A stretch of 64,000 nucleotides of DNA from Candidatus Alloenteromonas pullicola. Its GTDB lineage: Bacteria; Bacillota_I; Bacilli_A; RFN20; CAG-826. Below, piece by piece: positions 1 through 64,000 of this stretch. Positions within the stretch are counted from its first letter, which is position 1, and every line of letters begins with the position of its first letter. A program made the translations under genes and the position numbers. The stretch spans positions 10,540 to 74,539 of the forward strand of contig DVMV01000018.1 in assembly GCA_018714785.1 (NCBI GenBank), given 5' to 3'. The notes beneath the pieces were generated by a model. That model made no database searches. It was not told where the DNA came from and was given only the letters and a program-made list of their open reading frames with translations.

Positions 1-91
1 CGCCGCCGGTGCTGCCGAAGTTCCCCTTTGGCCCGCAGGATGCGAGCGTGGTGGCGAGCAAGGCGCCCGCGAGGATGATTCTTCTGTTCAT
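1..91 (-). CDS. Lipoprotein, 5' end only (N-terminus MNRRIILAGALLATTLASCGPKGNFGSTGG...); runs off the window start
   Basis: Reverse-strand ATG at 91-89 preceded by GGAGG; signal peptide plus LASC lipobox; ATG overlaps the TGA of the upstream GH65 gene (ATGA). Confidence 0.5.
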   Translation of the reverse strand, partial: MNRRIILAGALLATTLASCGPKGNFGSTGG

Positions 92-2349
92 ATTGTTTCC
101 TCCTTTTTGTAAATATGAATTTGCTTGTCGTAGTTAAGGGCCAGCCGCGTGGCCTCGCCGGTTTCCGATCCGTTCAGGCGGTAGCGGAACGGGCTCTTGG
201 AGCTGAGGATTATCCTTTTCCCGCGGTAATCCACGGAGATTGGGGCGCCATGGTAGACGAAGGTCAGCTTGAACCGGCTCAATAGATAAACGAGCTTCGG
301 GGATATCTCAAGGAACCCCTCGCCAGCCTTGGCCCCCAATATCCCCCTGACGAAGAGGAAGAAGCCCGAGGCCAAGCTGCCGGCGTGCACCCCCTGCCCG
401 GCGTTGCCCTGCACGTCGTCGATGTCGATGCGCAGCGAGGCGTTTAGGTTATCCTCGAAGACCTTGAGGTCGCCGTTGTCGATGGCGGATAGGGCGTGGA
501 CACAGTATGTCAGGCTGCTGCTGGCCTCGCAGCGGGCGAGGTAGTATTCGTAGTTCTGCCGGTAGTTCTTTTCGAAGCCGAGGTTGAGGTAGGAATAAAG
601 GAGCAGCACATCGGGCTGCTTTATCACCTGGGAGAGGTGGTATAGCCCGCTTTGCTTCATCTGGAAGGAGGAGGCCTTCTTGTCCGATTTCCCCTCGACG
701 ATGAGCTCTTTGCTTAGGTTCAGGTATCCGTCGAACTGCGGCAGTATCCCGTCGACGAACTCCGGCTGGTAGAGCCTGGAGGCGAAGTCGGTTAGCTCCT
801 CCTCGCTTAGCTTGGCCAGACGGTATCCTAGCTCGCCCTTGAGACGGATGAACTCCTTCAAGACGAAGCCCAGCGTGACGTTGGTGTAGGCGTCGTCGTC
901 GACGTAGTCGTGGTGCTCGTCGGTCCCGGTGACGCACTTCAGCCGGTAATATGTCCCGTCGAAAGTCGACCGGGAGATGAAGTACTCGATGATCTCCTCG
1001 ATCATCGGGAAGCCGCATTCGAGGAGGAAGTCGCGGTCAAGGGTGTGGTAATAGTAGTTGAGGACCGCATAGGCCACGTCGCCGTTGATGTGGATCTGCA
1101 GGAAAGGGTGCTTGGCGTAGATCCAGACCTGCTCGTCGCCGTTGACGCTCGAGCAGAAGGCGTACTTCGCGCCCTTATACCCGGCGGCCTTGGCGTTTTC
1201 CTCGGAAGCCTTGAGCCGGTTGTAGCGGTATAGCAGCAGGTTCTTGCACTCCTTTGGGTAGGTGAGGAGGAAGAACGGCATCTGGTAGATCTCGCAATCC
1301 CACCAGACGAATTGGTTGTACTTCTCCGCCGTCAGGTTCTTCGCGCTCAGCGAGTGGACGTGGTCGTGGCGGTTGAATCCGATCAGCGTCTGGTAGTTGG
1401 CGTATCGAAGCAAGGTGTCGAGGACGTCGTTGCCGTATACCTTCACGTCGACCTTCTTGAACGCCTTCCTATAGGCCCTGAGGTGTGATTCGTAAAGCGA
1501 GGACCAGACCGGGCGCAGCGCCTTCGCGGCGGAGCGCTGGATGTTGCGGCCGTCTATGTTGGCGTAGAACGCCACGGCCTTCCTCATCTGCCCTTCCCGC
1601 CCGATCAGCTTGAACGACTCAAAGCTGCCATAGCATCCGCCACGGCCTTCGGCTGAGGCGAATCCCTGGGCTTCGTTCTTGTATAGGTAGAGCCCCTTCA
1701 TGCGGTACTTATCCCCATACTTAACCCGGATGCATTTCTTGCCATCGAGCGTCGAGAAGCAGGCCCCTCCGATCTTATGCTGGCCATTGGTCTTGCAAAG
1801 CAGGTCGATCCCGCTTTCGACGAAGATCGGGAGGTCGTGGTTGAGCTTCTTTATGGTCAGGCTCTGCAGGAACAGGTGGTCGCAGGCGAAGCTGCATACC
1901 CGGTGGAAGGTCAATGAGGTGGCGTTCCCTTGCTCATCCTCCACCACTATCTCGCGGGAGAGGCCACCGTTATTGAAGTCCAGGTAGCGGCGGAACGACT
2001 TCAGCTTGCAGTCCCACATCCTGAACGGCTTCCCGCCGATGTAGATGCGGAAGGCGGTTATGTCGCCGATGTTTATGCAGCTGTCCTCGTATTCGAACTC
2101 CTTCAGCTTCTGCTCGTCGAAGTAAAACTTCTTCATGTAGGAGTTGTCGCTGACGGTCTCGGGGATCTCGACTATCTTGTCGAACACCCCGCGGACGTAA
2201 GTCCCCTGGACGAAGACGTCGCCGAATTCCTCGAAGCTGCCGCGGATGCCGAAATACCCATTGCCGATGCCGAATATCGAGGCGTCCTTCATCTCGTCGG
2301 AGATGATGTATTCGTCTTCTAGGAATTTGTCTTTCAGGTAGTGGTACAT
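88..2349 (-). CDS. Glycoside hydrolase family 65 disaccharide phosphorylase (kojibiose/nigerose/maltose/trehalose phosphorylase type)
   Basis: 753 aa; N-terminal GNGYFGIRGSFEE motif and overall length/architecture typical of GH65; beta-phosphoglucomutase present in the same island. Confidence 0.75.
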   Translation of the reverse strand: MYHYLKDKFLEDEYIISDEMKDASIFGIGNGYFGIRGSFEEFGDVFVQGTYVRGVFDKIVEIPETVSDNSYMKKFYFDEQKLKEFEYEDSCINIGDITAFRIYIGGKPFRMWDCKLKSFRRYLDFNNGGLSREIVVEDEQGNATSLTFHRVCSFACDHLFLQSLTIKKLNHDLPIFVESGIDLLCKTNGQHKIGGACFSTLDGKKCIRVKYGDKYRMKGLYLYKNEAQGFASAEGRGGCYGSFESFKLIGREGQMRKAVAFYANIDGRNIQRSAAKALRPVWSSLYESHLRAYRKAFKKVDVKVYGNDVLDTLLRYANYQTLIGFNRHDHVHSLSAKNLTAEKYNQFVWWDCEIYQMPFFLLTYPKECKNLLLYRYNRLKASEENAKAAGYKGAKYAFCSSVNGDEQVWIYAKHPFLQIHINGDVAYAVLNYYYHTLDRDFLLECGFPMIEEIIEYFISRSTFDGTYYRLKCVTGTDEHHDYVDDDAYTNVTLGFVLKEFIRLKGELGYRLAKLSEEELTDFASRLYQPEFVDGILPQFDGYLNLSKELIVEGKSDKKASSFQMKQSGLYHLSQVIKQPDVLLLYSYLNLGFEKNYRQNYEYYLARCEASSSLTYCVHALSAIDNGDLKVFEDNLNASLRIDIDDVQGNAGQGVHAGSLASGFFLFVRGILGAKAGEGFLEISPKLVYLLSRFKLTFVYHGAPISVDYRGKRIILSSKSPFRYRLNGSETGEATRLALNYDKQIHIYKKEETI

Positions 2350-3515
2350 CAGAAGTCCTCGTAAAGGGAAGCCAGTATGCTGCTAACGTATCCCCGGACC
2401 AGGAAGTCGCTGGGGTGGTTGATGTTGTTGGCCAGGATGTCGACGCTGCGCTTGTGGCCAAGCAGGTATTGCGAATAGGAGGTCATGTCCATCAAGGCGA
2501 CCCCGTCGTAGCTCTCGGATAGATCCTTGAGGGGCTGTAGGTAGTTCTCCTGCCCGGCGCTTTGGGTGCTCTCGGGATTGGCCAGGATGGTGCTGACGAG
2601 CACGATCTCGGCATCGGGGTTCCTGGCCTGGATGCTGGCGACCATGAACTCGATGTTGTAGATGAAGTCGGCGGGCTTGACGTTCCACGAGCCGTCGTTC
2701 ATCCCGAACCCTATGAACACCAGGTCGGGGCTGTAGTCGTTGACGTTGACGTCCACGTTGGTCCGGCCCCATTCGGAGAGCGTGCCGCCCTTCGAGGTGT
2801 TGAAGAACTCGATCCCGTCGTAGCCGTAAAGCTGCTTCAGCATCTTGACGCTCGCGGTCGGGAAATCGTCGAGGTAAGGCGGGATGACCAGCTTCGAGCT
2901 GGCGTTGCACCCGGTCATGATCGAATCCCCATAGAAGCCGATGGTCAGGCGCTCCCTGTTGCGGAGCTTCTCGATCGTCTTGGGCAGGTCGGCCCCAAGA
3001 TACCCCGGCTTATACCCATCCCAGGAACCGGCGTGGCGGTAGGTGACGTTGAGCTGATGCATCACGATCCCGGGGCCCTCGGTGAACATTATCGGGTGTT
3101 CTTTGCCCTGATAGGTGTCGATGGCGTATTCGGAAGGCAGGTTCTCGCCGCGAAGGTTCTCCTGCGTGAAGTAAGGCAGCGATGAGCCCTCGGCGCGGAT
3201 TATCCGGTTCCCCTCGATCCGGTATTCGCTCGGGTCGATCTCCTTCTCGGTAGTGTAGTCGCGGACCGATATCACGTCGGTCGGCTCGAAAAGCAGGTTT
3301 CCGTATATCTGCCCGTCTTCCTCGACCAGGCAGACGGTCTCGTTGTAGATGGTCTGGTCTTCCCAGAATTTCTGGTATTTCTGCTCGTCGCCGTACATGT
3401 AAACGCCCTCCTGGGTTGAGGAATCGGCGCCGCTTCCCGATCCGGTCGGGGCGCAGGCGGCCAGCGAAGCCGCCGCTAGCAATGGCAATAAGGCCGCTTT
3501 TGCGCTTTTATTCAT
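2349..3515 (-). CDS. Secreted lipoprotein, SGNH/GDSL-family hydrolase with extra N-terminal domain
   Basis: Signal peptide with LAAC lipobox; GDSIMTGCN (GDS block) and GFGMNDG (GxND block) motifs. Confidence 0.7.
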   Translation of the reverse strand: MNKSAKAALLPLLAAASLAACAPTGSGSGADSSTQEGVYMYGDEQKYQKFWEDQTIYNETVCLVEEDGQIYGNLLFEPTDVISVRDYTTEKEIDPSEYRIEGNRIIRAEGSSLPYFTQENLRGENLPSEYAIDTYQGKEHPIMFTEGPGIVMHQLNVTYRHAGSWDGYKPGYLGADLPKTIEKLRNRERLTIGFYGDSIMTGCNASSKLVIPPYLDDFPTASVKMLKQLYGYDGIEFFNTSKGGTLSEWGRTNVDVNVNDYSPDLVFIGFGMNDGSWNVKPADFIYNIEFMVASIQARNPDAEIVLVSTILANPESTQSAGQENYLQPLKDLSESYDGVALMDMTSYSQYLLGHKRSVDILANNINHPSDFLVRGYVSSILASLYEDF

Positions 3516-4368
3516 TTTCGCCCTCCTCCATAAGGTTCAGCCTGTCGATCCTTATCTTCCCGCTTATGGCGCCGGTGGCCTCGAAGCCGATATTGAGGCT
3601 TATGAGGCCTAGGTCGCGCCTGTCGGTGAATGGCATGTAGCCGAGTTCTTGCGCCTTGGCGAAGCCATCGTAGATGAACTTCAAGACATCAAGCTTGATG
3701 CGGGCTTTGTCGCCAACCCCGAACCGGGGCGGGAGGTAGATGTGCGGGTCGATGCAGTAGATGAGCTTCCCGGTGGCATCCTCCTTGCCAACGTCCTCCG
3801 AGCAATAAGGCTTGGGGTAATCAAGCCGCGGGGCATCCATGAAGGGCAGCCCGAACCAGTAGAAATCTTGGTAGCTCTTGGAATTCGGGTTGCGGTCGCC
3901 TACTGCGAGGTATAAGGAGGCCTGCAGGGTGTGGAGGTCGTTCCTGTCCTCCCCCATCAGCGACTCCAGCGCGAGTATCTCGACGTCTAGCTCCACCACG
4001 AGGGACTTCATCCCACTTAAGGGGCGATAGCCGAATTCCTGCTCGACCAATAGGTGCGGCCAAGGCTCATTCGGCTGCCTCGGATGGTCGTATTCGTCGT
4101 GGCAATCGACGCCAAGCGTCAGCCGGCCCTGAGGATCCCTTATGACTTCCTTGCAGCGGTTGGCTATCGAGTACCCGCCCTCGAAGACCCTGACGTCGCG
4201 TTCGTGGTATAGGTCGGCCTTGGTGAAGTACTCGGCCAGCCGATAGGTCGGCGCCTCGAGGTTGGAGAAGGGCAGGCTCATCAGGCCGGTGTGGTTGTCT
4301 TCCAGCAGGCTGCGGCGCAATATCGAGAAACCCTTGGAGAAAGTCGGGTCTTTTATCAGGTTAATCAT
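3508..4368 (-). CDS. Uncharacterised protein, paralogue 1 of a tandem triad (cytoplasmic form)
   Basis: 286 aa; shares WPHLLVEQEF, FYWFGLPF, KLIYC motifs with the two downstream paralogues; no signal peptide. Confidence 0.6.
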   Translation of the reverse strand: MINLIKDPTFSKGFSILRRSLLEDNHTGLMSLPFSNLEAPTYRLAEYFTKADLYHERDVRVFEGGYSIANRCKEVIRDPQGRLTLGVDCHDEYDHPRQPNEPWPHLLVEQEFGYRPLSGMKSLVVELDVEILALESLMGEDRNDLHTLQASLYLAVGDRNPNSKSYQDFYWFGLPFMDAPRLDYPKPYCSEDVGKEDATGKLIYCIDPHIYLPPRFGVGDKARIKLDVLKFIYDGFAKAQELGYMPFTDRRDLGLISLNIGFEATGAISGKIRIDRLNLMEEGENE

Positions 4369-5263
4369 TCAGGACTCCTTTCAGCCGGATGTTGGATATC
4401 TCGCTGTCGACCGCGAACGATCCGGGCAGCTCCCAGCCGATGTTCATGTAGTTGACCACCAGGTTCCTCGAGGTGGCGAATATCTTGTTCTTCACCGCGT
4501 ATTTGACCGCGCGCCTTATGGCCGGGAGGATGTCGAGCGATATTTCGTACTCCTTCCCGAACTTCAATGGGGCGTCGGACAGGTAATCCTTGGAGTTCAG
4601 GCAATATATCAGGGCCTTGGTCGAGCCGGCGAAGTCCCCGTCGTATTGGATGTGCTTGGCGATGGATGGGTAGCGGTAATCGTAGATCGGGATGCCGAAC
4701 CAGATGAAGTTCCCGCCCAGGCCTTCCTTCGATTTGCCATTCCCCTCGCGGATGGTAAGGTACCATATGAACTGGGCGGTGTGCTTGTTCGGGTCGAAGG
4801 AATCGCCGTCCAGGCTCTTGACGTCGTTTATCCTGACCTTCACATTGGCGAATAAGGCGCTTAGGTCCCTTATCCTGACGCTTTCGACGAAGTCCTGCTC
4901 GAGCAGGAAGTGCGACCAGGGGGCGCTTGGGTCGGTTCTAGGGCCGCCAAGCCGCTGCTTGTACTCGGCTTGGGAATCGAGGACGAAGCGGAACCGGCCC
5001 TCGTTGGTGTTTATCAGGCAGCGCCTGGATTGGTTGAAGTACTCGTATACCCCTTCCGATTTCTTGCTGAAGGAGGCGTCCTTGAAGTCGTATGGGGTCC
5101 ACCACTGCGACATGATCCAGAGCACGTCGTTGACCTTGATGGCCTCGCCGCCGTAATCGAGGTAACTGAACACCTTCCGCTGGTCGGTGACCGGGTTGGG
5201 CCCTTGGAGGAAGAAGCCGCTTTTAAAGCACTCGTCGGTGAGCAAATCCTTGAAGTAAGACAT
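4361..5263 (-). CDS. Uncharacterised protein, paralogue 2 of triad (cytoplasmic form)
   Basis: ORF track gives 4361..5809 with a GC-rich junk N-terminus; real start taken as internal ATG at 5263 (MSYFKDLL...) preceded by GGTGAGGTG; motifs WSHFLLEQDF, FIWFGIPIYDYR, NIGWELPGSF. Confidence 0.6.
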   Translation of the reverse strand: MSYFKDLLTDECFKSGFFLQGPNPVTDQRKVFSYLDYGGEAIKVNDVLWIMSQWWTPYDFKDASFSKKSEGVYEYFNQSRRCLINTNEGRFRFVLDSQAEYKQRLGGPRTDPSAPWSHFLLEQDFVESVRIRDLSALFANVKVRINDVKSLDGDSFDPNKHTAQFIWYLTIREGNGKSKEGLGGNFIWFGIPIYDYRYPSIAKHIQYDGDFAGSTKALIYCLNSKDYLSDAPLKFGKEYEISLDILPAIRRAVKYAVKNKIFATSRNLVVNYMNIGWELPGSFAVDSEISNIRLKGVLND

Positions 5264-5265
5264 AT

Positions 5266-6315
5266 TCACCTCACCGCCAGCAGCGATAGCCTGCTCAAGG
5301 TCGATTCGATGTTGAACGAGCCGGGCAGCTCCCAGCCGGCGTTCATATAGTCGATGTAGCACTTGTTCCAATCCCATCCGGCAAGCGGGGGGTTGGCGGT
5401 GGCGGTCGAGCCGGTTATCAGCGCATCCTGCAGGAAGGGGATGAGGTCGACGTCGACCGTGTACTTCTTCCCCACCTCGACCCCGTTGGGAAGGAAGTCG
5501 TTCTGGCCCATGCGGTAGATCAGCGAATTGGTGGCGCCCTCGAACCCCTGGTCGATGTTGTAGGAAGGCTTTCCCTCGTTGCCGCGGTTGTCGAACAGCG
5601 GGACGCCGAACCAGAAGAAATTGTCGAAGTCGAGGTTGCGGATGGTGAAGTACATGATGAACTGGGCGGCGTGCATCGATGGGTTGTAGTGCTCCTGGTC
5701 GAACAGCGTCACGTCCTTTATCTGGAAGTCGAAGCTCAGGCGCAACGAACTCAGCTCGGACAGCAGCACGCTCTGCGAGAAGTTCTGCTCGATGAGGAAA
5801 TGCGACCACGTCTGGCTGGAGCTGGTCCTCGACCCGCCGAATCTTTCCTGATACTCAAGCCAGGAATTGAGCTGCATGCCCAGCTCGCCCTTATCGGTAT
5901 TGACCTTCAAGGTCCGGGATTCGTTCTGATAGATGTGGTATCCGTCGGAATAAGAATATGGGGCGTATTGGAAATCGAATGGGGTCCACCACTGCGCCAT
6001 CTGCCAGATCGTCCGGTCGCGCGGCTCGGCTTTCCCTTCGTAATCAAGATCCTTCACCACATGGGCATCGGTGGTCGAAGTCGACTTAAGCAGCAGCCCG
6101 GTCCGGAAATTGGCGTCGTCGAATAGCTGAACCTCACTGGCGACAGGGGACGATTGGGTAGAATCCTCTTTGGAGGATGATGAGGCGGGCTGACTGTCCT
6201 CGGTGCTTTCCCCGCTTTGGCTTGACGATGATGGCTGCCCGCCGCAAGAGGCGAGGGGCAAAGCGAGTAAGGCGAGCGCGCAATTAAGACGGTGATGCAT
6301 GGTAGACCTCCGCAC
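5266..6315 (-). CDS. Uncharacterised protein, paralogue 3 of triad (secreted lipoprotein form with Ser/Thr-rich linker)
   Basis: Signal peptide plus LASCGG lipobox, S/T-rich linker, then a domain ~45% identical by eye to paralogue 2 (WSHFLIEQNF, FFWFGVPLFDNR, NAGWELPGSF); GGAGG RBS. Confidence 0.65.
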   Translation of the reverse strand: MRRSTMHHRLNCALALLALPLASCGGQPSSSSQSGESTEDSQPASSSSKEDSTQSSPVASEVQLFDDANFRTGLLLKSTSTTDAHVVKDLDYEGKAEPRDRTIWQMAQWWTPFDFQYAPYSYSDGYHIYQNESRTLKVNTDKGELGMQLNSWLEYQERFGGSRTSSSQTWSHFLIEQNFSQSVLLSELSSLRLSFDFQIKDVTLFDQEHYNPSMHAAQFIMYFTIRNLDFDNFFWFGVPLFDNRGNEGKPSYNIDQGFEGATNSLIYRMGQNDFLPNGVEVGKKYTVDVDLIPFLQDALITGSTATANPPLAGWDWNKCYIDYMNAGWELPGSFNIESTLSRLSLLAVR

Positions 6316-6508
6316 CCACTAGGGGAACTGAGACGATTGTATTACCTTCTTAAACCAACCCCGCCCATTAGCAAAGAAGTTGGAAAATAATCTTAATTTG
6401 CGCACAAGTCGCTCACGAACACGCGCATTTGTTCATCGTTTTTTGCCGTTTTGCGTACAAAAGCAGGCCATTGATGCGCATTGAAGGTCACGTTTCAGGC
6501 ATAATTTC

Positions 6509-6536
6509 TTTGTAAAACCCGGGAAAACCTTATAAT
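6509..6536 (+). promoter_or_regulatory. Putative sigma-70-type promoter TTTGTA-N16-TATAAT for deoR; -10 ends 7 nt before the ATG (leaderless transcript predicted)
   Basis: Hexamers read directly; no Shine-Dalgarno before ATG 6544; upstream region also carries four TGCGCA-type repeats (6408-6480) that could be DeoR operators. Confidence 0.35.
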
Positions 6537-6543
6537 TAACGCG

Positions 6544-7305
6544 ATGTACGACTTGGAAAGACAGAATGAGATTTACGAGATTCTCAAGCAAAAGAAATCA
6601 ATCTCGGTTGACAAACTGACGAAGCTGCTTTACGTCTCGCAGTCCACCATCAGGCGCGACCTGACCGAGATGGAGAAGCAGGGCCTCGTGAAGAGAACCT
6701 ATGGCGGCGTGGTCCTCCAGGAATCACCCAATGAGGAGACCAGCCTTTTGCTCCGCGAGACAATCAACGTGAGGGAAAAGAAGAAGATCGCGGAGATCGC
6801 CTCCCGCCTTTTGAAGGACAACCTATCGGTCTTCATCGACTCCTCGTCTACCTGCACTTACCTAGTGCCGTATATGAAGAACTTCAAGAACCTAAACATC
6901 GTGACGAACGGGCTTCGAATCGGGCTTTTGCTTTCCGAGCAGACCTCTTGCCAGATCTTCTTGGCCAGCGGCTACATCCATTCGAGGTCCAACTCGATAT
7001 TAGGGAATCTGACCGTCAAGACGCTTGAGCGCCTCCACTGCGATCTTTCGATCATATCCTGCAGCGGGCTCGATCTTGGCTTCGGCCTAAGCGAAACGAC
7101 GATCGACCAGTCGGAGGTCAAGATCGCCATGGCCGAGAACTCCAATCGGATCATCCTGCTGGCCGACCACTCCAAATTCGACGACGCCAAGCTGTTCAAA
7201 TCGATCCCGCTTTCCAAGATAGACTGCATAGTCACCGATCAGAGGCCGAGCGAGGAATACGTCGAATTCTGCGCCAACAACGGGATTGAGCTTTTATATC
7301 AATAG
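6544..7305 (+). CDS. DeoR/GlpR-family transcriptional regulator
   Basis: N-terminal HTH (SISVDKLTKLLYVSQSTIRRDL) plus C-terminal sugar-phosphate-binding domain; 253 aa. Confidence 0.85.
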   Translation: MYDLERQNEIYEILKQKKSISVDKLTKLLYVSQSTIRRDLTEMEKQGLVKRTYGGVVLQESPNEETSLLLRETINVREKKKIAEIASRLLKDNLSVFIDSSSTCTYLVPYMKNFKNLNIVTNGLRIGLLLSEQTSCQIFLASGYIHSRSNSILGNLTVKTLERLHCDLSIISCSGLDLGFGLSETTIDQSEVKIAMAENSNRIILLADHSKFDDAKLFKSIPLSKIDCIVTDQRPSEEYVEFCANNGIELLYQ

Positions 7306-7347
7306 AAATAAACAGTTTTTGCAAAGATTTCCGTCAATGCAAAATAA

Positions 7348-7384
7348 AAAGGATGCCTGGAAGGGAGAGGGGCATCCTTTTTTC
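7348..7384. terminator. Rho-independent terminator between convergent genes (GGATGCC-loop-GGCATCC followed by T7)
   Basis: Hairpin 7350-7376 followed by tttttt; A-run upstream allows function on both strands. Confidence 0.6.
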
Positions 7385-7395
7385 GAAACGCTTGG

Positions 7396-9930
7396 TTATT
7401 TCTTGCGCTTCTTGGAGATGAAGTAGGCTCCGACGCCGATGGCCGCGACGACCGCGACGGAACCGACCGCTATCCCCGCTATCGCGCCAGCGCCGAGTCC
7501 TCCGCCGTTGTCACCGGGCTTATCCGGGTTGGTGGTTCCGGAATCGCTGGTGTCGGTATCGGGCTCCTCGACGTCGGCCTTGACGATGTTCAGCGTGATC
7601 TCGCTGCTGCCTTTGGCGCTCTCGAGCTTGAGCACGTGCTCGCCGGCCGACAGGGTGTTGAGGTAGCTGGCCTTGAGGGTCAATGTGGTGTTGCGCTGGT
7701 AGGTGTAGTGCTCGTTGGCGGTTAGCTGAGTCCCGTCGACGTAGAACTTCAGCCCGGTCTGCAGCTTCGGGTCAACCCCGATTATGAGGTTGTTGGTCCC
7801 GCCCAGGGTGAAGTCGAAGGATTCGGCTGAAGCGGTCGGCGCGTAGGATATATCGGCGTTGAGCAGCGAATCCGCGGTCGCGTTATTCCCATTAATCTTA
7901 TTCAAGGTCATGGACATCGGGTTGGTGTAATCGCCGTTCTGGGAGCCTATTCCGAAGTACCCTTTCCCGTTGGGGAAGGCGCCGAGGACGTCGAATTCCC
8001 TGACCAACGGGGTCTCGTATTTCGCCCCATTGAAGGAGAACTCGAGGTAGTTCTCGACGATGCCGCTGGTGTTCACCTGGCGCAGCGACATCTCGAACTT
8101 GATGGCGCCAGATTTCTGGATGACGAGCTGGGTCTGGGACAATTGCCCGTCGAAGAAGCGGTTGCAGGTTCCGTCGATCAGGTAGGGCTCGACGCTGGCC
8201 TGGGTTTCGTTGAGATCCCTGATCAGGAACACGAATCCCTTGAAGTTCTGTATCGATTCGTCATCGGCGGAGGAGAAGAAAGTGGGCTCCGCCATTATCG
8301 AAATGGCATACTGTCCGAAGTTGTCGATAGTGTAATCGACGCTTAGATCGATGAGATCCAACGCCTCGCGGGTATACAGCAGCCCGCTGCCTTGATCGTC
8401 GGCGGAGGAGATGCTGCCCCAGGCGGTCAGGCCGATGGAATCCTCGGTTTCGACGACGCGGACGCTCTCACCGCTGATGAACCCGGAATCCTCGGAGACG
8501 GACCCAAATTTATTGGAGAAGGCCTCCCTGGCGGCGTTCAGGCTTTCCTCCAAGGCGGCAACGGCCGATTCGTCCATGTATCCGCGGAAGGTGGTCGAGA
8601 TGGTGTTGTAGGCGATCTCGGCTTCCCTGACCTCCTCGAGGGTGGTGGCGTTGTTCATCTGCTCGATGACGCCGTTGACTATGTCGCTGTAGCGGCTGCC
8701 GGCGGCCTGCTGGACTTCGGCGTAATCCTCATTGAAGGCGGCGTTGATGGCGTCGACGTCGGTCTGTTCCTCGCCGGTCAAGGTCAATCCCGCGATGGTC
8801 TGATTGATGGTGTTCACCATGTCGACCTTGGATAGGGCGGAAAGCAAGGTGGCATCGTCGGAGAGATCGGCGGTGAGGTCTCCGAGCTGGTTGACGTAGT
8901 AGCGCAGCAGCTCGATGTAGGTGGCGTTCCCGAACTTCTCCACCGCAGCGGACTGAAGGGCTTCTACCGCCGGATCGAAGGTCCTCCTTAGGTAGACCTC
9001 GTCGTAATCGTAGAGGGAGGAGAGGTCGATGTCCTCGGTCAGGCTATAGGCGTCGATGAAGTCCTGAACGGAATTAAGCGTGACCTTGGAGACGGTGTCG
9101 ACGAATACCTCGACGTTGGATTTGGCCTCGTAATACGGACCGGTCTCCTGGTTGTAATAGGCCATGTCGTCGGCATCCATGCAGTGGTTGACGATGAAAT
9201 GCCGCTCGCCACTTTGATATCCGGAGCAGAAGTTGACGCAGAACTCCTCGGAAAGATTCTTGAAAAGCGTATCGACTGGGAAGGTGGCCTTGTAATCGTT
9301 GGCGTAGATCTCGACGCTGTCCCCGGTTACGGTCCAACCGATGTTGAGGATGTTGTTCTCGGCGGTGACGACGACCCCGCTGTAGGAATCAAGCCACGTC
9401 TCGCTCTTGTCGCCCCAGCCGTCTATCGTCTCGTTGTGCCCTGCCCCGGCCCCGGTGTTGAGGCAGACCATGTAGTCGTTGGGCCGCTCCTCGAAGGAGT
9501 ACTTGACGATGTCCATGCAAAGCCCTTGGGCGGCCTCCCCGTTGTATATTCCTTGGGGGCCAAATGAAAGTCCCAGGCAGTCGCCGCGGGTGAAATCGGT
9601 CAGGTCGAGCGAGACCTCAAACCTGGCGCGGCCAAACGTCTTGGGGCCATAATCGCATCGATTGCCCCAACCGGATGTGCCGGTAACGGCCACGCGGGTG
9701 TCATCCAACCTCTTGAATCCAAAATTCGTGGAGTTCCAAATTGAGCGCATGCTGCTCGCTTCATCGACCGTTCCGATGGCTGGCCATTCGATCGTCTCTC
9801 CTGGCAAGTTCAAAGGCGAAGCGATATCAATCTCAAGATTTGATTCAGCGCTTGCCCGGGTGTTGCATTCGCCAGAGAGCAAGGCAAAAGAACCAAGCAA
9901 AACCGGCAAAATAACGAATGATTTCTTCAT
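7396..9930 (-). CDS. Large surface protein: signal peptide, beta-sandwich-like regions, C-terminal TM helix plus KKRKK stop-transfer anchor
   Basis: 844 aa; N-terminal hydrophobic signal; C-terminus GAGAIAGIAVGSVAVVAAIGVGAYFISKKRKK; GGAGG RBS. Confidence 0.6.
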   Translation of the reverse strand: MKKSFVILPVLLGSFALLSGECNTRASAESNLEIDIASPLNLPGETIEWPAIGTVDEASSMRSIWNSTNFGFKRLDDTRVAVTGTSGWGNRCDYGPKTFGRARFEVSLDLTDFTRGDCLGLSFGPQGIYNGEAAQGLCMDIVKYSFEERPNDYMVCLNTGAGAGHNETIDGWGDKSETWLDSYSGVVVTAENNILNIGWTVTGDSVEIYANDYKATFPVDTLFKNLSEEFCVNFCSGYQSGERHFIVNHCMDADDMAYYNQETGPYYEAKSNVEVFVDTVSKVTLNSVQDFIDAYSLTEDIDLSSLYDYDEVYLRRTFDPAVEALQSAAVEKFGNATYIELLRYYVNQLGDLTADLSDDATLLSALSKVDMVNTINQTIAGLTLTGEEQTDVDAINAAFNEDYAEVQQAAGSRYSDIVNGVIEQMNNATTLEEVREAEIAYNTISTTFRGYMDESAVAALEESLNAAREAFSNKFGSVSEDSGFISGESVRVVETEDSIGLTAWGSISSADDQGSGLLYTREALDLIDLSVDYTIDNFGQYAISIMAEPTFFSSADDESIQNFKGFVFLIRDLNETQASVEPYLIDGTCNRFFDGQLSQTQLVIQKSGAIKFEMSLRQVNTSGIVENYLEFSFNGAKYETPLVREFDVLGAFPNGKGYFGIGSQNGDYTNPMSMTLNKINGNNATADSLLNADISYAPTASAESFDFTLGGTNNLIIGVDPKLQTGLKFYVDGTQLTANEHYTYQRNTTLTLKASYLNTLSAGEHVLKLESAKGSSEITLNIVKADVEEPDTDTSDSGTTNPDKPGDNGGGLGAGAIAGIAVGSVAVVAAIGVGAYFISKKRKK

Positions 9931-9942
9931 TTCGTTTCCTCC

Positions 9943-9966
9943 TGCAATGTTAGTTTAGGCATTGCA
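9943..9966. promoter_or_regulatory. Inverted repeat TGCAATG-N10-CATTGCA in the 5' leader of the surface-protein gene
   Basis: Read directly; 13 nt upstream of ATG 9930 on the minus strand. Confidence 0.2.
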
Positions 9967-10067
9967 AATATCGTTAGGAAGCGATGGCCAATAAGTTGAA
10001 AATGGACCACTTTTCGCTTATCACTCACTCAAACTTGAGCACGTTCAATCAGGTTTAACAGCACCTT

Positions 10068-10703
10068 TTAAATTAGGCGGCTTATGTCGGTGATTGAGCT
10101 TATTCGAATTTCGGCAAGCTCAGGCGATATTTCGCTGCCGATTGCCACCGGAATGAAGCCCCCGCGCTTGGCGGCGATGATCCCCGCTTCGCCGTCCTCG
10201 ACCACTATGCAGTCCTTCGGTTTCAGACCGATCATGCTTGCCGCCTTTACGAAAACCTCCGGGTCGGGTTTGGAGTTCGAGATCATCGTCCCGTCGCAAA
10301 TGACGTCGAACATCCCTAACATCCCGGTCTTCCCCAGGATTAGCTTGGCGTTCTTCGACGAGCTGCCGACCGCCAGCTTGATTCCCCGGCCGCGGAACTC
10401 CTCCAAAGCCGCCCGCGTTTTGGGGTCGATGCTATCCGGGGAGAGCCGGTCGTTCAAGAAGGCGACGTAGATGTCGTTTTTGGTTTTGAGGATCCGCTGC
10501 TTCCGCTGCTCGGGGATGCTTGCCCCATTCTCCTTCAAGACAATCTCGAGGCTGTCCCGGCGGCTGACCCCGCGGAGCTTGTTGTTCATCTCCCTATCGA
10601 AGCGAAGTCCTTCTTCGTTGAAGACTTCCTTCCAAGCCAGATAATGGTATTCATCGGTGAATACCAGTACCCCATCCAAATCGAACACAATGCCTTTTAT
10701 CAT
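10068..10703 (-). CDS. pgmB: Beta-phosphoglucomutase (HAD superfamily)
   Basis: Start re-called at internal ATG (MIKGIVFDLDGVLVFTDEYH = HAD motif I DxDG at canonical N-terminal position); KLAVGSSS, EDGEAGI motifs. Confidence 0.8.
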   Translation of the reverse strand: MIKGIVFDLDGVLVFTDEYHYLAWKEVFNEEGLRFDREMNNKLRGVSRRDSLEIVLKENGASIPEQRKQRILKTKNDIYVAFLNDRLSPDSIDPKTRAALEEFRGRGIKLAVGSSSKNAKLILGKTGMLGMFDVICDGTMISNSKPDPEVFVKAASMIGLKPKDCIVVEDGEAGIIAAKRGGFIPVAIGSEISPELAEIRISSITDISRLI

Positions 10704-10883
10704 GCGCAAAACCCGCCTTTCTTTTCGATTATATATGGCGAAAACGCGTTGAATTAAACCCCAATTTTCGAGATTTTCGGTGTTTTTTGCTCTCTTGCAA
10801 GTCAATCGAAAATTCGCGTTGCCTTAATAGTATTTAGTTGGCTTTAGGCGATAATCCGTCAACGTTAAAAAACTTGTTGAAGC

Positions 10884-11852
10884 CTATCTTTCGACCAGTT
10901 CCACGGGGAAGACCTTGTGGAAAAGCTGGGTCGGGCATCTTGCCCCGGTATGCATGGCGATCGAGGTGTCGACCACTTCCTTGACGAGCTCGTCGTCGTC
11001 CGCCCCGATGCTGGAGACGGGGTCGTAGAGATCGACGTATTGCGACACGTTGTCGTACCCCATCAGGTATATGCCGCCCAAAGAGCCCTGCTCCTTCAGA
11101 ACGCGACGAAGCAAGATGGCGACGTAATCGGAATGGCAGAAGACGAAATCGTACCCGTTGTCCTTGATTAGCTTGGCGGCGTCGGCAAGGGTCTTCCCGT
11201 CATAGTCGAACCGCAGGTAGTCGACGCTGCCGCCGATGACCGGGGAGAGGAAGTCGTTGAAGCCGCTGTAGCGCCGCTTGGTTGTCTCAGACGGCGAGTT
11301 GGTCAGGTATATGGCTTTCTTGAATCCCTTGGAAAGGAAGAACTTCCCCGCCTTCTGCCCGCCGGAATAGTCATCGGTGATGGCGTAGTTGACCGATTCC
11401 GACGTCGGCTTGATGCCGATGACGAACAAAGGTATCGAATTGTCAGCGAATGTCTTGGCCACCTCATCGGTCGGCTGGACCAGAGAAATGGCCATGGAGC
11501 ACTTGTTGGTGAAGAAGGCCGACAGGTCGCTCATACGCAAGTCATAGCCATTCGACAATGTAATAACACCCGTATAGCCTTCCCCATCAAGAAGACGGAT
11601 GATTTTGTACACCATTATCGCGAAATAAGGGTTGTAAAGATCGTTAACGAACACCGCGACGTTCTTCGTGGTACCGGTTTTAAGCGAAACCGCCAAGGAG
11701 TTTTTCACATAGCCGAGTTCCCGCGCTTTTTGGCGGACTTTATCCTTGGTCGATTCGGAAATCTCGGGCGAGTCGCGCAGCGCCTTGCTCACCGCGTCAA
11801 CCGTAATGTTGAGCGATGACGCTATGTCCTTCATCGATACCTTGCCGTTCAT
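10884..11852 (-). CDS. LacI-family transcriptional regulator
   Basis: N-terminal HTH (VSMKDIASSLNITVDAVSKAL) plus periplasmic-binding-like sugar domain. Confidence 0.8.
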   Translation of the reverse strand: MNGKVSMKDIASSLNITVDAVSKALRDSPEISESTKDKVRQKARELGYVKNSLAVSLKTGTTKNVAVFVNDLYNPYFAIMVYKIIRLLDGEGYTGVITLSNGYDLRMSDLSAFFTNKCSMAISLVQPTDEVAKTFADNSIPLFVIGIKPTSESVNYAITDDYSGGQKAGKFFLSKGFKKAIYLTNSPSETTKRRYSGFNDFLSPVIGGSVDYLRFDYDGKTLADAAKLIKDNGYDFVFCHSDYVAILLRRVLKEQGSLGGIYLMGYDNVSQYVDLYDPVSSIGADDDELVKEVVDTSIAMHTGARCPTQLFHKVFPVELVER

Positions 11853-12772
11853 CTTATCTCCAGGAAGTTGTCCAACACCGCCTCGGCGAACAGGTTGCCG
11901 AGCTTTACCATTGAGCTTGAATCGTAGTGATATATATCGGGCGATCCAGGGGGTTCCGCGTTATATTTTAACCCAGCGGAAATAGTATCAATATAAACAT
12001 TTTTGTCATCCTCCAAACTCAAGGCCTGCTTGGCTTGGTTGATTTCCACCCTATGGGTCCAGGCCAAGGAGTCGGAGATGGCGGCGTCGACGAAGCCGAT
12101 TCCGCTAGGATCGCCGTAGTAGGCGAATTCCTTCCTCAGGTCGGCGACAAACGCCCTCTCAAGGTCTAGGTAATCATCATAATAGGCCGAGGTCGAGTCG
12201 TCCTCGCCCTGCATCCAGCAGATGGCTTTTATCTCGGGATAGTATCCCATCCCCTCCAAAGTCCCCATCGCTTGGTTTATGTACTCAACCGCGAGTCCAT
12301 AAAGAGAGCCGGTCATGCCGGAGCTTGGGCTCCGCCAAGCGGAGTGCAGCGAAGTGGCCCCTTGGGCGAACTTAACCAGGAACACCGGATATTTTAGGTC
12401 AGCCCTCGATAGCGTCTCGGCCATCCCGATCTCGGGGCCGAACTGGGTCGTGGAGGTGCCTTGCCCCAATTTCACCGGAACGAAGGTCCCGTTGCTGGTG
12501 TTCTGGGCCACGGTGCAGGCATAGCTGATCAACACGTCGTCATAGCCATCCACATATTCCTGCGTCTTCTCCTGGCCCATGGTGTTGAGCAGGTATTGGC
12601 TATGGGTGTGCCCTTCCATGTTGGATTGGCCAAGCATCACGATCACCTGGGCCTTGTTCGATAGCGGATCAATAGATGATGTGGTTTCGACAGCCGATGA
12701 GGAGCCCACGGTTGGGGCGCAGCCGCCGCTAACTAGGGCGAGCAGCATGGCCAATGGAGCGATTCTTTTCAT
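11849..12772 (-). CDS. Lipoprotein carbohydrate O-acetylesterase (SASA/DUF303 sialate-O-acetylesterase-like fold)
   Basis: Start re-called at MKRIAPLAMLLALVSGGCAP (lipobox) with AAAGGTGG RBS; VMLGQSNMEG catalytic motif. Confidence 0.65.
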   Translation of the reverse strand: MKRIAPLAMLLALVSGGCAPTVGSSSAVETTSSIDPLSNKAQVIVMLGQSNMEGHTHSQYLLNTMGQEKTQEYVDGYDDVLISYACTVAQNTSNGTFVPVKLGQGTSTTQFGPEIGMAETLSRADLKYPVFLVKFAQGATSLHSAWRSPSSGMTGSLYGLAVEYINQAMGTLEGMGYYPEIKAICWMQGEDDSTSAYYDDYLDLERAFVADLRKEFAYYGDPSGIGFVDAAISDSLAWTHRVEINQAKQALSLEDDKNVYIDTISAGLKYNAEPPGSPDIYHYDSSSMVKLGNLFAEAVLDNFLEIR

Positions 12773-13611
12773 ACAAGCACCACCTTTCCGGTATCTAGCG
12801 AGATCGATTTTATTATTGGAAACTCGTGTATTCCGCCCTCTTGATGGGCGATGAAGCGCCAACGGCCATCGAAGTCGCGGAAGCACATACCATGCCCCGC
12901 GTTCTTAAGGAACGGCCGACGGGCGCTTTGGATGTAATTCGGGCAATGGAACTTCCCAGCCGGATAAGACGCCCCGGTGACGTAGTTGCCCCGCTCGTCG
13001 TAACTCGACCATATCAGGGCGTTATGCCCGTCGATGCTCAGGCAGAATGGGCCGTCGGTGACGATGATCCCCCCACTGCCCCAGGCTGGGCTTTTGGCCC
13101 ATTTCGAATCCGAGGCTTTGAATAGCACCTTGGGTTCGCCATCAGGCCCCGAGAGGCTCTCCTTAAGCTTAACCGAGCATATCTCACCAACCTTGGTCTG
13201 CAGCCATTCGTGGCAGAAGATGAGGTAAGGGGACCCATCTTCCTCGACCAGGGTTCCATCCAAGCACTCCCAGCCTTTGGGGGTGAGCTGCTCGCCATAT
13301 GGGGCGAACTGCCCAAGCGGGTTATCGGCTATCAAGGCCCGGCAATGCCGCTCGCCCTTCTCGGTCTTGAACGAGGCGATCATCAGGTAGCCGATGTCGA
13401 TCTTATAGACCTCAGGGGCCCAGTAATCGCGGTCCGGCTCAAAGTTCTTCGGCCTGGAAAACACCTCAAAAGGCCCGCAAAAATCTATCAGGTCGGAGGA
13501 AACATAGGCTTTGAAGGACATTCCCCCGGTCGTGCCATAAAGATAATATTTCCCGCTTGCCGGATCGGCGAGGATATAAGGATCGCGTATGCTTATCTCG
13601 TCAAGATGCAT
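12769..13611 (-). CDS. Cytoplasmic glycoside hydrolase family 43
   Basis: Start re-called at MHLDEISIRDPYILADPASGKYYLYGT (GH43 N-terminal catalytic Asp block) with AAAGGGGAAG RBS; ATGA overlap with downstream gene. Confidence 0.7.
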   Translation of the reverse strand: MHLDEISIRDPYILADPASGKYYLYGTTGGMSFKAYVSSDLIDFCGPFEVFSRPKNFEPDRDYWAPEVYKIDIGYLMIASFKTEKGERHCRALIADNPLGQFAPYGEQLTPKGWECLDGTLVEEDGSPYLIFCHEWLQTKVGEICSVKLKESLSGPDGEPKVLFKASDSKWAKSPAWGSGGIIVTDGPFCLSIDGHNALIWSSYDERGNYVTGASYPAGKFHCPNYIQSARRPFLKNAGHGMCFRDFDGRWRFIAHQEGGIHEFPIIKSISLDTGKVVLV

Positions 13612-14008
13612 GGTAACTTCCCCTTTCGATGTATTCTTTGCATTCGGCGTAGCCGCAATAGTAGCCCGCAACCGCCCCATCTTCGATCTGCAGCAATAGC
13701 GGCGCATAGGCGAAGCTGATCTTCGAGACGGAGGTCGCGCCAAGTGATTCGCTTTTCGCCTTCTCGGCGTCGGAGGAATAGGCGAAGTAGTCGTATACGG
13801 CGAACTCGTCGATGTCGACCATGTAGAACCCCTCGGTTGGAATCTCCACGTCCTTCAGCAGCGCGGCGCATTGGTCGCAGTAGGATGAGTGGAGCAGGAC
13901 CGAGTAGTCGCCTTCCTGGCGGAAGAGGTCTTCCACGCCGATGGAGTTGCCTTTCGCGGCGGCGCAGGCGCATAGCAGCAACGCCACCGACGCAACGGCC
14001 GCCCTCAT
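13601..14008 (-). CDS. Small lipoprotein with CxxC motif (possible thioredoxin-like fold)
   Basis: Start at MRAAVASVALLLCACAAA (lipobox LLCAC) with GGAGGAGG RBS; SSYCDQCAALL motif; ATGA overlap with GH36 stop. Confidence 0.45.
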   Translation of the reverse strand: MRAAVASVALLLCACAAAKGNSIGVEDLFRQEGDYSVLLHSSYCDQCAALLKDVEIPTEGFYMVDIDEFAVYDYFAYSSDAEKAKSESLGATSVSKISFAYAPLLLQIEDGAVAGYYCGYAECKEYIERGSYHAS

Positions 14009-16113
14009 TTGACCTCCTCCAGGACGAACAGCAGGCAGGTATTGCCATCTATCCACCTAGACAGGTTGAGCCCATAGTCGCACAGGTAGGCACCGGAATG
14101 GATTTCCTTGCCATCGACCGAATACCTCTTTCCCCTATCAAGGCCCTTCAGCCTCAGGTGGCGGTATTTCTTGACCATCTTCTTGAAGCAGACGAGAAGG
14201 ACCAGCGCCTTATCGGCATCCTTTGAGACCGACATCATCGCCAGATGGTCGCCATCGCGTTCAAGCCGATAGCAATCCCCCTGCCTGATAGCTTCCTCGT
14301 GGTAGCGGCTGAATACCTCGTTCATCCGCTTGAGGCCATCGACGTCCGCATCGGATAGCGAGCGGGGATCGAACTCATAGCCGTATGTGCCGAACAGGGC
14401 TATCTTCGCCTTGTCCTCGTAGGAGAACAGCGGGCTCTTCCCGACGTGGCAGCCATATACCCTCATAGGGAACAGATAGCTGTTGCCGTAGGTTATCTCG
14501 GCCCTTGAAGCGGGGTCGAGCTCGTCGGAGCCCCAGACCTCGTCGAAGTAGGCGAGGGTCCCGAGGTCGAACCTCCCTCCGCCGGAAGCGCAGCCGTGGA
14601 AGAGGACGTTGGGATGGGCTTCGCGCAGCTTCCTCGACAGCCGGTAATAGGCCTTGGCCTGCTCGAGGTGCATCTGCCCAGGATTGCCGCCGAGCTCATC
14701 CAAGCTCCGGTTGTGGTCCCATTTGAGGTAATCGATTTGGTGGCGGGAAAGCAAAGTATCGATTTTGCCATAGACGTATTCGAACGCCTGCTCATTGGCG
14801 AGGTCGAGCGCCAATTGATGGCGGATTAGCGACCTCTCGATGCTGCCATATCCAAGGGAGAATTCCGGATGCTCGGCGTAGAGCCTTGAGCGCGGGCTTA
14901 TCATCTCCGGCTCGATCCAAAGGCCGAACATCATGTCGTTGCGGTGGCACCTGTCTATCACCTTGTCGAGGTCGACCTTATCCTCGTCGACGTCCCAATC
15001 GCCGAGGGAGGTCGAATCGTCGTTCCTCCCCATGAACCAGCCATCGTCGAGCACGAATAGCCCCACCCCCAGCTTTTTGGCCTTGTCGACGTATTCCAAT
15101 AGCTTATCGGTGTCGAAGTCCATGTAGCATCCTTCCCAGGAATTGAGCAGCACCCGGGATGGCGCCTTAGAGAGGCTATTGGGCAATAGATGATTCCTGA
15201 TGGCCCGGCCCAATTCGACGCTTAGCGAATCCCCGTTATCCGAATATAGGCATACCGCCTCCGGCTGATACATTGTCTGCAGCGGGCTAAGCTCATAATG
15301 GCCATCCGGCAGCCCGCCCACGACCCTGGTGCACCCAAAAGGCGAGGTGTTTATCTCGATCCTAAACGACCCGGAATGGACCAAGCTTAGGCAATAGCAG
15401 CCATTCTCGTTCTCGAGGATGGCGAACGGGCTCTGCGCGTGGGAGGAGCGCCCCTCCTCACTGTAGATTACCCGGCTGCCTTCGAACAGCTCCTCGTCGC
15501 GGACCATCCTCTCCCGGCACCACATGCCAGGGAAGCTCCTTAGATGGAAGCAAGCGGCGAAATCAAGGCTGACCGATGAGGTTCTGCGAAGATAAATTGT
15601 CCGATCGGTAAGGTTTTTGACCTCGCGGTTGAAGCAAATAAGCGGGCAATCGCCATATACGGTGTAGGTGTTTCTCACCTCGATGCCGGCTTTCTTATCG
15701 GCAAGAACAAGCTCAAGGCTTTGGCAGGCGCCGTCGCCGCGGAACCTTGGATAGTCGCCGCCCTCGGGCTTGCCTTCGTAAATCCGGTGCCCGACATAGC
15801 GGAGGTCGATGGCCCGGCAGTCGTCTGCTATAAGCGCAGCCGGCCGATGGTCGGCCTTCCCGAAAGGTGGCGCCTCAAACAGCCCGACGTTGAACGGAAA
15901 CCCGCTTGAATATTCCTTTTCCTCGCCGCACTCGGAGAGATAATGGGATGACCACTCGCCATCGATGAGAGAATAGGAAAGGAAATCGTCATCGCAGGGC
16001 GCCCCATAGTGAAGATGGACCGCTATCCCCTCATCGTTGATGAAGAAGGAATACAGGAACCCTTTTCCGGATAGGCGGAAGATCTTTCTTTTCTCGTCGA
16101 ATGTGATTGGCAT
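14005..16113 (-). CDS. Alpha-galactosidase, glycoside hydrolase family 36
   Basis: Start at MPITFDEKRKIF; FVLDDGWF, CASGGGRFD motifs and ~700 aa length typical of AgaA/MelA GH36. Confidence 0.85.
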   Translation of the reverse strand: MPITFDEKRKIFRLSGKGFLYSFFINDEGIAVHLHYGAPCDDDFLSYSLIDGEWSSHYLSECGEEKEYSSGFPFNVGLFEAPPFGKADHRPAALIADDCRAIDLRYVGHRIYEGKPEGGDYPRFRGDGACQSLELVLADKKAGIEVRNTYTVYGDCPLICFNREVKNLTDRTIYLRRTSSVSLDFAACFHLRSFPGMWCRERMVRDEELFEGSRVIYSEEGRSSHAQSPFAILENENGCYCLSLVHSGSFRIEINTSPFGCTRVVGGLPDGHYELSPLQTMYQPEAVCLYSDNGDSLSVELGRAIRNHLLPNSLSKAPSRVLLNSWEGCYMDFDTDKLLEYVDKAKKLGVGLFVLDDGWFMGRNDDSTSLGDWDVDEDKVDLDKVIDRCHRNDMMFGLWIEPEMISPRSRLYAEHPEFSLGYGSIERSLIRHQLALDLANEQAFEYVYGKIDTLLSRHQIDYLKWDHNRSLDELGGNPGQMHLEQAKAYYRLSRKLREAHPNVLFHGCASGGGRFDLGTLAYFDEVWGSDELDPASRAEITYGNSYLFPMRVYGCHVGKSPLFSYEDKAKIALFGTYGYEFDPRSLSDADVDGLKRMNEVFSRYHEEAIRQGDCYRLERDGDHLAMMSVSKDADKALVLLVCFKKMVKKYRHLRLKGLDRGKRYSVDGKEIHSGAYLCDYGLNLSRWIDGNTCLLFVLEEVK

Positions 16114-16127
16114 ATTGCTTCCCTTAA

Positions 16128-16158
16128 ATGGGGGCGGGGGAGGCACCCGCCCCCGGAT
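16128..16158 (-). promoter_or_regulatory. Very stable G/C hairpin (GGGGGCGGG-loop-CCCGCCCCC) between lipoprotein stop and GH36 RBS; no U-tract
   Basis: Read directly; 9-bp all-G/C stem, 7-nt loop, on the mRNA strand about 16 nt upstream of the GH36 ATG. Confidence 0.3.
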
Positions 16159-16162
16159 AGCC

Positions 16163-17743
16163 CTACTCGGCTATCGAGATGGCGATATTGTCGACTGTGC
16201 AGTTGAGGTTGCGGGAGAGGAACGAGCCATAGGCTATTCCCGAGTATCCGTCTTGCCAGTTGTGGGTGAAATCAAGCAACACGGTTTCGCCGCTTGATAT
16301 GACGATCCTCGTATCCTGGCCGTTCTCGGTCATTAGCCTGGTGGCCTCGACGTGGTACGTCTGATCGACCTCAATCCTCACCCCATCAGCGTAGGGCTGG
16401 ACCCCGGTGCCGATCCCGGCGGGGAGATCGGCGTTGTTGTTCCATCCGGTGAATCCGGCCCCGAACTCGGAAATGACGTAGGCCCTGGATTCGGCCACGG
16501 GGTTCGAATAGCGGTTGATGTTGAACACCAGCGAGGGCATCCCATCGGTCCCGCCCCACGACTGAACCGTGAGGTCGAAACTGACGGTCGCCTGCTTGTT
16601 CGCCGGCAAGGTGAAGGCGTCGCCGATCGACTTGGCCCCGAAGTCCTTCGGGTTGGTCGCCGCCCCTTCGTCGGCTCCGGAGAATACGACCTTCTTTCCT
16701 TGTTCGGAGACCGTCACGTGATTCGGATCGGTCGGATACAGGGTCTGCTTGGCGGCATCGGTGGATAAGAAGGCGCCTATCTCCTCGGCGTCGGTGGTGA
16801 TGCTCATCTCCGAGACGTCTACCTTGCACTGGCCAACGAGGATGGCGGGCAGGGTGTCGACCGCGGTCAGGTCGAGGTAGTTGCTCTCCATCCAGAACAG
16901 CTCGCCGTTGATGAAGTAGTAATAGAGGTCGCCGCTCCTTATCGAGGTGAGCTCGATCGGCTGCGTCCAATCAAACGAGGATAGGCCATGGTGGTTCCAT
17001 ATCTGGCTGCGGTCGGTGGTCTCGCCCCAGACGACCTCGCCGTTGGATTTGATGTCCATGACGACGGTCTTCGGGGCGGTGAAGTTGGCCCCGGGGGACA
17101 GCATCATGCCGTGGAAGGTCCCGTTGTCCTCGTTCACGTGCCCGAGGGAGACGCGGCTCCAGGTGTCGGTGCCGCTGGGGTTGGTGATCAAGAACTTGGC
17201 CTTCATCATGTATTCCTTCCCCTTGACCCCGCGGAAGGCCGCATAGCCATTCTGACCCTCGATGTTGGTTAAGGTCGGGGTGGCGGAATATAGCCCCTCG
17301 TAGTCCCAGACGGTCGGGTTGACCGCGGTGTCGAGGATGGTGTCGACGACGTCGATCTCGATGGTGTCGAAGACCGTTTCGTCCTCAACCAGGTAGGCCT
17401 TGATGGTGGCCTTCCCGGCGGCAAGCCCGGTCACCAGCCCGGTCTCGGAGACCGAGGCGGCCTCCCCCTCGACCGAGTAGGCGACGGTGCCGTTCTCGGC
17501 GTTGACCTCAAGCTGCAGCGTCTTGGTGACGAAGATGGAGGTCGGCTCGGTGACGATCTCGATGCTCCTGTTCACCGTGGTTGACGTGCCGGTCGAGGTC
17601 TCGTCCGGGGTGGTGGCGGTATTGGTCGACTCATCGGTCGAGGGAGGGGTCTGGGTGGTTGTTCCGGAGGTCCCGGATGGCCCGCAGGCGGCGAGCAAGG
17701 CGGAGGCGGCTAATAGCGTCAGAAGGGTTGTTTTCCTATTCAT
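16163..17743 (-). CDS. Surface lipoprotein: S/T-rich linker, BIG2 (bacterial Ig-like group 2) domain, C-terminal uncharacterised beta-rich domain
   Basis: Signal peptide plus LAAC lipobox; BIG2-like TVAYSVEGEAASVSETGLVTGLAAGKATIKAY; C-terminal domain paralogous to the next gene. Confidence 0.6.
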   Translation of the reverse strand: MNRKTTLLTLLAASALLAACGPSGTSGTTTQTPPSTDESTNTATTPDETSTGTSTTVNRSIEIVTEPTSIFVTKTLQLEVNAENGTVAYSVEGEAASVSETGLVTGLAAGKATIKAYLVEDETVFDTIEIDVVDTILDTAVNPTVWDYEGLYSATPTLTNIEGQNGYAAFRGVKGKEYMMKAKFLITNPSGTDTWSRVSLGHVNEDNGTFHGMMLSPGANFTAPKTVVMDIKSNGEVVWGETTDRSQIWNHHGLSSFDWTQPIELTSIRSGDLYYYFINGELFWMESNYLDLTAVDTLPAILVGQCKVDVSEMSITTDAEEIGAFLSTDAAKQTLYPTDPNHVTVSEQGKKVVFSGADEGAATNPKDFGAKSIGDAFTLPANKQATVSFDLTVQSWGGTDGMPSLVFNINRYSNPVAESRAYVISEFGAGFTGWNNNADLPAGIGTGVQPYADGVRIEVDQTYHVEATRLMTENGQDTRIVISSGETVLLDFTHNWQDGYSGIAYGSFLSRNLNCTVDNIAISIAE

Positions 17744-17759
17744 TTGCGTTTCCTTTCGT

Positions 17760-19595
17760 CTAATTCAGCGAGGAGGTGAACTCCAGGTTGGCGATGTCGG
17801 CGGAGGTGTATTCGCCGCCTACCCAAAGCAGGTAGGACCCGGTGTAGCGGGAGGTCATCTCGACGTATTGGTTGGACTTGATGTCGAAGTTCACCTCATT
17901 GCCGTCGACGTACATCTTGAAGTAGGAGATGTTGTCCTCGATGGTCCGGGTGATCTTGATGTGGTGGGTTCCGGTCAGCTCATCGGCAACTTTGGATGAG
18001 GATTCCAGATAGGAGGTGGCGGCCATGGGGTCGTCCATCGAAAGCTGATAGTTCCAGCTGGCGAAGCGGGCGACGATGTTCTGGTTGTCGGGCTGGACGG
18101 CGGATTTGCCAATCAGGAAAGACTCGACGTTGTCGGCGGAGTCGTAGCGGGAAAGGCCGATGTTTAGCCCGGTGAACCCGGCGGTGTGGGCGGGGTTGAG
18201 GACGGCATTGGAGATGTCGAACTCGATGGTGAAGTCGCCAAGCAGCATCGCCTTGTCCCCAAGCGAGCTGACCTTGTTGTCCTTGCACAGGACGCTGTTG
18301 GAGATGAAGGAGAACGAGGAGTCGTCCTCGTATCGGACGATCTCCGGGTTGGAGGCATAGAAGGATTTGGCGTAGGCCGGGGAGGAGAGCTTCTCCTCGA
18401 TGAGGGCCATGTCGGTGGACACCGAGTAGCCGGTCACGACGCAGGGGATGTCGACCGATACCAGTATCGGCATGGTGGGTATCCCCTCGTATTTGGTGGA
18501 GTTGTCGTACCACATGACCTTGTCGTTGATGAGCCAGTAGTGCTCATTGCCGTGCCGCAGCATCCCCATCTTCACCTCGGAATTGAGGTAGTCGATCTCG
18601 TTGAGGCCGTTCTGCCCCCAGACCTGGCTGCGGGTGGTGATGGCCGGCCAGGATTCGTTGGGCAGGTCCTTTACTATCTGCTTGTTGTAGTCGTTGCCCT
18701 GCCCATCGACCCGCGGGGAGAAGATGAAGTAGCGCGTGTCGGATTCGGAAAGGCCAGACCCAAGACCAATGCCCTGCCATACCCAGCTGGAGGTGATGGC
18801 GGTTATCTTAAAGCTCGCCTCGACGTAGTAGTTCTCCGATTTGACGTGGGCGAAATAAAGCGAATGGTAGCCGGTCGGGGTGTCCGCTGGCAGCTCGACC
18901 TTCGGATCGGAGGCGTCGGCCTGCTTGGAGATGTCCCAATACGGCGAACCCTGGTTGGAGTAGAAGATGCCCTCGCTCACGGTGAACGTCGCCTCGTCGA
19001 GCACGGTTGGCGTGTCTTTGCTCTTGGCGGTTATCGTGACCTCGCCCTCGGAGAGGAAGGAGACCAATCCGGTCGCGTCGACGGTGGCCACCTCCTGATT
19101 GGAGGAGGACCAATCGACCAGCGAGCTGGCATCCTCCGGCAGCACCTCGACGCCAAGCTGCAGGTCCTCGCCGACCCACTGCTGGCGCTCATCGGCTCCG
19201 GAGATCGTGACTGAGGTGGCCGATGGGGCCCCGAGGACGGTGACGTTTATCGAGGCCTTGCAGGCCGGCTCGATGGCCAATGAGGCGGTGATGGTGACCT
19301 CGCCTTCCTTAAGCCCGGTCACCAATCCGCGGTCTGATACCGAGGCTATCTCCTCATCGGAGGATGACCAGATGACGTCCTTCTCCGTGGTCCCGGTTAC
19401 CGATGAGCGGAGCTGGACGGTGTTGGAAACGGTGATCGTGGTCGACCCGATGGCCTGCACGGTGACCCGATAGTCGCCGGTATAGACCGAGGTCGAGGAT
19501 GTGGATTCGCTGCCGCCGTGTTCTCCACCGCAGGCCACCAATCCGGTGAGCCCGAAGGCCGCGGCGAGCAGCAGCGCAATGTTCTTAGCTTTCAT
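17760..19595 (-). CDS. Surface lipoprotein with two BIG2 domains and paralogous C-terminal domain
   Basis: Lipobox LVAC; two BIG2-like repeats (ASVSDRGLVTGLKEGEVTITAS; ATVDATGLVSFLSEGEVTITAK); C-terminal region similar to 16163..17743 (SQVWGQNGL, HYWLINDKVMWYDNS). Confidence 0.6.
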   Translation of the reverse strand: MKAKNIALLLAAAFGLTGLVACGGEHGGSESTSSTSVYTGDYRVTVQAIGSTTITVSNTVQLRSSVTGTTEKDVIWSSSDEEIASVSDRGLVTGLKEGEVTITASLAIEPACKASINVTVLGAPSATSVTISGADERQQWVGEDLQLGVEVLPEDASSLVDWSSSNQEVATVDATGLVSFLSEGEVTITAKSKDTPTVLDEATFTVSEGIFYSNQGSPYWDISKQADASDPKVELPADTPTGYHSLYFAHVKSENYYVEASFKITAITSSWVWQGIGLGSGLSESDTRYFIFSPRVDGQGNDYNKQIVKDLPNESWPAITTRSQVWGQNGLNEIDYLNSEVKMGMLRHGNEHYWLINDKVMWYDNSTKYEGIPTMPILVSVDIPCVVTGYSVSTDMALIEEKLSSPAYAKSFYASNPEIVRYEDDSSFSFISNSVLCKDNKVSSLGDKAMLLGDFTIEFDISNAVLNPAHTAGFTGLNIGLSRYDSADNVESFLIGKSAVQPDNQNIVARFASWNYQLSMDDPMAATSYLESSSKVADELTGTHHIKITRTIEDNISYFKMYVDGNEVNFDIKSNQYVEMTSRYTGSYLLWVGGEYTSADIANLEFTSSLN

Positions 19596-19615
19596 TTATT
19601 GCTCCTTTCGCGATT

Positions 19616-21058
19616 TCAAAAGCCGATTCTCTCCCCGCTTAGGAGATCGAATAGATGGATCGCGCCGATGTCGAAGCATAGGCGCAGACTTCCCTTGTTT
19701 TCCTTAAGCTGCCCTCCTTCCGTTCTCATCTGTATTTCCTTTCCCTGCGCTTGCAGGTGAATGATCAGCTCGCTGCCGAGCACCTCGACCAGCCCATAGG
19801 GGAGCTCGAATGGCTCGCTTGGCTTGCTGGCCCGGCTGTCGCCTTCAAGGCGGAAAGCCTCTGGCCGAAGCCCGACGGCGACCTCATAGGTGCCTTGCTC
19901 GATCATGCGCTGGTATTCCTCGGCCATCTCGGCGAGGCGGGACAAGGCCTCCTGCTTCCTCTGCTGCAGCGGGTCGGCCTTCTTCTTCCCCAGCTCGCGA
20001 AGCCTGGAAAGTAGCGCAATCCCCTTCTTCTTCGGTTTGGCGATTTCCTCTTTTTTGACGTAGATCTGCGCGCTTTCCATCCTCGATAAGGCGGAAATGG
20101 TCAGCGATTCCGGATTGTCCAGATACCCTTTTATCTCGGCTAGCTTCCCCAGCGCCTTGTTCCGAGCTTCCATGGCCAAAGCGCCGTCTACCTCGACGTC
20201 GGGCAATCCTTGGATGGATAGCTTCCCGCCGGATAAATTGCCGCGCAGGATGTTCATCGCCGGCGAGCCGATGAAGGTCGCCACGAACAGGTTGGCCGGA
20301 TGGTCGTATAGGTCAAGCGAGGTCCCGGCCTGCTGGATGACGCCTTTGTTCATGCAGACGATGAGGTTGGCCATGGTCATGGCCTCGGTCTGGTCGTGGG
20401 TGACGTAGATGGTGGTCGCCCCGACCTCGCGGTGGATCCTCACGATCTCGCTCCGCATCTGGACGCGGAGCTTGGCGTCGAGGTTGGAAAGCGGCTCGTC
20501 CATCAGGAAGAGGTTGGACTGCCTGACTATCGCCCGGCCGAGGGCGACGCGCTGCATCTGCCCGCCGGAGAGCTCCTTCGGCTTCCTGTCCAAATAGGGG
20601 CCGAGCCCGAGGATGTCCGCGGCCTTGTAGACCCGCTCCTCGATCTCCGCTTTAGGGACGTGCCTTATCTTCAGCCCGAAGGCGATGTTGTCGAAGACGT
20701 TCATCTGGGGGTAGAGGGCGTAGTTCTGGAAGACCATGGCGATGTCGCGGTCCTTCGACGGCAGGTAATTGGAATAGACCTTGTCGATGAACAGCTCGCC
20801 CGAGGTGATGTCCTCCAGCCCCGCGATCATGCGGAGGGTCGTGGACTTGCCGCACCCAGAGGGCCCGACCAAGGCCACGAAGTCGTGCTTGTTGACCTCG
20901 AGGTTGAAGTCGAACACAGCCTGGACGCCGTTGGGGTATACCTTGTCGATGCCGCGCAGGCTCACGAAGGACTCGATCGACTCGTCCTTCAGCTTGCCGC
21001 CGAGGGCGTTAAGCTCCTGCTTGGCCTGTTTCCTATCGATTTTTCTTTTGATGTCCAT
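19616..21058 (-). CDS. msmK: Sugar ABC transporter ATP-binding protein (MsmK/MalK type) with N-terminal extension and ~100-aa coiled-coil-like insertion in the C-terminal regulatory domain
   Basis: Walker A GPSGCGKST, signature LSGGQMQRVALGRA, Walker B LFLMDEPLSNLD; 480 aa versus ~370 for typical MsmK. Confidence 0.85.
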   Translation of the reverse strand: MDIKRKIDRKQAKQELNALGGKLKDESIESFVSLRGIDKVYPNGVQAVFDFNLEVNKHDFVALVGPSGCGKSTTLRMIAGLEDITSGELFIDKVYSNYLPSKDRDIAMVFQNYALYPQMNVFDNIAFGLKIRHVPKAEIEERVYKAADILGLGPYLDRKPKELSGGQMQRVALGRAIVRQSNLFLMDEPLSNLDAKLRVQMRSEIVRIHREVGATTIYVTHDQTEAMTMANLIVCMNKGVIQQAGTSLDLYDHPANLFVATFIGSPAMNILRGNLSGGKLSIQGLPDVEVDGALAMEARNKALGKLAEIKGYLDNPESLTISALSRMESAQIYVKKEEIAKPKKKGIALLSRLRELGKKKADPLQQRKQEALSRLAEMAEEYQRMIEQGTYEVAVGLRPEAFRLEGDSRASKPSEPFELPYGLVEVLGSELIIHLQAQGKEIQMRTEGGQLKENKGSLRLCFDIGAIHLFDLLSGERIGF

Positions 21059-21067
21059 GTTGCCTCC

Positions 21068-21961
21068 TCAATGCTTGATGCCGGTCTGGGCGACGCCCTC
21101 GATGATCTTCGACTGGGCCAGTAGGTAGACGATGAAGATCGGGATCATGGCGATGACGGCCGAGGCCAAGGAAAGGGTTATGGCCTCATAGGATTCCGAG
21201 TTGTCGGAGATGACCTTCAGCCCATAGGCCAAGGTCCAGGTGGTCCTAGGGGCCGACCCGATGATCAGCTGCGCCCATTGCACGTCGTTCCAGGCGGCCA
21301 TGAAGCCGAATAGCCCCTGCACGAACAGCGCGCTTTTCCCAAGCGGCAGCACGATGCGGCGGAAGATGGCGAGGTTGCTCGCCCCGTCGAGCCTAGCGTT
21401 CTCGATCAGGTCATGCGGGATGGAGAGGAAGAACTGCCTTATCAGGAAAACCCCATAAACCCCGCCCAAAGACGGCGCGATCAACCCCATCAGGCTCTTG
21501 TAGAAGCCGAGCATGTTCATGTTGATCAGCTGGGGCGCGGTCGAGATGATGCCCGGGATAGTCATCGTCCCGATGAGGAAGTAGAAGATCCTGTTGGAGT
21601 ACTTGAAGTCGAGGAAGACGAAGGCATAGGCCGCCAAAGAGGCAATAAGCAAATAGAGCAAGGTTCCGCCGATGGCGACGATTAGCGAATTGAACAGCCA
21701 ATTCCAGATCGGGTAGTACTCGTTGGCCTGCGAGGGGATGAACTCGGTCTTGGAGAAGAGCTCGGCGTACCCATCGAAGGTGAAGGCGTCCCAGTTGGAG
21801 GGGAGGAAGCTCGACGCATGCAGGTTGAAGTCGTTGTAGTCGCGGAAGGACCCGAAGACGCCCCAGATGATCGGTAGCAGCATCAGCACCGACACCAATA
21901 GGAGTATCAGGAAGGCGATGAGCTTACCGGCGTTCCTTCCAAGCCATGTATCCCGACGCAT
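21068..21961 (-). CDS. Sugar ABC transporter permease (MalG-like)
   Basis: Multi-TM; EAA-loop motif ARLDGASNLAIFRRIVLP. Confidence 0.85.
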   Translation of the reverse strand: MRRDTWLGRNAGKLIAFLILLLVSVLMLLPIIWGVFGSFRDYNDFNLHASSFLPSNWDAFTFDGYAELFSKTEFIPSQANEYYPIWNWLFNSLIVAIGGTLLYLLIASLAAYAFVFLDFKYSNRIFYFLIGTMTIPGIISTAPQLINMNMLGFYKSLMGLIAPSLGGVYGVFLIRQFFLSIPHDLIENARLDGASNLAIFRRIVLPLGKSALFVQGLFGFMAAWNDVQWAQLIIGSAPRTTWTLAYGLKVISDNSESYEAITLSLASAVIAMIPIFIVYLLAQSKIIEGVAQTGIKH

Positions 21962-22898
21962 GACGGTTGCCCCCTTTCCTTTCCTTGGTGCAGACGAACT
22001 GGACTATCGATATGCCGATGATGATGACGCCGAGGCATATCCCCATCGCGGCGGCGTAGCCATAGCCCTTGGATGACCCGAGCAGCATGTCCTGTATCCG
22101 GTAGACGGCGCTTTTCATGGCGTCCTGGTCCGGCGTGTTCGAGGCGAGGATGTATACCTGGCCATAGAGGTTCATGTAGCCGGTGAAGGTGGTGAACAGG
22201 CAAAGGAACAGCTGGTCCTTGATGCCGGGCAAGGTGACGTGGAGGAACCTCCTCCATGGCCCGGCCCCATCGGCCCCCGCCGCCTCGTATAGGCTCTTGG
22301 GCACATTCTGCAGCCCAGCGCAGAGGATGATGAAGTTGCCCCCTATCCCGCACCAGAGGCAGAACAGCCCGATCATGAACCAGGCGGTGGTCGGCGAGGC
22401 GAACCAGTCGACGCTCAGCCCGAAGAAGGAGTTGATCCACCCCGATTGATAGTCGAACATCTTCAGCAGGATCAAACCGGTGGCGGTAAGCGGGAAGATG
22501 CCGGGGAGATAGATGCAGGCCCGGAAGAACTTGTATAGCGGCGGCTTCATGTTGATGAGCAGCGCCAGCCCCAGCGGGATGAGTATCGATAGCGGCACGA
22601 TGACCAACGCGAATTTGATGGTGGTCCCCACCGCTCCCCAGAAGTCGGCCCTCAGGACCGGGTTGGTGAAGACGGCGGCGAAGTTGTCGAAGCCGACGAA
22701 GGAGGAGGGGAACATGCCCTTCCCGTCGAACCCCGACATCGACATCCCGATGCCGAGGGCGAGGGGGAAGATGAAGAACAGGGCGAAGCAAAGCGCGAAC
22801 GGGCCTAGGAAGGCGACTACGCTCCAGCCATCCTGGAGCAGCCTTCTCCGGCGCGACACGCCGCTGGCGTATTCTATGAGGCTAGTTTCCCTGTCCAT
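21924..22898 (-). CDS. Sugar ABC transporter permease (MalF-like)
   Basis: Multi-TM; EAA motif EAAGADGAGPWRRFLHVTLPG. Confidence 0.85.
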   Translation of the reverse strand: MDRETSLIEYASGVSRRRRLLQDGWSVVAFLGPFALCFALFFIFPLALGIGMSMSGFDGKGMFPSSFVGFDNFAAVFTNPVLRADFWGAVGTTIKFALVIVPLSILIPLGLALLINMKPPLYKFFRACIYLPGIFPLTATGLILLKMFDYQSGWINSFFGLSVDWFASPTTAWFMIGLFCLWCGIGGNFIILCAGLQNVPKSLYEAAGADGAGPWRRFLHVTLPGIKDQLFLCLFTTFTGYMNLYGQVYILASNTPDQDAMKSAVYRIQDMLLGSSKGYGYAAAMGICLGVIIIGISIVQFVCTKERKGGNRHASGYMAWKERR

Positions 22899-22903
22899 TT
22901 TCT

Positions 22904-24406
22904 TCAGCTGTAGAGTTGGATGTAGGCGATGCAGTCCTCGTATTCGCTATGCAGGATCGATTTGACCGGGGTGGACAGGAAATCCGAGGCGAGCGACTTC
23001 TGCAATGCGGATTTGAAATACTGGTCGACGTAGGAGTAGTTGACGGTCGGCTCGAAGACGACGTAGTCCGACGGGTCGCCCCAGTACTTGATGTATTCCT
23101 CATATGCCGGATCCTCGCGGTAGGCCGAGGAATTGGAAACCGAGGTCGCGGCGGGTAGATGCCCGCGCTTGGCCCAGTCGATGCCGCTGTAATAGGCCAT
23201 GTAGTCCATGAAGACGGTGGCGGCGCATTTCTTGGTCAGCGACTCGACCGTCGACATCAGCATGATGGCGTGGCCCTCGCCCTTGATCTTGTCGGCGTCC
23301 TCCGAGCTGGGGTCGGCGGCGAATAGCGAGGATAGGCTCCGGGTCGTGATGTTGCCGCTCCCGCCGTCGTTGCGCAGGAGGTTGTCGAAATCCGATTTAT
23401 CCTTGGCATAGACCCAGGGGCCCTGGAGCTTGAATATGGCGTTGCCGGTCAAAAACGGCGATTCGCCGACGTCGTAAGAGGAGCCGTAGTCCTTCGAAAG
23501 CGGGTGCTCGTTGCTCGACCCCGGAGTGGCATGGATCCAGTCGCGGAGCAGCTGCAGGCCGGTCGCGGCTTGCTCGCTATCCCAGGCTGGCATCCCCTCA
23601 TCGTCGATGAGCTCCGCCCCATTCTGTACGGCGGCGGTGTAGCCGACGAACTCGTGGACCCACATGTCGCCATAGGCGATGGGGAAGGCGGTGTAGGCCT
23701 CGGCCGTCGAGGCCTTGCGCCACTCGGTCGCGGCGTAGCCCTGCGAGTTCTCGCCCCTGATCCAGAGCTCGTTTTTGGCGGCCTTCTCGGCGGCGTCGTC
23801 GCAGATGGCAACCAGCTCGGCGTAGTTGGTCGGGATCTCGTAGCCGTTCTTCTCCAATATGTCGGTCCTCATCATGACGACCGCGGAGTGGCAGTCGATC
23901 GGCATCCCGTAGGCCTTGCCGTCCAAGGTCACCGCCTCCAGCAAGGAGGGGACGAAGTCCTGCTTGTCGAAGCTGACGCCGGACCTGGTGAAGTAATCGT
24001 CGACGGGCAGTATCCAGCCGCGCTGGTTGTACTCGGCCGCCCTCGAGCCGTGGTTGAAGAGCAGGTCGGGGGCCGACTGCCGGTCGAACTGCATCGTGGT
24101 GTTGAGAAGCTGCTCAAGGTCGTAGCGGGACGTGTGGGTCACCTCGACGTGGATCATGCCGTCGTAAAGCTCGTTGAAGGCTCCGACTATCTGGTCCTGG
24201 GTGGTGGCGTCGTCGCCGGTGGTGACCGACCACATGGTCAGGTTGACGCCCTCATAGACGATTTGGCCGTTGGAGTCGAATGTCAGGTCGCCGGTGTCGT
24301 TGGGGTCATACGAGGACTGGCTGCTGGTGCTGCCCCCGCATGAGGTTGCGGCGACCGCCGCCAGCGACAGGGCGGCGATGCTGATTGCTGCGTTGTGCTT
24401 TCTCAT
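22904..24406 (-). CDS. ABC transporter solute-binding lipoprotein (family 1 extracellular SBP)
   Basis: Signal peptide plus ATSC lipobox; ~500 aa, SBP-like composition; directly upstream of permeases. Confidence 0.75.
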   Translation of the reverse strand: MRKHNAAISIAALSLAAVAATSCGGSTSSQSSYDPNDTGDLTFDSNGQIVYEGVNLTMWSVTTGDDATTQDQIVGAFNELYDGMIHVEVTHTSRYDLEQLLNTTMQFDRQSAPDLLFNHGSRAAEYNQRGWILPVDDYFTRSGVSFDKQDFVPSLLEAVTLDGKAYGMPIDCHSAVVMMRTDILEKNGYEIPTNYAELVAICDDAAEKAAKNELWIRGENSQGYAATEWRKASTAEAYTAFPIAYGDMWVHEFVGYTAAVQNGAELIDDEGMPAWDSEQAATGLQLLRDWIHATPGSSNEHPLSKDYGSSYDVGESPFLTGNAIFKLQGPWVYAKDKSDFDNLLRNDGGSGNITTRSLSSLFAADPSSEDADKIKGEGHAIMLMSTVESLTKKCAATVFMDYMAYYSGIDWAKRGHLPAATSVSNSSAYREDPAYEEYIKYWGDPSDYVVFEPTVNYSYVDQYFKSALQKSLASDFLSTPVKSILHSEYEDCIAYIQLYS

Positions 24407-24418
24407 GTTCTTTCCTCC

Positions 24419-25585
24419 TTAGGAAGCTAGTACGCATGGCCCCACCACGCTTTGGCGGTAGCTGGGCCGCCTGCCCTCGACGTAAGGCATGCCGGTGCTT
24501 TCGTCGAAAAGCAGCTTGTCGATGAACAAAGTCCTCTCGGAAGGGTATTCCCCGTGGATGTCGAATCCGTGGTAGACGATCCAGTAGTCGCCGGCCATGT
24601 CCTTGACGATGGTGTTATGCCCGGTCCCGGCGACGTCCTCGCTCGGGCCGATCACGAGGTCGCCGTAGGTCCCCTCGCTTAGCTTTTCCCCGTCAGATCC
24701 CCGGTAAGTGCCGAGGAAATCGTCGGCTTTCCCGACCTTGACGCGGTAGGTTGAGGCGGTCCCGGAGCAGCAGGTCCCCTGGGAGCCGAAGTAGTACCAG
24801 GAGCCATCGATCTCGACGATGTATGACCCCTCGTAGTTGATGTCGATGTCCATGCTGCCGCCGGAGTTGTCCTCGACTATCCAGGTCAGGTTGTCCTTAA
24901 GGGCGGCTAGCCCGCAGTAAGGCTCGATCCCGTCGTCGGTGAGCCTGGTCGCGGCGATGCCGTAGAAGCTGCCCCACACCAGATACAGCTGCTCGCCATA
25001 GTAGATGGCCTGGGGGTCGATGGAGTTGCTTACCCCACTGGTCTCCGAGTCGAGCACCATCCCATAATGGGTCCAGGGGCCATATGGGGTCGGTGAGGTG
25101 GCGACCCCGATGCCGGGGTTCTCGTCGCCCCAAAGAGAAAGCGAGTAATAGTAGTTATAGGTGCTGCCGACCTTGATGACCGATGGGGCCCACACCCCCG
25201 CTTCCGGGTCGCCCCAGGACAATGCGTCGGGGTGGCCGTCGAACACCGAGCCGCACCAAGTCCAGTCGAGAAGGTTCCTCGAGCGGAAAATCGGGCCGCG
25301 GTCATAGGCGATCCCCTTGTCTCCCATCTCGCAGTAGGTGTTGGTGCAGTAAAGGTAGTAGTACCCATCGTCCCCGTATATGACGTCGGGGTCGGCGCAG
25401 GTGACGAAGTACTCAGAGCCGTCGGCTTTGTAGAACCTGAGGGGGTTCTGATATACGGTCGATTCGGTCTTGATCTCCGATGAGCTCGTCTCCTCGACCG
25501 GCGGCTCGGAGGCGGAAGACGAGTTAGACGGCGAGCAGCTGAGGCAGAAGGCCGATAACGCCAGCAGGAAATAGGCCTTATTCAT
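24419..25585 (-). CDS. Secreted glycoside hydrolase family 43 (lipoprotein-type signal)
   Basis: Signal peptide; CADPDVIYGDDGYYYLY and GVWAPS blocks typical of GH43 five-bladed propeller; tandem paralogue of next gene. Confidence 0.65.
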   Translation of the reverse strand: MNKAYFLLALSAFCLSCSPSNSSSASEPPVEETSSSEIKTESTVYQNPLRFYKADGSEYFVTCADPDVIYGDDGYYYLYCTNTYCEMGDKGIAYDRGPIFRSRNLLDWTWCGSVFDGHPDALSWGDPEAGVWAPSVIKVGSTYNYYYSLSLWGDENPGIGVATSPTPYGPWTHYGMVLDSETSGVSNSIDPQAIYYGEQLYLVWGSFYGIAATRLTDDGIEPYCGLAALKDNLTWIVEDNSGGSMDIDINYEGSYIVEIDGSWYYFGSQGTCCSGTASTYRVKVGKADDFLGTYRGSDGEKLSEGTYGDLVIGPSEDVAGTGHNTIVKDMAGDYWIVYHGFDIHGEYPSERTLFIDKLLFDESTGMPYVEGRRPSYRQSVVGPCVLAS

Positions 25586-26750
25586 CGCCGTTCTCCTTCG
25601 ATGCTATATAGGGCCCAGGCAGCGTCTCGTGGTTGCTGGCTTGGTTGCCCTCGACGTGCGGCATTCCGGTCTGCTCGTCGAAGATGAGGCGGTCGAGGTA
25701 GGTGACGCGCAGCGAGGGGTCGTCACCTTGGGTGTCGTAGCCGTGGTAGATCATCCAGTATTCCCCGGCGTCGTCTTGGATCACGGCGCAGTGGCCGGTC
25801 CCCATCGCCCCGCGCAAAGACGGCACCACCACCGGGTCCCCCCGGTTGGGCCCGAACATGTCGCGGCCCTGCGAATCGAGGTATGGCCCCTTGAGGCTCT
25901 CGCTCCTGGCGACCACCACTTTGTAGGTGCTCTGCGCCCCGGAGCAGCAGCTGCCGGTGGAGAGGAACATGTAGTAATAGCCATCCTTCTTCAATATGAA
26001 GGTGGCCTCGTAGTTGTTGAGGTCGTTGATCCCGTACCCGGCCAAGGCGACCTTCTCTTCCCTCTGCTTTTCAAGCCCGCCATAAAGGGAGAGGCCATCC
26101 TCGGAAAGCTCGATCAGGGTTATGTATCCGCCATAAGAGCCGAAGGCCATGTAGAGGCGGCCGTCATCGTAGAAGACATGGGGGTCGATCGAGTTGGTCA
26201 CCCCGATCTCCTCGGAGTTGAAAAGCTTCCCATGATGGGTCCATGGCCCATATGGGGTCGGCGAGGTGGCGACCCCGATGCCGGGGTTCTCGTCCCCGCC
26301 GGTGGAAAGGGAATAATAGAAATTCCAGACGTCCCCCACCTTTATCACGGTCGGGGCCCAGACGCCCGCCCCGCTGGTCCCCCAGTTCGGGGTGTAGGAG
26401 TCGAAGACGTTCCCGCGGTAGGTCCAGTTGACCATGTCGATTGAGGAGAATATCGGGCCGCGGTTGAAGGAAAGGTTCGGCGTGTAGACGTCGGTCTGGG
26501 TGCAATAGAGGTAGAAGGTCCCGTCGTCGTCGCGGATGACGTAGGGGTCGGCCATGTAGGTGGGCTTCTTCTGCCCGTCTACTATCGGGTAGGTCGGGTT
26601 GGAGTACGGGTTGTTGGTGGAAACTATGATCGAAGAAGACGATGATCCCCCTTCCGTTGGCGAGGTGCTGGATCTAGCTTCCCCACCGCAGGAAGACAAA
26701 GTCAAAACCGCCAAAGCGATCATCGAGATAGTGGTTGTCCTTTTTGCCAT
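25578..26750 (-). CDS. Secreted glycoside hydrolase family 43 lipoprotein
   Basis: Lipobox LSSC; MADPYVIRDDDGTFYLY, GVWAPTVIKVG; ~50% identical to 24419..25585. Confidence 0.65.
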   Translation of the reverse strand: MAKRTTTISMIALAVLTLSSCGGEARSSTSPTEGGSSSSSIIVSTNNPYSNPTYPIVDGQKKPTYMADPYVIRDDDGTFYLYCTQTDVYTPNLSFNRGPIFSSIDMVNWTYRGNVFDSYTPNWGTSGAGVWAPTVIKVGDVWNFYYSLSTGGDENPGIGVATSPTPYGPWTHHGKLFNSEEIGVTNSIDPHVFYDDGRLYMAFGSYGGYITLIELSEDGLSLYGGLEKQREEKVALAGYGINDLNNYEATFILKKDGYYYMFLSTGSCCSGAQSTYKVVVARSESLKGPYLDSQGRDMFGPNRGDPVVVPSLRGAMGTGHCAVIQDDAGEYWMIYHGYDTQGDDPSLRVTYLDRLIFDEQTGMPHVEGNQASNHETLPGPYIASKENGDE

Positions 26751-26784
26751 TCCTATGTTCTCCAGGCAACTTTAGGATAGCCAA

Positions 26785-26798
26785 CTATAACGTTATAG
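26785..26798. promoter_or_regulatory. Perfect 14-bp palindrome CTATAACGTTATAG (candidate LacI-family operator) overlapping a TTGACT -35-like hexamer; two degenerate copies at ~26853-26887
   Basis: Read directly; ~35 nt upstream of the GH43 operon start codon on the minus strand. Confidence 0.4.
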
Positions 26799-26896
26799 TC
26801 AACATTATTTGTAAGCGGTTACAATTTTTCGAAAAATCCGATGGCTTCTAAATATATAACGATATATAGTCAATATGCGTTATAACTTAAACGAAT

Positions 26897-26930
26897 AAGC
26901 GAGGAGCTGGCGCTTGGCCTCTCCTCGCTG
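26897..26930 (-). terminator. Rho-independent terminator after the msmK-like gene (GCGAGGAG-loop-CTCCTCGC followed by U-rich tract on the minus strand)
   Basis: Read directly from sequence. Confidence 0.5.
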
Positions 26931-26940
26931 ATCGATATGA

Positions 26941-28842
26941 TTATTGCTTCTCCGCTTTCCTCAATACGAGCTTGGAGGCATCGATGTTGAAGCAGGCCGA
27001 CTTGCTGTCGAAGCAAGAGGCATAGCCCGGGCACAGGACGCAGACGTAATCGGGGAACTCCGGCAGGTTGGCATATAGAACGGCGTTCTCGCCAAGCAGC
27101 GACTCGTTGACGCATTTGAACTTCATCGAGTCCTGCTTGTCCAACCCCTCAAGGCGCCCAAAGCGCCCCACTCTCTTTAGCAGCGTGAATGCGTCGAATG
27201 GTATCGTCAGCTCGTAATGCCCCGGCTCGTAATCGCCTTCTAGCTTAAGGCAATACCCGCCGAACTTGGCATAGCAAGCCCCGTCTTTTTCCTTCCTTAC
27301 ATCAGCGATGCAGGAATTGGAGGTGAATGGATAGGCGGCTATGAGCCGGTTCTTCAGCTTCTTGTCGTATAGTTCGCAAAGGGTGGGGTCTAGGTATAGA
27401 TCGACCTGGTCGCCCGGCTTGGCCTCCAGAAGCGGCAAATCAGCGGTCAGATAGGTCTTCAGCCCCGGGATGGAGAAATACATGAACCGGCTGCCCTTCT
27501 CGCCCTCGACCGACTGGATCGTCGCCTTTAGCTTAAGCGAGCCCTCCTTGCATTCTAGGCCGAATGCGTTGGCCGGTATCCGGAGGAAGACGTCGTTCTC
27601 GCCGCGGAAGCTCGGGAGCAGCCTGCTAAGCTTATCGCCGTCTAGCTTTATAGTTTCCTCGCCAAGCGTATACGTGCCATCCTTCCCGTTGAGGCGGGTG
27701 ACGACGAAGTTCTCGCCGACCAAGGCGGCGATGCGGCGCTTGCTGTCTTTATCAAACAGATGCAGATGCGTGGTGTGGAAAGTGACGGTCAGGCGGTCGC
27801 CCTCGCGAAGCTCCTTCCTGCCATCGAGCTTGGCGACGATTGGGATCTCGGTGCCTTCGATCTGGCAATAGGCGACGAGCTCCGACCCCAGCTTCTCGAT
27901 GACGTCGATGACGACCGGAATCGATTCGGCGCCATCAGCCGAGTCGACCTGGTATATCTCCTCGGGGCGCAGTCCAAGTATGACCTCTTTCCCGATGTAG
28001 TCGAGGTCGATGAGCTCGCGGATGGTTTTATCGTGAATCTTGATCTTGAAGGCGCTGCTGCCCTTGGTGATCAATCCATAGTAGGCGCCGTTCTCCTCGA
28101 CTATCCGGCAGTCGAAGAGGTTCATCTGCGGGGTGCCTAGGAAGGTGGCGACGAAGACGTTGGCCGGGTGGTCGTATAGCCTGGTCGGGGTGTCGACCTG
28201 CTGCACTACGCCATCCTTCATGACGACGATCTTCGAGCCCATGGTCATGGCCTCGGTCTGGTCGTGGGTGACGTAGACGAAGGTGGTCCCCAAGCGGCGA
28301 TGGAGTTTGGTTATCTCCGACCTCATCTGGACGCGCAGCTTGGCATCGAGGTTGGAAAGCGGCTCATCGAGGAGGAAGACCTTCGGCTCGCGGACAATCG
28401 CCCGGCCGAGGGCGACGCGCTGCCGCTGGCCGCCAGAGAGCGCTTTGGGCTTCCTAGAAAGGTAAGGAGTGAGCCCCAGCACCTCGGCGGCGGACTTGAT
28501 GCGGCGGTCGATCTCGTCTTTGTCCAGCTTGGCGAGCCTAAGGCCGAAAGCCATGTTCTCATAGACGGTCTTATGTGGGTAAAGCGCATAGTTTTGGAAG
28601 ACCATGGCTATGTCGCGGTCCTTCGGTGGCAGGTCGTTGACCACCTTCCCATCGATGTCGAGCTCGCCCGCGGTTATCGTCTCAAGCCCCGCGATCATGC
28701 GCAGGGTGGTTGACTTGCCGCATCCGGACGGGCCGACGAAGACCACGAAGTCCTTGTCGTCGATCTGCAGGTTGAGGTCGCTGACGGCCCTGACGCCGCC
28801 ATCGTATACCTTGTGGATGTGCTTTAGAGTTAGGCTGGCCAT
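26941..28842 (-). CDS. MsmK/MalK-type ABC ATPase with ~260-aa C-terminal extension of unknown function (Cys-rich end)
   Basis: Walker A GPSGCGKST, LSGGQRQRVALGRA, LLDEPLSNLD; canonical MalK C-terminal domain ends near LHLFDKDSKRRI (~aa 375); 633 aa total. Confidence 0.85.
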   Translation of the reverse strand: MASLTLKHIHKVYDGGVRAVSDLNLQIDDKDFVVFVGPSGCGKSTTLRMIAGLETITAGELDIDGKVVNDLPPKDRDIAMVFQNYALYPHKTVYENMAFGLRLAKLDKDEIDRRIKSAAEVLGLTPYLSRKPKALSGGQRQRVALGRAIVREPKVFLLDEPLSNLDAKLRVQMRSEITKLHRRLGTTFVYVTHDQTEAMTMGSKIVVMKDGVVQQVDTPTRLYDHPANVFVATFLGTPQMNLFDCRIVEENGAYYGLITKGSSAFKIKIHDKTIRELIDLDYIGKEVILGLRPEEIYQVDSADGAESIPVVIDVIEKLGSELVAYCQIEGTEIPIVAKLDGRKELREGDRLTVTFHTTHLHLFDKDSKRRIAALVGENFVVTRLNGKDGTYTLGEETIKLDGDKLSRLLPSFRGENDVFLRIPANAFGLECKEGSLKLKATIQSVEGEKGSRFMYFSIPGLKTYLTADLPLLEAKPGDQVDLYLDPTLCELYDKKLKNRLIAAYPFTSNSCIADVRKEKDGACYAKFGGYCLKLEGDYEPGHYELTIPFDAFTLLKRVGRFGRLEGLDKQDSMKFKCVNESLLGENAVLYANLPEFPDYVCVLCPGYASCFDSKSACFNIDASKLVLRKAEKQ

Positions 28843-28843
28843 A

Positions 28844-29740
28844 TTATTTCTCCTCCTTGTCCAAACCTTTGCCGACGAGGTCCTCCTCGTAGCGGCTGTT
28901 TATGTATTTGTCGTAACGCGAATAGCAGTAAAGCGAGTTTACCAAAGCGAAATGCGCGAAGCCAAACAGCACGCATATCGATAGGCAGATCATCTGCACC
29001 AGGAAAAACGGGATGAAAAGCAAGATGAAGAATATCCCGCCTATGATTAGGAAAGCCAGATTCAGCGGATACAGCACCACCGCGAAAAGCCCGCAATTCC
29101 TCAGGCTGTCCGACAATTTGAAATCGTATATAGACCCATAGCAAAGCAGATGTATCGCCATGAATTGCGCGCAAAGCACGATCAAAGCCATCAAAACCGC
29201 CACCACGATCTTCAAAGCCGAAGGGACGTTATCCATGCTGGGATAGATGCTTAGGTCGGCTATGAAAAGCGAGGCCGTTATGGCGCTTATCGCCCAGGAT
29301 AAGGCGGCTTCCTTGGCGTTGGATTTCATGCCCAGGAAGAAATCGCGGTAGAAAAGCGAGCCCTCTTGGTATATCAGGCCTTTCATCACGAAGAACAGGC
29401 CTGCTAAACCATAGAACATAGGCAGCGAGAGCACTAGCACGCCGGCCGATAGGATTAGCCCAAGCATCAGGATCAATGACGGCAAATCCCCGCCGGCTTC
29501 CTCACAGGCGGATATCGCCGATTGCGAATATGGCATATAGAGGAAGACGAACAGCAATAATGGCAAAGCGAAGATCGAGGTCAGCATCGAAAGGCAGACC
29601 AGGGAGAAGAATCGGTTCCTGAATATGTCGAAATAGGCCGCCACCCGGTTGGATGGAAGCTTGGGGTTGGGGTTCTTGGCCTCGCGGTTGAACAACCTAT
29701 AAAACGAGTCTCTTCTCATCTGCAAAAGCCTTGACCTCAT
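28844..29740 (-). CDS. Integral membrane protein, possibly YesL/DUF624-like (accessory to sugar ABC systems)
   Basis: Six or more hydrophobic helices; family assignment by context and composition only; start may be the internal Met 21 nt downstream. Confidence 0.4.
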   Translation of the reverse strand: MRSRLLQMRRDSFYRLFNREAKNPNPKLPSNRVAAYFDIFRNRFFSLVCLSMLTSIFALPLLLFVFLYMPYSQSAISACEEAGGDLPSLILMLGLILSAGVLVLSLPMFYGLAGLFFVMKGLIYQEGSLFYRDFFLGMKSNAKEAALSWAISAITASLFIADLSIYPSMDNVPSALKIVVAVLMALIVLCAQFMAIHLLCYGSIYDFKLSDSLRNCGLFAVVLYPLNLAFLIIGGIFFILLFIPFFLVQMICLSICVLFGFAHFALVNSLYCYSRYDKYINSRYEEDLVGKGLDKEEK

Positions 29741-30602
29741 CTAGGGTCGGCAAACTCGATATCGCCCCGACGCGCTGGGTGGCGATCGCCCCGGCGGCGT
29801 TGGCATAATGCAGCGCCTTGACTACATCCAACTTCGATATATCACCGCAGGCGTCGACCTCTGATAGAAACAACGAATAGAAGGCGTCGCCCGCTCCCGT
29901 GGTGTCGACCGGTTTGAGCGGGGTGGAGGGAGCGGAGTATTCCTTCCTTTCTAAATAGGCCTTTGACCCACTCTTCCCACAGCTTAAGACCAATAGCTGC
30001 CCAGGGCGGGTCTCGTATCCGGATGGGTAAAGTATCGCCTGCTCCTCGTCTGACATCTTGACGATGTCGAATAGCGGGACCAGGTCGCGGTATATGGCGA
30101 TAGCCTCCTCCTTGGAGGCGAAGATGTCGTCGCGGTAATTTACGTCGAAGGAGGTCGTGATGCCCCGCTTCTGGCATTCGGATGCGGCAAGGCGCAGGAA
30201 TTCCCTTCCGAAGTCGTAGCAGACCATAAGCGACCCGAAGTGGACGATATTCGGCTTCGAAGCGAGCAGCGCCTTGAACTCTTCGAAGTCTAGCAAGGCA
30301 TCGGTCATGTCCTCCCTATCGAAGCGAAAGCTGCGCTCGCCATTAACCAAGCTCACCTCGGCGATGGTGGTTTTCTTGCCATCTATGGTCTTAATGCTGA
30401 GGGGATCGAATCCGAACCCGGCGGCGAAGCCAAGGAGCGATTCGCCCTCCTCGTCGTCCCCCACCGAGCCGAAGAAGCCGACTTTGCATCCGACCTTAGC
30501 CATCCCGCAGGCGACGTTGAAAGGCGCCCCGCCGGGCTTGTCGATGTGCTTCTCGCCATCGATGAACCTATCGATCAGTATCTCTCCTGCGCAGATGATC
30601 AT
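29697..30602 (-). CDS. scrK: Fructokinase (PfkB/ribokinase family)
   Basis: PfkB signature DTTGAGDAF near the C-terminus, GG motif near the N-terminus; sits inside a fructan locus. Confidence 0.8.
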   Translation of the reverse strand: MIICAGEILIDRFIDGEKHIDKPGGAPFNVACGMAKVGCKVGFFGSVGDDEEGESLLGFAAGFGFDPLSIKTIDGKKTTIAEVSLVNGERSFRFDREDMTDALLDFEEFKALLASKPNIVHFGSLMVCYDFGREFLRLAASECQKRGITTSFDVNYRDDIFASKEEAIAIYRDLVPLFDIVKMSDEEQAILYPSGYETRPGQLLVLSCGKSGSKAYLERKEYSAPSTPLKPVDTTGAGDAFYSLFLSEVDACGDISKLDVVKALHYANAAGAIATQRVGAISSLPTLDEVKAFADEKRLVL

Positions 30603-30603
30603 A

Positions 30604-31563
30604 TCAAGCGGTCTCCCCCTTGAAGAATGTGGTTGGGATGGTGTAGACGTCGTCGATATCCTTTTGCCCCGTTATCCTCATGTTCAGGACCTCGACTACC
30701 TTTTTGGCCATCGCGGGGATATCCTGGACGACCGAGGTGAACGAAGGCGACTGGATCAAATCGTTCATGCAGCCATCGTAGGTGATTATCTTGACGTCAT
30801 CGCAAGACTTGCCGTTCCTTACTAGGACTCGGTAATAGGCGAAACCGTAGGCGTCTGAGGTGGCGAACACCGCATCCACATCCGGGAAGGACGCAAAGTA
30901 CTTCTCGGAGTAGCAATATTCCTCGCCGTGCTTGGATTCGTAGTATCCGGTCCTTTCTTCCATGCCGTGTTCCGAAGCGAAGTCGGAATAGGCGCGGTAG
31001 CGGTCGTAGACGAAGCTGGTGACGGCCGGCTTGCCGCCGAGGAACCCGATGCGCCTAGCACCTTGTTCCCAAAGGTAGGCAAGGGCCTTCTTTGTAGCCT
31101 CGTAGTTATCCGAGGTTATGGTGGGGACCCCACCTGCAAACCGCCTATCGATGGTGACGATCGGGAGGTTGGGGTCCATGCGGTCATAGAAATTGTGGGT
31201 TACGAAGATGATGCCATCGATCTGGCTCTTCTTGGCAAGCGATATGAAGCTTTCCTCCCTGGCCTTGTCGTTTCCAGAGTCGGTGAGCAGCAGCCTATAC
31301 CCTAGGGCATAGGCCTCGTCCTCTATCGCCTCGGTGATCTTAGAGAAGAAGGGGTGCGAGATCTTAGGAACGCACAGCCCTATCGTCATCGAGCGGTTGT
31401 ACTTAAGCGCCCGGCCGAGGGAGGAAGGCGAATAGGAAAGGTCGTCAATCGCCTTCTTGATCCTCTCGGCGCACTCCTCCGAGACATACCCGTTGTTGAA
31501 GTAGCGGGACACGGTGGATTTGCTGACGCCGGCTTTTTTCGCAACATCGATGATCGATGACAT
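30604..31563 (-). CDS. LacI-family transcriptional regulator (ScrR/FruR-like)
   Basis: HTH MSSIIDVAKKAGVSKSTVSRYFN plus sugar-binding domain; candidate binder of the 44559-44576 palindrome. Confidence 0.85.
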   Translation of the reverse strand: MSSIIDVAKKAGVSKSTVSRYFNNGYVSEECAERIKKAIDDLSYSPSSLGRALKYNRSMTIGLCVPKISHPFFSKITEAIEDEAYALGYRLLLTDSGNDKAREESFISLAKKSQIDGIIFVTHNFYDRMDPNLPIVTIDRRFAGGVPTITSDNYEATKKALAYLWEQGARRIGFLGGKPAVTSFVYDRYRAYSDFASEHGMEERTGYYESKHGEEYCYSEKYFASFPDVDAVFATSDAYGFAYYRVLVRNGKSCDDVKIITYDGCMNDLIQSPSFTSVVQDIPAMAKKVVEVLNMRITGQKDIDDVYTIPTTFFKGETA

Positions 31564-31581
31564 CTTATTAACCTCTTTTTG

Positions 31582-33402
31582 TTATTTTACCTGCCTTTTG
31601 CGCTTATATAGAACGACTAAGGCGACAATTGAGGCGGCGGCTATGCCAGCTAAGGCCAAGAGGAGCGCGTAATCGACGGCATTGTCCTCGTTTATCTTGA
31701 AGACCCCGCCTTCTGAAGCGGCCTCGACCCTCTGGCTGAGGTTGGCCATGGAAGCGTCGATCTTGGTCAACTGAACGGTGTTCTGGTAAATGGCGTCGCC
31801 GACCTCGTAGGTGCCATAGGAATAGTCGTCGGAGAAGTCGACAATCTCCCGGGCTTCCGGCGACAGTGCGGTGTAGGCGGTGACCAAAGCATTAAGCGAC
31901 GAGCTGACGCCGCAGTAGGAGAATCCGTTGTCGTAGATACGAGCCTTGGCGTAGTAATCGGTAACGAACGCGGCGGCTTCGCTCAAAGCGGTGGGCTCCG
32001 CGTCTTCTTCTAGGTGATACGAATCCTTGGCGACGCCGTTCTCGTTCCCTTGCGAGATCAAGTCGAGCTTAAGGGAGGGGTAAGCGGCATAATCGGTCCT
32101 TATCTCGTCGAAGAAAGCGTTGCCCCAATTTCCGCCGTGCTCGCAATCGGAAATGGCGATGCAGACCTTCTTCCCGGCAGCGGAAGGAACCTCAAAAATG
32201 TGGCGAACCATCGTGGCGTTGTAGGTATCGCGCCGGACAATGTTGTTAACGTTGTCGCCAAATAGCTGATTTTGATGCGAATAGAGAACCTCACCATCGG
32301 GATAGGATATCAGTTCGACTTTTGCGGTGCGTCCTCCAAGCTTAAGCGAGAACAAACCAAGATCGTTCATTTTGAACGGCGAGGAAATCAGGCGATACTT
32401 CGCGTCTTCGGCACCAGAGGATGCGCATCCATCGGTGAGGCCGCCTGCAAAGAACTTGTCCCCGGTCACATTGAACGGAGCCGGAAGCATTTCGGCGTTA
32501 ACAACGAACGTTTTCTGAGAAGAAACGCTATTTTTGAAATCGATATAATATCTATCCTCGCTGCCAGTGGTATTCTGCCGACTTGAAAAGGATATATCAT
32601 AAGCCCAATTGGAAAGCTCGTCATCAATCTCAAATCCTTCCTTGAAGTAATTCGGGAGATTGTCGGCAACAAACGAATACTCTGGGTTTGTATCGTAAAC
32701 GTCTACACAATATGCCGTGGATAGAGTATTGGAGTTAGTGTCAGACCCATATCCAGGAAGGTTGACGTTGGCAAGGTTCATTCGATGAACACCAACCGAT
32801 GCTGCCGCCTCCTCAATAGTCTGATTGACACGCAAAGCTCCGAGGGCCACGAAGCCATAATCGGACGTGGCGTTATCGGTTATTTTCAAATAGAGGTCGC
32901 CGTCGAACCCTTCTCCAAGATCAACAACTCTCATCATCATGTTCGATGATATTTTCGGATCGCTGAATAAGTTATTAACGACGGTAGCCTTCACTATTTC
33001 CGTGTTTGCATCAACAATCTCGACCTTGCAGGCCTCCGTATTGCGCGCAGCCCCGAAAGTGAATGTAATGTATCTTTGATTTTGGTGCCAGGGCTTGGAG
33101 TTGACCGTTCCAGTCCAGTCTTCGCGAATGCTCCCGTTATAGAATTCGTCAAGCGCGTTGAAGAATCTATAATTCCAGAACGTACCGTAACGACCGGTGT
33201 CCCATTTGTCAGCACTGTTTTCAGTGTATGAACTGTTTGGATCGCTGATGACATCGAAATTGTCCTCGTTGAAAGGCATGTAGATGTTGGTCGGAGTGGC
33301 TTCGGCGGCGGAAACGCCGATAGAGGTGGAACCGTGGCCGATAAGTGCCAACGGCGATAGCAGCAATGCGGCTGCCGGGATGATAAACAGTGCTTTTTTC
33401 AT
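31582..33402 (-). CDS. Surface protein with repeated CBM-like beta-sandwich modules, signal peptide and C-terminal TM/KRKRQVK anchor (candidate fructan-binding protein)
   Basis: Modules of type FKMNDLGLFSLKLGGRTAKVELISYPDGEVLY shared with the next gene and with the N-terminus of the GH32 lipoprotein; C-terminus LLLALAGIAAASIVALVVLYKRKRQVK. Confidence 0.55.
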   Translation of the reverse strand: MKKALFIIPAAALLLSPLALIGHGSTSIGVSAAEATPTNIYMPFNEDNFDVISDPNSSYTENSADKWDTGRYGTFWNYRFFNALDEFYNGSIREDWTGTVNSKPWHQNQRYITFTFGAARNTEACKVEIVDANTEIVKATVVNNLFSDPKISSNMMMRVVDLGEGFDGDLYLKITDNATSDYGFVALGALRVNQTIEEAAASVGVHRMNLANVNLPGYGSDTNSNTLSTAYCVDVYDTNPEYSFVADNLPNYFKEGFEIDDELSNWAYDISFSSRQNTTGSEDRYYIDFKNSVSSQKTFVVNAEMLPAPFNVTGDKFFAGGLTDGCASSGAEDAKYRLISSPFKMNDLGLFSLKLGGRTAKVELISYPDGEVLYSHQNQLFGDNVNNIVRRDTYNATMVRHIFEVPSAAGKKVCIAISDCEHGGNWGNAFFDEIRTDYAAYPSLKLDLISQGNENGVAKDSYHLEEDAEPTALSEAAAFVTDYYAKARIYDNGFSYCGVSSSLNALVTAYTALSPEAREIVDFSDDYSYGTYEVGDAIYQNTVQLTKIDASMANLSQRVEAASEGGVFKINEDNAVDYALLLALAGIAAASIVALVVLYKRKRQVK

Positions 33403-33420
33403 CTTTTTTCCTCCTATGAA

Positions 33421-35586
33421 TCAAAGCGTGTTTATTGCTTCGGCGTAAGGTATTTGAACCTCCTCGCCGTTTTGAACCACGGTGTCGTAGTTGCCCTCGA
33501 CCGCTACCGGATCGGGGTTATTGACAACGACGTCATCGAAGAACGCGACGCCCCAAGATAGGCCTGCAGCCAAGACATTGTCGCGGAGCTCGACATATAG
33601 GTAACGACCAAGCAAGGACGAGCAATCAGCGACATACTTAGTCATGCTGAGGCGGCAACCATCTTTGATAAGCGGGAAGTTCCCGTCGTTGAACTCGGTG
33701 TTCTCATAGACGGCGACCTCTTCCCCGGTCGAGGCGTCGATTAGCGCAAGCGAAGCTGCCCTACCACCGAGCTTGAAGGTTATGAATCCTGATCCAGATA
33801 GTTTGAACATAGTCGAACGAATTGAATAGCCATCGGATTCAGCAACTCCGCTGTTCCAACCATTGAAGAAGTATTCCCCGGTCTTGTTGAACGGGATTTC
33901 CTCGGCCCAGAAAGTCGTCTCGTTAGAAATTGGGTTCCCAGATATGGCTCCGGACTGGGTCCAGCCATCCAAATTGCCGGTCTCAAACCCTCCATTCTGG
34001 ATGTCGGGCTCGTTGAATTCGTCTAGGACCTCTAGCAAATACGATCCATCAGAGCTCTGACCATAAGCGTCGGTGGCAGTAAAGCCAACCTCGTATTTCC
34101 CCGATGCCACGTTAAACGACGATGCGTCAAAGTCCGCAACCGGTTCCCCGTCATGGGAGACCGAAACAATCGATAATTCAATCGCTGAAGTTGCGGTGTA
34201 ATCGTCGTAAGTGCCGGTTTGCGCGGCATACGAAGTCAAGTCGATGGTCGAAGGAATCACGTTGAACGACTTCTCCACAACGGTTGGAGCATTGCCGGCG
34301 AAGGGGAACGACATCCCGCCGTTGTAAAGAGCTTTGTAAGCCGGTGCTGCGACGGTGTCGTCTGTGGCCGCGGCGAACTCGCGGAGCGCGGCTACGCCGT
34401 CCTTGCCCTCCTGCTCGGAGAGGTTAATGTCGAAGCCATCGACCTGGGCAAACCCAAATCCCGACGTACCGTAATCGACGATGGTGAAGTAAAGGGTCCG
34501 ACCGATATACTCCGACATATCGACGTAGTAGGTAATGAAGGACTGGGCAAGCTCTGGATCCTTGAACCCGGTGTTGTAGAAGCGGGCGAGCTCATCGCCA
34601 GTGGCGGCATCGTTTATCCCGACGTAGACCTCGGCGTTGTAGGCACCCATCATGAACTTGGCGTAGGATTTGCCTTCCCCGGCATCTATCACCTGGAACT
34701 TCTCGCTGCGCATCGTCCCGGTGAGCGATTCGGCATGGTTGAGGCCGTTGAGGAAGTAGTTCCCCTCGGCATGGTACTGACGGTTGCCCCAATACATCTC
34801 GGTCGATGAGGATATGAGCCCGTCTTTGTCGAAGGCCTGTCCGGCAATCGGCTTCCAATATGAGGCATCGCCGGTCTCGAAGCCGCCGTTGCGGAGCTTG
34901 GTTACCGGGGTCTCGGCATCGATGTCCTCGTCGGCATGGGCAAGCAGGAAATCCGCCCGCTCCACCAGCACATCGTTTCTTTCCGCAGCGGTCTGAAGCA
35001 CCTTTATGTCATCGATGTTGAAGAAGGAGTAGTCGGTGTAGTCGCTGCCGGCGTCCTCATCGACGAACTTGATGTAGATCGCCTCGTCGAGGTGGTCGCT
35101 CAAATCGACGACGTTGGGGACCAATTCCGAGGATATGGTCGTGCCGTTCCAAACGGAGTTGGTTAGCTTGGTCAGCTTCGTCTTGTTGTTATTGGCGTAG
35201 AACTCAAGCGGCTGCTCCGAATCGACGGAATAGAACTCGACGTAGCACTTCGACTGGTCTTTCATCGCCCCGATATCGAGCGCGATCTGCCCGATGCCGC
35301 CGAGGATGAACGGATCGGAGGTCAATGTCCCCTTGAAAGACGGCAAGGAACCAACCCCACCGACGTAGGAGTAATCGCCTTCCTTGTCTATGTGCTTCTG
35401 GTCCGAATAGGTGTCGGCGTCGCTGACGTCGTCCTCCGATAGCCCGTTGATGGTCCAACCCTCGAGACCCGATTCGAACGATCCGTTCTCGATGGTCTGG
35501 TTGTACTTGGGCGCGGTGTCGGTTTCGCCTTGGCAGCCGCAAAGCGCAAGGGCGGCCAAAGGCAGGGCTAATAGATTGATTCTCAT
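33421..35586 (-). CDS. Surface lipoprotein with three or four tandem CBM-like modules (NGxFExG...W start signature; FKLxGxGxxxxKLGGR core)
   Basis: Lipobox LALCGC; repeated NGSFESGLEGW / NGGFETGDASYW / NGGFETGNLDGW module starts; FKLSGSGFITFKLGGRAASLALIDASTGEEV. Confidence 0.55.
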   Translation of the reverse strand: MRINLLALPLAALALCGCQGETDTAPKYNQTIENGSFESGLEGWTINGLSEDDVSDADTYSDQKHIDKEGDYSYVGGVGSLPSFKGTLTSDPFILGGIGQIALDIGAMKDQSKCYVEFYSVDSEQPLEFYANNNKTKLTKLTNSVWNGTTISSELVPNVVDLSDHLDEAIYIKFVDEDAGSDYTDYSFFNIDDIKVLQTAAERNDVLVERADFLLAHADEDIDAETPVTKLRNGGFETGDASYWKPIAGQAFDKDGLISSSTEMYWGNRQYHAEGNYFLNGLNHAESLTGTMRSEKFQVIDAGEGKSYAKFMMGAYNAEVYVGINDAATGDELARFYNTGFKDPELAQSFITYYVDMSEYIGRTLYFTIVDYGTSGFGFAQVDGFDINLSEQEGKDGVAALREFAAATDDTVAAPAYKALYNGGMSFPFAGNAPTVVEKSFNVIPSTIDLTSYAAQTGTYDDYTATSAIELSIVSVSHDGEPVADFDASSFNVASGKYEVGFTATDAYGQSSDGSYLLEVLDEFNEPDIQNGGFETGNLDGWTQSGAISGNPISNETTFWAEEIPFNKTGEYFFNGWNSGVAESDGYSIRSTMFKLSGSGFITFKLGGRAASLALIDASTGEEVAVYENTEFNDGNFPLIKDGCRLSMTKYVADCSSLLGRYLYVELRDNVLAAGLSWGVAFFDDVVVNNPDPVAVEGNYDTVVQNGEEVQIPYAEAINTL

Positions 35587-36980
35587 AGGGTTTCACCTCC
35601 ATATGTCTCGAGGGAAAGCCCCTCGATGCTTAGCTTCCCGAGGAAGCATATTGAGCTTTCGCCGTTGCCGTAGAACTGGCTGGAGAAAGCATAAAGACCG
35701 TCATCGATCAGCATGTCGATCAGGCAGCCGTCGACCAGGATGTCGAAGCGGAGCTCGGAGGAAGGCCGGACCTCGATGTAGCGGGTATCCTCCTTGGTTC
35801 CGTCTTTGCTGTATATCTCCTCTTCCATGCCTTTGCGCTCGACCTTAAGCAAGCTCCTATCCTTGGAATAGGAAACGGAGAACCCGCCGTCGAGGACGAA
35901 GCTCCAGTCGGAAGAGGTATCGACGGCGAACTTTATGCGCTTGCAATCGCCGGTTGGCAGATCGATCTTCTTTATGCCATCTTGGCAGGCGAGGTTGCCA
36001 TACTCGGCATGCCCCGTTTCGTACTTCTTAAGGCCATCCGGGAAAGACTGCTTGAGCAGAGGCGGCATAAAGGAAAGCCGGCGCGGCAAAACCAGCGACC
36101 CGGCATAGCCGTCTTTGGCGGTTGGATAGTTCCTATCCCACATCGCCTCAAAAGCGGTGAGCAGGAACTCGTTTCCATTCGACAACGTTTGGGCGGCGTA
36201 GAAGTCAAACCCATGGTCGAATTCGGTCTCCTCTCCGACCGGCTCAAAACGCCCGGACCTAAGATCGGCGCGCCCATAAACATAGACGGAGCTATGGATG
36301 TTCTGGAAGCGGTATGGGTCGGCCGATTTCCTAAACTGCGGAGAGAAGATCAGATAGGCATCGTCCTTGCCATCGAAGGGGAAGATTATGTCGGGGCATT
36401 CCATGATCCCCTCGCCGGTGAGGTCGCTGTGGTAGAACTCGGAGACGAACTCAAACCGCTCGCCATCCTTAGATTTGAACAGCAATATCGAGGAGCCTTT
36501 GTCCAAGCAACGGCATCCGGCGAGGATGTAGATGTTTCCATCCCTAACGAAAGCCTTGGGATCCCTGAAGTCTTTGCGCGAATACCGGCTTGGCAGAATA
36601 TCCGGATCGATGACCGGGTTCTGCGGGAATTTCTCGAAATTGCGGCCGTCTTTGCTTTTGGCAAGGCACTGCACCTGCTTCCCTTCCTGCGCCCCGGTGT
36701 AATAGGAATATATCGTCCCATCCACCACGATCGAGGAGCCGGAGAAGCAGCCCCATGGCAGTTCATATTGTTCTGTCGGCTTAAGCGCGATTCCGTCTTC
36801 TATGAACTTGACGCCATCGCCGGAAACGAAGTGGAGCCAATGCATCGGCCCCCACTCCGGCTTATATGGATAATGCTGGGCATAAAGATGATAGACGCCA
36901 TCCTTAAAGCAGAATCCGTTTGGATCGTTTATCCAGCCCTTCATGGGGGTTATGTGGAACAAAGGTCTTTTTATCGTCAT
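35583..36980 (-). CDS. Cytoplasmic glycoside hydrolase family 32 (beta-fructofuranosidase / sucrose-6-phosphate hydrolase / exo-inulinase type)
   Basis: Start re-called at MTIKRPLFHITPMKGWINDPNG (GGAGGAGG RBS, ATGA overlap); canonical WINDPNG, FRDP, ECP blocks; no signal peptide. Confidence 0.85.
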   Translation of the reverse strand: MTIKRPLFHITPMKGWINDPNGFCFKDGVYHLYAQHYPYKPEWGPMHWLHFVSGDGVKFIEDGIALKPTEQYELPWGCFSGSSIVVDGTIYSYYTGAQEGKQVQCLAKSKDGRNFEKFPQNPVIDPDILPSRYSRKDFRDPKAFVRDGNIYILAGCRCLDKGSSILLFKSKDGERFEFVSEFYHSDLTGEGIMECPDIIFPFDGKDDAYLIFSPQFRKSADPYRFQNIHSSVYVYGRADLRSGRFEPVGEETEFDHGFDFYAAQTLSNGNEFLLTAFEAMWDRNYPTAKDGYAGSLVLPRRLSFMPPLLKQSFPDGLKKYETGHAEYGNLACQDGIKKIDLPTGDCKRIKFAVDTSSDWSFVLDGGFSVSYSKDRSLLKVERKGMEEEIYSKDGTKEDTRYIEVRPSSELRFDILVDGCLIDMLIDDGLYAFSSQFYGNGESSICFLGKLSIEGLSLETYGGETL

Positions 36981-39022
36981 TTCCCCTCCTCCAATAGGTA
37001 TAGGCTCGCGTCGTGCAGCGTCGCTTCCCCGCCATCGGCGAAGAAGGATATCCCGTCGCTGCCTTCGCTTGGGTAGGCTATCCCGCTCATGGTGAGGTAG
37101 CCGCCATTCACGAACACCTCGATTGAGCTCTTGTCGAGGAAGCAATCGAGCTCGATGTCGCCGTTCTCGTCGGGGCTGACCACGGCATAGCGCAGCCCGT
37201 CATCCTCCACCCCGGCATCGGATTTGATCTCCAATCCGGAGTTGGAACGGTCGAAGACCAAGGCGCCCAGCGAGCCGTCGTAATAGACCTTGACCGCCTC
37301 ACCGGTTCCCTCGAACAGGTTGAGCCCGGCTTTCCCGCTTCCTAGCGAGGAGACGTTTATCTTGCACTTAACCCTGGCCGCGGCCCCGTTGCCTATAAAG
37401 GCGGATGAGGAGGCATCGGGCACCGAAATCGGATCGCCGAACAGGGTATCGACCTCCTCGATCGGCTTCTGGTATATATGCCCATCGACCAAGGTTATCT
37501 CACGCGGCAAGGTCGCCTCGCCCGCGGTCCCGTAGACCGCCGAGGGGTAGTTGCGGCTCCACATGTTCATCCAGGCCATCAGGATCTGCCTGTCTCCTAG
37601 ATCGAGTATCTGGGTGGCGTAGAAGTCGAATCCCTTGTCAAGCTCCTGCAGCGAATCGACGTCGGGGACGAACTCCCCGGTCGAGAAATCCATCTCGCCA
37701 ACCAGGTAGGCGACCGAATGCAGGTTCTGGAACTCGCCGAGCTCATCGCTTCTAACCGACTGAGGGGAGGTGATTATGACGTCCTTCCCGCCGAGGCTGA
37801 CGTAATTCGGGCATTCGAGCATCCCGTCGCCGGTGACTGTCGTCGAATAGGATTTTCCAACATAGGCAAACGACGCCTCGCCGGTTTGCTTATATAGGTA
37901 AACCGACCCGCCAGGGCCCTCGTTCTTCCCGCCGATGACGGCATAGACGTCGCCGTCGTGGAGGAAGCAATAGGGATCGCGGAAATCGGTTATCCGGCTT
38001 TCCCCGCGCATCGAGGAGTCAATGACAGGATTGGCCTGGCGCTTGGAGAAATTGACACCATCGTAGCTCGTGGCCATGGCCTGCTGCTGCACGCCGCCTT
38101 CCCCCACCGCGGTGTAAAGAAGGTTCAGCGAGCCGTCCTCTCCGACGAACGCCCCTCCGGAAAAGCAGCCGTTGAGGTCATAGGGCATATCCGGGGCGAG
38201 GGCCACCGGCAAAGTCTCCCAGTGCAAAAGGTCGGTTGATACAGCGTGCCCCCAATGCATCAGGTCCCAAGCGGGCGAATAGGGGTTGTGCTGATAGAAC
38301 ATGTGGTAGGCGCCTTCGTAGTAGATGAAGCCGTTTAGGTCGTTCATCCACCCGATCTCGGGCATCAGGTGGTAGGTGTGGCGATAAGGCGAATCCGGCA
38401 GCTCCGGCGCCGCCTTCTCTATGTAGGAGTTGGCGTCGCCGACCAAGGTACCGTCGTCGTCTTCCCCAAGGTAGTCGAACCTGATGTCATCGGCCAGGAT
38501 GTAGTTGTAGCCATCGCTCCCGCCATCATCGTCGACGAAGCGGAGGAAGCACTCGCGGCCGGCGAATTGGCCAAGCTCGGTGCTTTGTACCCTCATCCTC
38601 CGGCTCGGAGAGTTCTCGTTGAATAGCCGATTGGTTATGGAAAGCAGCGTCTCGCCGGTTTCGGCATCGATTAAATCGATGTGGCAGAGGTCGGGGTTCT
38701 TCATGGCGCCGAGGCTCATGGTCAGCCTGGTGTTCTGGCCGATCTTGAAGCGGGTGCTGTCCATCTTCCCGGTCGCGGAAAGATCGGATTCGGAATGGGA
38801 GGTATCGAGGTAGAAGTCGCCCGAGGCATTTATCCTCATGGCATCGGACCCGGCCACCGTGATGGCGGCATCGGAGAAAGCGGTCCCCTCGATGGAGGAG
38901 AAGCCGGTCAGGTCTCCCTGCTCGAAATCGCCGTTTACTATCCGGCAGTCCTCCTTAGCCTGACCGCAGGAGGCGGCGCTTAAGGCCAAGACCGGCATTA
39001 TCAAAGCAAGACGGCGAGACAT
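36977..39022 (-). CDS. Extracellular GH32 lipoprotein (levanase/inulinase type) with N-terminal CBM-like module
   Basis: Start at MSRRLALIMPVLALSAASCG (lipobox); N-terminal module FKIGQNTRLTMSLGAMK...DAETGE; catalytic blocks WMNDLNG, FRDPY, MLECPNY. Confidence 0.85.
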   Translation of the reverse strand: MSRRLALIMPVLALSAASCGQAKEDCRIVNGDFEQGDLTGFSSIEGTAFSDAAITVAGSDAMRINASGDFYLDTSHSESDLSATGKMDSTRFKIGQNTRLTMSLGAMKNPDLCHIDLIDAETGETLLSITNRLFNENSPSRRMRVQSTELGQFAGRECFLRFVDDDGGSDGYNYILADDIRFDYLGEDDDGTLVGDANSYIEKAAPELPDSPYRHTYHLMPEIGWMNDLNGFIYYEGAYHMFYQHNPYSPAWDLMHWGHAVSTDLLHWETLPVALAPDMPYDLNGCFSGGAFVGEDGSLNLLYTAVGEGGVQQQAMATSYDGVNFSKRQANPVIDSSMRGESRITDFRDPYCFLHDGDVYAVIGGKNEGPGGSVYLYKQTGEASFAYVGKSYSTTVTGDGMLECPNYVSLGGKDVIITSPQSVRSDELGEFQNLHSVAYLVGEMDFSTGEFVPDVDSLQELDKGFDFYATQILDLGDRQILMAWMNMWSRNYPSAVYGTAGEATLPREITLVDGHIYQKPIEEVDTLFGDPISVPDASSSAFIGNGAAARVKCKINVSSLGSGKAGLNLFEGTGEAVKVYYDGSLGALVFDRSNSGLEIKSDAGVEDDGLRYAVVSPDENGDIELDCFLDKSSIEVFVNGGYLTMSGIAYPSEGSDGISFFADGGEATLHDASLYLLEEGK

Positions 39023-41355
39023 CAGTAGATACCCTCCAAAAAGTTGATCTTCGCGTGCGAGATGCTGGTGTAGGAGGAGGCGGAGAAGGAGAGGCAAAGC
39101 GCGTCTAGATCGGTCGGGTAGCTCCTCGCCGATATGGTCTTCTCCTCATCGAAGCAGACCTCAACCATGCTGCGGTCGACCAGCACATCCAAAGTGTGGG
39201 TCGATTTGCCGGAAAGCGACCCGGAATACACTCCGCCGGACGCGGGGTAGTTGCTAAGGTTGGACTGGTTGTCCACCTCGGCATAGTCGGGGCGGATGGT
39301 TATCGCGGTATATTCCTCCCCGGACTTGGTCTGCCTGACCTTAAGCGTGGCCTCGTCGAGGGTGATGAAGGAAATTGTGAGCCTAAACGAATCCGACTCC
39401 ACCTTAGACAAAGCGGAGGCGAGATTCTCCACCGAAGGCAGATCGAACTCGACGCTCTCGCCGGATTCGATGGAGGAGGTGTCGATTATGGAGATCCCAA
39501 GGTCGGACCTCGAGGTGTCGTAATAAAGTTTCCTGACCATCCCCATGTTGTGGGCCCAGCCCGAAGAGGAGAGGGCGCTGGAGGTCCGAAGCGACTGCAT
39601 GATGGAGAACATGTAGGCGTTGCCGTCGTTGGGGTCGATGAATCCCGAGGGGCCGGTGAAGACGTTTCCGCCGTAATCCATCCGGCGCGGGTCGGCGAAG
39701 TCCGGGACGAAGCGGCAGGCTTCCTTATCGAATTCCCCGATCCAGTAGATGATGTTGTTGTCGGCGGTCTCGGCCGGGGCGGGCGAGATGGCCAGCACGA
39801 ACTTGCCAGAATCCTCGCCCTTTTCGTTTTTAAGGGGGAGCAGCACCGGCAATTCCCAAACCGATCCGTACTTGGCGTCGGAATTGCTGTAATCGAAAAG
39901 GTGGCCCTTGTACTCGAACTTGTGGAAGGGATCGGTCTTCGAGGCGTCGGTCTTGTAGACCACCACGGTCCCGCGGCCGCTGTTCTCGTCCCCAGATCCG
40001 ACTAGCAGGTAGTAATCATCGCCGTCGCGGTAGACGTGGGCGTCGCGGAATTCGCCCGCGCGGCCTTGCCCGGGCTGCTGGGCGATGGAGAGCTCATCGT
40101 CGATGACCCATTCTGTCAAATAGGGATCGGAAAGGTCCTTCGGGGTGGCCATGCCGATGTTCTGATTGGACTGCAGGCCCGGATGGGCGTAGTCGCCCGC
40201 AGTGAAGAAAAGCACCGGGGTGCCGTCGGGGGCGATGGTAGATCCGCCGCTCCAGACGCCATCGGGGCAGACCGACCCAGCGGTCGGAACCACCACTTCC
40301 TTCCGCGGGGTCCAATTGACCATGTCCGTGGAAGTCAAATGGCCCCAGCATATTCCCTGAGCCCCATTGAAATACGGGCCGTTGAGGTTCTGCTGGAAGA
40401 AGATGTGGTAGACGCCGTTATAGAAGAATGGCGCGTGCGGCTCATTCATCCAATTCTCGTATGGGCCGCCGTGGTATTGCGGCTTATATGCGTCTTCGGT
40501 CAAGGAGTTCTGCAGCCAAACATCATCGAAGCTAAGCTGCGGAATCTCTCCGTTTTGCAGGCCTTGCTTGAAGATTGAGCCTATTTCTGCGGCGGTTTTG
40601 GCCTGTCCATAGACCTTGACCTCGTCGAGCAATCCGGAGACGACGTTGGTAAGGCAATCGCCGTTGGAGCCGGCTTGGGATGACTTGCCGATGCTAAAGG
40701 GGACGTCGGCTGGCTGGATGAAGGAATCCTGCCCCACGTTCATCCGGTTGACAATGCGGCCGTTCTTGAATAGGCGCAGCTCGCCCGAGGCGCCGTCGAA
40801 GGTGGCGGCCACGTGGTTCCACTGATACTGGTCTAGGGGAGTGCCCTCGTCGTAGAGCTCGAACCAGCCCTTGTCGGTCCCGACGCCGACCATGAACTTT
40901 CCTTCCCGGCGATATCCAAGCAGGACGCCAAGCCCGGTCGAGCCGTCGTAGAAGTACTGGCTGATGATGGCCTGCACGTTGTCGTCGCTAGCGTTCTGGT
41001 CGGAGTAGTTGTAGGCCCTTGGGGCGATCCAGGCCGAGAGGGTGAAGGAGTTGCCGGACAGGACGAAGTCATCGGCCTCGCCGTATACGCTATAGCCATC
41101 CATGACCAAGGCCTCGCCGCGGATGCCTTTCTTATAAGAAAGGTAGGAATCGCCGCGGTAGGTCGGGGAGGACTGCAGATGGGAATACAGGGTGCCGGAG
41201 GCGCCTTCCTTGCCCTCGCCGACGAGCTCCATGCCAGATTGCTCATCGAGCGGGTAATAGGCCAAAAGCCCCTCGTCGAGGGATGGGGTCTTCGCCCCGC
41301 AGGAGCAGAGCGCAAACGGCAATAGGAAGGCTAGGGACTTTAGTTTTTTCATCAT
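39022..41355 (-). CDS. Lipoprotein with LamG/concanavalin-like domain fused to a GH32-like domain carrying non-canonical catalytic blocks (WMNEP, RDA, WELP)
   Basis: Start at MMKKLKSLAFLLPFALCSCG; LamG-like region (FTLSAWIAPRAY...WNHVAATFDGASGELRLFKNGRIV); GH32-like HGGPYENWMNEPHAPFFYNGVYHIFFQQN. Confidence 0.75.
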   Translation of the reverse strand: MMKKLKSLAFLLPFALCSCGAKTPSLDEGLLAYYPLDEQSGMELVGEGKEGASGTLYSHLQSSPTYRGDSYLSYKKGIRGEALVMDGYSVYGEADDFVLSGNSFTLSAWIAPRAYNYSDQNASDDNVQAIISQYFYDGSTGLGVLLGYRREGKFMVGVGTDKGWFELYDEGTPLDQYQWNHVAATFDGASGELRLFKNGRIVNRMNVGQDSFIQPADVPFSIGKSSQAGSNGDCLTNVVSGLLDEVKVYGQAKTAAEIGSIFKQGLQNGEIPQLSFDDVWLQNSLTEDAYKPQYHGGPYENWMNEPHAPFFYNGVYHIFFQQNLNGPYFNGAQGICWGHLTSTDMVNWTPRKEVVVPTAGSVCPDGVWSGGSTIAPDGTPVLFFTAGDYAHPGLQSNQNIGMATPKDLSDPYLTEWVIDDELSIAQQPGQGRAGEFRDAHVYRDGDDYYLLVGSGDENSGRGTVVVYKTDASKTDPFHKFEYKGHLFDYSNSDAKYGSVWELPVLLPLKNEKGEDSGKFVLAISPAPAETADNNIIYWIGEFDKEACRFVPDFADPRRMDYGGNVFTGPSGFIDPNDGNAYMFSIMQSLRTSSALSSSGWAHNMGMVRKLYYDTSRSDLGISIIDTSSIESGESVEFDLPSVENLASALSKVESDSFRLTISFITLDEATLKVRQTKSGEEYTAITIRPDYAEVDNQSNLSNYPASGGVYSGSLSGKSTHTLDVLVDRSMVEVCFDEEKTISARSYPTDLDALCLSFSASSYTSISHAKINFLEGIY

Positions 41356-42257
41356 TTGAGACCTGTGAAGGATACCCCTTCGATAATGTATTTCTGGGCG
41401 AAGATGTAGACCAAGGCGATGGGGATGGTCGAGAAGGTCAATGAGGCCATGATCATGCCGAGGTCCTTGGGGGTGTTCGTGTTGACCAACTGCAGGAATA
41501 CCTGAAGCGGCTGCATGGCCGGGTTGGGGAACATCAGCTGGGCGAAGATGTACTCGTTCCACTGCCCCATGAAGGTGAAGATCGCAACGGTGGCGAACAC
41601 CGGCTTGGAAAGCGGGAGGATCATCTTGAAGAAGACGCCGATCCTCGAGCACCCGTCGATCCTGGCTGCCTCCTCGATCTCGATTGGCATGCCGAGGAAG
41701 TACTGCCGGAACATGTAGGTGTAGAACAGCGAGCCGAAGCCGGGGAGCAGGTAGCCAAGGACGCTCATCGGCTCCTCCAGTAGGCCAAGGTAGTAGAGGA
41801 TGATGTAGGTCGGGACGACCGAGGTCTCGATCGGAACGATCATCAGGATGAGGATGATGGTCGTCATGGCCTTGTTGCCGGGGAACTTGAACCGGGCCAA
41901 GGCATAGCCGGCGAAGGAGTTGATCAGCAGCACGCCGAGGATGGTCACGCCGCAGTAGATTATGGAGTTAAGGATCGACCTGCCGAAGCCGTCGAACGAG
42001 TTGAACAGCTTCTCATAGCTAACGAACCAGGTGCTGATGTCGAAGCTAGGTGGCAGGAAGGTCATTATCGACCCAAGCTGGGCGGAGATGGTGTCGCCGT
42101 CCTTGAAGGAGTTGTCGACCATCCAGACGATCGGGAAGAGGAAGATGAAGCACAGGACGGCCAGCCCCAGCACGATCAGGGCTTTCTTCCCTATCTTGCC
42201 GAGGTTGGGCTTGCGGTGGATCTTCGCGGAAGCGATTTTGCCGTAGGTTGGTTCCAT
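41352..42257 (-). CDS. Sugar ABC transporter permease (MalG-like)
   Basis: EAA motif EEAARIDGCSRIGVFFKMILP; multi-TM. Confidence 0.85.
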   Translation of the reverse strand: MEPTYGKIASAKIHRKPNLGKIGKKALIVLGLAVLCFIFLFPIVWMVDNSFKDGDTISAQLGSIMTFLPPSFDISTWFVSYEKLFNSFDGFGRSILNSIIYCGVTILGVLLINSFAGYALARFKFPGNKAMTTIILILMIVPIETSVVPTYIILYYLGLLEEPMSVLGYLLPGFGSLFYTYMFRQYFLGMPIEIEEAARIDGCSRIGVFFKMILPLSKPVFATVAIFTFMGQWNEYIFAQLMFPNPAMQPLQVFLQLVNTNTPKDLGMIMASLTFSTIPIALVYIFAQKYIIEGVSFTGLK

Positions 42258-42261
42258 TGCT

Positions 42262-43197
42262 TTAAGCCTCGTTGTCCCCGCCTAGGACCTTCCTAAGTGT
42301 CAAGCTCACCGCGGCGATGATGACGGTGTAGACCATGGCGATGGCCGAGCTGTAGCCGACGTCGCGGTATTCGACGCCCTGCTTGTAGATGTATAGGGAC
42401 ATGGTAAGCGTTGAGTCCAACGGGCCGCCGTCGGTCATGATCATCGGCTGGACGCAGATGCGGAACGCCCCGATTATCATCGTTATCAAGACGAATACCA
42501 TGGTCGGCTTCAGGCCCGGCAGGGTGACGTTGAGGAACTGCTGCCATTTGCTCGCCCTATCGATCTCGGCCGCCTCGTAGAGGTCCTTGGGGATGTTCTT
42601 CAATCCCGAGAGGAGGATAAGCATCTGATAGCCAGCCCCCTGCCACGCGGAGATGAAGATGATGCAGCCCATGGCCTGATCGGGGTCCTCAAGGAACATC
42701 ATCGGGTTGCCGCCCAAAGCCAGAATGAGGGCGTTGATGAGGCCCTCCTGCGGGTTGAGCAGGTTCATCCAAAGCATCGAGGTGACGGCGAGGCTCAGCA
42801 TGACCGGGCAGAAGAAGGCCCAGCGGAGGAACGTGTTGAACCGCTTTATGTGGTTGAGTATCAATGCCAGCCCCAAGGCGGTCCCAAACTGCAGCGGGAT
42901 GACGCATCCGACGAATATCAGCGTGTTCGTCAACGCCTTTCCGATGGAGGCGTCCTGGAACAGCCTCACGAAATTGTCGAATCCGATGAAGTTCACCGAA
43001 TCGAGCCGAAGCATGTTGGCGTCGGTGAAGGCATAGGAGAGCGAAATGGCGATGGGAAGGAAGACGAACACCACGGATAAGAGGAAGCAGGGGGCGAGGA
43101 AAGATAGCCCCGCGATCGTCTCGCGGAGGCTATATTCCGTCCCGAAGAGCCGGTACTGGCCCTTGGACTTGGTTTTGGTGATGTCGCCGATTCGCAT
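42262..43197 (-). CDS. Sugar ABC transporter permease (MalF-like)
   Basis: EAA motif YEAAEIDRASKWQQFLNVTLPG; multi-TM. Confidence 0.85.
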   Translation of the reverse strand: MRIGDITKTKSKGQYRLFGTEYSLRETIAGLSFLAPCFLLSVVFVFLPIAISLSYAFTDANMLRLDSVNFIGFDNFVRLFQDASIGKALTNTLIFVGCVIPLQFGTALGLALILNHIKRFNTFLRWAFFCPVMLSLAVTSMLWMNLLNPQEGLINALILALGGNPMMFLEDPDQAMGCIIFISAWQGAGYQMLILLSGLKNIPKDLYEAAEIDRASKWQQFLNVTLPGLKPTMVFVLITMIIGAFRICVQPMIMTDGGPLDSTLTMSLYIYKQGVEYRDVGYSSAIAMVYTVIIAAVSLTLRKVLGGDNEA

Positions 43198-43198
43198 A

Positions 43199-44545
43199 TT
43201 AGGCCCTGGCGTTGTCGACTTTGGTCATCTGCTCGGTGATCTGCTTTTCCAAATCGTAGTCGGAGTCGTTGACCTTCAGCTTGATGTACTTCAGCACCTC
43301 GCCATAGGCGTCCTTCAGCTGCGGGTACTTGACCATGTGAGGACGGGTGTAGGTGTTGGCTTTGAGGTAGTCGGCGAGATCCTTCTCCGGCCCGGACTGC
43401 AAGTCCTCAAGAGAAGAGAGGAGCTCGACGTTGGTCGGGTAGGTTCCGATGGCGTTGTAAAGCATCTCGGAGCTCGAGGCGCCGCAGAGGTATTTGAGGA
43501 CCAGGCTCGAGGCCTCGAGGTTCTTGCTGCTCTTGGTGATGCCGAAGCCGAACGAGCCGCAGGGGGAGGCGATGATGTCGCCCTTATTGCCGTTGCCGTC
43601 TTCGTAGACCGGGTAAGGCATGATGCCGTAGTTACCCTTGACGGCGCTATTGCCCTTCTTGATGGTCCTGGCATCCCAGGGGCCATAGACCTCAAACGGA
43701 ACCACTCCCTGCGAGAAGGCCTTGTCGTTGGTCCCATTGTAGACCCAAGGAGAATCCGATCCGGATATTCCATCATCGGAATAGAATTGCTCAAGCTGCT
43801 TTATGCCATTGATGGCTTCGTCGGAGGTAAGCGCTTCGGTGACGTGATTCTCGGTGCCAAAGGTCCCGCCCGCGGAATACACAAGGGGCGAATAAAGGTA
43901 CATATACCCATCGTCGCCGAATCCGGCCTTGAGGTCGATCTGATAGGGCTGCCCCACTTCCTTTAGCTTCTCTTGAGCTTCGTGAATGTCGTTCCAGCTC
44001 CAGGGGCTTTCATAGGTCGGGAAATCCGCGTCGGTGTATCCCGCCGCGCGGAGCATGGTCTTGTTGTAGTAGACGCCGCCCGGGGCTTCCATCGGGGATA
44101 GGAAATAAAGCTCGGCGTCAATGGTGCCCTGCTCGATGACCGAGTCGACGAAGGAGTTCTTCTCCTCGTCGGTGATGTAATCATCGAATGGGATGATAAT
44201 CCCGGCGTTGGCTTTGGCGGTGACGTCGGAGGAGTCGACGGCGATGATGTCCGGCAGCTTGTTGGTCAAAACCGAGCCGTCGATCTTGGTCTCCAATGTG
44301 GAGCCATAGAAGGAGATGCTCATCTTGACGGTCTGGCCGTTTTTCAGGGTGTGGCCCTCGTTGTTGAACTGTGTCTGGATCTGCTTATAGACCTTGCCCT
44401 CGTCGTCCTGCTCGTTCTTGTGGACCCAAATCGTGACGATCTTGGCTCCCGTGGGGTCGGTATCGTCCTCGCCTCCGCAGGAAGTCAGGGGCGCCGCGGC
44501 CGCTAGGCAAAGCAAGGCCGCGAAGGAGAAGTATTTTGATTTCAT
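43199..44545 (-). CDS. ABC transporter solute-binding lipoprotein (probable fructo-oligosaccharide binding)
   Basis: Signal peptide plus LTSC lipobox; 448 aa SBP-like; first gene after promoter/operator; GGAGGAAA RBS. Confidence 0.8.
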   Translation of the reverse strand: MKSKYFSFAALLCLAAAAPLTSCGGEDDTDPTGAKIVTIWVHKNEQDDEGKVYKQIQTQFNNEGHTLKNGQTVKMSISFYGSTLETKIDGSVLTNKLPDIIAVDSSDVTAKANAGIIIPFDDYITDEEKNSFVDSVIEQGTIDAELYFLSPMEAPGGVYYNKTMLRAAGYTDADFPTYESPWSWNDIHEAQEKLKEVGQPYQIDLKAGFGDDGYMYLYSPLVYSAGGTFGTENHVTEALTSDEAINGIKQLEQFYSDDGISGSDSPWVYNGTNDKAFSQGVVPFEVYGPWDARTIKKGNSAVKGNYGIMPYPVYEDGNGNKGDIIASPCGSFGFGITKSSKNLEASSLVLKYLCGASSSEMLYNAIGTYPTNVELLSSLEDLQSGPEKDLADYLKANTYTRPHMVKYPQLKDAYGEVLKYIKLKVNDSDYDLEKQITEQMTKVDNARA

Positions 44546-44558
44546 CGGTTTCCTCCAT

Positions 44559-44576
44559 TGCGGGAACGTTCCCGCA
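44559..44576. promoter_or_regulatory. 18-bp perfect palindrome TGCGGGAACGTTCCCGCA (LacI-family-type operator) between the -10 box and the RBS of the fructan operon
   Basis: Read directly; 7 nt downstream of the -10 hexamer. Confidence 0.5.
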
Positions 44577-44583
44577 TGCTTAG

Positions 44584-44612
44584 ATTATATAGTCCGATGT
44601 AAGGGGTTTCAA
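44584..44612 (-). promoter_or_regulatory. Sigma-A-type promoter TTGAAA-N17-TATAAT for the fructan operon
   Basis: Minus-strand reading CTGTTGAAACCCCTTACATCGGACTATATAATC; hexamers and spacing match consensus. Confidence 0.5.
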
Positions 44613-44649
44613 CAGGCAAAAAATCATTTCTTTAGCTGTTGGGAGAAAA

Positions 44650-44684
44650 CGATAAAAACAAAAGGCGGAGTATTGCTTCCGCCG
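44650..44684 (-). terminator. Rho-independent terminator after the alpha/beta-hydrolase gene (GGCGGA-loop-TCCGCC followed by U-rich tract on the minus strand)
   Basis: Read directly. Confidence 0.5.
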
Positions 44685-44700
44685 ATTTCCCGATTGTTTC

Positions 44701-45603
44701 CTATTCTAGGAAAGAGACGACGTCGCGGTAGACTTCCGCCTTGCCGTCCTCGTTCAAGACCTCATGCCGCATATTCGGATATAGGTGCAGCACGACCTTG
44801 CTTAGCCCAAGGCGGCGATAGGTGTCGTAAAGCCAGACCAATCCGGAGCCGAATTGCCCCACCGGGTCCTGCTTGCCGGAGATGATGAGCACCTCGGTCG
44901 ACTTGTCGATCTTATTGAGGTTCTTCTTCTCCCAGATGCGCTTCATCCCATCGAGGAACCCGAGCCAGAAGGAGCCGGTGTTGGGGTTGCCGCATAGCGG
45001 ATCCTCGAGGTAGGCCTTGACGTTGTCTTCGTTGTAGGAGAGCCAGTCGGCGGATGTCTTGCAGGGCGCGACCGCGTCGGCGTAGACGTCCAAGGAGAGC
45101 TTGGTGAGCAGCTTGACCGGCTTCTCCATGTTCCCCTTATGGACCAGGATGTGGGCTAGTAGGCTCGCGAGCTTCATCAGGCCAAGCTGGCCGCCGTTGG
45201 AGCCACAGAGTATCGCCTTCTTGGCGAGGCCGGGGTGCTCTTCTAATAGCGACTGGACCATGAACGAGCCCATCGAGTGCCCCATGACGTAGGCGGGCTT
45301 TCCGTTCTTCCCGGCCAACTTAAGGGCCAAGGCAATGCCGTCGACGTTCTTCGCAAAGCCATCTTCCGGCCAGACCTGGATCGGGTGGCCATCATCGACG
45401 TTAAGCCCCTGCCCGAAGGCATCGAGGACGTAGACGTCGTATCCTTGCTCATTCAGGAAACGCGCGAAGCCCTCGTAGCGGAGCGCGTGCTCCTGCATGC
45501 CGGTGGCGATGACTAAGCTTCCTATCGCTTCCTTGGCCTTCCAATTCCGGCCTTTGAGCGTCTCCCCGGTGGGGAGCTTTACCTCGAAGATCTCGTTTTC
45601 CAT
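44701..45603 (-). CDS. Alpha/beta-fold hydrolase (lysophospholipase/monoacylglycerol-lipase-like)
   Basis: GHSMGS nucleophile elbow; ~300 aa. Confidence 0.65.
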   Translation of the reverse strand: MENEIFEVKLPTGETLKGRNWKAKEAIGSLVIATGMQEHALRYEGFARFLNEQGYDVYVLDAFGQGLNVDDGHPIQVWPEDGFAKNVDGIALALKLAGKNGKPAYVMGHSMGSFMVQSLLEEHPGLAKKAILCGSNGGQLGLMKLASLLAHILVHKGNMEKPVKLLTKLSLDVYADAVAPCKTSADWLSYNEDNVKAYLEDPLCGNPNTGSFWLGFLDGMKRIWEKKNLNKIDKSTEVLIISGKQDPVGQFGSGLVWLYDTYRRLGLSKVVLHLYPNMRHEVLNEDGKAEVYRDVVSFLE

Positions 45604-45608
45604 CGTGC

Positions 45609-46625
45609 TTACTCTATCCCGTTGGGGTTCTTCTTCTGGAAGTTGTAGGCGTCGCGGCAGGCGTCGACGATGTTGAGCTTCGCTTTCCAGCCGAGCTCCT
45701 TGTAGGCGAGGTCGCAGTTGGCGTAGTTCTCGGCGACGTCCCCCTCCCGCGGCTCGACGATCTGATAGGGGATCTTTATGCCGTTGGCCTGCTCGAAGGC
45801 GTGGACCAGCTCCAGGACCGAGGTCCCCTTGCCGGTGCCGAGGTTATAGATGACGAGCCCCGGGTCGGTGGCTAGCTTCTTTAGCGTGGCGACGTGGCCC
45901 TCGGCGAGGTCGACGACGTGGATGTAGTCGCGGATTCCGGTGCCGTCTGGGGTCGGGTAGTTATCCCCGAAGACGCGGAGGTACGGGAGCTTGCCGATGG
46001 CGACCTGGCTTATGTAGGGCATCAGGTTGTTGGGGATGCCGTTGGGGTCCTCGCCGAGCAGTCCCGATGGATGGGCCCCGATCGGGTTGAAGTAGCGAAG
46101 CAATGCGACGTTGAGCCCCTTATCGGCCTTGCAGGCGTCCTCGAGTATCCGCTCGATCATGACCTTGCTCTCGCCATAGGGGTTGGTGGCGCTTTCGACG
46201 GGGTCGGTCTCGGTCAGCGGGACGTGCTTGGGCACGCCGTAGACGGTGGCCGAGGAGGAGAAGACGATGCTGCGCACGCCGTATTCCTTCATGCAGCGGA
46301 GTATGTTGCAGGTGCTGATCAGGTTGTTGGAGTAGTACTCGATCGGCTTCTGGACCGATTCCCCCACCGCCTTGAGCCCGGCGAAGTGGATGACCGCATC
46401 GAACTTATCCGAGGCGAAGACCTTCTTCAGCGACTCCAAGTCGCAGCAATCCACATGGTGGAAGGCCGGGCGGACCCCGGTGATGGTCTCAATCCGGTCG
46501 ACGACCGCCGGCTTTGAATTGCAGAGGCTGTCGACGATGGTCGGCTCGTAGCCGCCCTCGATTAGCTTGATGACGGTCTCGGAACCGATGAACCCGGTCC
46601 CCCCGGTGACGAGGATCTTCTTCAT
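45609..46625 (-). CDS. galE: UDP-glucose 4-epimerase
   Basis: N-terminal VTGGTGFIGS Rossmann motif; YxxxK; 338 aa; characteristic GalE blocks. Confidence 0.9.
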   Translation of the reverse strand: MKKILVTGGTGFIGSETVIKLIEGGYEPTIVDSLCNSKPAVVDRIETITGVRPAFHHVDCCDLESLKKVFASDKFDAVIHFAGLKAVGESVQKPIEYYSNNLISTCNILRCMKEYGVRSIVFSSSATVYGVPKHVPLTETDPVESATNPYGESKVMIERILEDACKADKGLNVALLRYFNPIGAHPSGLLGEDPNGIPNNLMPYISQVAIGKLPYLRVFGDNYPTPDGTGIRDYIHVVDLAEGHVATLKKLATDPGLVIYNLGTGKGTSVLELVHAFEQANGIKIPYQIVEPREGDVAENYANCDLAYKELGWKAKLNIVDACRDAYNFQKKNPNGIE

Positions 46626-47335
46626 TGCTGCTTCTCCTTTTTCTTTCCTTCCTTTTGCTCGGCGAGGCGCTTGGCCTCCTTCTTCCCGAGGCTCTTCTCC
46701 TTCTTAAGCTCGGAGCTTCCCTTCTCGGGCAAAGAGGCTTCCTTGCCGTGCTTATGCGTCCTAAGCACATCTATTATATATTCGCTGAGCAGCTTGTTGG
46801 CCTGCGCCTGGATGGAAAGGCGAAGGGCTAGCAGGGCCAACGAGTTCTCGGCGTTCTCCTCGGCGGACTTGGCCTTCTTGGCGGCCTCGCCGCGGTAGCG
46901 CTTGTAGATCTCCTCGACCCGCGGGGCGGTCTTCTTCGCGGACTCGGACAGTATCGAGGTCTCGAGCTCGCAGAAGAAGGCGTAGAGGCGGTCCTTGTTG
47001 GAGCTCACGCCCTTGTCGTATTCGAGCAGTATCGACACGTCGGACATGGAGATGGTGGTCTTCATGAGGCAGATGGCCATCAGGTAGCCGATCTGGTCGC
47101 GGGAGTACTTCTTCTTGACCGGCTCCTCGATCATCTTGGCCTTGACGTAGTTGTTGACCATGAAGGAGGTCAGGGCCCTCTCCTGATGGGGGCTAAGCGA
47201 CGACAAAGCGCCGTTGATGAAGGTCAATACCTGCTCCATGTATTGCCCGACCAAAGGCAATTCCTTGTATTTCGGAAGCGAAAAGGAGGCTAGGTTATGC
47301 AGATAACCCTGCAGTTCCTCGATTTCCTTCTTCAT
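46622..47335 (-). CDS. Hypothetical protein with Lys/Glu-rich C-terminal tail (possibly DUF1836-like, as often found after gatB in Firmicutes)
   Basis: Start re-called at MKKEIEELQGYL with GAGGAG RBS and ATGA overlap with gatB; family guess by context only. Confidence 0.45.
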   Translation of the reverse strand: MKKEIEELQGYLHNLASFSLPKYKELPLVGQYMEQVLTFINGALSSLSPHQERALTSFMVNNYVKAKMIEEPVKKKYSRDQIGYLMAICLMKTTISMSDVSILLEYDKGVSSNKDRLYAFFCELETSILSESAKKTAPRVEEIYKRYRGEAAKKAKSAEENAENSLALLALRLSIQAQANKLLSEYIIDVLRTHKHGKEASLPEKGSSELKKEKSLGKKEAKRLAEQKEGKKKEKQQ

Positions 47336-48759
47336 CTTTTGGCTAGCTCCTCCGCCATGACCTTGCTCACGGCCTGCGGGGAAACCTTCCCCTTGCCGAG
47401 CTTCATGCACTGGCCGATCAGGAATCCCATCGCCCTTCCGTTGCCCGACTTGTAGTCGGCGATGGACTTCGGGTTGGCCTCGAGCACCTGCTCGACCAGG
47501 GCCTTGATGGCCCCTTCGTCGGACACCTGCTTCTGGATGTGGAGGGCCTCGAAGGCCTCATCCACGCCGCAGAGGTGGTCAAGGCAATATATGAGGGCGT
47601 CGGCGCATTGCTTGTGGGAATAGCCCTCGTCCTGCTTCTTGGCGCAGGAAGAAAGCAATGAGGCCTCGACCCCGATCTCGGATAGTCCCTTGCCCTTCTT
47701 GTTGAGGTAGCCAAGCACCTCGCCGAGGAGGAAGTTCGCGATGACCTTGGCGTTGCCCCCGTCCTCAAGCGCCTTCTCGAAATAGGAGGCGAGCTGCAGC
47801 GAGGAAAGTATGACCTCGACGTCTTGAAGCGGCAACCCGAGCTTGAGGTAGCGCTCCTTCTTCTCTTCGTATAGCTCCGGGCAGGAATCGATCGCGTCCT
47901 TGACGAACTGCTCGGAGAGCAATATCGGGGCGATGTTGGGCTCGGGGAAGTACTTGTAGTCGACCGCGTCGGTCTTGACGCGCATCAAGACGGTCTTGCC
48001 GCTGGCCTCGTCGAAGCGCCTTGTCTCCTGGGCGATCGGGGTGGAGGAAAGAAGGCAGGCCTCCTGGCGCTTGATCTCGTAGTCGAGGGCGAGCTGGATG
48101 TTTTTTATCGAGTTTAGGTTCTTCAGCTCCACCTTGGTGCCGAAGCCCTTGTAGCCCACCGGGCGGAGGGAGACGTTGACGTCGCAGCGCAGCGACCCCT
48201 CCTCCATCTTGCCGTCGCTGGTAAGCGAGTAGACGACGATGTTGCGGATGGCCTCGACGTAGTGCATGGCCTCGGTGCCGCTGGCGATGTCGGGCATCGA
48301 GACGATCTCCACCAGCGGCGTCCCGGCGCGGTTGTAGTCTAGAAGCGAGCAATCCGGGAAGTGGACCTGCTTGCAGGTGTCCTCCTCCATGTGGATTCGC
48401 TCGATGCGGACGCGCTTGGTGTTGCCGCGCTCATCCAATATGTCGAGGTAGCCGTTGCTGCCGATTGGGTGGAACTGCTGGGTGATCTGGAATCCCTTGG
48501 GGAGGTCGGAGTAGAAGTAGTTCTTGCGGTCGAACCTAACCAACGGGTCGATGGTCATGTGCAAGGCGTTGGCAACGCGGATGGCGTTGATGACCGCCTG
48601 CTTGTTGACCCGCGGCATCGTGCCGGGGTAGGCCATGTCGAAGGGCGTGACCTCGGTATTGGGCTCGTGGGAGAAGGAATTCGGCGAGGAGGAGAACATC
48701 TTCGACCTCGTCTTCATCTGGACGTGGATCTCCAGTCCAATTACCGGCTCGAAGTTCAT
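47332..48759 (-). CDS. gatB: Asp-tRNA(Asn)/Glu-tRNA(Gln) amidotransferase subunit B
   Basis: 475 aa; N-terminal MNFEPVIGLEIHVQ and overall GatB blocks; in gatCAB order. Confidence 0.9.
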   Translation of the reverse strand: MNFEPVIGLEIHVQMKTRSKMFSSSPNSFSHEPNTEVTPFDMAYPGTMPRVNKQAVINAIRVANALHMTIDPLVRFDRKNYFYSDLPKGFQITQQFHPIGSNGYLDILDERGNTKRVRIERIHMEEDTCKQVHFPDCSLLDYNRAGTPLVEIVSMPDIASGTEAMHYVEAIRNIVVYSLTSDGKMEEGSLRCDVNVSLRPVGYKGFGTKVELKNLNSIKNIQLALDYEIKRQEACLLSSTPIAQETRRFDEASGKTVLMRVKTDAVDYKYFPEPNIAPILLSEQFVKDAIDSCPELYEEKKERYLKLGLPLQDVEVILSSLQLASYFEKALEDGGNAKVIANFLLGEVLGYLNKKGKGLSEIGVEASLLSSCAKKQDEGYSHKQCADALIYCLDHLCGVDEAFEALHIQKQVSDEGAIKALVEQVLEANPKSIADYKSGNGRAMGFLIGQCMKLGKGKVSPQAVSKVMAEELAKR

Positions 48760-50228
48760 AGGTTGCCCTCCTTTCTGTTAACGTGGCTGACCCCGCCTAG
48801 CCCGGTTATCTCCTCGACCTTGTTGGCGAGGTTGAGCAGCAGCTTCTCGGAGAAGGCGGCGCTCATGAGGTTGACCCCAAGCGGCATCCCACCCTCGAAT
48901 CCGAGCGGGACGGTGATCGAGGGGAGACCGGCGAAGTTGCCTAGCGCCAGGTGGTTGTCGGCGATGAGGTATTCGCTGGATAGCTTGTCGCTGCTATGGG
49001 CGAATTTGGGGGCGATTGAGGGCGCGGCGGGCACCAAATAGGCATCGTAATGGGACAGGAAATAGAGCGTGCGCTCGACGATCTTGGCCCGGTTGCGCTG
49101 GGCGCGCAGGAAGAGGTCCTCCTGGTTCTCCCTCATCAAGGCGAAGCTGCCGATGACGAAGCGGCGCTTGATGAGCTCCGAGAACCCTTTGGTGCGGGCG
49201 TTCTTCATGACCTCCTGATAGGACTTGCCGCCGTAATAGGGGCCGAACTTTATCCCGTCGAGGTTGGCGTCGTTTGACGTCGCCTCGGCGCAGGAGATGA
49301 CGATGTAGGTCGCGTAGATCGAGCGCAGCAATTCCTCGCCGAACTCGACCTCCTCGACTATGGCGCCCTGCTTGCGCAGCGCCTCGGATAGGGCGTTGAA
49401 CTTGCCCTTCATCATGGGGTCGTCGATGGAGTCGATTATCTCCTTGATGACCGCGAAACGGCGTCCGCTGAGCGGGTTGTTTATCTCGGAAAGGTAATCC
49501 TCGACCGGCTTGGTCGACGAGGTGAAGTCCATCTCGTCGTAGCCGGCTAAGGCGTTTAATAGCACCGCCGCGTCGGAGACGTAGCGGGTGAAGTAGCCGA
49601 CGTGGTCCAGGCTCGGGGCGAAGGGGAAAAGGCCATAGCGGGAGATCCTCCCCCAGGTCGGCTTGAAGCCAACCAGCCCCGCGAGGGAGGCGGGCTTCCT
49701 GACCGAGTCGCCGGTATCAGAGCCCAGGGCGAAGACAGCCTCCCCATCGGCCATGCTGGCGGCCGAGCCGCAGCTTGATCCGCCGACCATCCTCTCGTGG
49801 GATGGGTCGTAGGGGTTGTAGGTTATGCCCTTATGCCCGGTGGTGCCGGTGCCGCCCATGGCGAGCTCGTCGAGGGTCGACTTGCCCATCATGACGCATT
49901 TGCGGTCGGCTAGTTTCTTGACGACGGTGGCGTCATATAGCGGCACATAGCCGTTTAAGACATTGCTGGAGGCAGTCGTTTCTATTCCCTTGGTCGAGAA
50001 GTTATCCTTGGCGACGTAGGGGATGCCGTATAGGGGGTTGTCCTCCTCGAAGCAGGTGAGCGATGCGGCCTGCTCCGCGGCCTGGTCCAGAAGCGTCTTC
50101 TCGAAGGCGTTGTTGGAATCTTCGGCGATCCGCTTGGCGGATTCACTAACCAAGGCCTCGGGGGTGACCTCCCCCTTCTTCATGGCCTCGTGGATCTGCA
50201 ATATGCTCCTATCGATGTATCCCATCAT
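48756..50228 (-). CDS. gatA: Glutamyl-tRNA(Gln) amidotransferase subunit A (amidase signature family)
   Basis: GGSSCGSAASMADG amidase signature; 490 aa. Confidence 0.9.
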   Translation of the reverse strand: MMGYIDRSILQIHEAMKKGEVTPEALVSESAKRIAEDSNNAFEKTLLDQAAEQAASLTCFEEDNPLYGIPYVAKDNFSTKGIETTASSNVLNGYVPLYDATVVKKLADRKCVMMGKSTLDELAMGGTGTTGHKGITYNPYDPSHERMVGGSSCGSAASMADGEAVFALGSDTGDSVRKPASLAGLVGFKPTWGRISRYGLFPFAPSLDHVGYFTRYVSDAAVLLNALAGYDEMDFTSSTKPVEDYLSEINNPLSGRRFAVIKEIIDSIDDPMMKGKFNALSEALRKQGAIVEEVEFGEELLRSIYATYIVISCAEATSNDANLDGIKFGPYYGGKSYQEVMKNARTKGFSELIKRRFVIGSFALMRENQEDLFLRAQRNRAKIVERTLYFLSHYDAYLVPAAPSIAPKFAHSSDKLSSEYLIADNHLALGNFAGLPSITVPLGFEGGMPLGVNLMSAAFSEKLLLNLANKVEEITGLGGVSHVNRKEGNL

Positions 50229-50521
50229 CCCACCACCTTCGGCAGCTTGATCTGCCCATTGGCGACCGAGCCGGCGTTAGAAAGCGCCTGCTCGCGGGTA
50301 AGCGGCTCCGAGGGGACGTCTTCCCGCAGTATGTCGGTATGGCAATCGAACGGGAAGGTCATCGGCTCATAGGATTCGAGCCCGCTGATCTTTCCGATCG
50401 TCTCCATCTGCTTGGTGAGGACCTTGAATTCCTCCAGCAGCGTGTCGTATTCGCCTTCCGACATGTCGAACATCAGCCGGTTGGCGGCGTCTTTTAGCAC
50501 TTCTTTGGTTATTTCCTTCAT
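50225..50521 (-). CDS. gatC: Glutamyl-tRNA(Gln) amidotransferase subunit C
   Basis: 98 aa; position immediately upstream of gatA with 4-nt overlap. Confidence 0.8.
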   Translation of the reverse strand: MKEITKEVLKDAANRLMFDMSEGEYDTLLEEFKVLTKQMETIGKISGLESYEPMTFPFDCHTDILREDVPSEPLTREQALSNAGSVANGQIKLPKVVG

Positions 50522-50539
50522 AAGCTTATCCAGTATACC

Positions 50540-52561
<2,022 letters not shown>

Positions 52562-52569
52562 CTATTCTA

Positions 52570-54897
<2,328 letters not shown>

Positions 54898-55148
54898 AAC
54901 GCGAATATTCTACCCTTTGGGTAGCCGTGTTTTGAATACATAGCCCAACAAATCGCCTTGCGGTCCGCTAAAAAAGGGGGACGCAAATGGAGGGCTGGCC
55001 ATTCGTCTGCCAGCCCTCGGGAGAAAGGAGGTCATAGAAGCCGAGGGAGGTATAAGGTTTCGGCTTCCTGCTTGCAACATTATTATCCATAAATCGGTTA
55101 TGCGATGTCAAATCGCCCATGGGTGCGCGCAGATGGTAGAATCTTCCC

Positions 55149-56066
55149 ATGAGGCTGCTTAGCGAAAGGCAAACCGATTCGGAGAACCTATCCTTCTCCG
55201 CCATTTGCCTGTCCTTGGTCGGGGTTGTCAGCTGCCTGTCATCCTTCTTCCCGCTGCTGAGCTTGTTCGCGGTGCTGTTCCTGCCGCTGGTTGGGGCGGT
55301 GGAGTCGTATTGCTGCAAAACTCGCTACATCGTCGCCTTCGCCTTGGGGGCCGGGATCATCGGGCCGCTGCTGGGCGCCTATAGCGTCGACAACGTCCTC
55401 TTCTTCGTCCTCCCTTCGGTCTACGCCGGGCTGGCCTATGGCTATGGGCTAAGGAAGGGGATGGGCGATGAGATCCTCGTCTTCGTCTCGGCCTTGGTCG
55501 AGACCATCCTCTTCTTCGCCTCGGTCGCCTTCATCTACGCCGTCTATGGAATCGACATGAGGAAGGCCGTGTTCTCGCTGCTGGGCAAAGACGGGGAGGC
55601 GGCATACGCGATATTCCCGCTTTTCGGGTTCGCCTACAGCCTGTGCCAGGCCGGCATCTCACACCTTATCATCTATAACCTCGGCAACCGGATGTCGATG
55701 CAGCCGCAGAAGGGGCTCGACATATCGGCCTTCGAGGACGGGTTCGCCATCCTGATGCTGGCCGCTTGCTTCGGCATCGCCTACCTCGATATAAGCGCGG
55801 CCTATCTCTGCTTCGGGCTGGGCGCATACTTCGCCCTTTATTCGCTCCGGAGGATCGTCAAGGGAAGGTGGCTAATCGCATGCGCCATCGCCCTATGCGC
55901 CATCACGATGCTCGCCTCGGCCTACCTATACTCGAAGCTTCCGCAAAACGCCGGGATGATATCCTTCGCCCTGTTTTTGCTGCCGCTGCCTGCGGTCAGC
56001 CTCGCCAGCAAGCTAATAGGATTGGCAAAAAAGCCTGCAAAAGGCCATCGCGATGATGAAAAATAA
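55149..56066 (+). CDS. Polytopic integral membrane protein (about 8 TM), unknown function
   Basis: Hydrophobic helices throughout; TGGTAGAAT extended -10 element 6 nt upstream of the ATG (leaderless-type start). Confidence 0.55.
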   Translation: MRLLSERQTDSENLSFSAICLSLVGVVSCLSSFFPLLSLFAVLFLPLVGAVESYCCKTRYIVAFALGAGIIGPLLGAYSVDNVLFFVLPSVYAGLAYGYGLRKGMGDEILVFVSALVETILFFASVAFIYAVYGIDMRKAVFSLLGKDGEAAYAIFPLFGFAYSLCQAGISHLIIYNLGNRMSMQPQKGLDISAFEDGFAILMLAACFGIAYLDISAAYLCFGLGAYFALYSLRRIVKGRWLIACAIALCAITMLASAYLYSKLPQNAGMISFALFLLPLPAVSLASKLIGLAKKPAKGHRDDEK

Positions 56067-56121
56067 TGCAAAACCGCATCGATGGGGGCAAAATGATTCT
56101 CGCCTTAAGCCATCGGCTTAG

Positions 56122-56691
56122 ATGGTTGGCATAAAGCGAAGGCTAGATTACAATTGCGCTATGAAAGTTCTGCGGGAATTCGGCTTGGGCATACTCTACG
56201 CCATCCTTCTGCCAATCCTATTGGCCGTCGCCGCGGTGGTCGCGGTGTATGGGATTTTCAACTTTATGGTCGAGTTCGTGATCATGGTCGTCAATTTCTT
56301 CAAGGGCGAGAAGCTGTTCCCGCTATATAAGGAAGACAGGCAGGCGATGGAAATCTACCAGAAGGCCATCGACAAGGCCAACGGCACCGCCGAGCCGGAG
56401 AAGCCCGCCACCCAGAACGTCTACGTGCAGCAGAATTTCTACGCCACCCCCGGCATGGCCAACCAGATGCTTTCCCAGGCCGCGATGATGGATCCGAGCA
56501 AGATGATCCCGGGCGCGGCGAACCCGCAGCTGCCCGGCGGCGCGCCCTTCGCCTCCATCCCGCAGCAGATACCGCAGCAAGAAGAGCAGCCTAAGCCCGA
56601 GGTCGTCTCCGAGCAAACCGAGCCGGAGAAGCCCGAATCCAAGGTGATAGACGTCCCGCTCGCCAGCTTCCCCAAGGAGGGAGATGAATGA
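56122..56691 (+). CDS. Membrane protein with single N-terminal TM region and Pro/Gln-rich C-terminal tail (start possibly at 56161)
   Basis: TM GLGILYAILLPILLAVAAVVAVYGIF; low-complexity PQQIPQQEEQPKPE tail. Confidence 0.45.
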   Translation: MVGIKRRLDYNCAMKVLREFGLGILYAILLPILLAVAAVVAVYGIFNFMVEFVIMVVNFFKGEKLFPLYKEDRQAMEIYQKAIDKANGTAEPEKPATQNVYVQQNFYATPGMANQMLSQAAMMDPSKMIPGAANPQLPGGAPFASIPQQIPQQEEQPKPEVVSEQTEPEKPESKVIDVPLASFPKEGDE

Positions 56692-57341
56692 TCGCCCTAT
56701 TGCTTTCCGACACCGACAAGCGGGTCGCCATCATCGCGGTGGTCATCGCCATCGTGGCCTTTTTCCTGATCGCCGCGATCGGGATCGCGGTGAGGCGCAT
56801 GATGATCCATCAGTCCAAACGGGCCGACTCGATGATGTACGACGTGGTCAAGACCCACGTGGTCACCACCACCTCCGAATTCCGCCGCCTCGGGAGGAAG
56901 AAGAACGCGCGGGCCTTCTACCGCGATTCATTGCTCCCATTCGGCATCGCCTTGCTCGGCGTCGTGATATATCTGATCGCCAACCTCGCCACCGGAAAAT
57001 GGGGCGAGAACATATTCGCCAACTTCGGCGAGCTCTTCATCCAGTACGACTGGCACGCCGAAGGGGTGTGGACCAAGGTGTTCGGCATGACCTTATTGGC
57101 CAGCTGGCCGCCGGTGAGCCACCAGCCGACCTTCGTCTTGTCGCATTTGCCGGACTACATCGAGTGCGTCCTCTTCATCGTGGCGATGGCGCTCTACCTC
57201 TATGCTTGCTTCGGCTACATTTCCCGTTTCTTCCTGCTCAATTCTCGCTCCCGCAGCGTGTTTGAAAAAAGCCTCGCCGGCTATAACGCCAACGAGGACA
57301 TCAAGGTCGACCTCCAGAAGCCGATCCCGCCTAGCGAATGA
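56688..57341 (+). CDS. Membrane protein (3-4 TM), unknown function
   Basis: ATGA overlap with preceding gene; hydrophobic helices. Confidence 0.5.
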   Translation: MIALLLSDTDKRVAIIAVVIAIVAFFLIAAIGIAVRRMMIHQSKRADSMMYDVVKTHVVTTTSEFRRLGRKKNARAFYRDSLLPFGIALLGVVIYLIANLATGKWGENIFANFGELFIQYDWHAEGVWTKVFGMTLLASWPPVSHQPTFVLSHLPDYIECVLFIVAMALYLYACFGYISRFFLLNSRSRSVFEKSLAGYNANEDIKVDLQKPIPPSE

Positions 57342-57483
57342 CCTCCGAATAGGAATCGCGGTTTAGCTCGCCGATATGGCAAACCCCGCCGCCGCAGTCG
57401 CCTCCGGCGCTATTTCTACCGCCACAGGCGGCGAGGCCGAGCATAATCAGGCCCAGCAGCAATCCCAATAGAGCTTTCTTCAT
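57331..57483 (-). CDS. Small (50 aa) cysteine-containing lipoprotein, not in the ORF track (below its length cut-off)
   Basis: Hand translation: MKKALLGLLLGLIMLGLAACGGRNSAGGDCGGGVCHIGELNRDSYSEVIR; signal peptide plus LAAC lipobox; 3' end overlaps the convergent gene by 11 nt. Confidence 0.4.
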   Translation of the reverse strand: MKKALLGLLLGLIMLGLAACGGRNSAGGDCGGGVCHIGELNRDSYSEVIR

Positions 57484-57485
57484 AT

Positions 57486-57944
57486 TCAATCCAGCCAGTT
57501 GTTGGCGAGCATCCAGCCCGCGAAGTATGCCATGCAGACGACCCCCTGCGCGATGTAGGCGATGTTGATGGGGATGATGTCCCCGCTCAGCAACAGGCTC
57601 CTGATCTCGAATAGGAGCACTATCACGAAGACGATGGCCGAGCTTATCGCCGCCAAGGAGGTGAAGGAGATGAACGGCCCCCTGTCCTTGACGAAGCTGA
57701 TGCCGCCGACGCCGGAGGCGATCATGAATAGCCCGATTAGAGGCAGGATGACCATCCAGATTATCGAGTATGGGTCGCTCCAGTCGGTCCCTCCCTCAAC
57801 GAAAAGGCGAATGAAGAAATCGACGATGTTCCATGCCCCGAACAGGAAGAATAGGCAGCTGGTGGCGACGAGCAATATCCGGCCCGCCTTGATCGAGGGG
57901 GCGACCTTGTTCTTCGCCTGCTGCACCTGCGTCGGGGTCTTCAT
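57486..57944 (-). CDS. Membrane protein (4 TM), unknown function
   Basis: The ORF track start is a TTG; ATG at 57944 (MKTPTQVQQ...) preferred. Confidence 0.5.
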   Translation of the reverse strand: MKTPTQVQQAKNKVAPSIKAGRILLVATSCLFFLFGAWNIVDFFIRLFVEGGTDWSDPYSIIWMVILPLIGLFMIASGVGGISFVKDRGPFISFTSLAAISSAIVFVIVLLFEIRSLLLSGDIIPINIAYIAQGVVCMAYFAGWMLANNWLD

Positions 57945-57945
57945 C

Positions 57946-58089
57946 TCAATAGATCCCAAGGCAGAGGTCGACTATCTCCCAAACGAGGAAGCAAGCCACC
58001 ACCAGGCAGGCGGCGAAAATCAGCCAGAATATCCTCTTCCGGCTCACCGCCTTGGTGTCGGCTTCGTTAACCTGCTTCTGCTCTTCCAT
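57946..58089 (-). CDS. Possible small (47 aa) single-TM protein coupled between asnS and the downstream membrane-protein gene
   Basis: Hand translation MEEQKQVNEADTKAVSRKRIFWLIFAACLVVACFLVWEIVDLCLGIY; no clear SD; 1-nt spacing to next ATG. Confidence 0.25.
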   Translation of the reverse strand: MEEQKQVNEADTKAVSRKRIFWLIFAACLVVACFLVWEIVDLCLGIY

Positions 58090-58092
58090 ATA

Positions 58093-59484
58093 TTAGAATT
58101 TTATGTTGGAACTCGTCCGCGGGAAAGGCTCAGAATCGCGGATGTTGGCCACGCCGGTGAAATACATCAGCAACCGGTCGAAGCCGATGCCGAACCCGGA
58201 GTGGATGCAGCCGCCGAAGCGGCGGGTGTCTAGGTACCAGTCTAGATCCTTTAGGTTCCCGGCCTTCTCCATCTTCTTGGTCAATACGTCGAGCCGCTCC
58301 TCGCGCTGGCTGCCGCCGGTGATCTCCCCTTCCCCGGGCACCAGGCAATCGCAGGCCGCGACGGTCTTCCCGTCGTCGTTCTCGCGCATGTAGAAGGCCT
58401 TGATCTCCTTCGGGAAGTCGGTGAGGAACATCGGCCCGCCGACGACCTGCTCGGTGAGGTAGCGCTCGTGCTCTGACTGCAGGTCCAATCCCCAGTAGAT
58501 GTCGCTGACCTCGAACTTGTGCCCGTCCTTGACCGCCTTCTGCAGTATGTCGATGGCCTCGGTGTAGGTCATCCGGCGGAACGGGGTCTTCAGCACGTGG
58601 TTGAGCTTGTCCTTGAGCCCGGGGGCGATCATCTTGTCGAAGAAGTCCATCTCCTTCGGGCAGCGCTTGAAGACGTAGTCGATGCAGAACTTGATGCAGT
58701 CCTCGATGACGTCCATGTCGTCGTCGAGGTCGGCGAAGCACATCTCCGGCTCGATCATCCAGAACTCGGAGGCGTGGCGCGGGGTGTTGGACTTCTCGGC
58801 CCTAAAGGTCGGCCCGAAGGTGTAGACCTTGTTGAAGGCCATGGCGAAAGCCTCGACGTGGAGCTGGCCGGAGACGGTCAGGTGGGTCGGCTTGCCATAG
58901 AAGTCGGTGAGGCTAAGCTTCCCTTCGTCGTCGTTGGTCGCGATGGTGAAGGTCTGCCCCGCCCCCTCGGCGTCGTTGCCGGTGATCTCGGGGGTGTGGA
59001 CGTAGACGAAGCCGTGGCTCTGGAAGTACTCGTGGATGCCGAGGGCCAAGGTCGAGCGGACGCGGTAAAGCGCGAGGAAGGTGTTGGCCCGCGGGCGGAG
59101 GTGGGCGATCTCGCGGAGGTACTCAAACGAGTGCCGCTTCTTCTGCAGCGGGTAGTCCGTCGCGCATTCGCCGAGGACCTTGATGGAGGATACCTTCATC
59201 TCGAAGGGCTGCTTGGCCCCGATGCTCTCCTTGATCTCCCCCACCGCCCTGATGCAGGTGCCGGTGAGGAGGTGGCTCGCGACGTCGTGGTTCTCGAGTT
59301 TGTCGTCGTAGACGAGCTGGAGGTTGTCGAAGCAGGTCCCGTCGTTGAGGCTTACGAAGCCGATGGAGCCGGAGTCGCGGTTGGTCCTGACCCAGCCCTG
59401 GACGGCGGTCTGCCCCTCGGGGAGCTTCCTGTCTTTCTCATAGGCCTCGTAAAGCGAGGCGATCGTGGTGGCTTTCTCTTGCAT
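58093..59484 (-). CDS. asnS: Asparagine--tRNA ligase
   Basis: 463 aa class IIb aaRS; C-terminal GGSQREERLDVL and PFPRT blocks match AsnRS; FRAEKSNTPRHASEFWMIEPE motif 2 region. Confidence 0.9.
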   Translation of the reverse strand: MQEKATTIASLYEAYEKDRKLPEGQTAVQGWVRTNRDSGSIGFVSLNDGTCFDNLQLVYDDKLENHDVASHLLTGTCIRAVGEIKESIGAKQPFEMKVSSIKVLGECATDYPLQKKRHSFEYLREIAHLRPRANTFLALYRVRSTLALGIHEYFQSHGFVYVHTPEITGNDAEGAGQTFTIATNDDEGKLSLTDFYGKPTHLTVSGQLHVEAFAMAFNKVYTFGPTFRAEKSNTPRHASEFWMIEPEMCFADLDDDMDVIEDCIKFCIDYVFKRCPKEMDFFDKMIAPGLKDKLNHVLKTPFRRMTYTEAIDILQKAVKDGHKFEVSDIYWGLDLQSEHERYLTEQVVGGPMFLTDFPKEIKAFYMRENDDGKTVAACDCLVPGEGEITGGSQREERLDVLTKKMEKAGNLKDLDWYLDTRRFGGCIHSGFGIGFDRLLMYFTGVANIRDSEPFPRTSSNIKF

Positions 59485-59507
59485 GGGTTAAGTATATCCT
59501 CCTTTGG

Positions 59508-60521
59508 TTAGAAATCGAGGTAGTGGTCGATCTTCCAGTTGGGGTCGACGCCCAATGTCAGGGGGGCGAAGACCTTCTTCTCGTATAGGTGCTCGGCGAC
59601 CTTGGCGATCATGGCCGCGTTGTCGGTCGTGCACCATAGCGGCGGGATAATCAAGTCGATCCCGGTGTTCTCCAGCACCCGCTTCATCTCCGATCGGAGG
59701 AAGGAGTTGGCCGAGACCCCGCCGGCGAGGACGACCTGCTTGACCTTGAAGTCGAAGGCCGCCTTGGTGGCGCGCTCGACGATCATTCCGATCGCGACGT
59801 CCTGGAAGGACTTCGCCATGTCGGGCACCGAGATCATCTCGCCCTTCATCTTCATCGAGTTGACGAGGTTGATGACCGAGGTCTTCAAGCCGGAGTAGGA
59901 GAAGTCGTATGGACCCTCTGGGGAAGCTGGCGTCGGCAGATGGTAGGCGTGCTTGCCCTCCTTGGCCGCCTTATCGATCGGCAGCCCGCCGGGATAGGGA
60001 AGCCCCAGCACGCGGGCGACCTTGTCGTAGCATTCCCCCACCGCGTCGTCCTTGGTCTCGCCGATGATCTTGAAAGACATCGGCTTATCCATGTAGACCA
60101 GCTCGGTGTTGCCGCCGGAGACGACCACGCAAAGAAGCGGGAACTTGAACTCCCCGACGTACTCGTTGGCGTAGATGTGCCCCGCCAGGTGGTGGACCGG
60201 GATCAGGGGCTTATCGTAGAGCATCGCCAAGGTCTTGGCGGCCTGCAGCCCCACGTGGAGGCAGCCGATTAGCCCGGGGCCGCGGGTGACGGCGAAGGCG
60301 TCGATGTCCTTGAAGGAGAGGTGGGCCTCGTCTATCGCCTGCTGGAGGCAGAAGCAGATGTTCTCGCAGTGCAGCCTGGAGGCGATCTCCGGCATGACGC
60401 CGCCGTATTTCTCGTGGACCGATATCTGGGTGGCCACGACCGAGGATAGGAGCTTCCCGTCTTCGATGATCGCGACCGCGGTCTCGTCGCAGCTCGACTC
60501 TATTGCCAAGATCTTAGCCAT
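59508..60521 (-). CDS. tsaD: tRNA N6-adenosine threonylcarbamoyltransferase
   Basis: Kae1/TsaD blocks (AIESSCDETAVAI, metal-binding HxxxH region); 337 aa. Confidence 0.9.
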   Translation of the reverse strand: MAKILAIESSCDETAVAIIEDGKLLSSVVATQISVHEKYGGVMPEIASRLHCENICFCLQQAIDEAHLSFKDIDAFAVTRGPGLIGCLHVGLQAAKTLAMLYDKPLIPVHHLAGHIYANEYVGEFKFPLLCVVVSGGNTELVYMDKPMSFKIIGETKDDAVGECYDKVARVLGLPYPGGLPIDKAAKEGKHAYHLPTPASPEGPYDFSYSGLKTSVINLVNSMKMKGEMISVPDMAKSFQDVAIGMIVERATKAAFDFKVKQVVLAGGVSANSFLRSEMKRVLENTGIDLIIPPLWCTTDNAAMIAKVAEHLYEKKVFAPLTLGVDPNWKIDHYLDF

Positions 60522-61575
60522 TGATGACGCTCCTTACCATGTAGACGGCGTCCTCGCCGTCGTCGTAATAGCCCTTCTTCGTGAGGATCTCCTCGAAGCA
60601 GTGGCGCTTGTAGAACCTTATGGCCCGCTCGTTGGACTTCCTGACCTCGAGGGTGAGGTACTCGACCGGGTCCTTCTGGGCGCGGCAGTCCTTGAGCAGC
60701 TGCCCGATGAGCATGTTGCCGATGCCCTTGCCCCGCATCTCCTCCTTGACCGCTATCTGGGAGATGGTGGCCGAGTTGAAGGTGATCATGAAGTCGATGA
60801 AGCCGACGACCTCGGCGTCGACCAGGGCCGAGTAGAGGTAGCCGACCGGGTTCTCGTTGAGCTCGTAGAGCATCTGCTCCCGGGAATACGGGTGCTTGAA
60901 GCTCTTCTCCTCGATGGCCATGATGGCGTCGAGGTCGCTTGGCAGCGTGCGGCGGATGGTGACCTTGAACTTGCCCTTCTCGTAGTCGTCTTTGAGGTAG
61001 ACCGGCTTGGCTCCCATCGGGTTATCGCAGAGGTGATCATCGTCCAAGTGCAGCAAAAGGTTTTCCGCCACGTCGGCGCGGTAGCCTTGACTGCCTAGGT
61101 AGGCGCAGTCGCCGCAAAGGGTGAGCGATGGGTCGGAATCGATTAGGGACAGCAATTCGGAGTTCTCCATTATGCAGTCCTTGCGCAGGCATTTCCCGTC
61201 CTCGTATATCCCGACGTAGCTCCGCTTCCCCCTGGCGTTACACACGCATAGGCTCTTGCATCCGGGTTTTGCGAGGCTTTCCAGCGAAGAGGAGAGGTAA
61301 AGCGGGGTCTGCAGCGCCAGGCAGATCGTCTTGGCGATGGTCAGGGCGATCCTCACGCCGGTGTAGGAGCCCGGCCCGATGCAGGTCGAGACGGCGCTGA
61401 TGGCGGTCCGGCTTATCGAGTGGGCGTCGAGCAGCTTGGCGATCTCATCGACCAAGAACTCGCTCTGCCGCTGCCAGGCCTCGATGGTCTTGGTGGCCTT
61501 GATCTCCCCATCGACCATCAAGCCGACCGAAAGGGCCTTGTCGCTCGAATCAAGGGAAAGTACGACTTTGCTCAT
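60514..61575 (-). CDS. tsaB: Fusion of TsaB (YeaZ, inactive Kae1 homologue) N-terminal domain and RimI-type GNAT acetyltransferase C-terminal domain
   Basis: N-terminal VLSLDSSDKALSVGL...GPGSYTGVRIAL (TsaB); C-terminal GNAT motif QIAVKEEMRGKGIGNMLI (RimI-like); 353 aa. Confidence 0.75.
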   Translation of the reverse strand: MSKVVLSLDSSDKALSVGLMVDGEIKATKTIEAWQRQSEFLVDEIAKLLDAHSISRTAISAVSTCIGPGSYTGVRIALTIAKTICLALQTPLYLSSSLESLAKPGCKSLCVCNARGKRSYVGIYEDGKCLRKDCIMENSELLSLIDSDPSLTLCGDCAYLGSQGYRADVAENLLLHLDDDHLCDNPMGAKPVYLKDDYEKGKFKVTIRRTLPSDLDAIMAIEEKSFKHPYSREQMLYELNENPVGYLYSALVDAEVVGFIDFMITFNSATISQIAVKEEMRGKGIGNMLIGQLLKDCRAQKDPVEYLTLEVRKSNERAIRFYKRHCFEEILTKKGYYDDGEDAVYMVRSVING

Positions 61576-62033
61576 TTCGCTAGCTCCTCGAGCATCTGCT
61601 CGTATCTTGGCCCTTTGGCGGAGAGCTTCACCTCCCGCGAATCGCCGCCGAGGTTGCGGATCTCTATCTCCAGGTGCTCATCGGGGATGAGGTCGGCGAT
61701 ATATGACGGCCACTCGATGAAGCAGGCCCCATCGCCCTCGATGTACTCGTCCAGACCAATCTCGATGTTCTGCCCCTCGAGGCGGTAGGCGTCGATGTGG
61801 TAGAGGGAAAGCGGCGAGTGGAAATAGCATTTCATGATGTTGAAGGTCGGGGAAAGGACCGGCTCGTCGATGCCGAGCCCCTTCGCCACCCCGCCGACCA
61901 GGGTGGTCTTGCCAGCCCCGAGGTCGCCGGAAAGAAGTATCACATCGCCGGGCCTAAGCGCGGCGGCGATGCGCTTGCCAAGCTCGACGGTGTCTTGCTT
62001 GCTGCTTGACTTGAGGATAAGGGAATCCATCAT
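61572..62033 (-). CDS. tsaE: tRNA threonylcarbamoyladenosine biosynthesis ATPase TsaE
   Basis: P-loop LSGDLGAGKTT; 153 aa; position in the tsaE-tsaB-rimI-tsaD cluster. Confidence 0.85.
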   Translation of the reverse strand: MMDSLILKSSSKQDTVELGKRIAAALRPGDVILLSGDLGAGKTTLVGGVAKGLGIDEPVLSPTFNIMKCYFHSPLSLYHIDAYRLEGQNIEIGLDEYIEGDGACFIEWPSYIADLIPDEHLEIEIRNLGGDSREVKLSAKGPRYEQMLEELAK

Positions 62034-62593
62034 TGTCCCTCCTTTTTCTTGAATGGCTTGTTCTCGGCGAGGAAGCGGTCGTAGAGGGCCTTGATGTCCT
62101 CGTCGACGAAGGGGAATTCGCGCCGGGCGATCATCCCCTTGACCTCATCCATCGACTTCTCTATGGCCCTGCTTAGCTCCTTCGAGTAGCCATAGCTCGC
62201 GGCGTGGCAGGCGTATTCGTTTATGTCGAGCGTCTTCTCCGCCCCGTCGGGGTAGAGCTTCACGTCGAGGTCATAGTCGATGTATTTGAGCATCCCGTGG
62301 TCCTTGATCGTCGGGGAGGCGATGTTGACGTAGTAGCAGATGCCCCAGTCCTTCTTGAACATCGCGATGACGTTCATCCACCGCTTCTTGAACAATATGA
62401 AGGCGGCGTGCTCCTTGGTTATCCACTTCCGCCCATCGGACTCGGTGACGCAGGAGGCTTTGGAGCATATCGCATAGTAATCCGGGGTCTCCGAAACCAA
62501 ATAGGCGGGGGACCATTGCCGATGGAGCTTCCCATCGTGCTTATACGCCTGGACCTTTATCCAGCGCGCCAATCTGCTATCGTGTGAAATCAT
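62030..62593 (-). CDS. DUF402 family nucleoside tri/diphosphatase (Ntdp-like)
   Basis: High similarity to staphylococcal Ntdp blocks: IKVQAYKHDGKLHRQW, VTESDGRKWITKE, LKYIDYDLDVKLYPDG. Confidence 0.7.
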   Translation of the reverse strand: MISHDSRLARWIKVQAYKHDGKLHRQWSPAYLVSETPDYYAICSKASCVTESDGRKWITKEHAAFILFKKRWMNVIAMFKKDWGICYYVNIASPTIKDHGMLKYIDYDLDVKLYPDGAEKTLDINEYACHAASYGYSKELSRAIEKSMDEVKGMIARREFPFVDEDIKALYDRFLAENKPFKKKEGQ

Positions 62594-62671
62594 AAATAAC
62601 GGCCAACGTCAGTACGGCGCTAATTATAAAGCCTATGGCTTTTAGGTAAAGTGCCGGGCGGGAAATGGGCA

Positions 62672-62705
62672 ACGAAAAAGCCGGAAGTGTATCGTTCCGG
62701 CTTTG
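62672..62705 (-). terminator. Rho-independent terminator (AGCCGGAA-loop-TTCCGGCT flanked by A5/T-rich runs)
   Basis: Read directly; just downstream of the 62708..63880 gene on the minus strand. Confidence 0.55.
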
Positions 62706-62707
62706 TT

Positions 62708-63880
62708 TTATAGTTTGGTGGCCAGGTCGAGGAACTTCTTGAGGTCCTCTTTGTAGCGCTTGAGGTAGGCGGGGTCGAACGGCTTGTCGATCTGGAACAT
62801 CATCAAGGTGTCCTCGTAGCCGAGCGCCCAGTAGGTCTTGCCGCTTTTGAAGGAGATGGCGACGTCGATGAGCAGGTTGTCGGTGTGGATGGCGGCGATG
62901 CCCTGGCGGAGCTCCTTGGTTATGAGCTTCTTGTTCTCCTTGTTCCCGAAGATGCAGTAGCGCTTGTTGTCCTCGAGGCACTCGACCTCCTTCTGGTAGA
63001 GGAAGGAAGGCGGGGTCGAGCGGGGTCCGCCCTTGACGTAGACGTAAAGCCCGCCGTCTTTGACTTCGAGGTGGTTGGTGGTGGTCAATAGCTTCCCGAC
63101 GAAGACGGTCATCATGCCCTTCTCCGTCTTCGCCTCGGCGGCGCAGTCGCAGACGGTGCAATCCATCTCGCCATAGGCGAAGGTCCGCATGTCGCGGGAT
63201 CCGACGTTGAGCTCGCCGTCGTGGCGCGAGCAGGCGCCGTACATATCGGTGGCCTTGAACTCCTCGGTGGACAGCTTGTCCTCCATCTTGCCCTTCACAT
63301 CATTGGCCCCAAGGCCGTCGTAGAGGTAGCCGTCGGTCTCGTCGGTGTATAGGCGCATGTACTCCAGCTGCGCGGCCTCGCGGGCCTTGCGCTGAAAGAT
63401 GCCATAGACGATGACCGCGATCGCGGTGGCAACGGCGAAGGCGAGCCCTAGGTAAAGCGGGAGCTTGCCAGCATCTTTTATGGCGAATTGCGGGACGAGC
63501 CAGCCGATGAGGACGGCGGTGATGCCGATCCCGATTATGCCGGCCCTCCAGTAGGACCACTTCTTGGCGATCTTGACGAACTTCTTCCGGGCCTGCTCGA
63601 TCTTGGCGAAGCGCTCGTCGTCGTATTCGACGTCCCCTTTGGCGTCGCGTTTGGACGGCTCGACCTTCTCGGCGCTCTCGCCCTCTTCCAGCTGCTTATG
63701 CACGTCAATCGGGGCGGGTGAGGGCTCTTTCTTTTCTTCCGGCTTCTCCTCCTCTTTGGCCGGGGTGAACTTAACGGAGTCGGCGAAATCGTCGTCTTCC
63801 GCCTCCTCTATCTTCTTCTCAGGCTCGGCCTCCTTGGCTTCTTCTTCCTCTGGGGCCAGCTTGTTGTCTTTCTCTTCCAT
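62708..63880 (-). CDS. Membrane protein with acidic/Lys-rich disordered N-terminus, two TM helices and Cys-containing C-terminal domain; unknown function
   Basis: AAGGAA RBS; N-terminal EEEEAKEAEPEKK low complexity; TM WSYWRAGIIGIGITAVLIGWLV and LPLYLGLAFAVATAIAVIVYGIF; CSRHDG...CTVCDC...C pattern. Confidence 0.55.
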   Translation of the reverse strand: MEEKDNKLAPEEEEAKEAEPEKKIEEAEDDDFADSVKFTPAKEEEKPEEKKEPSPAPIDVHKQLEEGESAEKVEPSKRDAKGDVEYDDERFAKIEQARKKFVKIAKKWSYWRAGIIGIGITAVLIGWLVPQFAIKDAGKLPLYLGLAFAVATAIAVIVYGIFQRKAREAAQLEYMRLYTDETDGYLYDGLGANDVKGKMEDKLSTEEFKATDMYGACSRHDGELNVGSRDMRTFAYGEMDCTVCDCAAEAKTEKGMMTVFVGKLLTTTNHLEVKDGGLYVYVKGGPRSTPPSFLYQKEVECLEDNKRYCIFGNKENKKLITKELRQGIAAIHTDNLLIDVAISFKSGKTYWALGYEDTLMMFQIDKPFDPAYLKRYKEDLKKFLDLATKL

Positions 63881-64000
63881 TTGCTATTTCCTTTTTGGCA
63901 ATAGGCAATATATCACCTCTAAGGCAAAAGTCATCAAAAAAGGGGCTTGCTTCATATAGGGAATTGCCGGAAAACGTGGCTTCAAGCAGCAACGCAAAAG

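Follow-up and report, generated by a model that had tools for sequence, protein, structure and literature searches.

Tandem paralogues of an unannotated protein family with a predicted GH12-like fold, and their possible role in the use of an acylated glucosyl/rhamnosyl glycan

Gene content of the locus

The window analysed here is a stretch of 64,000 nucleotides from Candidatus Alloenteromonas pullicola. Three consecutive minus-strand genes (c1, c2 and c3) lie between the gene of a DeoR regulator on one side and those of an SGNH esterase and a GH65 protein on the other (Table 1). Their products are paralogues by BLASTP, with 37% identity between c2 and c3 (E 2e-59), 26% between c1 and c2 (E 5e-20) and 24% between c1 and c3 (E 2e-16). 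Such a tandem triad had been proposed in a sequence-only reading of this DNA, and the neighbours named there (GH65, SGNH lipoprotein, DeoR and beta-phosphoglucomutase) were all found. The shared motifs that it quoted occur in the copies, but c1 reads WPHLLVEQEF and NIGFEATGA and fits WxHFLxEQxF and NxGWELPGSF only in part. Similarly, the three genes do lie at 3508-6315, but the start of c3 is most likely the ATG at 6300, because GGAGG is found 7 nt upstream, and not the GTG at 6315. A mechanical ORF of c2 reaching 5809 was rejected as an over-extension.

Table 1. Features of the window discussed in the text.
Feature	Position	Strand	Evidence or remark
GH65 alpha-glucoside phosphorylase, uncharacterised subfamily	88..2349	-	Pfam GH65 N-terminal and middle domains
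SGNH/GDSL esterase lipoprotein	2349..3515	-	Pfam Lipase_GDSL_2, E 5.8e-17
c1, most divergent cytoplasmic paralogue, 286 aa	3508..4368	-	BLASTP, key-residue comparison
c2, cytoplasmic paralogue, 300 aa, starts MSYFKDL	4361..5263	-	Protein used for the structure model
c3, secreted lipoprotein paralogue, 344 aa	5266..6300	-	ORF, lipobox, RBS; family HMM E 2e-120
Intergenic control region of the operon and the divergent DeoR gene	6301..6543		Direct repeat
DeoR-family regulator, divergent	6544..7305	+	Pfam HTH_DeoR and DeoRC
844-aa surface protein	7396..9930	-	Travels with the system
Beta-phosphoglucomutase	10068..10703	-	NCBIfam TIGR01990, 210 bits (cut-off 189)

As had also been claimed, c3 alone carries a lipoprotein signal, with the lipobox LPLAS/C followed by a Ser/Thr-rich linker; no signal peptide was found in c1 or c2. 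The gene ends overlap by 8 nt (c2/c1), 8 nt (c1/SGNH) and 1 nt (SGNH/GH65), and we therefore treat these genes as one operon and describe the paralogues as translationally coupled. In the control region, a direct repeat (TTTGCGCACAA at 6397-6407 and TTTGCGTACAA at 6450-6460) is a possible operator, and the 11-mer is also present in the equivalent intergenic region of loci L006 and L091. The 844-aa protein begins with a signal peptide, followed by two beta-sandwiches (the first one ConA-like) on either side of a helical stalk, then by an Ig-like CBM_X2 domain, and ends in a C-terminal membrane anchor.

GH65 phosphorylases are defined by a catalytic acid Glu and a phosphate site made of Lys, His and Ser-Ser (PMC8626586). 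The best PDB match of the GH65 protein in the window is 3wiq (CsKP, E 6e-59), and alignment to this structure shows that AK, the DE of TDEHH, SSL and G-V-H-A are kept, so that the protein retains its catalytic Glu as well as the phosphate site. In loop 3 it has F-C-S-S, which agrees neither with kojibiose phosphorylase nor with SVSWRQ, a singleton motif reported in PMC8537180, and the aglycone is therefore only putative. A homologue search returned 427 proteins, none of them characterised, with no named homologue in the best 120 matches.

Genomic context in related loci

The operon is more complete in syntenic genomes, where a fourth paralogue is encoded at a position that falls past the left edge of the window. 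The full version holds four paralogues, the SGNH and GH65 genes and an ABC importer, followed by genes for rhamnulokinase, rhamnose isomerase and an aldolase, and a beta-phosphoglucomutase gene lies close by; in L091 the order is c3-c2-c1-SGNH-GH65-SBP-permease-permease-c4-FGGY-RhaA-aldolase-ATPase. The FGGY kinase resembles rhamnulokinase (E 1e-85). Moreover, RhaB, RhaA and RhaD occur together in one Acholeplasma-family locus, and GH78 and GH106 rhamnosidases are found in other loci of the family. A glycan route that includes an esterase and a GH65 phosphorylase, as suggested from the sequence alone, is retained, but it is not simply one for an alpha-glucoside or for kojibiose or nigerose, because a complete set of genes for L-rhamnose catabolism closes the operon and GH78/GH106 are present elsewhere.

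The SGNH esterase is the most constant partner of the family. An SGNH gene is located no more than 8 kb from a family member in 32/76 loci, including Bacteroidota PULs; an ABC binding protein is found at this distance in 33/76 loci and GH65 in 25/76. The beta-phosphoglucomutase gene is present in nine loci, and the DeoR gene is conserved beside the operon in 14. Minimal Bacteroidota PULs are made of sigma/anti-sigma factors, SusC, SusD, a TIG-domain protein, a family member and an SGNH esterase; in these loci no protein other than the family member is a candidate glycanase.

An unannotated family found in several phyla

The proteins c1-c3 belong to an undescribed and unannotated family. Searches of Pfam and NCBIfam with the paralogues gave no match at E<=1, a Pfam scan of 51 members one by one gave none at E<=10, and a sequence search of the PDB also returned nothing. 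No confident match to a characterised GH, PL or CE family emerged from the profile searches, and the view that the family is unrecognised stands. It comprises 1,068 clusters at 50% identity, distributed over several phyla. A signal peptide is lacking in 66 of 170 copies, and many loci combine secreted with cytoplasmic members, in agreement with the intracellular/extracellular isozyme pattern noted beforehand. The most divergent copy, c1, has 1:1 orthologues in loci L006, L009, L010 and L011 (46-56% identity). In some members, a catalytic domain (GH16 or an esterase) is attached to the family domain, with SGNH, BD-FAE and alpha/beta-hydrolase proteins among the fused or neighbouring esterases.

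Predicted fold and relation to GH12

The AF2 model of c2 (pLDDT 94.7) is a beta-sandwich, as had been suggested, and the top 27 Foldseek matches of this model are all GH12 proteins (best E 5e-10). The modelled fold is a beta-jelly roll nearest to GH12 endoglucanases, and its putative substrate cleft, on the concave side, corresponds to that of GH12 structures. At the profile level, the Pfam scan of the 51 members gave no GH12 match, and hhalign against a profile of 12 GH12 sequences gave a probability of 0.9% and an E of 0.061. The sole segment aligned by hhalign places N274-x-G276-x-E278 and the preceding helix onto the GH12 acid/base strand, Q-x-G-x-E200. This strand comes after helix 246-258, as expected for the GH12 acid/base; E278 is equated with E200 from the motif and the topology of the strand rather than from a superposition of coordinates.

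The other half of the GH12 active site differs. In our alignment of GH12, the nucleophile motif E-[IL]-M-[ILV]-W is invariant (E116, M118 and W120), as is D99, and neither this motif (E-L-M-I-W) nor the Asp of the neighbouring strand was found in the family. Its counterpart by topology, strand 186-195, has the pattern [FY]-x-W-F-G-x-P-x-[YF]-D-x-R, with no Glu at the cleft-facing positions 186, 188, 190, 192, 194 and 196. Its invariant D195 is a possible functional substitute.

Conserved residues and a candidate active site

Conservation was computed over 368 members, in copy-2 numbering. The most constant positions are E278 and G276 (359/361 each), D195 (357/361), W116 (355/359), W188 (354/361), D208 (351/360), N274 (350/361), Q164 (348/361) and H118 (339/359); Y168, R197 and Y220 are near-invariant as well. 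H118, E122, Q164, D195, R197, D208, N274, G276 and E278 are all retained in c3. The equivalents of E122 and E278 are kept in c1, where other cleft positions are changed (Y272 to S, Y/F194 to M and W277 to F). We derived the geometry of the active site from covariation (about 286 effective sequences), which places W116/H118/L120/E122, Y272/N274/G276/E278, Q164/Y168 and W188/G190/P192/Y194 on the same side of a group of four neighbouring strands, an arrangement that is a signature of a sugar cleft.

E122, the Glu of HFLxEQ, had been pointed out as a hint of a catalytic or sugar-binding function. It is not the invariant carboxylate of the family (73% conserved, against 359/361 for E278), but the pattern of its loss suggests that it matters for function. 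It is kept in 30/31 single-copy loci, and 42/43 multi-copy loci have at least one copy that bears it (72/74 loci overall). The copies that have lost it are mostly secreted (33/40; Fisher p 0.002). Where Q, N, S or G takes its place, the copy is usually an extra secreted paralogue with an otherwise kept cleft; such paralogues are probably inactive glycan-binding derivatives. Catalysis would probably use E278 together with a second carboxylate, for which E122 is preferred, with D195, D208 and E100 as further possible candidates.

Possible function

We give about even odds to the explanation that the paralogues form a new glycan-cleaving family serving a pathway for an acylated glycan of alpha-glucosyl and L-rhamnosyl units, in which they would most likely be glycoside hydrolases and provide the glycan-cleaving step of the operon. 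Outside the cell, the c3 and SGNH esterase lipoproteins would deacylate and fragment the O-acylated glycan, which the 844-aa surface protein may keep in place. The oligosaccharides would enter through the ABC importer and be trimmed in the cytoplasm by c2 and c1 to a disaccharide of the alpha-glucosyl-rhamnose type. The GH65 phosphorylase would split it into beta-glucose-1-phosphate, for beta-phosphoglucomutase, and L-rhamnose, for rhamnulokinase, isomerase and aldolase, with the operon under the control of the DeoR regulator. A more specific proposal, which we make only tentatively, is that of a new CAZyme family in which the GH-C jelly roll and the GH12 acid/base strand are kept and the nucleophile arrangement is replaced by another catalytic partner, and whose members may be endo- or exo-acting glycanases of the alpha-L-rhamnosidase type, within a cross-phylum pathway for glycans of the O-acylated glucosyl-rhamnan type. 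If true, its targets could, for instance, be exopolysaccharides or cell-wall polysaccharides of other bacteria that are rich in rhamnose, and a previously unknown pathway, present in gut Bacilli/Acholeplasmataceae-like bacteria, Clostridia, Bacteroidota PULs, Verrucomicrobiota and Planctomycetota, would combine lipoprotein and cytoplasmic isozymes with naturally inactivated binding paralogues.

Jelly-roll folds also serve lectins, CBMs and lyases, which counts against this reading. It is conceivable, if rather unlikely, that the paralogues are non-catalytic carbohydrate-binding proteins (lectins, SGBPs or jelly rolls of the CBM type) that serve to present the glycan to other enzymes or to escort it: many copies are lipoproteins, the fusions to GH16 and esterase domains resemble CBM architectures, the GH12 nucleophile motif is missing and copies lacking E122 are plausibly binding-only. 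Secreted copies of the latter kind may indeed fit the class of CBMs or surface glycan-binding proteins. For the family as a whole, however, E278, H118 and D/E residues are near-invariant, E122 is present in at least one copy at essentially every locus, and the signal-less copies are kept as 1:1 orthologues in a catabolic operon, which would be odd for a lectin. We favour an enzyme because these cytoplasmic orthologues persist across genomes about 50% identical, and because the minimal Bacteroidota PULs, which a binding role would leave without a glycanase, offer no other candidate.

A non-hydrolytic cleavage of a uronate-containing rhamnoglycan, by a PL7-like lyase (His, Tyr, Gln, Arg) or a transglycosylase, appears improbable. 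PL7 enzymes employ the same types of residues as H118, Q164, Y168, R197 and Y220, and the family lacks a canonical Glu/Glu pair arranged as in GH12. However, no uronate genes (GH88/GH105, KduI/KduD, Uxa/Uxu) are among the recurrent neighbours, the downstream enzymes handle glucose and rhamnose only, and the structural matches to GH12 are clearly stronger than those to lyases.

We consider it more doubtful still that the family performs another sugar or acyl chemistry, as an esterase, acyl-migration enzyme, epimerase or isomerase that cleaves no chain. Its frequent neighbours and fusion partners are esterases and its catalytic residues are only candidate ones, but the SGNH protein already provides esterase activity in cis, the conserved positions show no evident Ser/His/Asp triad, the top structural matches include no known esterase or epimerase with such a fold, and the pathway would otherwise have no enzyme for rhamnosidic or inter-unit bonds. 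Finally, the kinship to YesU/DUF1961-type concanavalin-like proteins of rhamnogalacturonan-I use that had been tentatively raised is very hard to maintain: RG-I loci, such as the yes cluster of B. subtilis, likewise have SGNH esterases and rhamnose catabolism, but YesU ranks 51st among the structural matches, far under GH12, no Pfam DUF1961 match was obtained even at E<=10, the neighbourhood holds no genes for an RG lyase, GH28, GH105 or galacturonate use, and the GH65 phosphorylase and beta-phosphoglucomutase imply an alpha-glucoside instead.

Comparison with known systems

The closest structural counterparts of the glycanase that we favour are GH12 enzymes such as T. maritima Cel12A (3amh) and P. 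furiosus EGPf (3vgi), endoglucanases and xyloglucanases of clan GH-C. They share with the family the succession of a single helix, a [Q/N]-x-G-x-E strand and the last strand, as well as aromatic residues lining the concave sheet. They differ in that the family is about 80 residues longer (9-14% identity), lacks the E-x-M-x-W nucleophile strand and the conserved GH12 Asp, has its own invariant set (W116, H118, Q164, W188, D195, R197 and D208) and includes cytoplasmic members in a context of rhamnose and alpha-glucoside, not beta-glucan, catabolism. PL7 and GH16, also jelly-roll glycanases with a concave sheet, score below GH12; the ExDxxE motif of the latter was not found in that form in the family, the R/Q/H/Y motif of the former seems to be absent in that form too, and the recurrent neighbours suggest no uronate context. 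YesU/DUF1961 of B. subtilis (PDB 1oq1) has a jelly-roll or galectin-like fold too and lies in a rhamnose-related operon with SGNH esterases. The copies with a changed E122 and an otherwise kept cleft, a pattern that is classic for enzymes converted into binders, may parallel inactive enzyme-derived binders such as chitinase-like lectins and PUL surface glycan-binding proteins.

For the pathway, the nearest system is that of Cphy_1019, a GH65 enzyme that phosphorolyses 3-O-alpha-glucosyl-L-rhamnose (PMC11442529), in which a GH65 phosphorylase, beta-phosphoglucomutase and L-rhamnose catabolism are combined as in the pathway proposed here. We found no description in the literature of upstream enzymes producing a disaccharide of the Glc-alpha-Rha type. 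The GH65 protein of the window belongs to a separate, uncharacterised subfamily, and its link to rhamnose is drawn from gene context and not from sequence comparison. With Cphy_1019, a Glc-alpha-Rha disaccharide has a precedent as final intermediate.

The paralogous genes and their operon

The three consecutive minus-strand genes c1, c2 and c3 are true paralogues, as the sequence-only reading had proposed, and the BLASTP E-values of the three pairs place this paralogy far beyond chance (c1/c2, 26% identity, E 5e-20; c2/c3, 37%, 2e-59; c1/c3, 24%, 2e-16). The motif blocks described in that reading are present in the alignment of the three copies, but c1 fits two of them only partly. It had also named c3 as the only lipoprotein copy with a Ser/Thr linker and a GH65, an SGNH lipoprotein, a DeoR regulator and a beta-phosphoglucomutase as neighbours, in agreement with the features listed below.

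Positions of the paralogues, their neighbours and the adjoining sugar locus in the window
Feature	Position	Strand	Remarks
GH65	88-2349		neighbour of paralogues
SGNH lipoprotein	2349-3515		neighbour of paralogues
c1	3508-4368	-	286 aa, no signal sequence
c2	4361-5263	-	300 aa, starts MSYFKDL, no signal sequence
c3	5266-6300/6315	-	lipobox LPLAS|C, Ser/Thr-rich linker
Direct repeats TTTGCG[CT]ACAA	6397-6407, 6450-6460		53 nt apart
DeoR	6544-7305		neighbour of paralogues
844-aa surface protein	7396-9930	-	no informative Pfam match
Beta-phosphoglucomutase	10068-10703		TIGR01990, score exceeds cut-off
LacI regulator	within 10884-19595	-	adjoining sugar locus
SASA-type acetylesterase	11849-12886	-	adjoining sugar locus
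GH43	12769-13743	-	adjoining sugar locus
GH36 alpha-galactosidase-like	14005-16146	-	adjoining sugar locus
Two Big_2 surface proteins	16163-19595	-	adjoining sugar locus
Two further GH43 genes	24419-26750	-	adjoining sugar locus

The c2 ORF called mechanically to 5809 is an over-extension, and the start of c3 is most likely the ATG at 6300, with GGAGG located 7 nt upstream. The genes form one operon, since stop and start codons overlap (by 8 nt at c2/c1 and c1/SGNH, and by 1 nt at SGNH/GH65). The minus strand carries nearly all genes of the 64-kb window, including those of a separate sugar locus that adjoins the operon and also has ABC components.

The sequence-only reading saw three copies and no rhamnose genes because the window ends inside the operon; tblastn found no rhamnose genes elsewhere in the window. 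Beyond the GH65 gene, the operon continues with an ABC binding protein, two permeases, a fourth paralogue (the lipoprotein c4, with Q at position 122 in c2 numbering) and a rhamnulokinase-like FGGY kinase, and ends with L-rhamnose isomerase, a class II aldolase and a MalK-like ATPase. This part was seen in three related loci (L091:12268-21659, L005:15176-20900 and L001:15203-20903), of which L005, a contig from an uncultured-bacterium MAG, is ~96% identical to the window. The terminal FGGY kinase of the same-species operon matches rhamnulokinases at E 1e-85 versus 4e-24 for fuculokinase. In the syntenic contig L091, whose GH65 is 67% identical to that of the window, the order is beta-phosphoglucomutase, surface protein, DeoR (divergent), c3, c2, c1, SGNH, GH65, binding protein, permease, permease, c4, FGGY kinase, RhaA, aldolase and ABC ATPase.

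The direct repeats lie in the divergent DeoR/operon control region, and the 11-mer is also found in the equivalent intergenic region of two syntenic genomes, L006 (8853-8863) and L091 (5939-5949); they may represent the DeoR operator. The 844-aa surface protein is made of two ConA-like sandwiches, a helical stalk of ~220 residues, an Ig-like CBM_X2 domain and a C-terminal membrane anchor. Relatives were found in 17 loci, and a second type, of 862 aa, in 17 further loci (e.g., L069:12154-14742).

Extent and annotation of the family

No match to c1, c2 or c3 was obtained in Pfam or NCBIfam at E<=1, and scanning 51 members singly at E<=10 gave noise only. Profiles of 3 and 51 sequences retrieved nothing meaningful from the PDB sequences, the sole match, a phage protein at E=1, being noise. 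The family was thus rightly called unrecognised, as judged by Pfam, NCBIfam and PDB, and it may overlap with a very recent CAZy family. A tblastn search with c2 in 50,697 phage records gave no match, and thus no sign of a relative among phage depolymerases. Literature on glucosyl-rhamnose phosphorylases and endo-rhamnanases, on GH12-like and new jelly-roll GH families, and on gut-bacterial degradation of rhamnose-rich cell-wall polysaccharide yielded no description of the family.

A word-indexed search returned 54 relatives, all "hypothetical" and all lacking Pfam domains. Exhaustive HMM searching of 1.84 billion representatives then extended the family to about 1,000 unannotated clusters at 50% identity (1,068 at E<=1e-3, 549 at E<=1e-30). 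Cluster look-ups gave only "hypothetical protein" and one UniRef name, "Xanthan lyase" (P0134, WP_188086126.1 of Chitinophaga qingshengii, L046:9872-12517), which neither Pfam nor any other result supports. This protein has 879 aa, with the family domain at its N-terminus; three others (P0055, P0056 and P0064) each contain two stretches matching the family profile. The 844-aa and 862-aa surface proteins, the TIG-domain protein of Bacteroidota loci and the SGNH protein were checked as hidden members and do not belong to the family.

Scanning one genome per species confirmed 168 loci. Carriers are uncultured gut Bacilli ("Mollicutes", Acholeplasmataceae), Clostridia (Christensenellaceae, Pumilibacter) and Cohnella; those in the Bacteroidota are Parapedobacter, Sphingobacterium, Chitinophaga, Niabella, Parabacteroides and Prevotella, and others are found in Verrucomicrobiota and Planctomycetota. 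Paracholeplasma vituli, Cohnella fermenti, Pumilibacter muris and species of Parapedobacter and Chitinophaga are carriers available in culture. In six metagenomic proteins (P0096, P0141, P0173, P0166, P0167 and P0130), the family domain is fused to partners that include GH16, BD-FAE or alpha/beta-hydrolase esterases, type I dockerin, a T9SS sorting domain and a metallo-beta-lactamase domain. These fusions mark the family as an extracellular carbohydrate-active module.

Predicted fold and conserved residues

The AlphaFold2 model of c2, built from a 51-sequence alignment, predicts about 18 strands and two helices (pLDDT 94.7, pTM 0.92), and the beta-sandwich anticipated in the sequence-only reading is borne out. 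The distant relation to YesU/DUF1961 tentatively suggested alongside it is not: the first 27 Foldseek matches among all PDB chains to April 2026 are GH12 proteins (best E 5e-10, TM 0.46-0.53), and no structure closer than GH12 was found. Judged from this model, the nearest known architecture is clan GH-C.

For the sequence comparison, Cel12A of T. reesei, verified against 1h8v, was combined with ten bacterial GH12 genes carried on plasmids into a GH12 profile, in which D99, E116, M118, W120, G198 and E200 are among the invariant columns. The hhalign match of the family to this profile was not significant (probability 0.9%, E 0.061). Its only segment is nevertheless informative, as it places the family's single long helix and Y-M-N274-I-G276-W-E278 on the GH12 helix and Q-F-G198-T-E200, the acid/base strand.

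Conservation was counted over 368 non-identical members. E278 and G276 are each kept in 359/361 and N274 in 350/361, and near-invariance extends to D195 (357/361), W116 (355/359), W188 (354/361), D208 (351/360), Q164 (348/361), R197 (347/361) and H118 (339/359). Strand pairings were derived by mean-field DCA from a modest alignment (349 sequences, Meff 286). Strand 268-279 (B4) is antiparallel with 117-130 (W116-E278, H118-G276, L120-N274, E122-Y272), and its other side pairs with 164-173, which in turn pairs with 186-195. One face then carries W116/H118/L120/E122, Y272/N274/G276/E278, Q164/Y168 and W188/G190/P192/Y194, predicted to be a typical sugar cleft, while D195 and R197 face away from it by parity. 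By DCA, the strand topologically matching the GH12 nucleophile strand has no carboxylate at any cleft-facing position.

The Glu of HFLxEQ (E122), put forward in the sequence-only reading as possibly catalytic or sugar-binding, is Glu in only 261 of about 358 members, and the invariant carboxylate is E278 instead. A simple GH12-like pair of E122 and E278 was rejected, since DCA places E122 across from Y272, which is six residues away from E278 on its strand; the two Glu residues may still face each other across a bent cleft. The substitutions of E122 across paralogues are nevertheless not random. E122 is kept in 30/31 single-copy loci, and 42/43 multi-copy loci have at least one E122 copy, with 31 also carrying at least one copy without Glu. 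Copies lacking E122 are mostly secreted (33/40, Fisher p 0.002), and several of the seven non-secreted ones are start-codon artefacts or conservative E-to-D changes. Gut-Bacilli operons encode the fourth paralogue, a lipoprotein, behind the permeases; its residue at this position is always Q or N, and c1-c3 have E. Such a pattern would be expected if catalysis required E122 and the additional surface copies had turned binding-only; it is support, though not proof, for a role of E122 alongside E278. The division into c1, c2, c3 and c4 is old and maintained, since each of the four has a 1:1 orthologue even where genomes share only about 50% protein identity. Changes at cleft positions of c1 (Y272S, Y194M/I and W277F) suggest a different subsite specificity.

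A purely carbohydrate-binding family would agree with the fold, the fusions and the absent GH12 nucleophile, but we consider it unlikely; the conservation of cytoplasmic copies and the near-invariant carboxylates speak against it. Lyase or other non-hydrolytic cleavage would suit the conserved H, Q, Y and R residues but comes without any uronate context and is improbable. Weaker still are non-cleaving chemistry, for which we see little chance, and a YesU-like protein, which the GH12 matches leave very hard to credit.

Gene neighbourhoods

ORFs were called in 76 related loci and neighbours within 8 kb were clustered. One, two, three and four tandem copies occur in 31, 19, 15 and 14 loci, respectively. 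The most frequent neighbours are the two ABC permeases (35 and 33 of 76 loci), the ABC binding protein (33), the SGNH esterase (32) and GH65 (25), followed by the 829-aa-type and 862-aa-type surface proteins (17 each), DeoR and GntR/LacI regulators (14 each), SusD (13), SusC (12), beta-phosphoglucomutase (9) and a GFO/IDH/MocA oxidoreductase (9). A secreted calcineurin-like phosphoesterase, with an N-terminal region resembling that of the surface proteins, recurs in a few loci (L075:4690-6796, and cluster c21 in L019 and L070), a hint of possible phosphodiester-linked decorations on the target glycan.

In Sphingobacteriaceae and Chitinophagaceae, a minimal PUL (L039, L042, L045, L047, L051, L053 and L080) consists of ECF sigma and anti-sigma factors, SusC and SusD, together with a 320-aa lipoprotein that has an IPT/TIG domain, the family member and an SGNH esterase. 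No plausible glycanase candidate other than the family member is encoded there. Acholeplasmataceae-type loci carry, directly upstream of the family genes, rhamnulokinase (TIGR02627, E 1e-111), RhaA (Pfam, E 4e-186) and rhamnulose-1-phosphate aldolase (NF002963, exceeding the cut-off), and GH78 or GH106 alpha-L-rhamnosidases are added in Cohnella, Bacteroidales and Clostridia loci. The esterase and GH65 context on which the sequence-only reading based its pathway is retained, but the recurring rhamnose genes indicate that it is a rhamnose pathway.

Proposed pathway

Gene content, gene order and co-occurrence were observed, as were the fold, the conservation and the localisation signals; from these we infer what the family catalyses, on which substrate, and what each copy does, as follows. 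Outside the cell, the SGNH lipoprotein would strip O-acyl groups and lipoprotein c3 would fragment the glycan, presumably by cutting an inter-unit bond that may be rhamnosidic, since nothing else in the operon could break bonds of this kind. Capture of the glycan would fall to the 844-aa surface protein and to c4, the Q122 copy, and the ABC system would take up the oligosaccharides. Cytoplasmic c2 and c1 would reduce these to an alpha-glucosyl-rhamnose-type disaccharide, which GH65 would phosphorolyse to beta-G1P, destined for beta-phosphoglucomutase, and L-rhamnose, for RhaB, RhaA and RhaD. Speculatively, the substrates could be rhamnose-rich cell-wall polysaccharides or exopolysaccharides with alpha-glucose and acetyl groups.

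Sugar-utilisation loci of uncultured gut Bacilli, Clostridia and Bacteroidota have this family at their core, and the pathway is coherent, cross-phylum and experimentally tractable. If the family is the missing glycanase, it would be a new family of the CAZy type, combining a GH12-like fold with catalytic residues other than those of GH12, and would account for the substrate supply to a large uncharacterised GH65 subfamily. Catabolism of rhamnose/glucose glycans, which may amount to scavenging of bacterial cell-wall or exopolysaccharides, would become directly testable. The presumably active and apparently inactivated paralogues offer a natural series for studying the change from enzyme to binding protein.

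Comparison with known systems

B. subtilis RhaR is an analogue for a DeoR-family regulator that senses a rhamnose-derived metabolite, and by this analogy the window DeoR probably does the same. The family has the fold and the acid/base motif in common with GH12, but lacks the profile match and the nucleophile motif, and is therefore not filed under GH12. It is best described as jelly-roll glycanase-like, with a fold related to clan GH-C and conserved residues of its own.

The window GH65 falls in an uncharacterised clade, as none of its 427 homologues at E<1e-30 is specifically named, and its best PDB relative is a kojibiose phosphorylase (E 6e-59). Aligned to the kojibiose phosphorylase CsKP (3wiq), it retains the catalytic Glu as well as the Lys/His/Ser-Ser phosphate site by which phosphorylases of GH65 are told apart from hydrolases (PMC8626586), but loop 3 differs (F398-C-S-S401, with deletions at CsKP positions 402 and 416). 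Of the six positions that De Beul et al. relate to specificity, 392, 394, 402 and 416 are C, S and two loop deletions in the window enzyme, which fits no reported motif. Finally, Cphy_1019, a GH65 enzyme specific for 3-O-alpha-glucosyl-L-rhamnose (PMC11442529), provides a precedent for a Glc-alpha-Rha end-intermediate.

Follow-up and report, generated by a model that had tools for sequence, protein, structure and literature searches.

Which fructan does the operon at positions 26941-44612 serve, and does it encode an enzyme that could open the polymer internally? The locus lies in a 64,000-nucleotide stretch of DNA (the window) from a chicken-gut metagenome-assembled genome, Candidatus (Allo)enteromonas pullicola (order RFN20, family CAG-826). 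The host is an uncultured, probably wall-less gut bacterium. The reading favoured here, with a probability of roughly 0.7, is a plant-fructan locus in such a host, with a beta-2,1-linked polymer (inulin or graminan-type) as the likeliest substrate.

Operon architecture and gene content

The ORF coordinates delineate 12 genes on the minus strand as a single tightly packed operon. Its junctions range from a 44-nt overlap (one case) to an 18-nt gap (two cases), with four ATGA or 1-nt overlaps and four gaps of 1-4 nt in between. Most gene calls are backed by Pfam and NCBIfam (Table 1). Three proteins carry Pfam GH32N and GH32C domains, to which GH32-A adds a Laminin_G_3 (LamG) domain, and surfA, surfB and a 298-aa membrane protein had no Pfam match above cut-off. 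From this content, it seems very probable that the operon is dedicated to fructan utilisation.

A preliminary description of this DNA had proposed a single co-directional fructan operon with three GH32 enzymes, a dedicated importer, a LacI regulator and a kinase, and all of this stands. ORF layout, domains and short junctions support the operon; two GH32 proteins have lipoprotein signals, whereas the third lacks a signal peptide; SBP_bac_1, two BPD_transp_1 and an ATPase gene inside the operon make up the importer; and LacI plus Peripla_BP and PfkB domains identify regulator and kinase. It had also named lipoproteins and transmembrane (TM) anchors. Lipoprotein signals were found on four surface proteins (SBP, GH32-A, GH32-B and surfA), but a TM anchor, at the C-terminus, on the 606-aa surfB only. 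This pattern of secretion and anchoring is maintained across five orthologous operons. At least four further contigs from metagenomes (L003-L006) carry all 12 genes in the same order in differing genomic surroundings, and surfA is only 41-49% identical across these syntenic loci.

Table 1. Features of the operon and its flanks (positions within the window)
Feature	Position	Strand	Evidence or content
Sigma-70-type promoter TTGAAA-N17-TATAAT	44584..44612	-	11/12 positions matched
Putative LacI operator TGCGGGAACGTTCCCGCA	44559..44576	.	perfect 16-bp palindrome core
SBP lipoprotein, 448 aa, lipobox LTSC	43199..44545	-	SBP_bac_1, E = 6.6e-26
ABC permease 1, 311 aa	42262..43197	-	BPD_transp_1
ABC permease 2, 301 aa	41352..42257	-	BPD_transp_1
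GH32-A, LamG + GH32 surface lipoprotein, 777 aa	39022..41355	-	Laminin_G_3 + GH32N + GH32C
GH32-B, surface lipoprotein, N-terminal module X (aa ~27-208) + GH32	36977..39022	-	GH32N, E = 1e-81
GH32-C, cytoplasmic GH32, 465 aa	35583..36980	-	GH32N + GH32C; WINDPNG, RDP, ECP
surfA, non-catalytic lipoprotein, 721 aa	33421..35586	-	three module X copies
surfB, non-catalytic surface protein, 606 aa	31582..33402	-	two module X copies
LacI-family repressor, 319 aa	30604..31563	-	LacI HTH + Peripla_BP_1/3/4
PfkB-family sugar kinase, 301 aa	29697..30602	-	PfkB, E = 6e-37
Polytopic membrane protein, DUF624/YesL/MusI-like, 298 aa	28844..29740	-	ortholog DUF624
MalK/UgpC-type ABC ATPase, 633 aa	26941..28842	-	ABC_tran + OB_MalK + TOBE_2
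Terminator hairpin after last gene	26892..26934	-	-22 kcal/mol, z = -3.75

Promoter, operator and terminator

The promoter named earlier, TTGAAA-N17-TATAAT, was confirmed as near-consensus and as the best-scoring site of the scanned region, where the total count of promoter-like sites was not above that of shuffled sequence. Inspection by eye, unscored, placed TTGNCN-N17-TATAAT at the equivalent position upstream of the L003 and L005 operons. Between the -10 box and the RBS lies a perfect 16-bp palindrome, GCGGGAACGTTCCCGC (44560-44575), the motif being present as a single copy within the window. Orthologous operons retain TGYGGRAACGNTNCCRCA at the equivalent position, and the variants between -10 box and RBS in L003-L006 are TGTGGGAACGCTACCACA, TGTGGGAACGATACCACA, TGTGGAAACGTTCCCACA and TGTGGGAACGTGCCCACA. 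The palindrome and its conservation, which extends to five orthologous loci, uphold the proposed operator, and TGCGGGAACGTTCCCGCA would be bound by the operon's own LacI protein, which matched no NCBIfam equivalog above cut-off.

The terminator that had been assigned downstream was likewise recovered, as a hairpin directly 3' of the ATPase stop codon. None of 200 shuffles folded as well, though the U-tract is weak (UAUUCGUUU), and transcription may read through into the next operon. The gene upstream of the operon has its own terminator-like site (44683..44664).

A repeated putative binding module on three surface proteins

The description of multi-CBM surface proteins was correct as to the presence of CBM-type beta-sandwich modules but missed that they belong to a single repeated family, here called module X. 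Internal-repeat detection found six copies of this beta-sandwich of ~165 residues in three proteins. surfA has copies at aa ~31-205, 229-396 and 529-695, the last two separated by a helical and beta-strand stretch, surfB has copies at aa ~50-205 and 263-447, and GH32-B has one homologous N-terminal copy. In surfB, a cleavable signal peptide precedes the modules, and a C-terminal region without matches is followed by a TM helix with a KRKR tail. A C-terminal helix of this kind with a basic tail was present in all four orthologs (4/4), and surfB showed no LPXTG motif and only a sub-threshold Gram_pos_anchor match (E = 0.23). Peptidoglycan is predicted to be absent from family CAG-826, and srtA/B sortases from order RFN20, which would more specifically account for anchoring by lipoproteins and a TM helix.

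Module X gave no sequence match in Pfam or the PDB. The AF2 model of surfA (pLDDT 88.9) was matched by Foldseek to beta-sandwich CBMs (8xmz, TM 0.71; CBM61, 0.62; CBM4-2, 0.54). Among 80 loci found via module X, 72 contain a GH32 gene within 10 kb and 62 a GH32 of the Glu type described below. The surfA family adjoins LamG-GH32 in the loci examined, and this pairing is widespread in Firmicutes. One relative adjoins a GH66 gene without GH32 nearby, and the family is therefore not exclusive to fructans.

In Paenibacillus, Cohnella, Priestia and Streptomyces, module X also occurs as a fusion with LamG-GH32(Glu) enzymes, and one such fusion falls into the same 90%-identity cluster as a protein that bears the name cycloinulo-oligosaccharide fructanotransferase. 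The first two modules of this Paenibacillus protein (aa 55-217 and 240-403) coincide in position with CBM38 of the P. macerans enzyme, defined as residues 32-389, which form two beta-sandwiches and bind inulin and levan with micromolar affinity. The surfA modules are 38-42% identical to those of the Paenibacillus protein (E = 1e-33). Because of this homology to the N-terminal repeats of fructanotransferase-like enzymes, module X is probably CBM38, the comparison running via the Paenibacillus homolog and the CBM38 residue range, and we infer that the surfA and surfB modules bind fructan. CBM38 binds both levan and inulin, and the modules therefore leave the linkage unsettled.

Further GH32 enzymes, importer and kinase

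GH32-B has the canonical motifs WMNDLNG, RDP and ECP, its top solved relatives are the beta-fructofuranosidases 7VCO, 7BWB and 3PIG, and it is probably exo-acting. No signal peptide was detected in GH32-C or any of its orthologs. The lipobox cysteine of the SBP is kept in orthologs, and its nearest solved structures are oligosaccharide-binding proteins, with a best E of only 9e-15. For the kinase, the top NCBIfam model was fructokinase PRK09434 (138 bits; cut-off 450), and the protein is probably a fructokinase.

The 298-aa membrane protein had been called YesL-like. This is supported by its positional ortholog in L003, which clears the DUF624 threshold (26.7 vs 24.2 bits), and the L004 ortholog has a weak DUF624 match, but the protein of the window has by itself no Pfam match; a faint MusI_fam match was seen (E = 3.5e-4). 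It is presumed to be an accessory subunit of the importer.

The last gene had been described as an MsmK-type ATPase, and the MalK/UgpC family was confirmed, but the protein has 633 aa instead of the typical ~370, with the regulatory domain tripled. Residues 1-371 score 485.6 bits against NCBIfam UgpC (cut-off 432) and cover the full MalK and UgpC models, which comprise the nucleotide-binding domain and one OB/TOBE domain. The three tandem regulatory domains span aa 236-371, 372-505 and 506-633, of which the two further copies are degenerate; hhalign related the first to the second with 97% probability (E = 3e-11) and the second to the third with 82% (E = 1e-5). The extension is present in L003-L006 (618-696 aa) and absent in the Clostridia locus L002 (414 aa). 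In many Firmicutes, MsmK is a single ATPase, encoded elsewhere, that serves several importers, whereas the ATPase gene here lies inside the operon.

GH32-A and the likely substrate

GH32-A is the operon's only candidate endo-enzyme. Its catalytic positions are Glu305 (WMNEPHAP), Asp438 (FRDA) and Glu501 (WELP), and Glu305 aligns to the nucleophile Asp in WMNDPNG of Arabidopsis cell-wall invertase. All three residues are invariant in 48 homologs, and WMNEP occurs in 116 of 120. Across 89 loci, every GH32 domain preceded by LamG had Glu (92 Glu, 0 Asp), and all but one of those without LamG had Asp (84 Asp, 1 Glu). The AF2 model (pLDDT 89.5) has a canonical GH32 fold. In the fungal endo-inulinase INU2, the nucleophile is Glu43 in WMNEPN, and E43D retains ~5% activity; in EnIA (2439 bp), a bacterial endo-inulinase from Arthrobacter, the catalytic residues are Glu323, Asp460 (RDF motif) and Glu519. 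Over its full length, GH32-A aligns to the LamG-GH32 core of a fructanotransferase-like protein from Paenibacillus (33% identity, E = 1e-119). Because its Glu clade and layout match EnIA and the fructanotransferase core, the substrate is likelier to be inulin-type than levan, and the balance tips slightly towards endo-action of GH32-A on inulin-type fructan.

It has been considered whether the operon might instead be a levan (beta-2,6) locus that corresponds, in a monoderm, to the levan PUL of Bacteroides thetaiotaomicron, with GH32-A as endo-levanase. The reported binding of CBM38 to levan would allow this, the specificities of GH32-B and GH32-C are not readable from sequence, and cereal feed contains mixed-linkage fructans. 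However, in BT1760, a characterised endo-levanase, the nucleophile is Asp41, the motif around it (GFVGDPMP) differs strongly, and beta-2,6 chains are accommodated in a bowl-shaped pocket. The match between GH32-A and the solved endo-levanase LevB1 spans 87 residues only (E = 5e-10), and no endo-levanase came close to the top ranks among solved structures. The clade of GH32-A also takes in inulin-acting fructanotransferase-like enzymes, and its catalytic layout agrees with EnIA. A levan locus is therefore unlikely, and the equivalence to a levan PUL that had been claimed is not specifically supported, as the sole candidate endo-enzyme has Glu where BT1760 has Asp.

Similarly doubtful is scavenging of short fructo-oligosaccharides and sucrose only, with no attack on the polymer, three exo-acting GH32 enzymes and surface proteins that serve to keep oligosaccharides close to the importer. 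GH32-B and GH32-C are similar to exo-acting beta-fructofuranosidases and sucrose-6-phosphate hydrolases, and exo-enzymes are the solved structures nearest to GH32-A. By sequence, plant invertases (E = 2e-32) precede the fungal endo-inulinase (E = 7e-17), which holds only rank 19 by fold similarity to the model, so that GH32-A is not nearer the fungal endo-inulinase structure than exo-enzymes on either measure. Extracellular GH32 enzymes of Anaerostipes with binding modules act on kestose and nystose, but they retain Asp in the NDPNG motif and therefore belong to a different clade. A Glu nucleophile together with E-[LV]-P at the acid/base residue has to date been described for endo-inulinases only, and five tandem modules on two surface proteins plus one on an enzyme are difficult to reconcile with DP2-4 sugars.

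That GH32-A is a transferase, with cyclic inulo-oligosaccharides or other fructan products that, once taken up, GH32-B or GH32-C would open, would fit its full-length alignment to the fructanotransferase-like core and the common WMNE-HAP and WELP motifs but is highly improbable, since these proteins (five Paenibacillus loci, one Cohnella locus) read WMNEAHAP and have binding modules on both sides, of which GH32-A has none, and since L033, L034 and L035 also encode a separate ~770-aa LamG-GH32 with WMNEPHAP that resembles GH32-A in length and motif (identity to both forms is 32-37% and does not discriminate).

Proposed mechanism

For the favoured plant-fructan reading, we infer from sequence all enzyme activities, the linkage specificity, the inducer and the function of the two additional regulatory domains of the ATPase. 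The polymer would be captured at the membrane surface by lipid-anchored surfA and TM-anchored surfB with their three and two modules. GH32-A would cleave the chain internally through its Glu-nucleophile domain, yielding fructo-oligosaccharides, and GH32-B, with one module X and an Asp nucleophile, would trim chain ends. Import might proceed through the SBP, the two permeases, the DUF624-like membrane protein and the operon's MalK-type ATPase, after which GH32-C would hydrolyse the oligosaccharides in the cytoplasm and the PfkB kinase would phosphorylate the released fructose. The LacI repressor would sit on the palindrome between -10 box and RBS until a fructan-derived sugar releases it; its gene lies inside the operon, and it would therefore regulate its own expression.

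Comparison with known systems

The locus belongs to the polysaccharide utilisation loci of Gram-positive type. Its protein families are known, and their combination is without earlier description. A PUL made from monoderm parts, put forward in the preliminary description, is not a new concept, as Gram-positive PULs (gpPULs) were reportedly described by Sheridan et al. in 2016. The gpPULs of gut Firmicutes (Roseburia, Eubacterium rectale, Anaerostipes; PMC5320581, PMC7833758) likewise combine co-directional hydrolases, an ABC importer, LacI and a sugar kinase, with module-bearing extracellular enzymes plus a cytoplasmic GH32. The operon here goes further in having an ATPase of its own and two dedicated non-catalytic binding proteins with several modules each, and its surface proteins are anchored through lipid or a TM helix rather than to the cell wall. 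Where GH32-A has Glu, the GH32 enzymes characterised from Anaerostipes and Roseburia have Asp as nucleophile.

With the B. thetaiotaomicron levan PUL (BT1754-1765), the operon shares surface binding proteins, a surface endo-enzyme (BT1760 there, putatively GH32-A here), oligosaccharide import, internal exo-GH32 activity, fructokinase and a dedicated regulator, but it has no SusC/D, outer membrane or hybrid two-component sensor, and GH32-A carries an endo-inulinase-type Glu in place of Asp41.

EnIA (Arthrobacter sp. S37, EC 3.2.1.7) and INU2 (PDB 3RWK) share with GH32-A the Glu nucleophile in WMNEP. INU2 also has an aliphatic residue after the acid/base Glu (EVP; ELP in GH32-A), but sequence similarity is low (E = 7e-17). 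By its described positions, EnIA also agrees with GH32-A in an N-terminal extension of ~300 residues, in the spacing of the catalytic residues (323/460/519 vs 305/438/501) and in a non-RDP motif (RDF vs RDA), but it is a secreted soil enzyme, whereas GH32-A is a lipoprotein of a gut operon.

The P. macerans cycloinulo-oligosaccharide fructanotransferase, compared via the Paenibacillus cluster homolog, has the same LamG-GH32(Glu) unit and repeated beta-sandwich module. In Paenibacillus, modules and catalytic unit are joined in a single giant protein, secreted and 1300-2100 aa long, whereas here the modules are placed on two non-catalytic anchored proteins and on the Asp-type GH32-B.

Organisation and borders of the operon

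Twelve open reading frames form a head-to-tail series on the minus strand from position 44545 to 26941 of the window, with gaps between neighbouring genes of 18 nt at most. Gene starts were chosen from signal peptides and from overlaps of the ATGA type or of 1 nt with the preceding stop codon. A TTGAAA-N17-TATAAT promoter (44612..44584) is the top-scoring site of the region, in which promoter-like sites overall are no more numerous than expected by chance, and a perfect 16-bp palindrome lies just downstream of it. The last stop codon is followed by a hairpin (-22 kcal/mol, z = -3.75) and a weak U-tract. The upstream neighbour of the operon, a gene for an alpha/beta hydrolase, carries a terminator-like site of its own. 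Owing to these packed reading frames, the promoter with its palindrome, the hairpin and the terminator-like site of the upstream gene, the 17.6-kb operon is a real unit with clear borders. Candidate counts for internal promoters and terminators did not exceed the shuffled expectation and none are claimed, and no RNA elements were detected in the window with Rfam or by tRNA scanning.

Genes of the fructan operon and their positions in the window
Feature	Window position	Strand
SBP (importer solute-binding protein)	43199-44545	-
Permease 1	42262-43197	-
Permease 2	41352-42257	-
GH32-A (LamG and GH32 lipoprotein)	39022-41355	-
GH32-B (lipoprotein with one module X)	36977-39022	-
GH32-C (predicted cytoplasmic GH32)	35583-36980	-
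surfA (non-catalytic lipoprotein)	33421-35586	-
surfB (surface protein with TM helix)	31582-33402	-
LacI	30604-31563	-
PfkB kinase	29697-30602	-
298-aa membrane protein	28844-29740	-
ATPase	26941-28842	-

The preliminary description had already proposed a co-directional unit of this length with short or overlapping junctions, the same promoter and a terminator at about 26900, and all of this was confirmed. The gene families named in it were matched by Pfam or NCBIfam models as well, except for surfA, surfB and the 298-aa membrane protein, which stayed below threshold. Its three GH32 enzymes all pass the cut-offs for the five-bladed propeller N-domain (PF00251; 169.8, 275.1 and 247.1 bits) and the beta-sandwich C-domain (PF08244; 46, 93 and 22.6 bits, cut-off 21.9), and its ATPase of the MalK/UgpC/MsmK type has ABC_tran and OB_MalK/TOBE domains and exceeds the NCBIfam cut-off (UgpC, 485.6 bits against 432). 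For the proposed YesL-like protein, the 298-aa membrane protein itself gave no match to PF04854 (DUF624), whereas its positional ortholog in the syntenic locus L003 reached 26.7 bits against 24.2; the ortholog in L004 scored 16.9 bits, and those in L005 and L006 gave no match. It scored 20.5 bits against MusI_fam (cut-off 160) and by orthology alone may be regarded as DUF624/YesL-like. The SBP belongs to the generic oligosaccharide-type binding proteins. The kinase matches PfkB with 127.9 bits, and its best NCBIfam model is the fructokinase PRK09434, with 138 bits against a cut-off of 450.

Two further observations concern single genes. Across window 32001-34000, which covers surfB and the end of surfA, the GC content is 0.497 compared with 0.55-0.61 elsewhere, and the 90%-identity cluster of surfB has two members only, as opposed to 44-77 for the other operon proteins looked up; low GC and small cluster suggest that surfB is the fastest-evolving gene of the operon. 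The reading frame of the 298-aa membrane protein shares 44 nt with the end of the kinase gene (window 29697-29740; overlap of 1-50 nt in the orthologs), and its exact sequence as called is absent from the protein collection. The deposited annotation probably uses another start.

Conservation and regulation

The same 12 genes in the same order were found in four other loci (L003-L006) with different surroundings, where the surfA homologs are 41-49% identical. In distant Clostridia and Bacilli (L001, L002, L007, L009) the gene order differs, but a surfA-like gene still adjoins the LamG-GH32 gene. Searches with surfA revealed a family of "hypothetical" proteins of about 720-770 aa without Pfam domains, with hosts among metagenome-assembled genomes labelled Tenericutes, Bacilli, Clostridia and Oscillibacter.

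The palindrome TGCGGGAACGTTCCCGCA is the candidate LacI operator of the operon. In all four syntenic loci (4/4) the palindrome TGYGGRAACGNTNCCRCA is kept in a promoter-proximal position between the -10 box and the ribosome-binding site, which gives good comparative support for an operator. With a central CG and conservation in five loci, it has the form of a LacI/GalR-type site. The LacI protein of the operon is a LacI/GalR repressor with an N-terminal LacI helix-turn-helix and a periplasmic-binding-protein-like effector domain, and the palindrome is predicted to be its operator; no further copies were found within the window.

Palindromes that resemble the cre consensus lie at or just downstream of the -35 box in L004 (~700-720; TGACAAAGCGCTTTCA), L005 (~715-735; TGACAAAGCGCTTACA) and L006 (~720-740; GGAAAGCGTTTTCA). 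At window ~44598-44612 there is only a degenerate version without the central CG (TGAAACCCCTTACA). Catabolite control may have been lost or weakened in the window operon, judging from these sites.

The GH32 enzymes

GH32-B, a lipoprotein with an extra N-terminal module, and GH32-C both have the canonical Asp/Asp/Glu triad (WMNDLNG, RDP and ECP in GH32-B; WINDPNG, RDP and ECP in GH32-C) and resemble the exo-acting beta-fructofuranosidases 7VCO, 7BWB and 3PIG. GH32-C has no signal and is predicted to be cytoplasmic.

GH32-A differs from these. A Laminin_G_3 domain is followed by the GH32 catalytic domain and the C-domain, and its AF2 model superposes on GH32 structures with TM scores of 0.75-0.87. 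Relative to the Arabidopsis cell-wall invertase, WMNDPNG is changed to WMNEPHA, with Glu in place of the nucleophile Asp, RDP to RDA and ECP to ELP. These exchanges do not reflect decay, because WMNEP occurs in 116 of 120 GH32-A homologs, E305, D438 and E501 are invariant in an alignment of 48 sequences, and Glu is coupled to the LamG domain. In 89 loci (L001-L089), GH32 domains preceded by LamG carried Glu in 92 cases and Asp in none, and those without LamG carried Asp in 84 cases and Glu in one. The LamG-Glu coupling in these loci marks a distinct GH32 clade. In the literature searched, the coverage of which was incomplete, no characterisation of this LamG-GH32(Glu) clade in gut bacteria was found.

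A Glu nucleophile in the motif WMNEPN is described as a hallmark of endo-inulinases; in INU2 it is Glu43, and the E43D mutant retains about 5% activity. In the endo-levanase BT1760, the nucleophile is Asp. The Arthrobacter endo-inulinase EnIA (2439 bp, ~813 aa) has Glu323, Asp460 within an RDF motif, and Glu519. Comparison of reported positions showed that GH32-A is like EnIA in its N-terminal region of about 300 residues, in the spacing of 305/438/501 versus 323/460/519 and in its non-RDP motif, and with 777 aa it has a similar layout, the EnIA figures being taken from a review.

Overall similarity speaks against a simple assignment. GH32-A is not closer to the fungal INU2 (3RWK, E = 7e-17) than to exo-enzymes (plant invertases, 2e-32), and Foldseek placed 3RWK at rank 19 and did not separate endo from exo relatives. 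GH32-A aligned over its whole length to the LamG-GH32 core of a Paenibacillus protein (33% identity, E = 1e-119), the 90%-identity cluster of which includes an entry named cycloinulo-oligosaccharide fructanotransferase; by BLAST, stand-alone and fructanotransferase-like paralogs were both 32-37% identical to GH32-A, without discrimination. As GH32-A is not closer to INU2 and is equidistant from both paralog types, a probability of about 0.55 is given to the reading that it would be endo-acting on inulin-type fructan. Such a candidate endo-enzyme would point to inulin over levan.

Assignment of the LamG domain of GH32-A to CBM66 was considered and rejected: sequence support was absent, the best match was the LamG-type S-layer protein 4qvs, and a PDB sequence search, which is assumed to include the SacC CBM66 structure, returned no CBM66 chain at E <= 10. 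In a paper on Anaerostipes, extracellular GH32s were labelled CBM66; these enzymes retain Asp, unlike GH32-A.

Module X and its probable relation to CBM38

Segments homologous to residues 27-208 of GH32-B occur three times in surfA and twice in surfB, as found by BLAST among the operon proteins and by alignment and HMM domains. This repeat, here called module X, opens with an NGxFExG..W motif. Sequence searches against Pfam and PDB gave nothing significant, with CBM_4_9 only below threshold. The AF2 model of surfA (pLDDT 88.9) matched beta-sandwich carbohydrate-binding modules in Foldseek, namely a porphyran-binding CBM (TM 0.71), CBM61 (0.62) and CBM4-2 (0.54), so that by AF2 and Foldseek module X has a beta-sandwich fold, the kind described for CBM38. 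CBM66 was found neither for the profile at E <= 10 nor in the top 50 Foldseek matches of surfA.

A word-indexed profile search with the six-module alignment yielded seven fragments and was replaced by an exhaustive search of representatives and a search with full-length surfA. Among 1.84 billion representatives, the exhaustive profile search found 1535 proteins at E <= 1e-3 with up to 10 matched stretches each. In 43 of the best matches, a catalytic Pfam domain was almost never present (one GDSL lipase, one GFO/IDH/MocA), and FIVAR and Ig-like domains were the commonest companions. A scan of species-representative genomes gave 80 loci with module X, with a GH32 within 10 kb in 72, a LamG-GH32 in 67 and a Glu-type GH32 in 62.

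In a first reading, module X was taken as an unclassified module, but fusions in Paenibacillus and the published description of CBM38 favour the latter. In Paenibacillus, Cohnella, Priestia and Streptomyces, module X is fused to LamG-GH32(Glu) in the order of two to five modules, LamG, GH32 and a final module. CBM38 comprises residues 32-389 of the P. macerans fructanotransferase (AAG47946.1), which form two beta-sandwiches and bind inulin and levan with micromolar affinity. A 1498-aa homolog from P. xylanilyticus, used as a proxy for this founder of CBM38, has module X at 55-217 and 240-403, the position described for CBM38, and matches the window modules with E = 1e-33 and 38-42% identity; a member of its 90%-identity cluster is named cycloinulo-oligosaccharide fructanotransferase. 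Given the fusions and the matching positions in P. xylanilyticus, module X is very probably CBM38, the match being made by proxy homolog and description. Binding of inulin or levan by module X is predicted, and the association with GH32 in 72 of 80 loci is consistent with it.

The fused enzymes are giant secreted proteins of 1300-2400 aa (L033-L044, L048, L057, L059, L065, L073, L084, L088; the Priestia species is Priestia megaterium), some of which add a second, Asp-type GH32 at the N-terminus. The fructanotransferase-like forms of Paenibacillus and Cohnella read WMNEAHAP, and the neighbouring stand-alone paralogs of about 770 aa read WMNEPHAP.

Another locus (L008:10001-14950) encodes a 1041-aa protein with five copies of module X. 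Its neighbours are a GH66 gene (dextranase family) and genes for an AraC regulator and an ABC importer, and no GH32 was found near this protein. The GH66 neighbour indicates that the module family is not restricted to fructan loci, and specificity may vary within it.

Host lineage and surface anchoring

By exact-sequence look-up, the proteins of the operon region correspond to GenBank records HIU45190-HIU45205 of a metagenome-assembled genome of Candidatus Enteromonas (now Alloenteromonas) pullicola from chicken faeces. The operon is flanked by the chromosomal housekeeping genes gatA/B, ligA, pcrA, asnS and tsaD and by further glycan operons. The genus was placed by its authors in the GTDB order RFN20, family CAG-826, and according to a comparative study, peptidoglycan synthesis is predicted to be absent from CAG-826 and sortases from RFN20.

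The SBP, GH32-A, GH32-B and surfA each have a lipoprotein signal, the Cys of which is conserved; surfB combines a cleavable signal with a TM helix and a basic tail at the C-terminus. The pattern of secretion and anchoring is the same in the four orthologous operons. Anchoring by lipid and TM helix fits a host lineage that is predicted to have neither peptidoglycan nor sortases.

The C-terminus of surfB (window 31582-31750), a hydrophobic helix with a KRKR tail, resembles the end of a sorting signal without LPXTG, is kept in the four orthologs and has a sub-threshold match to Gram_pos_anchor (E = 0.23). It may be the relic of a sorting signal that turned into a plain membrane anchor in a sortase-less lineage.

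The importer ATPase

The UgpC/MalK match of the ATPase covers residues 1-371 and is followed by 262 more residues. Profile-profile comparison, with profiles from five or six sequences only, showed that the regulatory domain recurs in residues 372-505 (97% probability, E = 3e-11) and once more, in a more degenerate form, in residues 506-633 (82% probability and E = 1e-5 when compared with residues 372-505). Internal BLAST found no repeats, the copies being visible by profile-profile comparison only. All four syntenic orthologs (618-696 aa) have this extension, and the ATPase of a Clostridia locus (414 aa) lacks it. The regulatory domain of MalK docks regulators, and by analogy the extra domains may add regulatory contacts.

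The neighbouring operon encodes a 480-aa ATPase (window 19616-21058, minus strand) with an N-terminal extension and two insertions in the MalK regulatory domain; unlike in the ATPase of the fructan operon, C-terminal domains are not added. Enlarged sugar ABC ATPases may characterise the lineage.

Neighbouring glycan genes

Directly downstream of the fructan operon, a second co-directional run of glycan-utilisation genes occupies window 10068-26750 on the minus strand, with its promoter region at 26751-26890, and may form a single long operon. Its products comprise two GH43 enzymes, a GH36, a SASA esterase and a HAD hydrolase, along with an SBP, two permeases, the 480-aa ATPase, a LacI regulator and two Big_2 surface proteins. 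Upstream of this run lie a perfect palindrome, CTATAACGTTATAG, within a TTGACT-N17-TATCCT promoter-like site and a second inverted repeat, TATAACG...CGTTATA. More carbohydrate genes occupy the left end of the window (88-9930), where a GH65 phosphorylase, a GDSL esterase, an 844-aa protein that matches CBM_X2 weakly, three open reading frames without Pfam match and a divergent DeoR regulator are encoded.

Possible significance

Taken together, the stand-alone LamG-GH32(Glu) and its non-catalytic multi-CBM38 surface partner might form an uncharacterised inulin-capturing and inulin-cleaving unit common across Firmicutes, with a tripled MalK regulatory domain in the importer ATPase of RFN20 besides; this combined reading is put forward tentatively and is rather doubtful as a whole. 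If it is true, wall-less RFN20 gut bacteria would be primary degraders of long-chain inulin, and the tripled domain would give their importer ATPase extra docking surfaces for regulators.

Few prebiotics are used as widely as inulin, in people as well as in poultry. To our knowledge, the gut bacteria that attack long-chain inulin and the machinery they use are poorly known beyond Bacteroides and Bifidobacterium. The clade with Glu nucleophile and LamG domain, common in gut Clostridia and Mollicutes-like Bacilli, is a testable candidate, together with partners that probably carry CBM38. The operon further suggests that a full glycan-degrading display is possible with lipid and TM anchors despite the predicted loss of wall and sortases, and the tripled ATPase domain adds a small unexplained feature to the regulation of ABC importers. 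Current models are thereby extended to an uncultured group rather than overturned, and specific proteins to express are named.

Comparison with known systems

The preliminary description had equated the operon functionally with a Bacteroides levan PUL built from monoderm parts. The logic is similar, but the operon is not a Sus-like system: among the 12 products, Pfam and NCBIfam searches found no SusC-like TonB-dependent transporter and no SusD-like lipoprotein, import is by an ABC transporter, and GH32-A would point to inulin, not levan. Of the lipoproteins and TM anchors proposed in place of SusC/D, four lipoprotein signals and the TM helix of surfB were found. If the combined reading applies, the pair of LamG-GH32(Glu) and multi-module protein would do in a monoderm what a surface endo-enzyme does together with SusE/F-type binding proteins.

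A Gram-positive PUL (gpPUL) was reportedly defined by Sheridan et al. in 2016 through the co-location of a glycoside hydrolase with a carbohydrate transporter and a transcriptional regulator. All three are co-located in the fructan operon, which is predicted to function like a gpPUL. Its parts belong to known families, namely GH32, probably CBM38, an ABC importer, LacI and PfkB. New are the pairing of non-catalytic multi-module binding proteins with a stand-alone Glu-type LamG-GH32, the complete lipid and TM anchoring in a lineage that is predicted to be wall-less, and the tripled regulatory domain of the ATPase.

Follow-up and report, generated by a model that had tools for sequence, protein, structure and literature searches.

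Two putative fructan-binding surface proteins built of CBM38 modules and encoded within a GH32 operon

A606 and B721, proteins of 606 and 721 aa encoded side by side in the 64,000-nucleotide stretch of DNA analyzed here (the window), are probably non-catalytic cell-surface fructan-binding proteins built of CBM38 modules, B721 being anchored by lipid and A606 by a transmembrane (TM) helix. The occurrence of CBM38 repeats in both proteins, within a fructan operon of a gut bacterium, suggests putative fructan capture for GH32 enzymes, and the two proteins plausibly keep fructans from the diet on the cell surface, available to the enzymes encoded beside them. The modules, their homology to the CBM38 repeats of cycloinulo-oligosaccharide fructanotransferases (CFTases), their fold, the anchors at the level of sequence, and a tight association with GH32 were all observed directly. 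The module family is already known; what is new are these members of it and their uncharacterized architecture.

Both open reading frames were present in the window as earlier described. An HMM of the module was searched against every six-frame ORF in the window, and exactly six copies were found: three in B721 (iE values of 6e-45, 2e-50, and 7e-49), two in A606 (2e-19 and 5e-17), and one at the N-terminus of D681 (9e-29), the extracellular GH32 protein encoded at 36977..39022. Profile-profile comparison of the three B721 modules with each other by hhalign gave probabilities of 99.6-99.9% and E values of 1e-23 to 1e-33. The five copies in A606 and B721 and the sixth in D681 bear out the claims of an earlier note on this DNA that the two proteins share a repeated module and that the same module begins the neighboring enzyme; the core motif that it described, F(K/Q)..G.G....K.GG...L.D..TGE, was likewise visible in the module alignment. 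The modules measure ∼160-170 aa (about 165 aa) rather than the 130-150 aa given there, and the NGxFE opening that had been ascribed to all of them is exact only in the three modules of B721 and that of D681, the openings in A606 being degenerate (NSSYTEN..KW and KEGFEIDDELSNW). By the HMM, divergence among the six copies is greatest in the two of A606.

B721 (33421..35586; this and all other features of the two proteins and the operon lie on the minus strand) is predicted to be a lipoprotein with three CBM38 modules, one Ig-like domain, and no catalytic domain. Signal peptides, lipoboxes, and TM helices were called by eye and with hydropathy, and the anchors of both proteins are established at that level. 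The signal peptide and lipobox of B721 (MRINLLALPLAALALCGC; 35533..35586) were read from the sequence; a lipobox-like LCGC is present, and Cys18, the residue predicted to be lipidated, is nearly invariant in an alignment of 48 homologues. Module 1 (aa 28-200; 34987..35505; iE 5.7e-45) aligns with modules 2 and 3 at hhalign probabilities in the range given above and is of a divergent subtype, without the (Y/F)W...G.Y motif. Module 2 (aa 229-391; 34414..34902; iE 2.1e-50) is 32-34% identical to CFTase repeats, and module 3 (aa 528-690; 33517..34005; iE 7.3e-49) gave a pLDDT of 88.3 when modeled singly by AF2. Between modules 2 and 3 lies an Ig-like β-sandwich (aa ∼435-520; 34027..34284; AF2 strands at 440-520) that is unrelated to the modules (hhalign probability <1%) and for which Pfam yielded a sub-threshold match to InlK_D3 alone. 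The protein is a predicted lipoprotein, as had been proposed, with three modules and an unrelated domain rather than four modules. The AF2 model of the whole protein has a mean pLDDT of 89.3 and helical linkers between the domains. Searches of B721 against Pfam and NCBIfam returned no match above threshold, and each of its ∼150 full-length homologues (720-760 aa) is named “hypothetical.”

In A606 (31582..33402), a signal peptide is followed by two CBM38 modules and a C-terminal region of ∼135 aa, and the protein ends in a TM helix with a basic tail. The signal peptide (aa 1-∼33; 33304..33402) was read from the sequence, with hydropathy windows of at least 1.6 starting from aa 2-4, and contains no Cys, so A606 is not expected to be a lipoprotein. 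Module 1′ (aa ∼45-200; 32803..33270; iE about 2e-19 to 2e-21) is one of the two with a degenerate opening; module 2′ (aa ∼252-440; 32083..32649; iE about 5e-17 to 6e-19) is 33% identical to B721 module 3 (E 4e-15, BLASTP). The following residues (aa 441-577; 31672..32082) fall outside the coverage of the HMM and have no match in Pfam, so A606 does not consist wholly of modules as had been thought; close relatives conserve them, P0146 does so weakly (29% identity, E 2e-5), and they possibly form a stalk. The hydrophobic leader and the terminal hydrophobic stretch followed by KRKRQVK were found as earlier reported, and this TM helix (YALLLALAGIAAASIVALVVLY) with its tail (31585..31671), identified by hydropathy, is the predicted membrane anchor. 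An LPXTG signal was rejected: the motif itself is absent, and the score with the NCBIfam LPXTG_anchor model, 11.8 bits, lies below the cut-off of 15.9. The distant P0146 (27% identity) and a 547-aa protein of a relative locus, L004, have the same architecture, TM anchor included. Three copies, B721 module 1 and the two in A606, have diverged, with loss of either the NGxFE opening or the (Y/F)W motif, and may fail to bind sugar.

By homology, the six modules belong to CAZy family CBM38, the inulin- and levan-binding repeat of CFTases (IBM, formerly X39). The assignment is based on similarity to the repeats of the Niallia (Bacillus) circulans and Paenibacillus polymyxa enzymes, which stand in for the founding Paenibacillus macerans sequence (AAG47946.1), and on published dbCAN coordinates for one homologue. 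Nearest of the six to the N-terminal inulin-binding repeat is B721 module 3, which by BLASTP is 42% identical to aa 60-217 of the N. circulans CFTase (O52973/BAA24360.1; E 4e-32) and 43% identical to aa 78-235 of the P. polymyxa CFTase (E 1e-30); its identity to repeats of CFTases and one close CFTase homologue spans 42-47%. A second HMM, trained solely on modules of B721-family lipoproteins and run on the CFTases, matched every repeat, at aa 56-226, 241-410, 422-559, and 1330-1490 of CFTase (2e-50, 1.5e-51, 8e-16, and 7e-33) and at aa 74-244, 259-396, and 1167-1328 of the P. polymyxa enzyme, with iE values for the family down to 1e-53. In the P. macerans CFTase (1333 aa), CBM38 corresponds to residues 32-389, which form two β-sandwiches and bind levan and inulin with low micromolar affinity (PMC10076258; PMC8291819); in the P. 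polymyxa CFTase, also of 1333 aa, modules 74-244 and 259-396 are the counterpart of this span. The CFTase homologue P0168, with modules at 37-207, 221-391, 404-558, and 1329-1493 and GH32 at 810-1306, matches the dbCAN layout published for a Defluviitalea protein, CBM38(44-189)+CBM38(221-367)+CBM38(409-527)+GH32(808-1121)+CBM38(1313-1448) (PMC7355431). The CFTase repeats and the modules described here have in common a β-sandwich of ∼165 aa, the NGxFE.G...W opening, tandem copies, and constant association with GH32. The earlier note had named CBM38 as a comparator only, had regarded the core as unassignable, and had called surface fructan binders essentially uncharacterized outside Bacteroides and the Bacillus CBM66; the assignment answers the second of these points, and the third leaves out of account that CBM38 is already known to be a family of fructan binders.

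The module fold is a confident β-jelly-roll (AF2, pLDDT 88-89), and its best solved neighbors in Foldseek are the glycan-binding CBM61, CBM4-2, and a porphyran-binding CBM, with CBM27 and Fbs1 also found. A sequence search of the PDB found no solved structure for the CBM38 family. Of the likeness to CBM4/9/22/66 proposed earlier, the jelly roll of the CBM61/CBM4-2 type stands: TmCBM61 (2xon) and RmCBM4-2 (1k42, 2y6k) share it at Foldseek E values of 8e-6 to 1e-4 and TM scores of 0.5-0.65, and CBM4/CBM9/CBM22-type modules also share the NGxFE.G..GW opening strand. Identities in these structural alignments are nevertheless 13-19%, the ligands are xylan, glucan, and galactan rather than fructan, and the Pfam CBM_4_9 match on the module, at 19.2 bits, stayed below its cut-off of 25.9 and covered 37 residues only. 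The CBM66 part of the proposal was rejected, no SacC/CBM66 entry appearing in the PDB sequence searches or the Foldseek top 50; CBM66 of the Bacillus subtilis exo-levanase SacC, likewise a non-catalytic fructan-binding module on a GH32 enzyme with the same presumed targeting role, belongs to a different family that matches neither in sequence nor in fold. Some domains that bind proteins, such as MAM, gingipain adhesins, and the ligand-binding domain of the ephrin receptor, have this jelly roll as well, and the modules could instead be structural or scaffolding β-sandwiches that organize or space the GH32 lipoproteins on the membrane through protein-protein contacts, as a mini-scaffoldin or stalk, without binding fructan. 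Several modules with degenerate N-terminal motifs and the helical linkers and Ig-like spacer of B721 fit such a role, and strict pairing with LamG-GH32 would suit a protein partner equally well. We nonetheless consider this unlikely: the identity of module 3 is to a repeat region that binds inulin and levan, and the fusion of the module in cis to GH32 enzymes at variable positions and in variable copy number is a pattern that usually marks CBMs rather than docking modules.

Fructan binding is further favored by the association with GH32. This was the sole catalytic Pfam domain among 34 multi-module relatives, occurring in 12 of them, the remaining domains being anchors or Ig-like (SLH, Big_2, FIVAR, and Por_Secre_tail), and fused LamG-GH32 was found in 20 of the top 140 representatives. 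Of 78 species-representative genome loci, 71 had GH32 at a distance of at most 10 kb, 56 had LacI, 36 fructokinase, and one the control GH43. B721 homologues of 32-41% identity lie directly beside LamG-GH32, and a 27%-identical A606 relative sits between GH32 and LacI in its own locus. The homology to CFTase repeats, the exclusive fusion to GH32, and the 71 loci support the earlier proposal of non-catalytic, surface-anchored candidate fructan binders. In the window, Pfam searches delimited a fructan-utilization operon (26941..44545) in the order solute-binding protein, two permeases, E772, D681, C465, B721, A606, LacI, PfkB fructokinase, a 298-aa membrane protein, and an MsmK-like ATPase; the overlapping gene junctions (ATGA, TGATG) indicate one operon, and the same order is found in L004, with a B721 homologue of 41% identity. 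Two GH43 genes lie just downstream (24419..26750). These genes would fit an alternative in which A606 and B721 are general adhesins that bind a non-fructan glycan, such as a host or mucus glycan or, as substrates of the tandem GH43s, arabinan or xylan; jelly-roll CBM families often hold members of differing specificity, and galactan, xylan, and porphyran are the ligands of the closest solved folds. The near absence of GH43 from the related loci, the restriction of glycoside-hydrolase fusions to GH32, and the apparent translational coupling of the A606 and B721 genes to GH32 genes in one operon with LacI and a fructokinase make it quite improbable. That the two proteins are decayed, now functionless remnants of a once-fused CBM38-GH32 enzyme is scarcely credible, for although A606 has few, mostly close relatives (word-indexed search) and the most diverged modules, both ORFs are intact, A606 retains its architecture and anchor at 27% identity, and the B721 family, which extends across Clostridia and Bacilli to identities as low as 32%, keeps its length, the order of its three modules, and ∼60 invariant residues.

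Three GH32 enzymes are encoded beside the putative fructan-binding proteins. D681, a 681-aa lipoprotein, has its CBM38 module (aa 27-182; 38477..38944; iE 8.8e-29) followed by GH32 N- and C-domains (Pfam, 1e-81 and 2e-26); the module matches those of B721 with BLASTP E values of 2e-10, 6e-8, and 2e-6. Its closest solved relatives are sucrose-6-P hydrolase, β-fructofuranosidases, and exo-inulinase, and it resembles exo-acting β-fructosidases. E772, a 772-aa lipoprotein with LamG (Laminin_G_3) and GH32 domains by Pfam (39022..41340), shares 34-35% identity over ∼730 aa with the LamG-GH32 core of the N. circulans and P. polymyxa CFTases (E 1e-117 to 1e-121), and its orthologue adjoins B721 homologues in every locus examined; E772 is the homologue of this catalytic core and probably the partner enzyme. 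C465 (465 aa; 35583..36980; Pfam GH32) has no signal peptide and is predicted to be cytoplasmic, and its ATGA overlaps with both neighboring genes suggest translational coupling.

For A606 and B721, we infer ligand binding, surface localization, and cooperation with these enzymes. By multivalent binding, the five displayed CBM38 modules and that of D681 would retain fructan of the inulin or levan type at the membrane, where E772 and D681, beside the binding proteins, would cut the polymer; import of the products would fall to the solute-binding protein with the ABC permeases, the last steps of the pathway to C465 and the PfkB fructokinase, and control of the operon to the LacI-family regulator. 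In CFTases and related levanases, CBM38 is fused in cis to LamG-GH32, often with SLH anchors, whereas A606 and B721 lack a catalytic domain, carry lipid or TM anchors, and are accompanied by the LamG-GH32 core as a separate lipoprotein. The CFTase/levanase architecture (CBM38 × n, LamG, GH32, CBM38) would thus be split over separate polypeptides with binding modules acting in trans, and E772, at 35% identity to the CFTase core, looks like a CFTase-type enzyme whose CBM38s reside on other polypeptides.

The levan utilisome of Bacteroides (BT1760-63 PUL) reportedly includes a comparable non-catalytic, lipid-anchored fructan binder, an SGBP encoded beside a surface GH32 and a transporter. That protein would work alike but belongs to a diderm outer membrane and has binding domains unrelated to CBM38, whereas the present system would operate at the cytoplasmic membrane of a member of the Bacillota, with an ABC system and solute-binding protein for import and no SusC/SusD. 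Gram-positive gut bacteria also display non-catalytic CBM arrays beside degradative enzymes, as in Sas6 of Ruminococcus bromii, for starch; proteins of this type use other CBM families, another substrate, and dockerin or cell-wall anchoring, compared with the lipid or TM helix of B721 and A606.

The two non-catalytic, predicted surface proteins, B721 (a predicted lipoprotein of 721 aa, 33421..35586) and A606 (a TM-anchored protein of 606 aa, 31582..33402), are encoded in a fructan operon that runs on the minus strand from 44545 down to 26941. The operon starts with an SBP and two ABC permeases, and its subsequent genes, all on the same strand, encode E772 (39022..41340, a predicted lipoprotein that combines LamG with GH32), D681 (36977..39022, likewise a predicted lipoprotein, in which GH32 follows an N-terminus of about 180 aa), the leaderless GH32 protein C465 (35583..36980), B721, A606, a LacI regulator, a PfkB fructokinase, a 298-aa membrane protein (28844..29740), and, as the last gene, a 633-aa MsmK-like (MsmK/MalK-like) ABC ATPase (26941..28842). 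Two tandem GH43 genes (24419..26750, minus strand) lie directly downstream. Consecutive genes overlap by ATGA at C465/B721 (35583-35586) and D681/C465 (36977-36980) and by TGATG at E772/D681 (39022), which suggests that the three GH32 genes and B721 are translationally coupled; an 18-nt spacer with GGAGG separates A606 from the preceding B721. The import genes at the locus are the SBP, the two permeases, and the MsmK-like ATPase. No SusC/SusD was found there, and membership of the Bacteroidota SusE/F-type SGBP class was ruled out in the absence of that pair and in a host that belongs not to Bacteroidota but to Bacillota. The clusters at ∼99% identity that contain B721 and A606 include HIU45195.1 and HIU45194.1, respectively, both named "hypothetical protein" and both from a chicken-gut MAG of Candidatus Enteromonas/Alloenteromonas pullicola (Bacillota incertae sedis). 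In the ATPase, the ABC_tran, OB_MalK, and TOBE domains end near aa 363 and the ∼270 C-terminal residues have no Pfam match; an orthologue of 624 aa occupies the equivalent place in L004, a relative's locus discussed below, and the version in the Clostridia locus L006 has a normal length of 414 aa. The 298-aa protein is hydrophobic, apparently multi-pass, and without a Pfam family, and it has a 302-aa counterpart at the equivalent L004 position.

Repeats were already visible by BLASTP between the window proteins. From an alignment of B721 with 48 full-length homologues, the segment of each repeat and the stretch that separates repeats 2 and 3 were excised and compared profile to profile. The three repeats matched one another at probabilities of 99.6-99.9% (E values of 1e-23 to 1e-33), and the intervening region matched none of the three. 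A search of all six-frame ORFs of the window with a repeat HMM identified exactly six copies: three in B721 (aa 28-200, 229-391, and 528-690; iE 6e-45, 2e-50, and 7e-49), two in A606 (aa ∼45-200 and ∼252-440; iE 2e-19 and 5e-17), and one in D681 (aa 27-182; iE 9e-29). On the basis of these copies and of the repeat-to-repeat matches, the module is therefore real and common to both proteins and the GH32 lipoprotein, as the earlier note had claimed. Several details of that note require revision. The lipoprotein was thought to have four modules and has three, its additional domain being an Ig-like sandwich (aa 435-520) unrelated to them; the HMM boundaries give a module of about 165 aa rather than ∼130-150 aa; and the NGxFE-type opening motif ascribed to the modules does not extend in exact form to those of A606. 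Candidate lipoboxes, read by eye against [LVI][ASTVI][GAS]C, are LCG-C18 in B721, AAS-C19 in D681, and LCS-C19 in E772, and Cys18 of B721 is nearly invariant among the 48 homologues. For A606, the signal peptide and C-terminal TM/KRKRQVK anchor described previously are readable in the sequence as a long leader without Cys and, after a ∼135-aa non-module region, a TM helix with the basic KRKRQVK tail. Sortase anchoring of A606 was rejected: no LPXTG motif precedes the TM helix, which follows the sequence FKINEDNAVDY, and TIGR01167 scored 11.8 bits, below its cut-off of 15.9.

The module core had been considered unassignable, and Pfam and NCBIfam scans of A606 and B721 yielded nothing above threshold, with motif-level matches only to CBM_4_9 and NTTRR-F1. 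The CBM_4_9 match (PF02018) was set aside at 19.2 bits against a gathering threshold of 25.9; it was limited to aa 30-66 of B721, and Pfam reported no such match in A606 or the D681 N-terminus. Searched against 1.84 billion cluster representatives, the module profile had 2214 matches at E ≤ 1e-3, of which 335 reached E ≤ 1e-30; many of the matched proteins have 2-10 module copies, and lengths extend to 3900 aa. One representative, P0168, has modules at 37-207, 221-391, 404-558, and 1329-1493 and GH32 at 810-1306, a map near-identical to the published dbCAN architecture of a Defluviitalea raffinosedens protein, CBM38(44-189)+CBM38(221-367)+CBM38(409-527)+GH32(808-1121)+CBM38(1313-1448) (PMC7355431). 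The P0168 contig (GCA_900175155.1) does not belong to the WSLF assembly of the published Defluviitalea genome, so this link rests on architecture. The direct link to CBM38 was drawn rather through two named cycloinulo-oligosaccharide fructanotransferases (CFTases), each 61% identical to P0168 in a sequence search: those of Niallia (Bacillus) circulans (P0347; UniProt O52973, BAA24360.1; 1503 aa) and Paenibacillus polymyxa (P0386 cluster; AAL82574.1/Q8RLU3; 1333 aa). An HMM constructed from B721-family modules alone matched every repeat of both enzymes (iE 8e-16 to 2e-53), and BLASTP aligned B721 module 3 with the first repeat of both at 42-43% identity (E values of 1e-30 to 4e-32). In the 1333-aa CFTase of P. 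macerans, CBM38 (formerly X39) occupies residues 32-389 and comprises two beta-sandwiches (PMC10076258); according to Lee et al. 2004, as cited in PMC10076258, this region binds levan and inulin with low micromolar affinity. In the P. polymyxa CFTase, also of 1333 aa, the equivalent modules are those at 74-244 and 259-396. Because the B721-family modules match these CFTase repeats, the kind on which the family is founded, by HMM and BLASTP, and the region is classed as CBM38 in PMC10076258, the core can be assigned by homology to CBM38.

The predicted structure is the discrete beta-sandwich expected of CBM38. An AlphaFold2 model of B721 computed from the homologue alignment (mean pLDDT 89.3) has three jelly-roll domains with helices between them and the Ig-like sandwich, and a model of module 3 alone (pLDDT 88.3, pTM 0.85) is a jelly roll of ∼10 strands. 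Queried with the three-module model of the whole protein, Foldseek returned noisy multi-domain matches (reelin, Cry1Ac, Vip3), and the single-module model was used instead. Its neighbors in the PDB were CBM61 (2xon, E 8e-6, TM 0.65), a porphyran-binding CBM (8xmz, TM 0.68), CBM4-2, CBM27, and the Fbs1 sugar-binding domain, along with MAM, ephrin-receptor, and gingipain adhesin domains. The models thus place the module in the galactose-binding-like jelly-roll superfold and point to a likeness to CBM_4_9 at the fold level only. A resemblance to CBM66, for which comparison with the SacC module had been recommended, was rejected because neither the PDB sequence searches, run with the proteins and the module profile, nor the top 50 Foldseek matches for the single module included a CBM66/SacC entry. 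The sole match from those sequence searches, for which both proteins and a 27-sequence module profile served as queries, was to the NGxFE motif in the porphyran CBM 8xmz (E 0.007), and hence no member of the module family has a solved structure.

The association of the module with GH32 agrees with the CBM38 assignment. In addition to the fusion in D681, GH32 was the sole catalytic family in a Pfam scan of 34 multi-domain relatives, being present in 12 of them and always alongside Laminin_G_3; the non-catalytic domains (SLH, Big_2, FIVAR, and Por_Secre_tail) were surface-anchoring or Ig-like. A local scan found LamG-GH32 fused to modules in 20 of the 140 best representatives. Scanning one genome per species gave 78 loci from Oscillospiraceae, Lachnospiraceae, Christensenellaceae, other Clostridia, Bacilli, Izemoplasmatales, Paenibacillus, Bacillaceae, and some Actinomycetes, for which flanks of ±10 kb were retrieved. 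At least one GH32 gene was present within this distance at 71 of the 78 loci, and three of the seven others are contigs shorter than 6.1 kb. LacI was encoded at 56 loci, fructokinase at 36, and homologues of the control GH43 at only one; apart from the window, where two GH43 genes flank the operon, the module shows no association with GH43. In MAGs of Oscillibacter, Clostridia, and Bacilli, a LamG-GH32 gene directly adjoins B721 homologues of 32-41% identity, and this pairing of a lipoprotein that has three CBM38 modules with a LamG-GH32 lipoprotein is found widely among uncultured Clostridia and Bacilli of the gut. At one such locus (L004) the whole operon is syntenic with the window, and a 547-aa protein that has two modules and ends, like A606, in a TM helix and basic tail occupies the A606 position. 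An A606 relative of 27% identity sits between GH32 and LacI. A word-indexed search recovered only 26 A606 relatives; more distant A606-type proteins were recognized by position and HMM only.

These results support the proposal that B721 and A606 are candidate fructan-capturing proteins, as the CFTase-repeat homology and the GH32 association would indicate; binding by these particular modules is what we infer from them. Most likely, the two proteins hold soluble fructan multivalently at the membrane next to the lipoprotein enzymes E772 and D681, and the captured material would then be imported by the ABC system, hydrolyzed in the cytoplasm, and phosphorylated. A ligand other than fructan, or a scaffolding or protein-binding role, is less likely in view of the close similarity of the modules to a biochemically characterized binding region and their exclusive association with GH32. 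Both observations also count against A606 and B721 being decayed remnants of a fused enzyme, as does an architecture kept down to about 30% identity, which likewise counts against the other two alternatives.

Over ∼730 aa, E772 shares 34-35% identity with the LamG-GH32 catalytic core of CFTases, and for this reason the locus looks like a CFTase-type enzyme split over separate polypeptides; the nearest relatives of the D681 catalytic part are exo-acting beta-fructofuranosidases, sucrose-6-P hydrolases, and exo-inulinase. Every piece of a CFTase/levanase-type multidomain enzyme is thus present, on separately anchored polypeptides. More tentatively, and with some doubt on our part, the lipoprotein pair, often with the TM-anchored two-CBM38 protein, could constitute a Gram-positive "fructan utilisome," a split CFTase-type enzyme for which dedicated binding proteins capture the substrate in trans, with three positionally conserved module subtypes of possibly different specificity (inulin, levan, and branched graminan). 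A bolder version holds that E772, as a CFTase-core homologue, may carry out transfructosylation in the gut, with cyclic or other products.

Among prebiotics, inulin-type fructans are the most widely used, and surface capture of the polymer by Gram-positive gut bacteria is, to our knowledge, little described. The module family and its ligand class are already known; the uncharacterized part is a multi-CBM38 architecture that lacks a catalytic domain, is anchored by lipid or a TM helix, and has a conserved LamG-GH32 partner in gut Firmicutes. An open-access literature search found no paper on non-catalytic Gram-positive fructan-binding surface proteins or on such multi-CBM38 proteins. No new principle is involved, and a known CBM family in a sensible architecture will not surprise a CAZyme specialist. 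The practical gain is for annotation: a large number of proteins named "hypothetical" can be placed in a binding-module family with a known ligand, and the module provides a simple genomic marker of fructan loci in MAGs. The profile matches 2214 representative clusters at E ≤ 1e-3; single proteins contain as many as 10 modules, for which Pfam has no model. Module 3 of B721, small and confidently predicted, is a good target for the first CBM38 structure.

The three B721 modules (33517..35505) represent ancient subtypes that are conserved by position. Module 3 shares 42-47% identity with CFTase repeat 1 but only 24-32% with modules 1 and 2, and a (Y/F)W...G.Y motif is common to modules 2 and 3 and the CFTase repeats and is missing from module 1. 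The greater proximity of module 3 to CFTase repeat 1 may reflect different fructan specificities.

Because dbCAN calls of "CBM38" are reported for a Pseudoalteromonas GH32, in which the module is inserted between blades IV and V, and for a Bacteroides uniformis PUL GH32 (10.1101/2024.09.11.612387, PMC9458734), and three module-bearing relatives have T9SS sorting tails, the family extends beyond Firmicutes. As many as ten CBM38 modules occur in giant proteins from metagenomes (P0147, 3900 aa; P0160, 3220 aa), and P0148 (1520 aa) and P0215 (1160 aa) have seven copies each; the N-terminal five modules of P0147 recur at a regular period of ∼450 aa with unassigned sequence between them. At the Oscillibacter-type loci L001 (2686..9507, minus strand) and L002 (3..6521, minus strand), a protein of 2173-2273 aa without a Pfam match is encoded divergently, just upstream of the pair formed by the B721 homologue and LamG-GH32.
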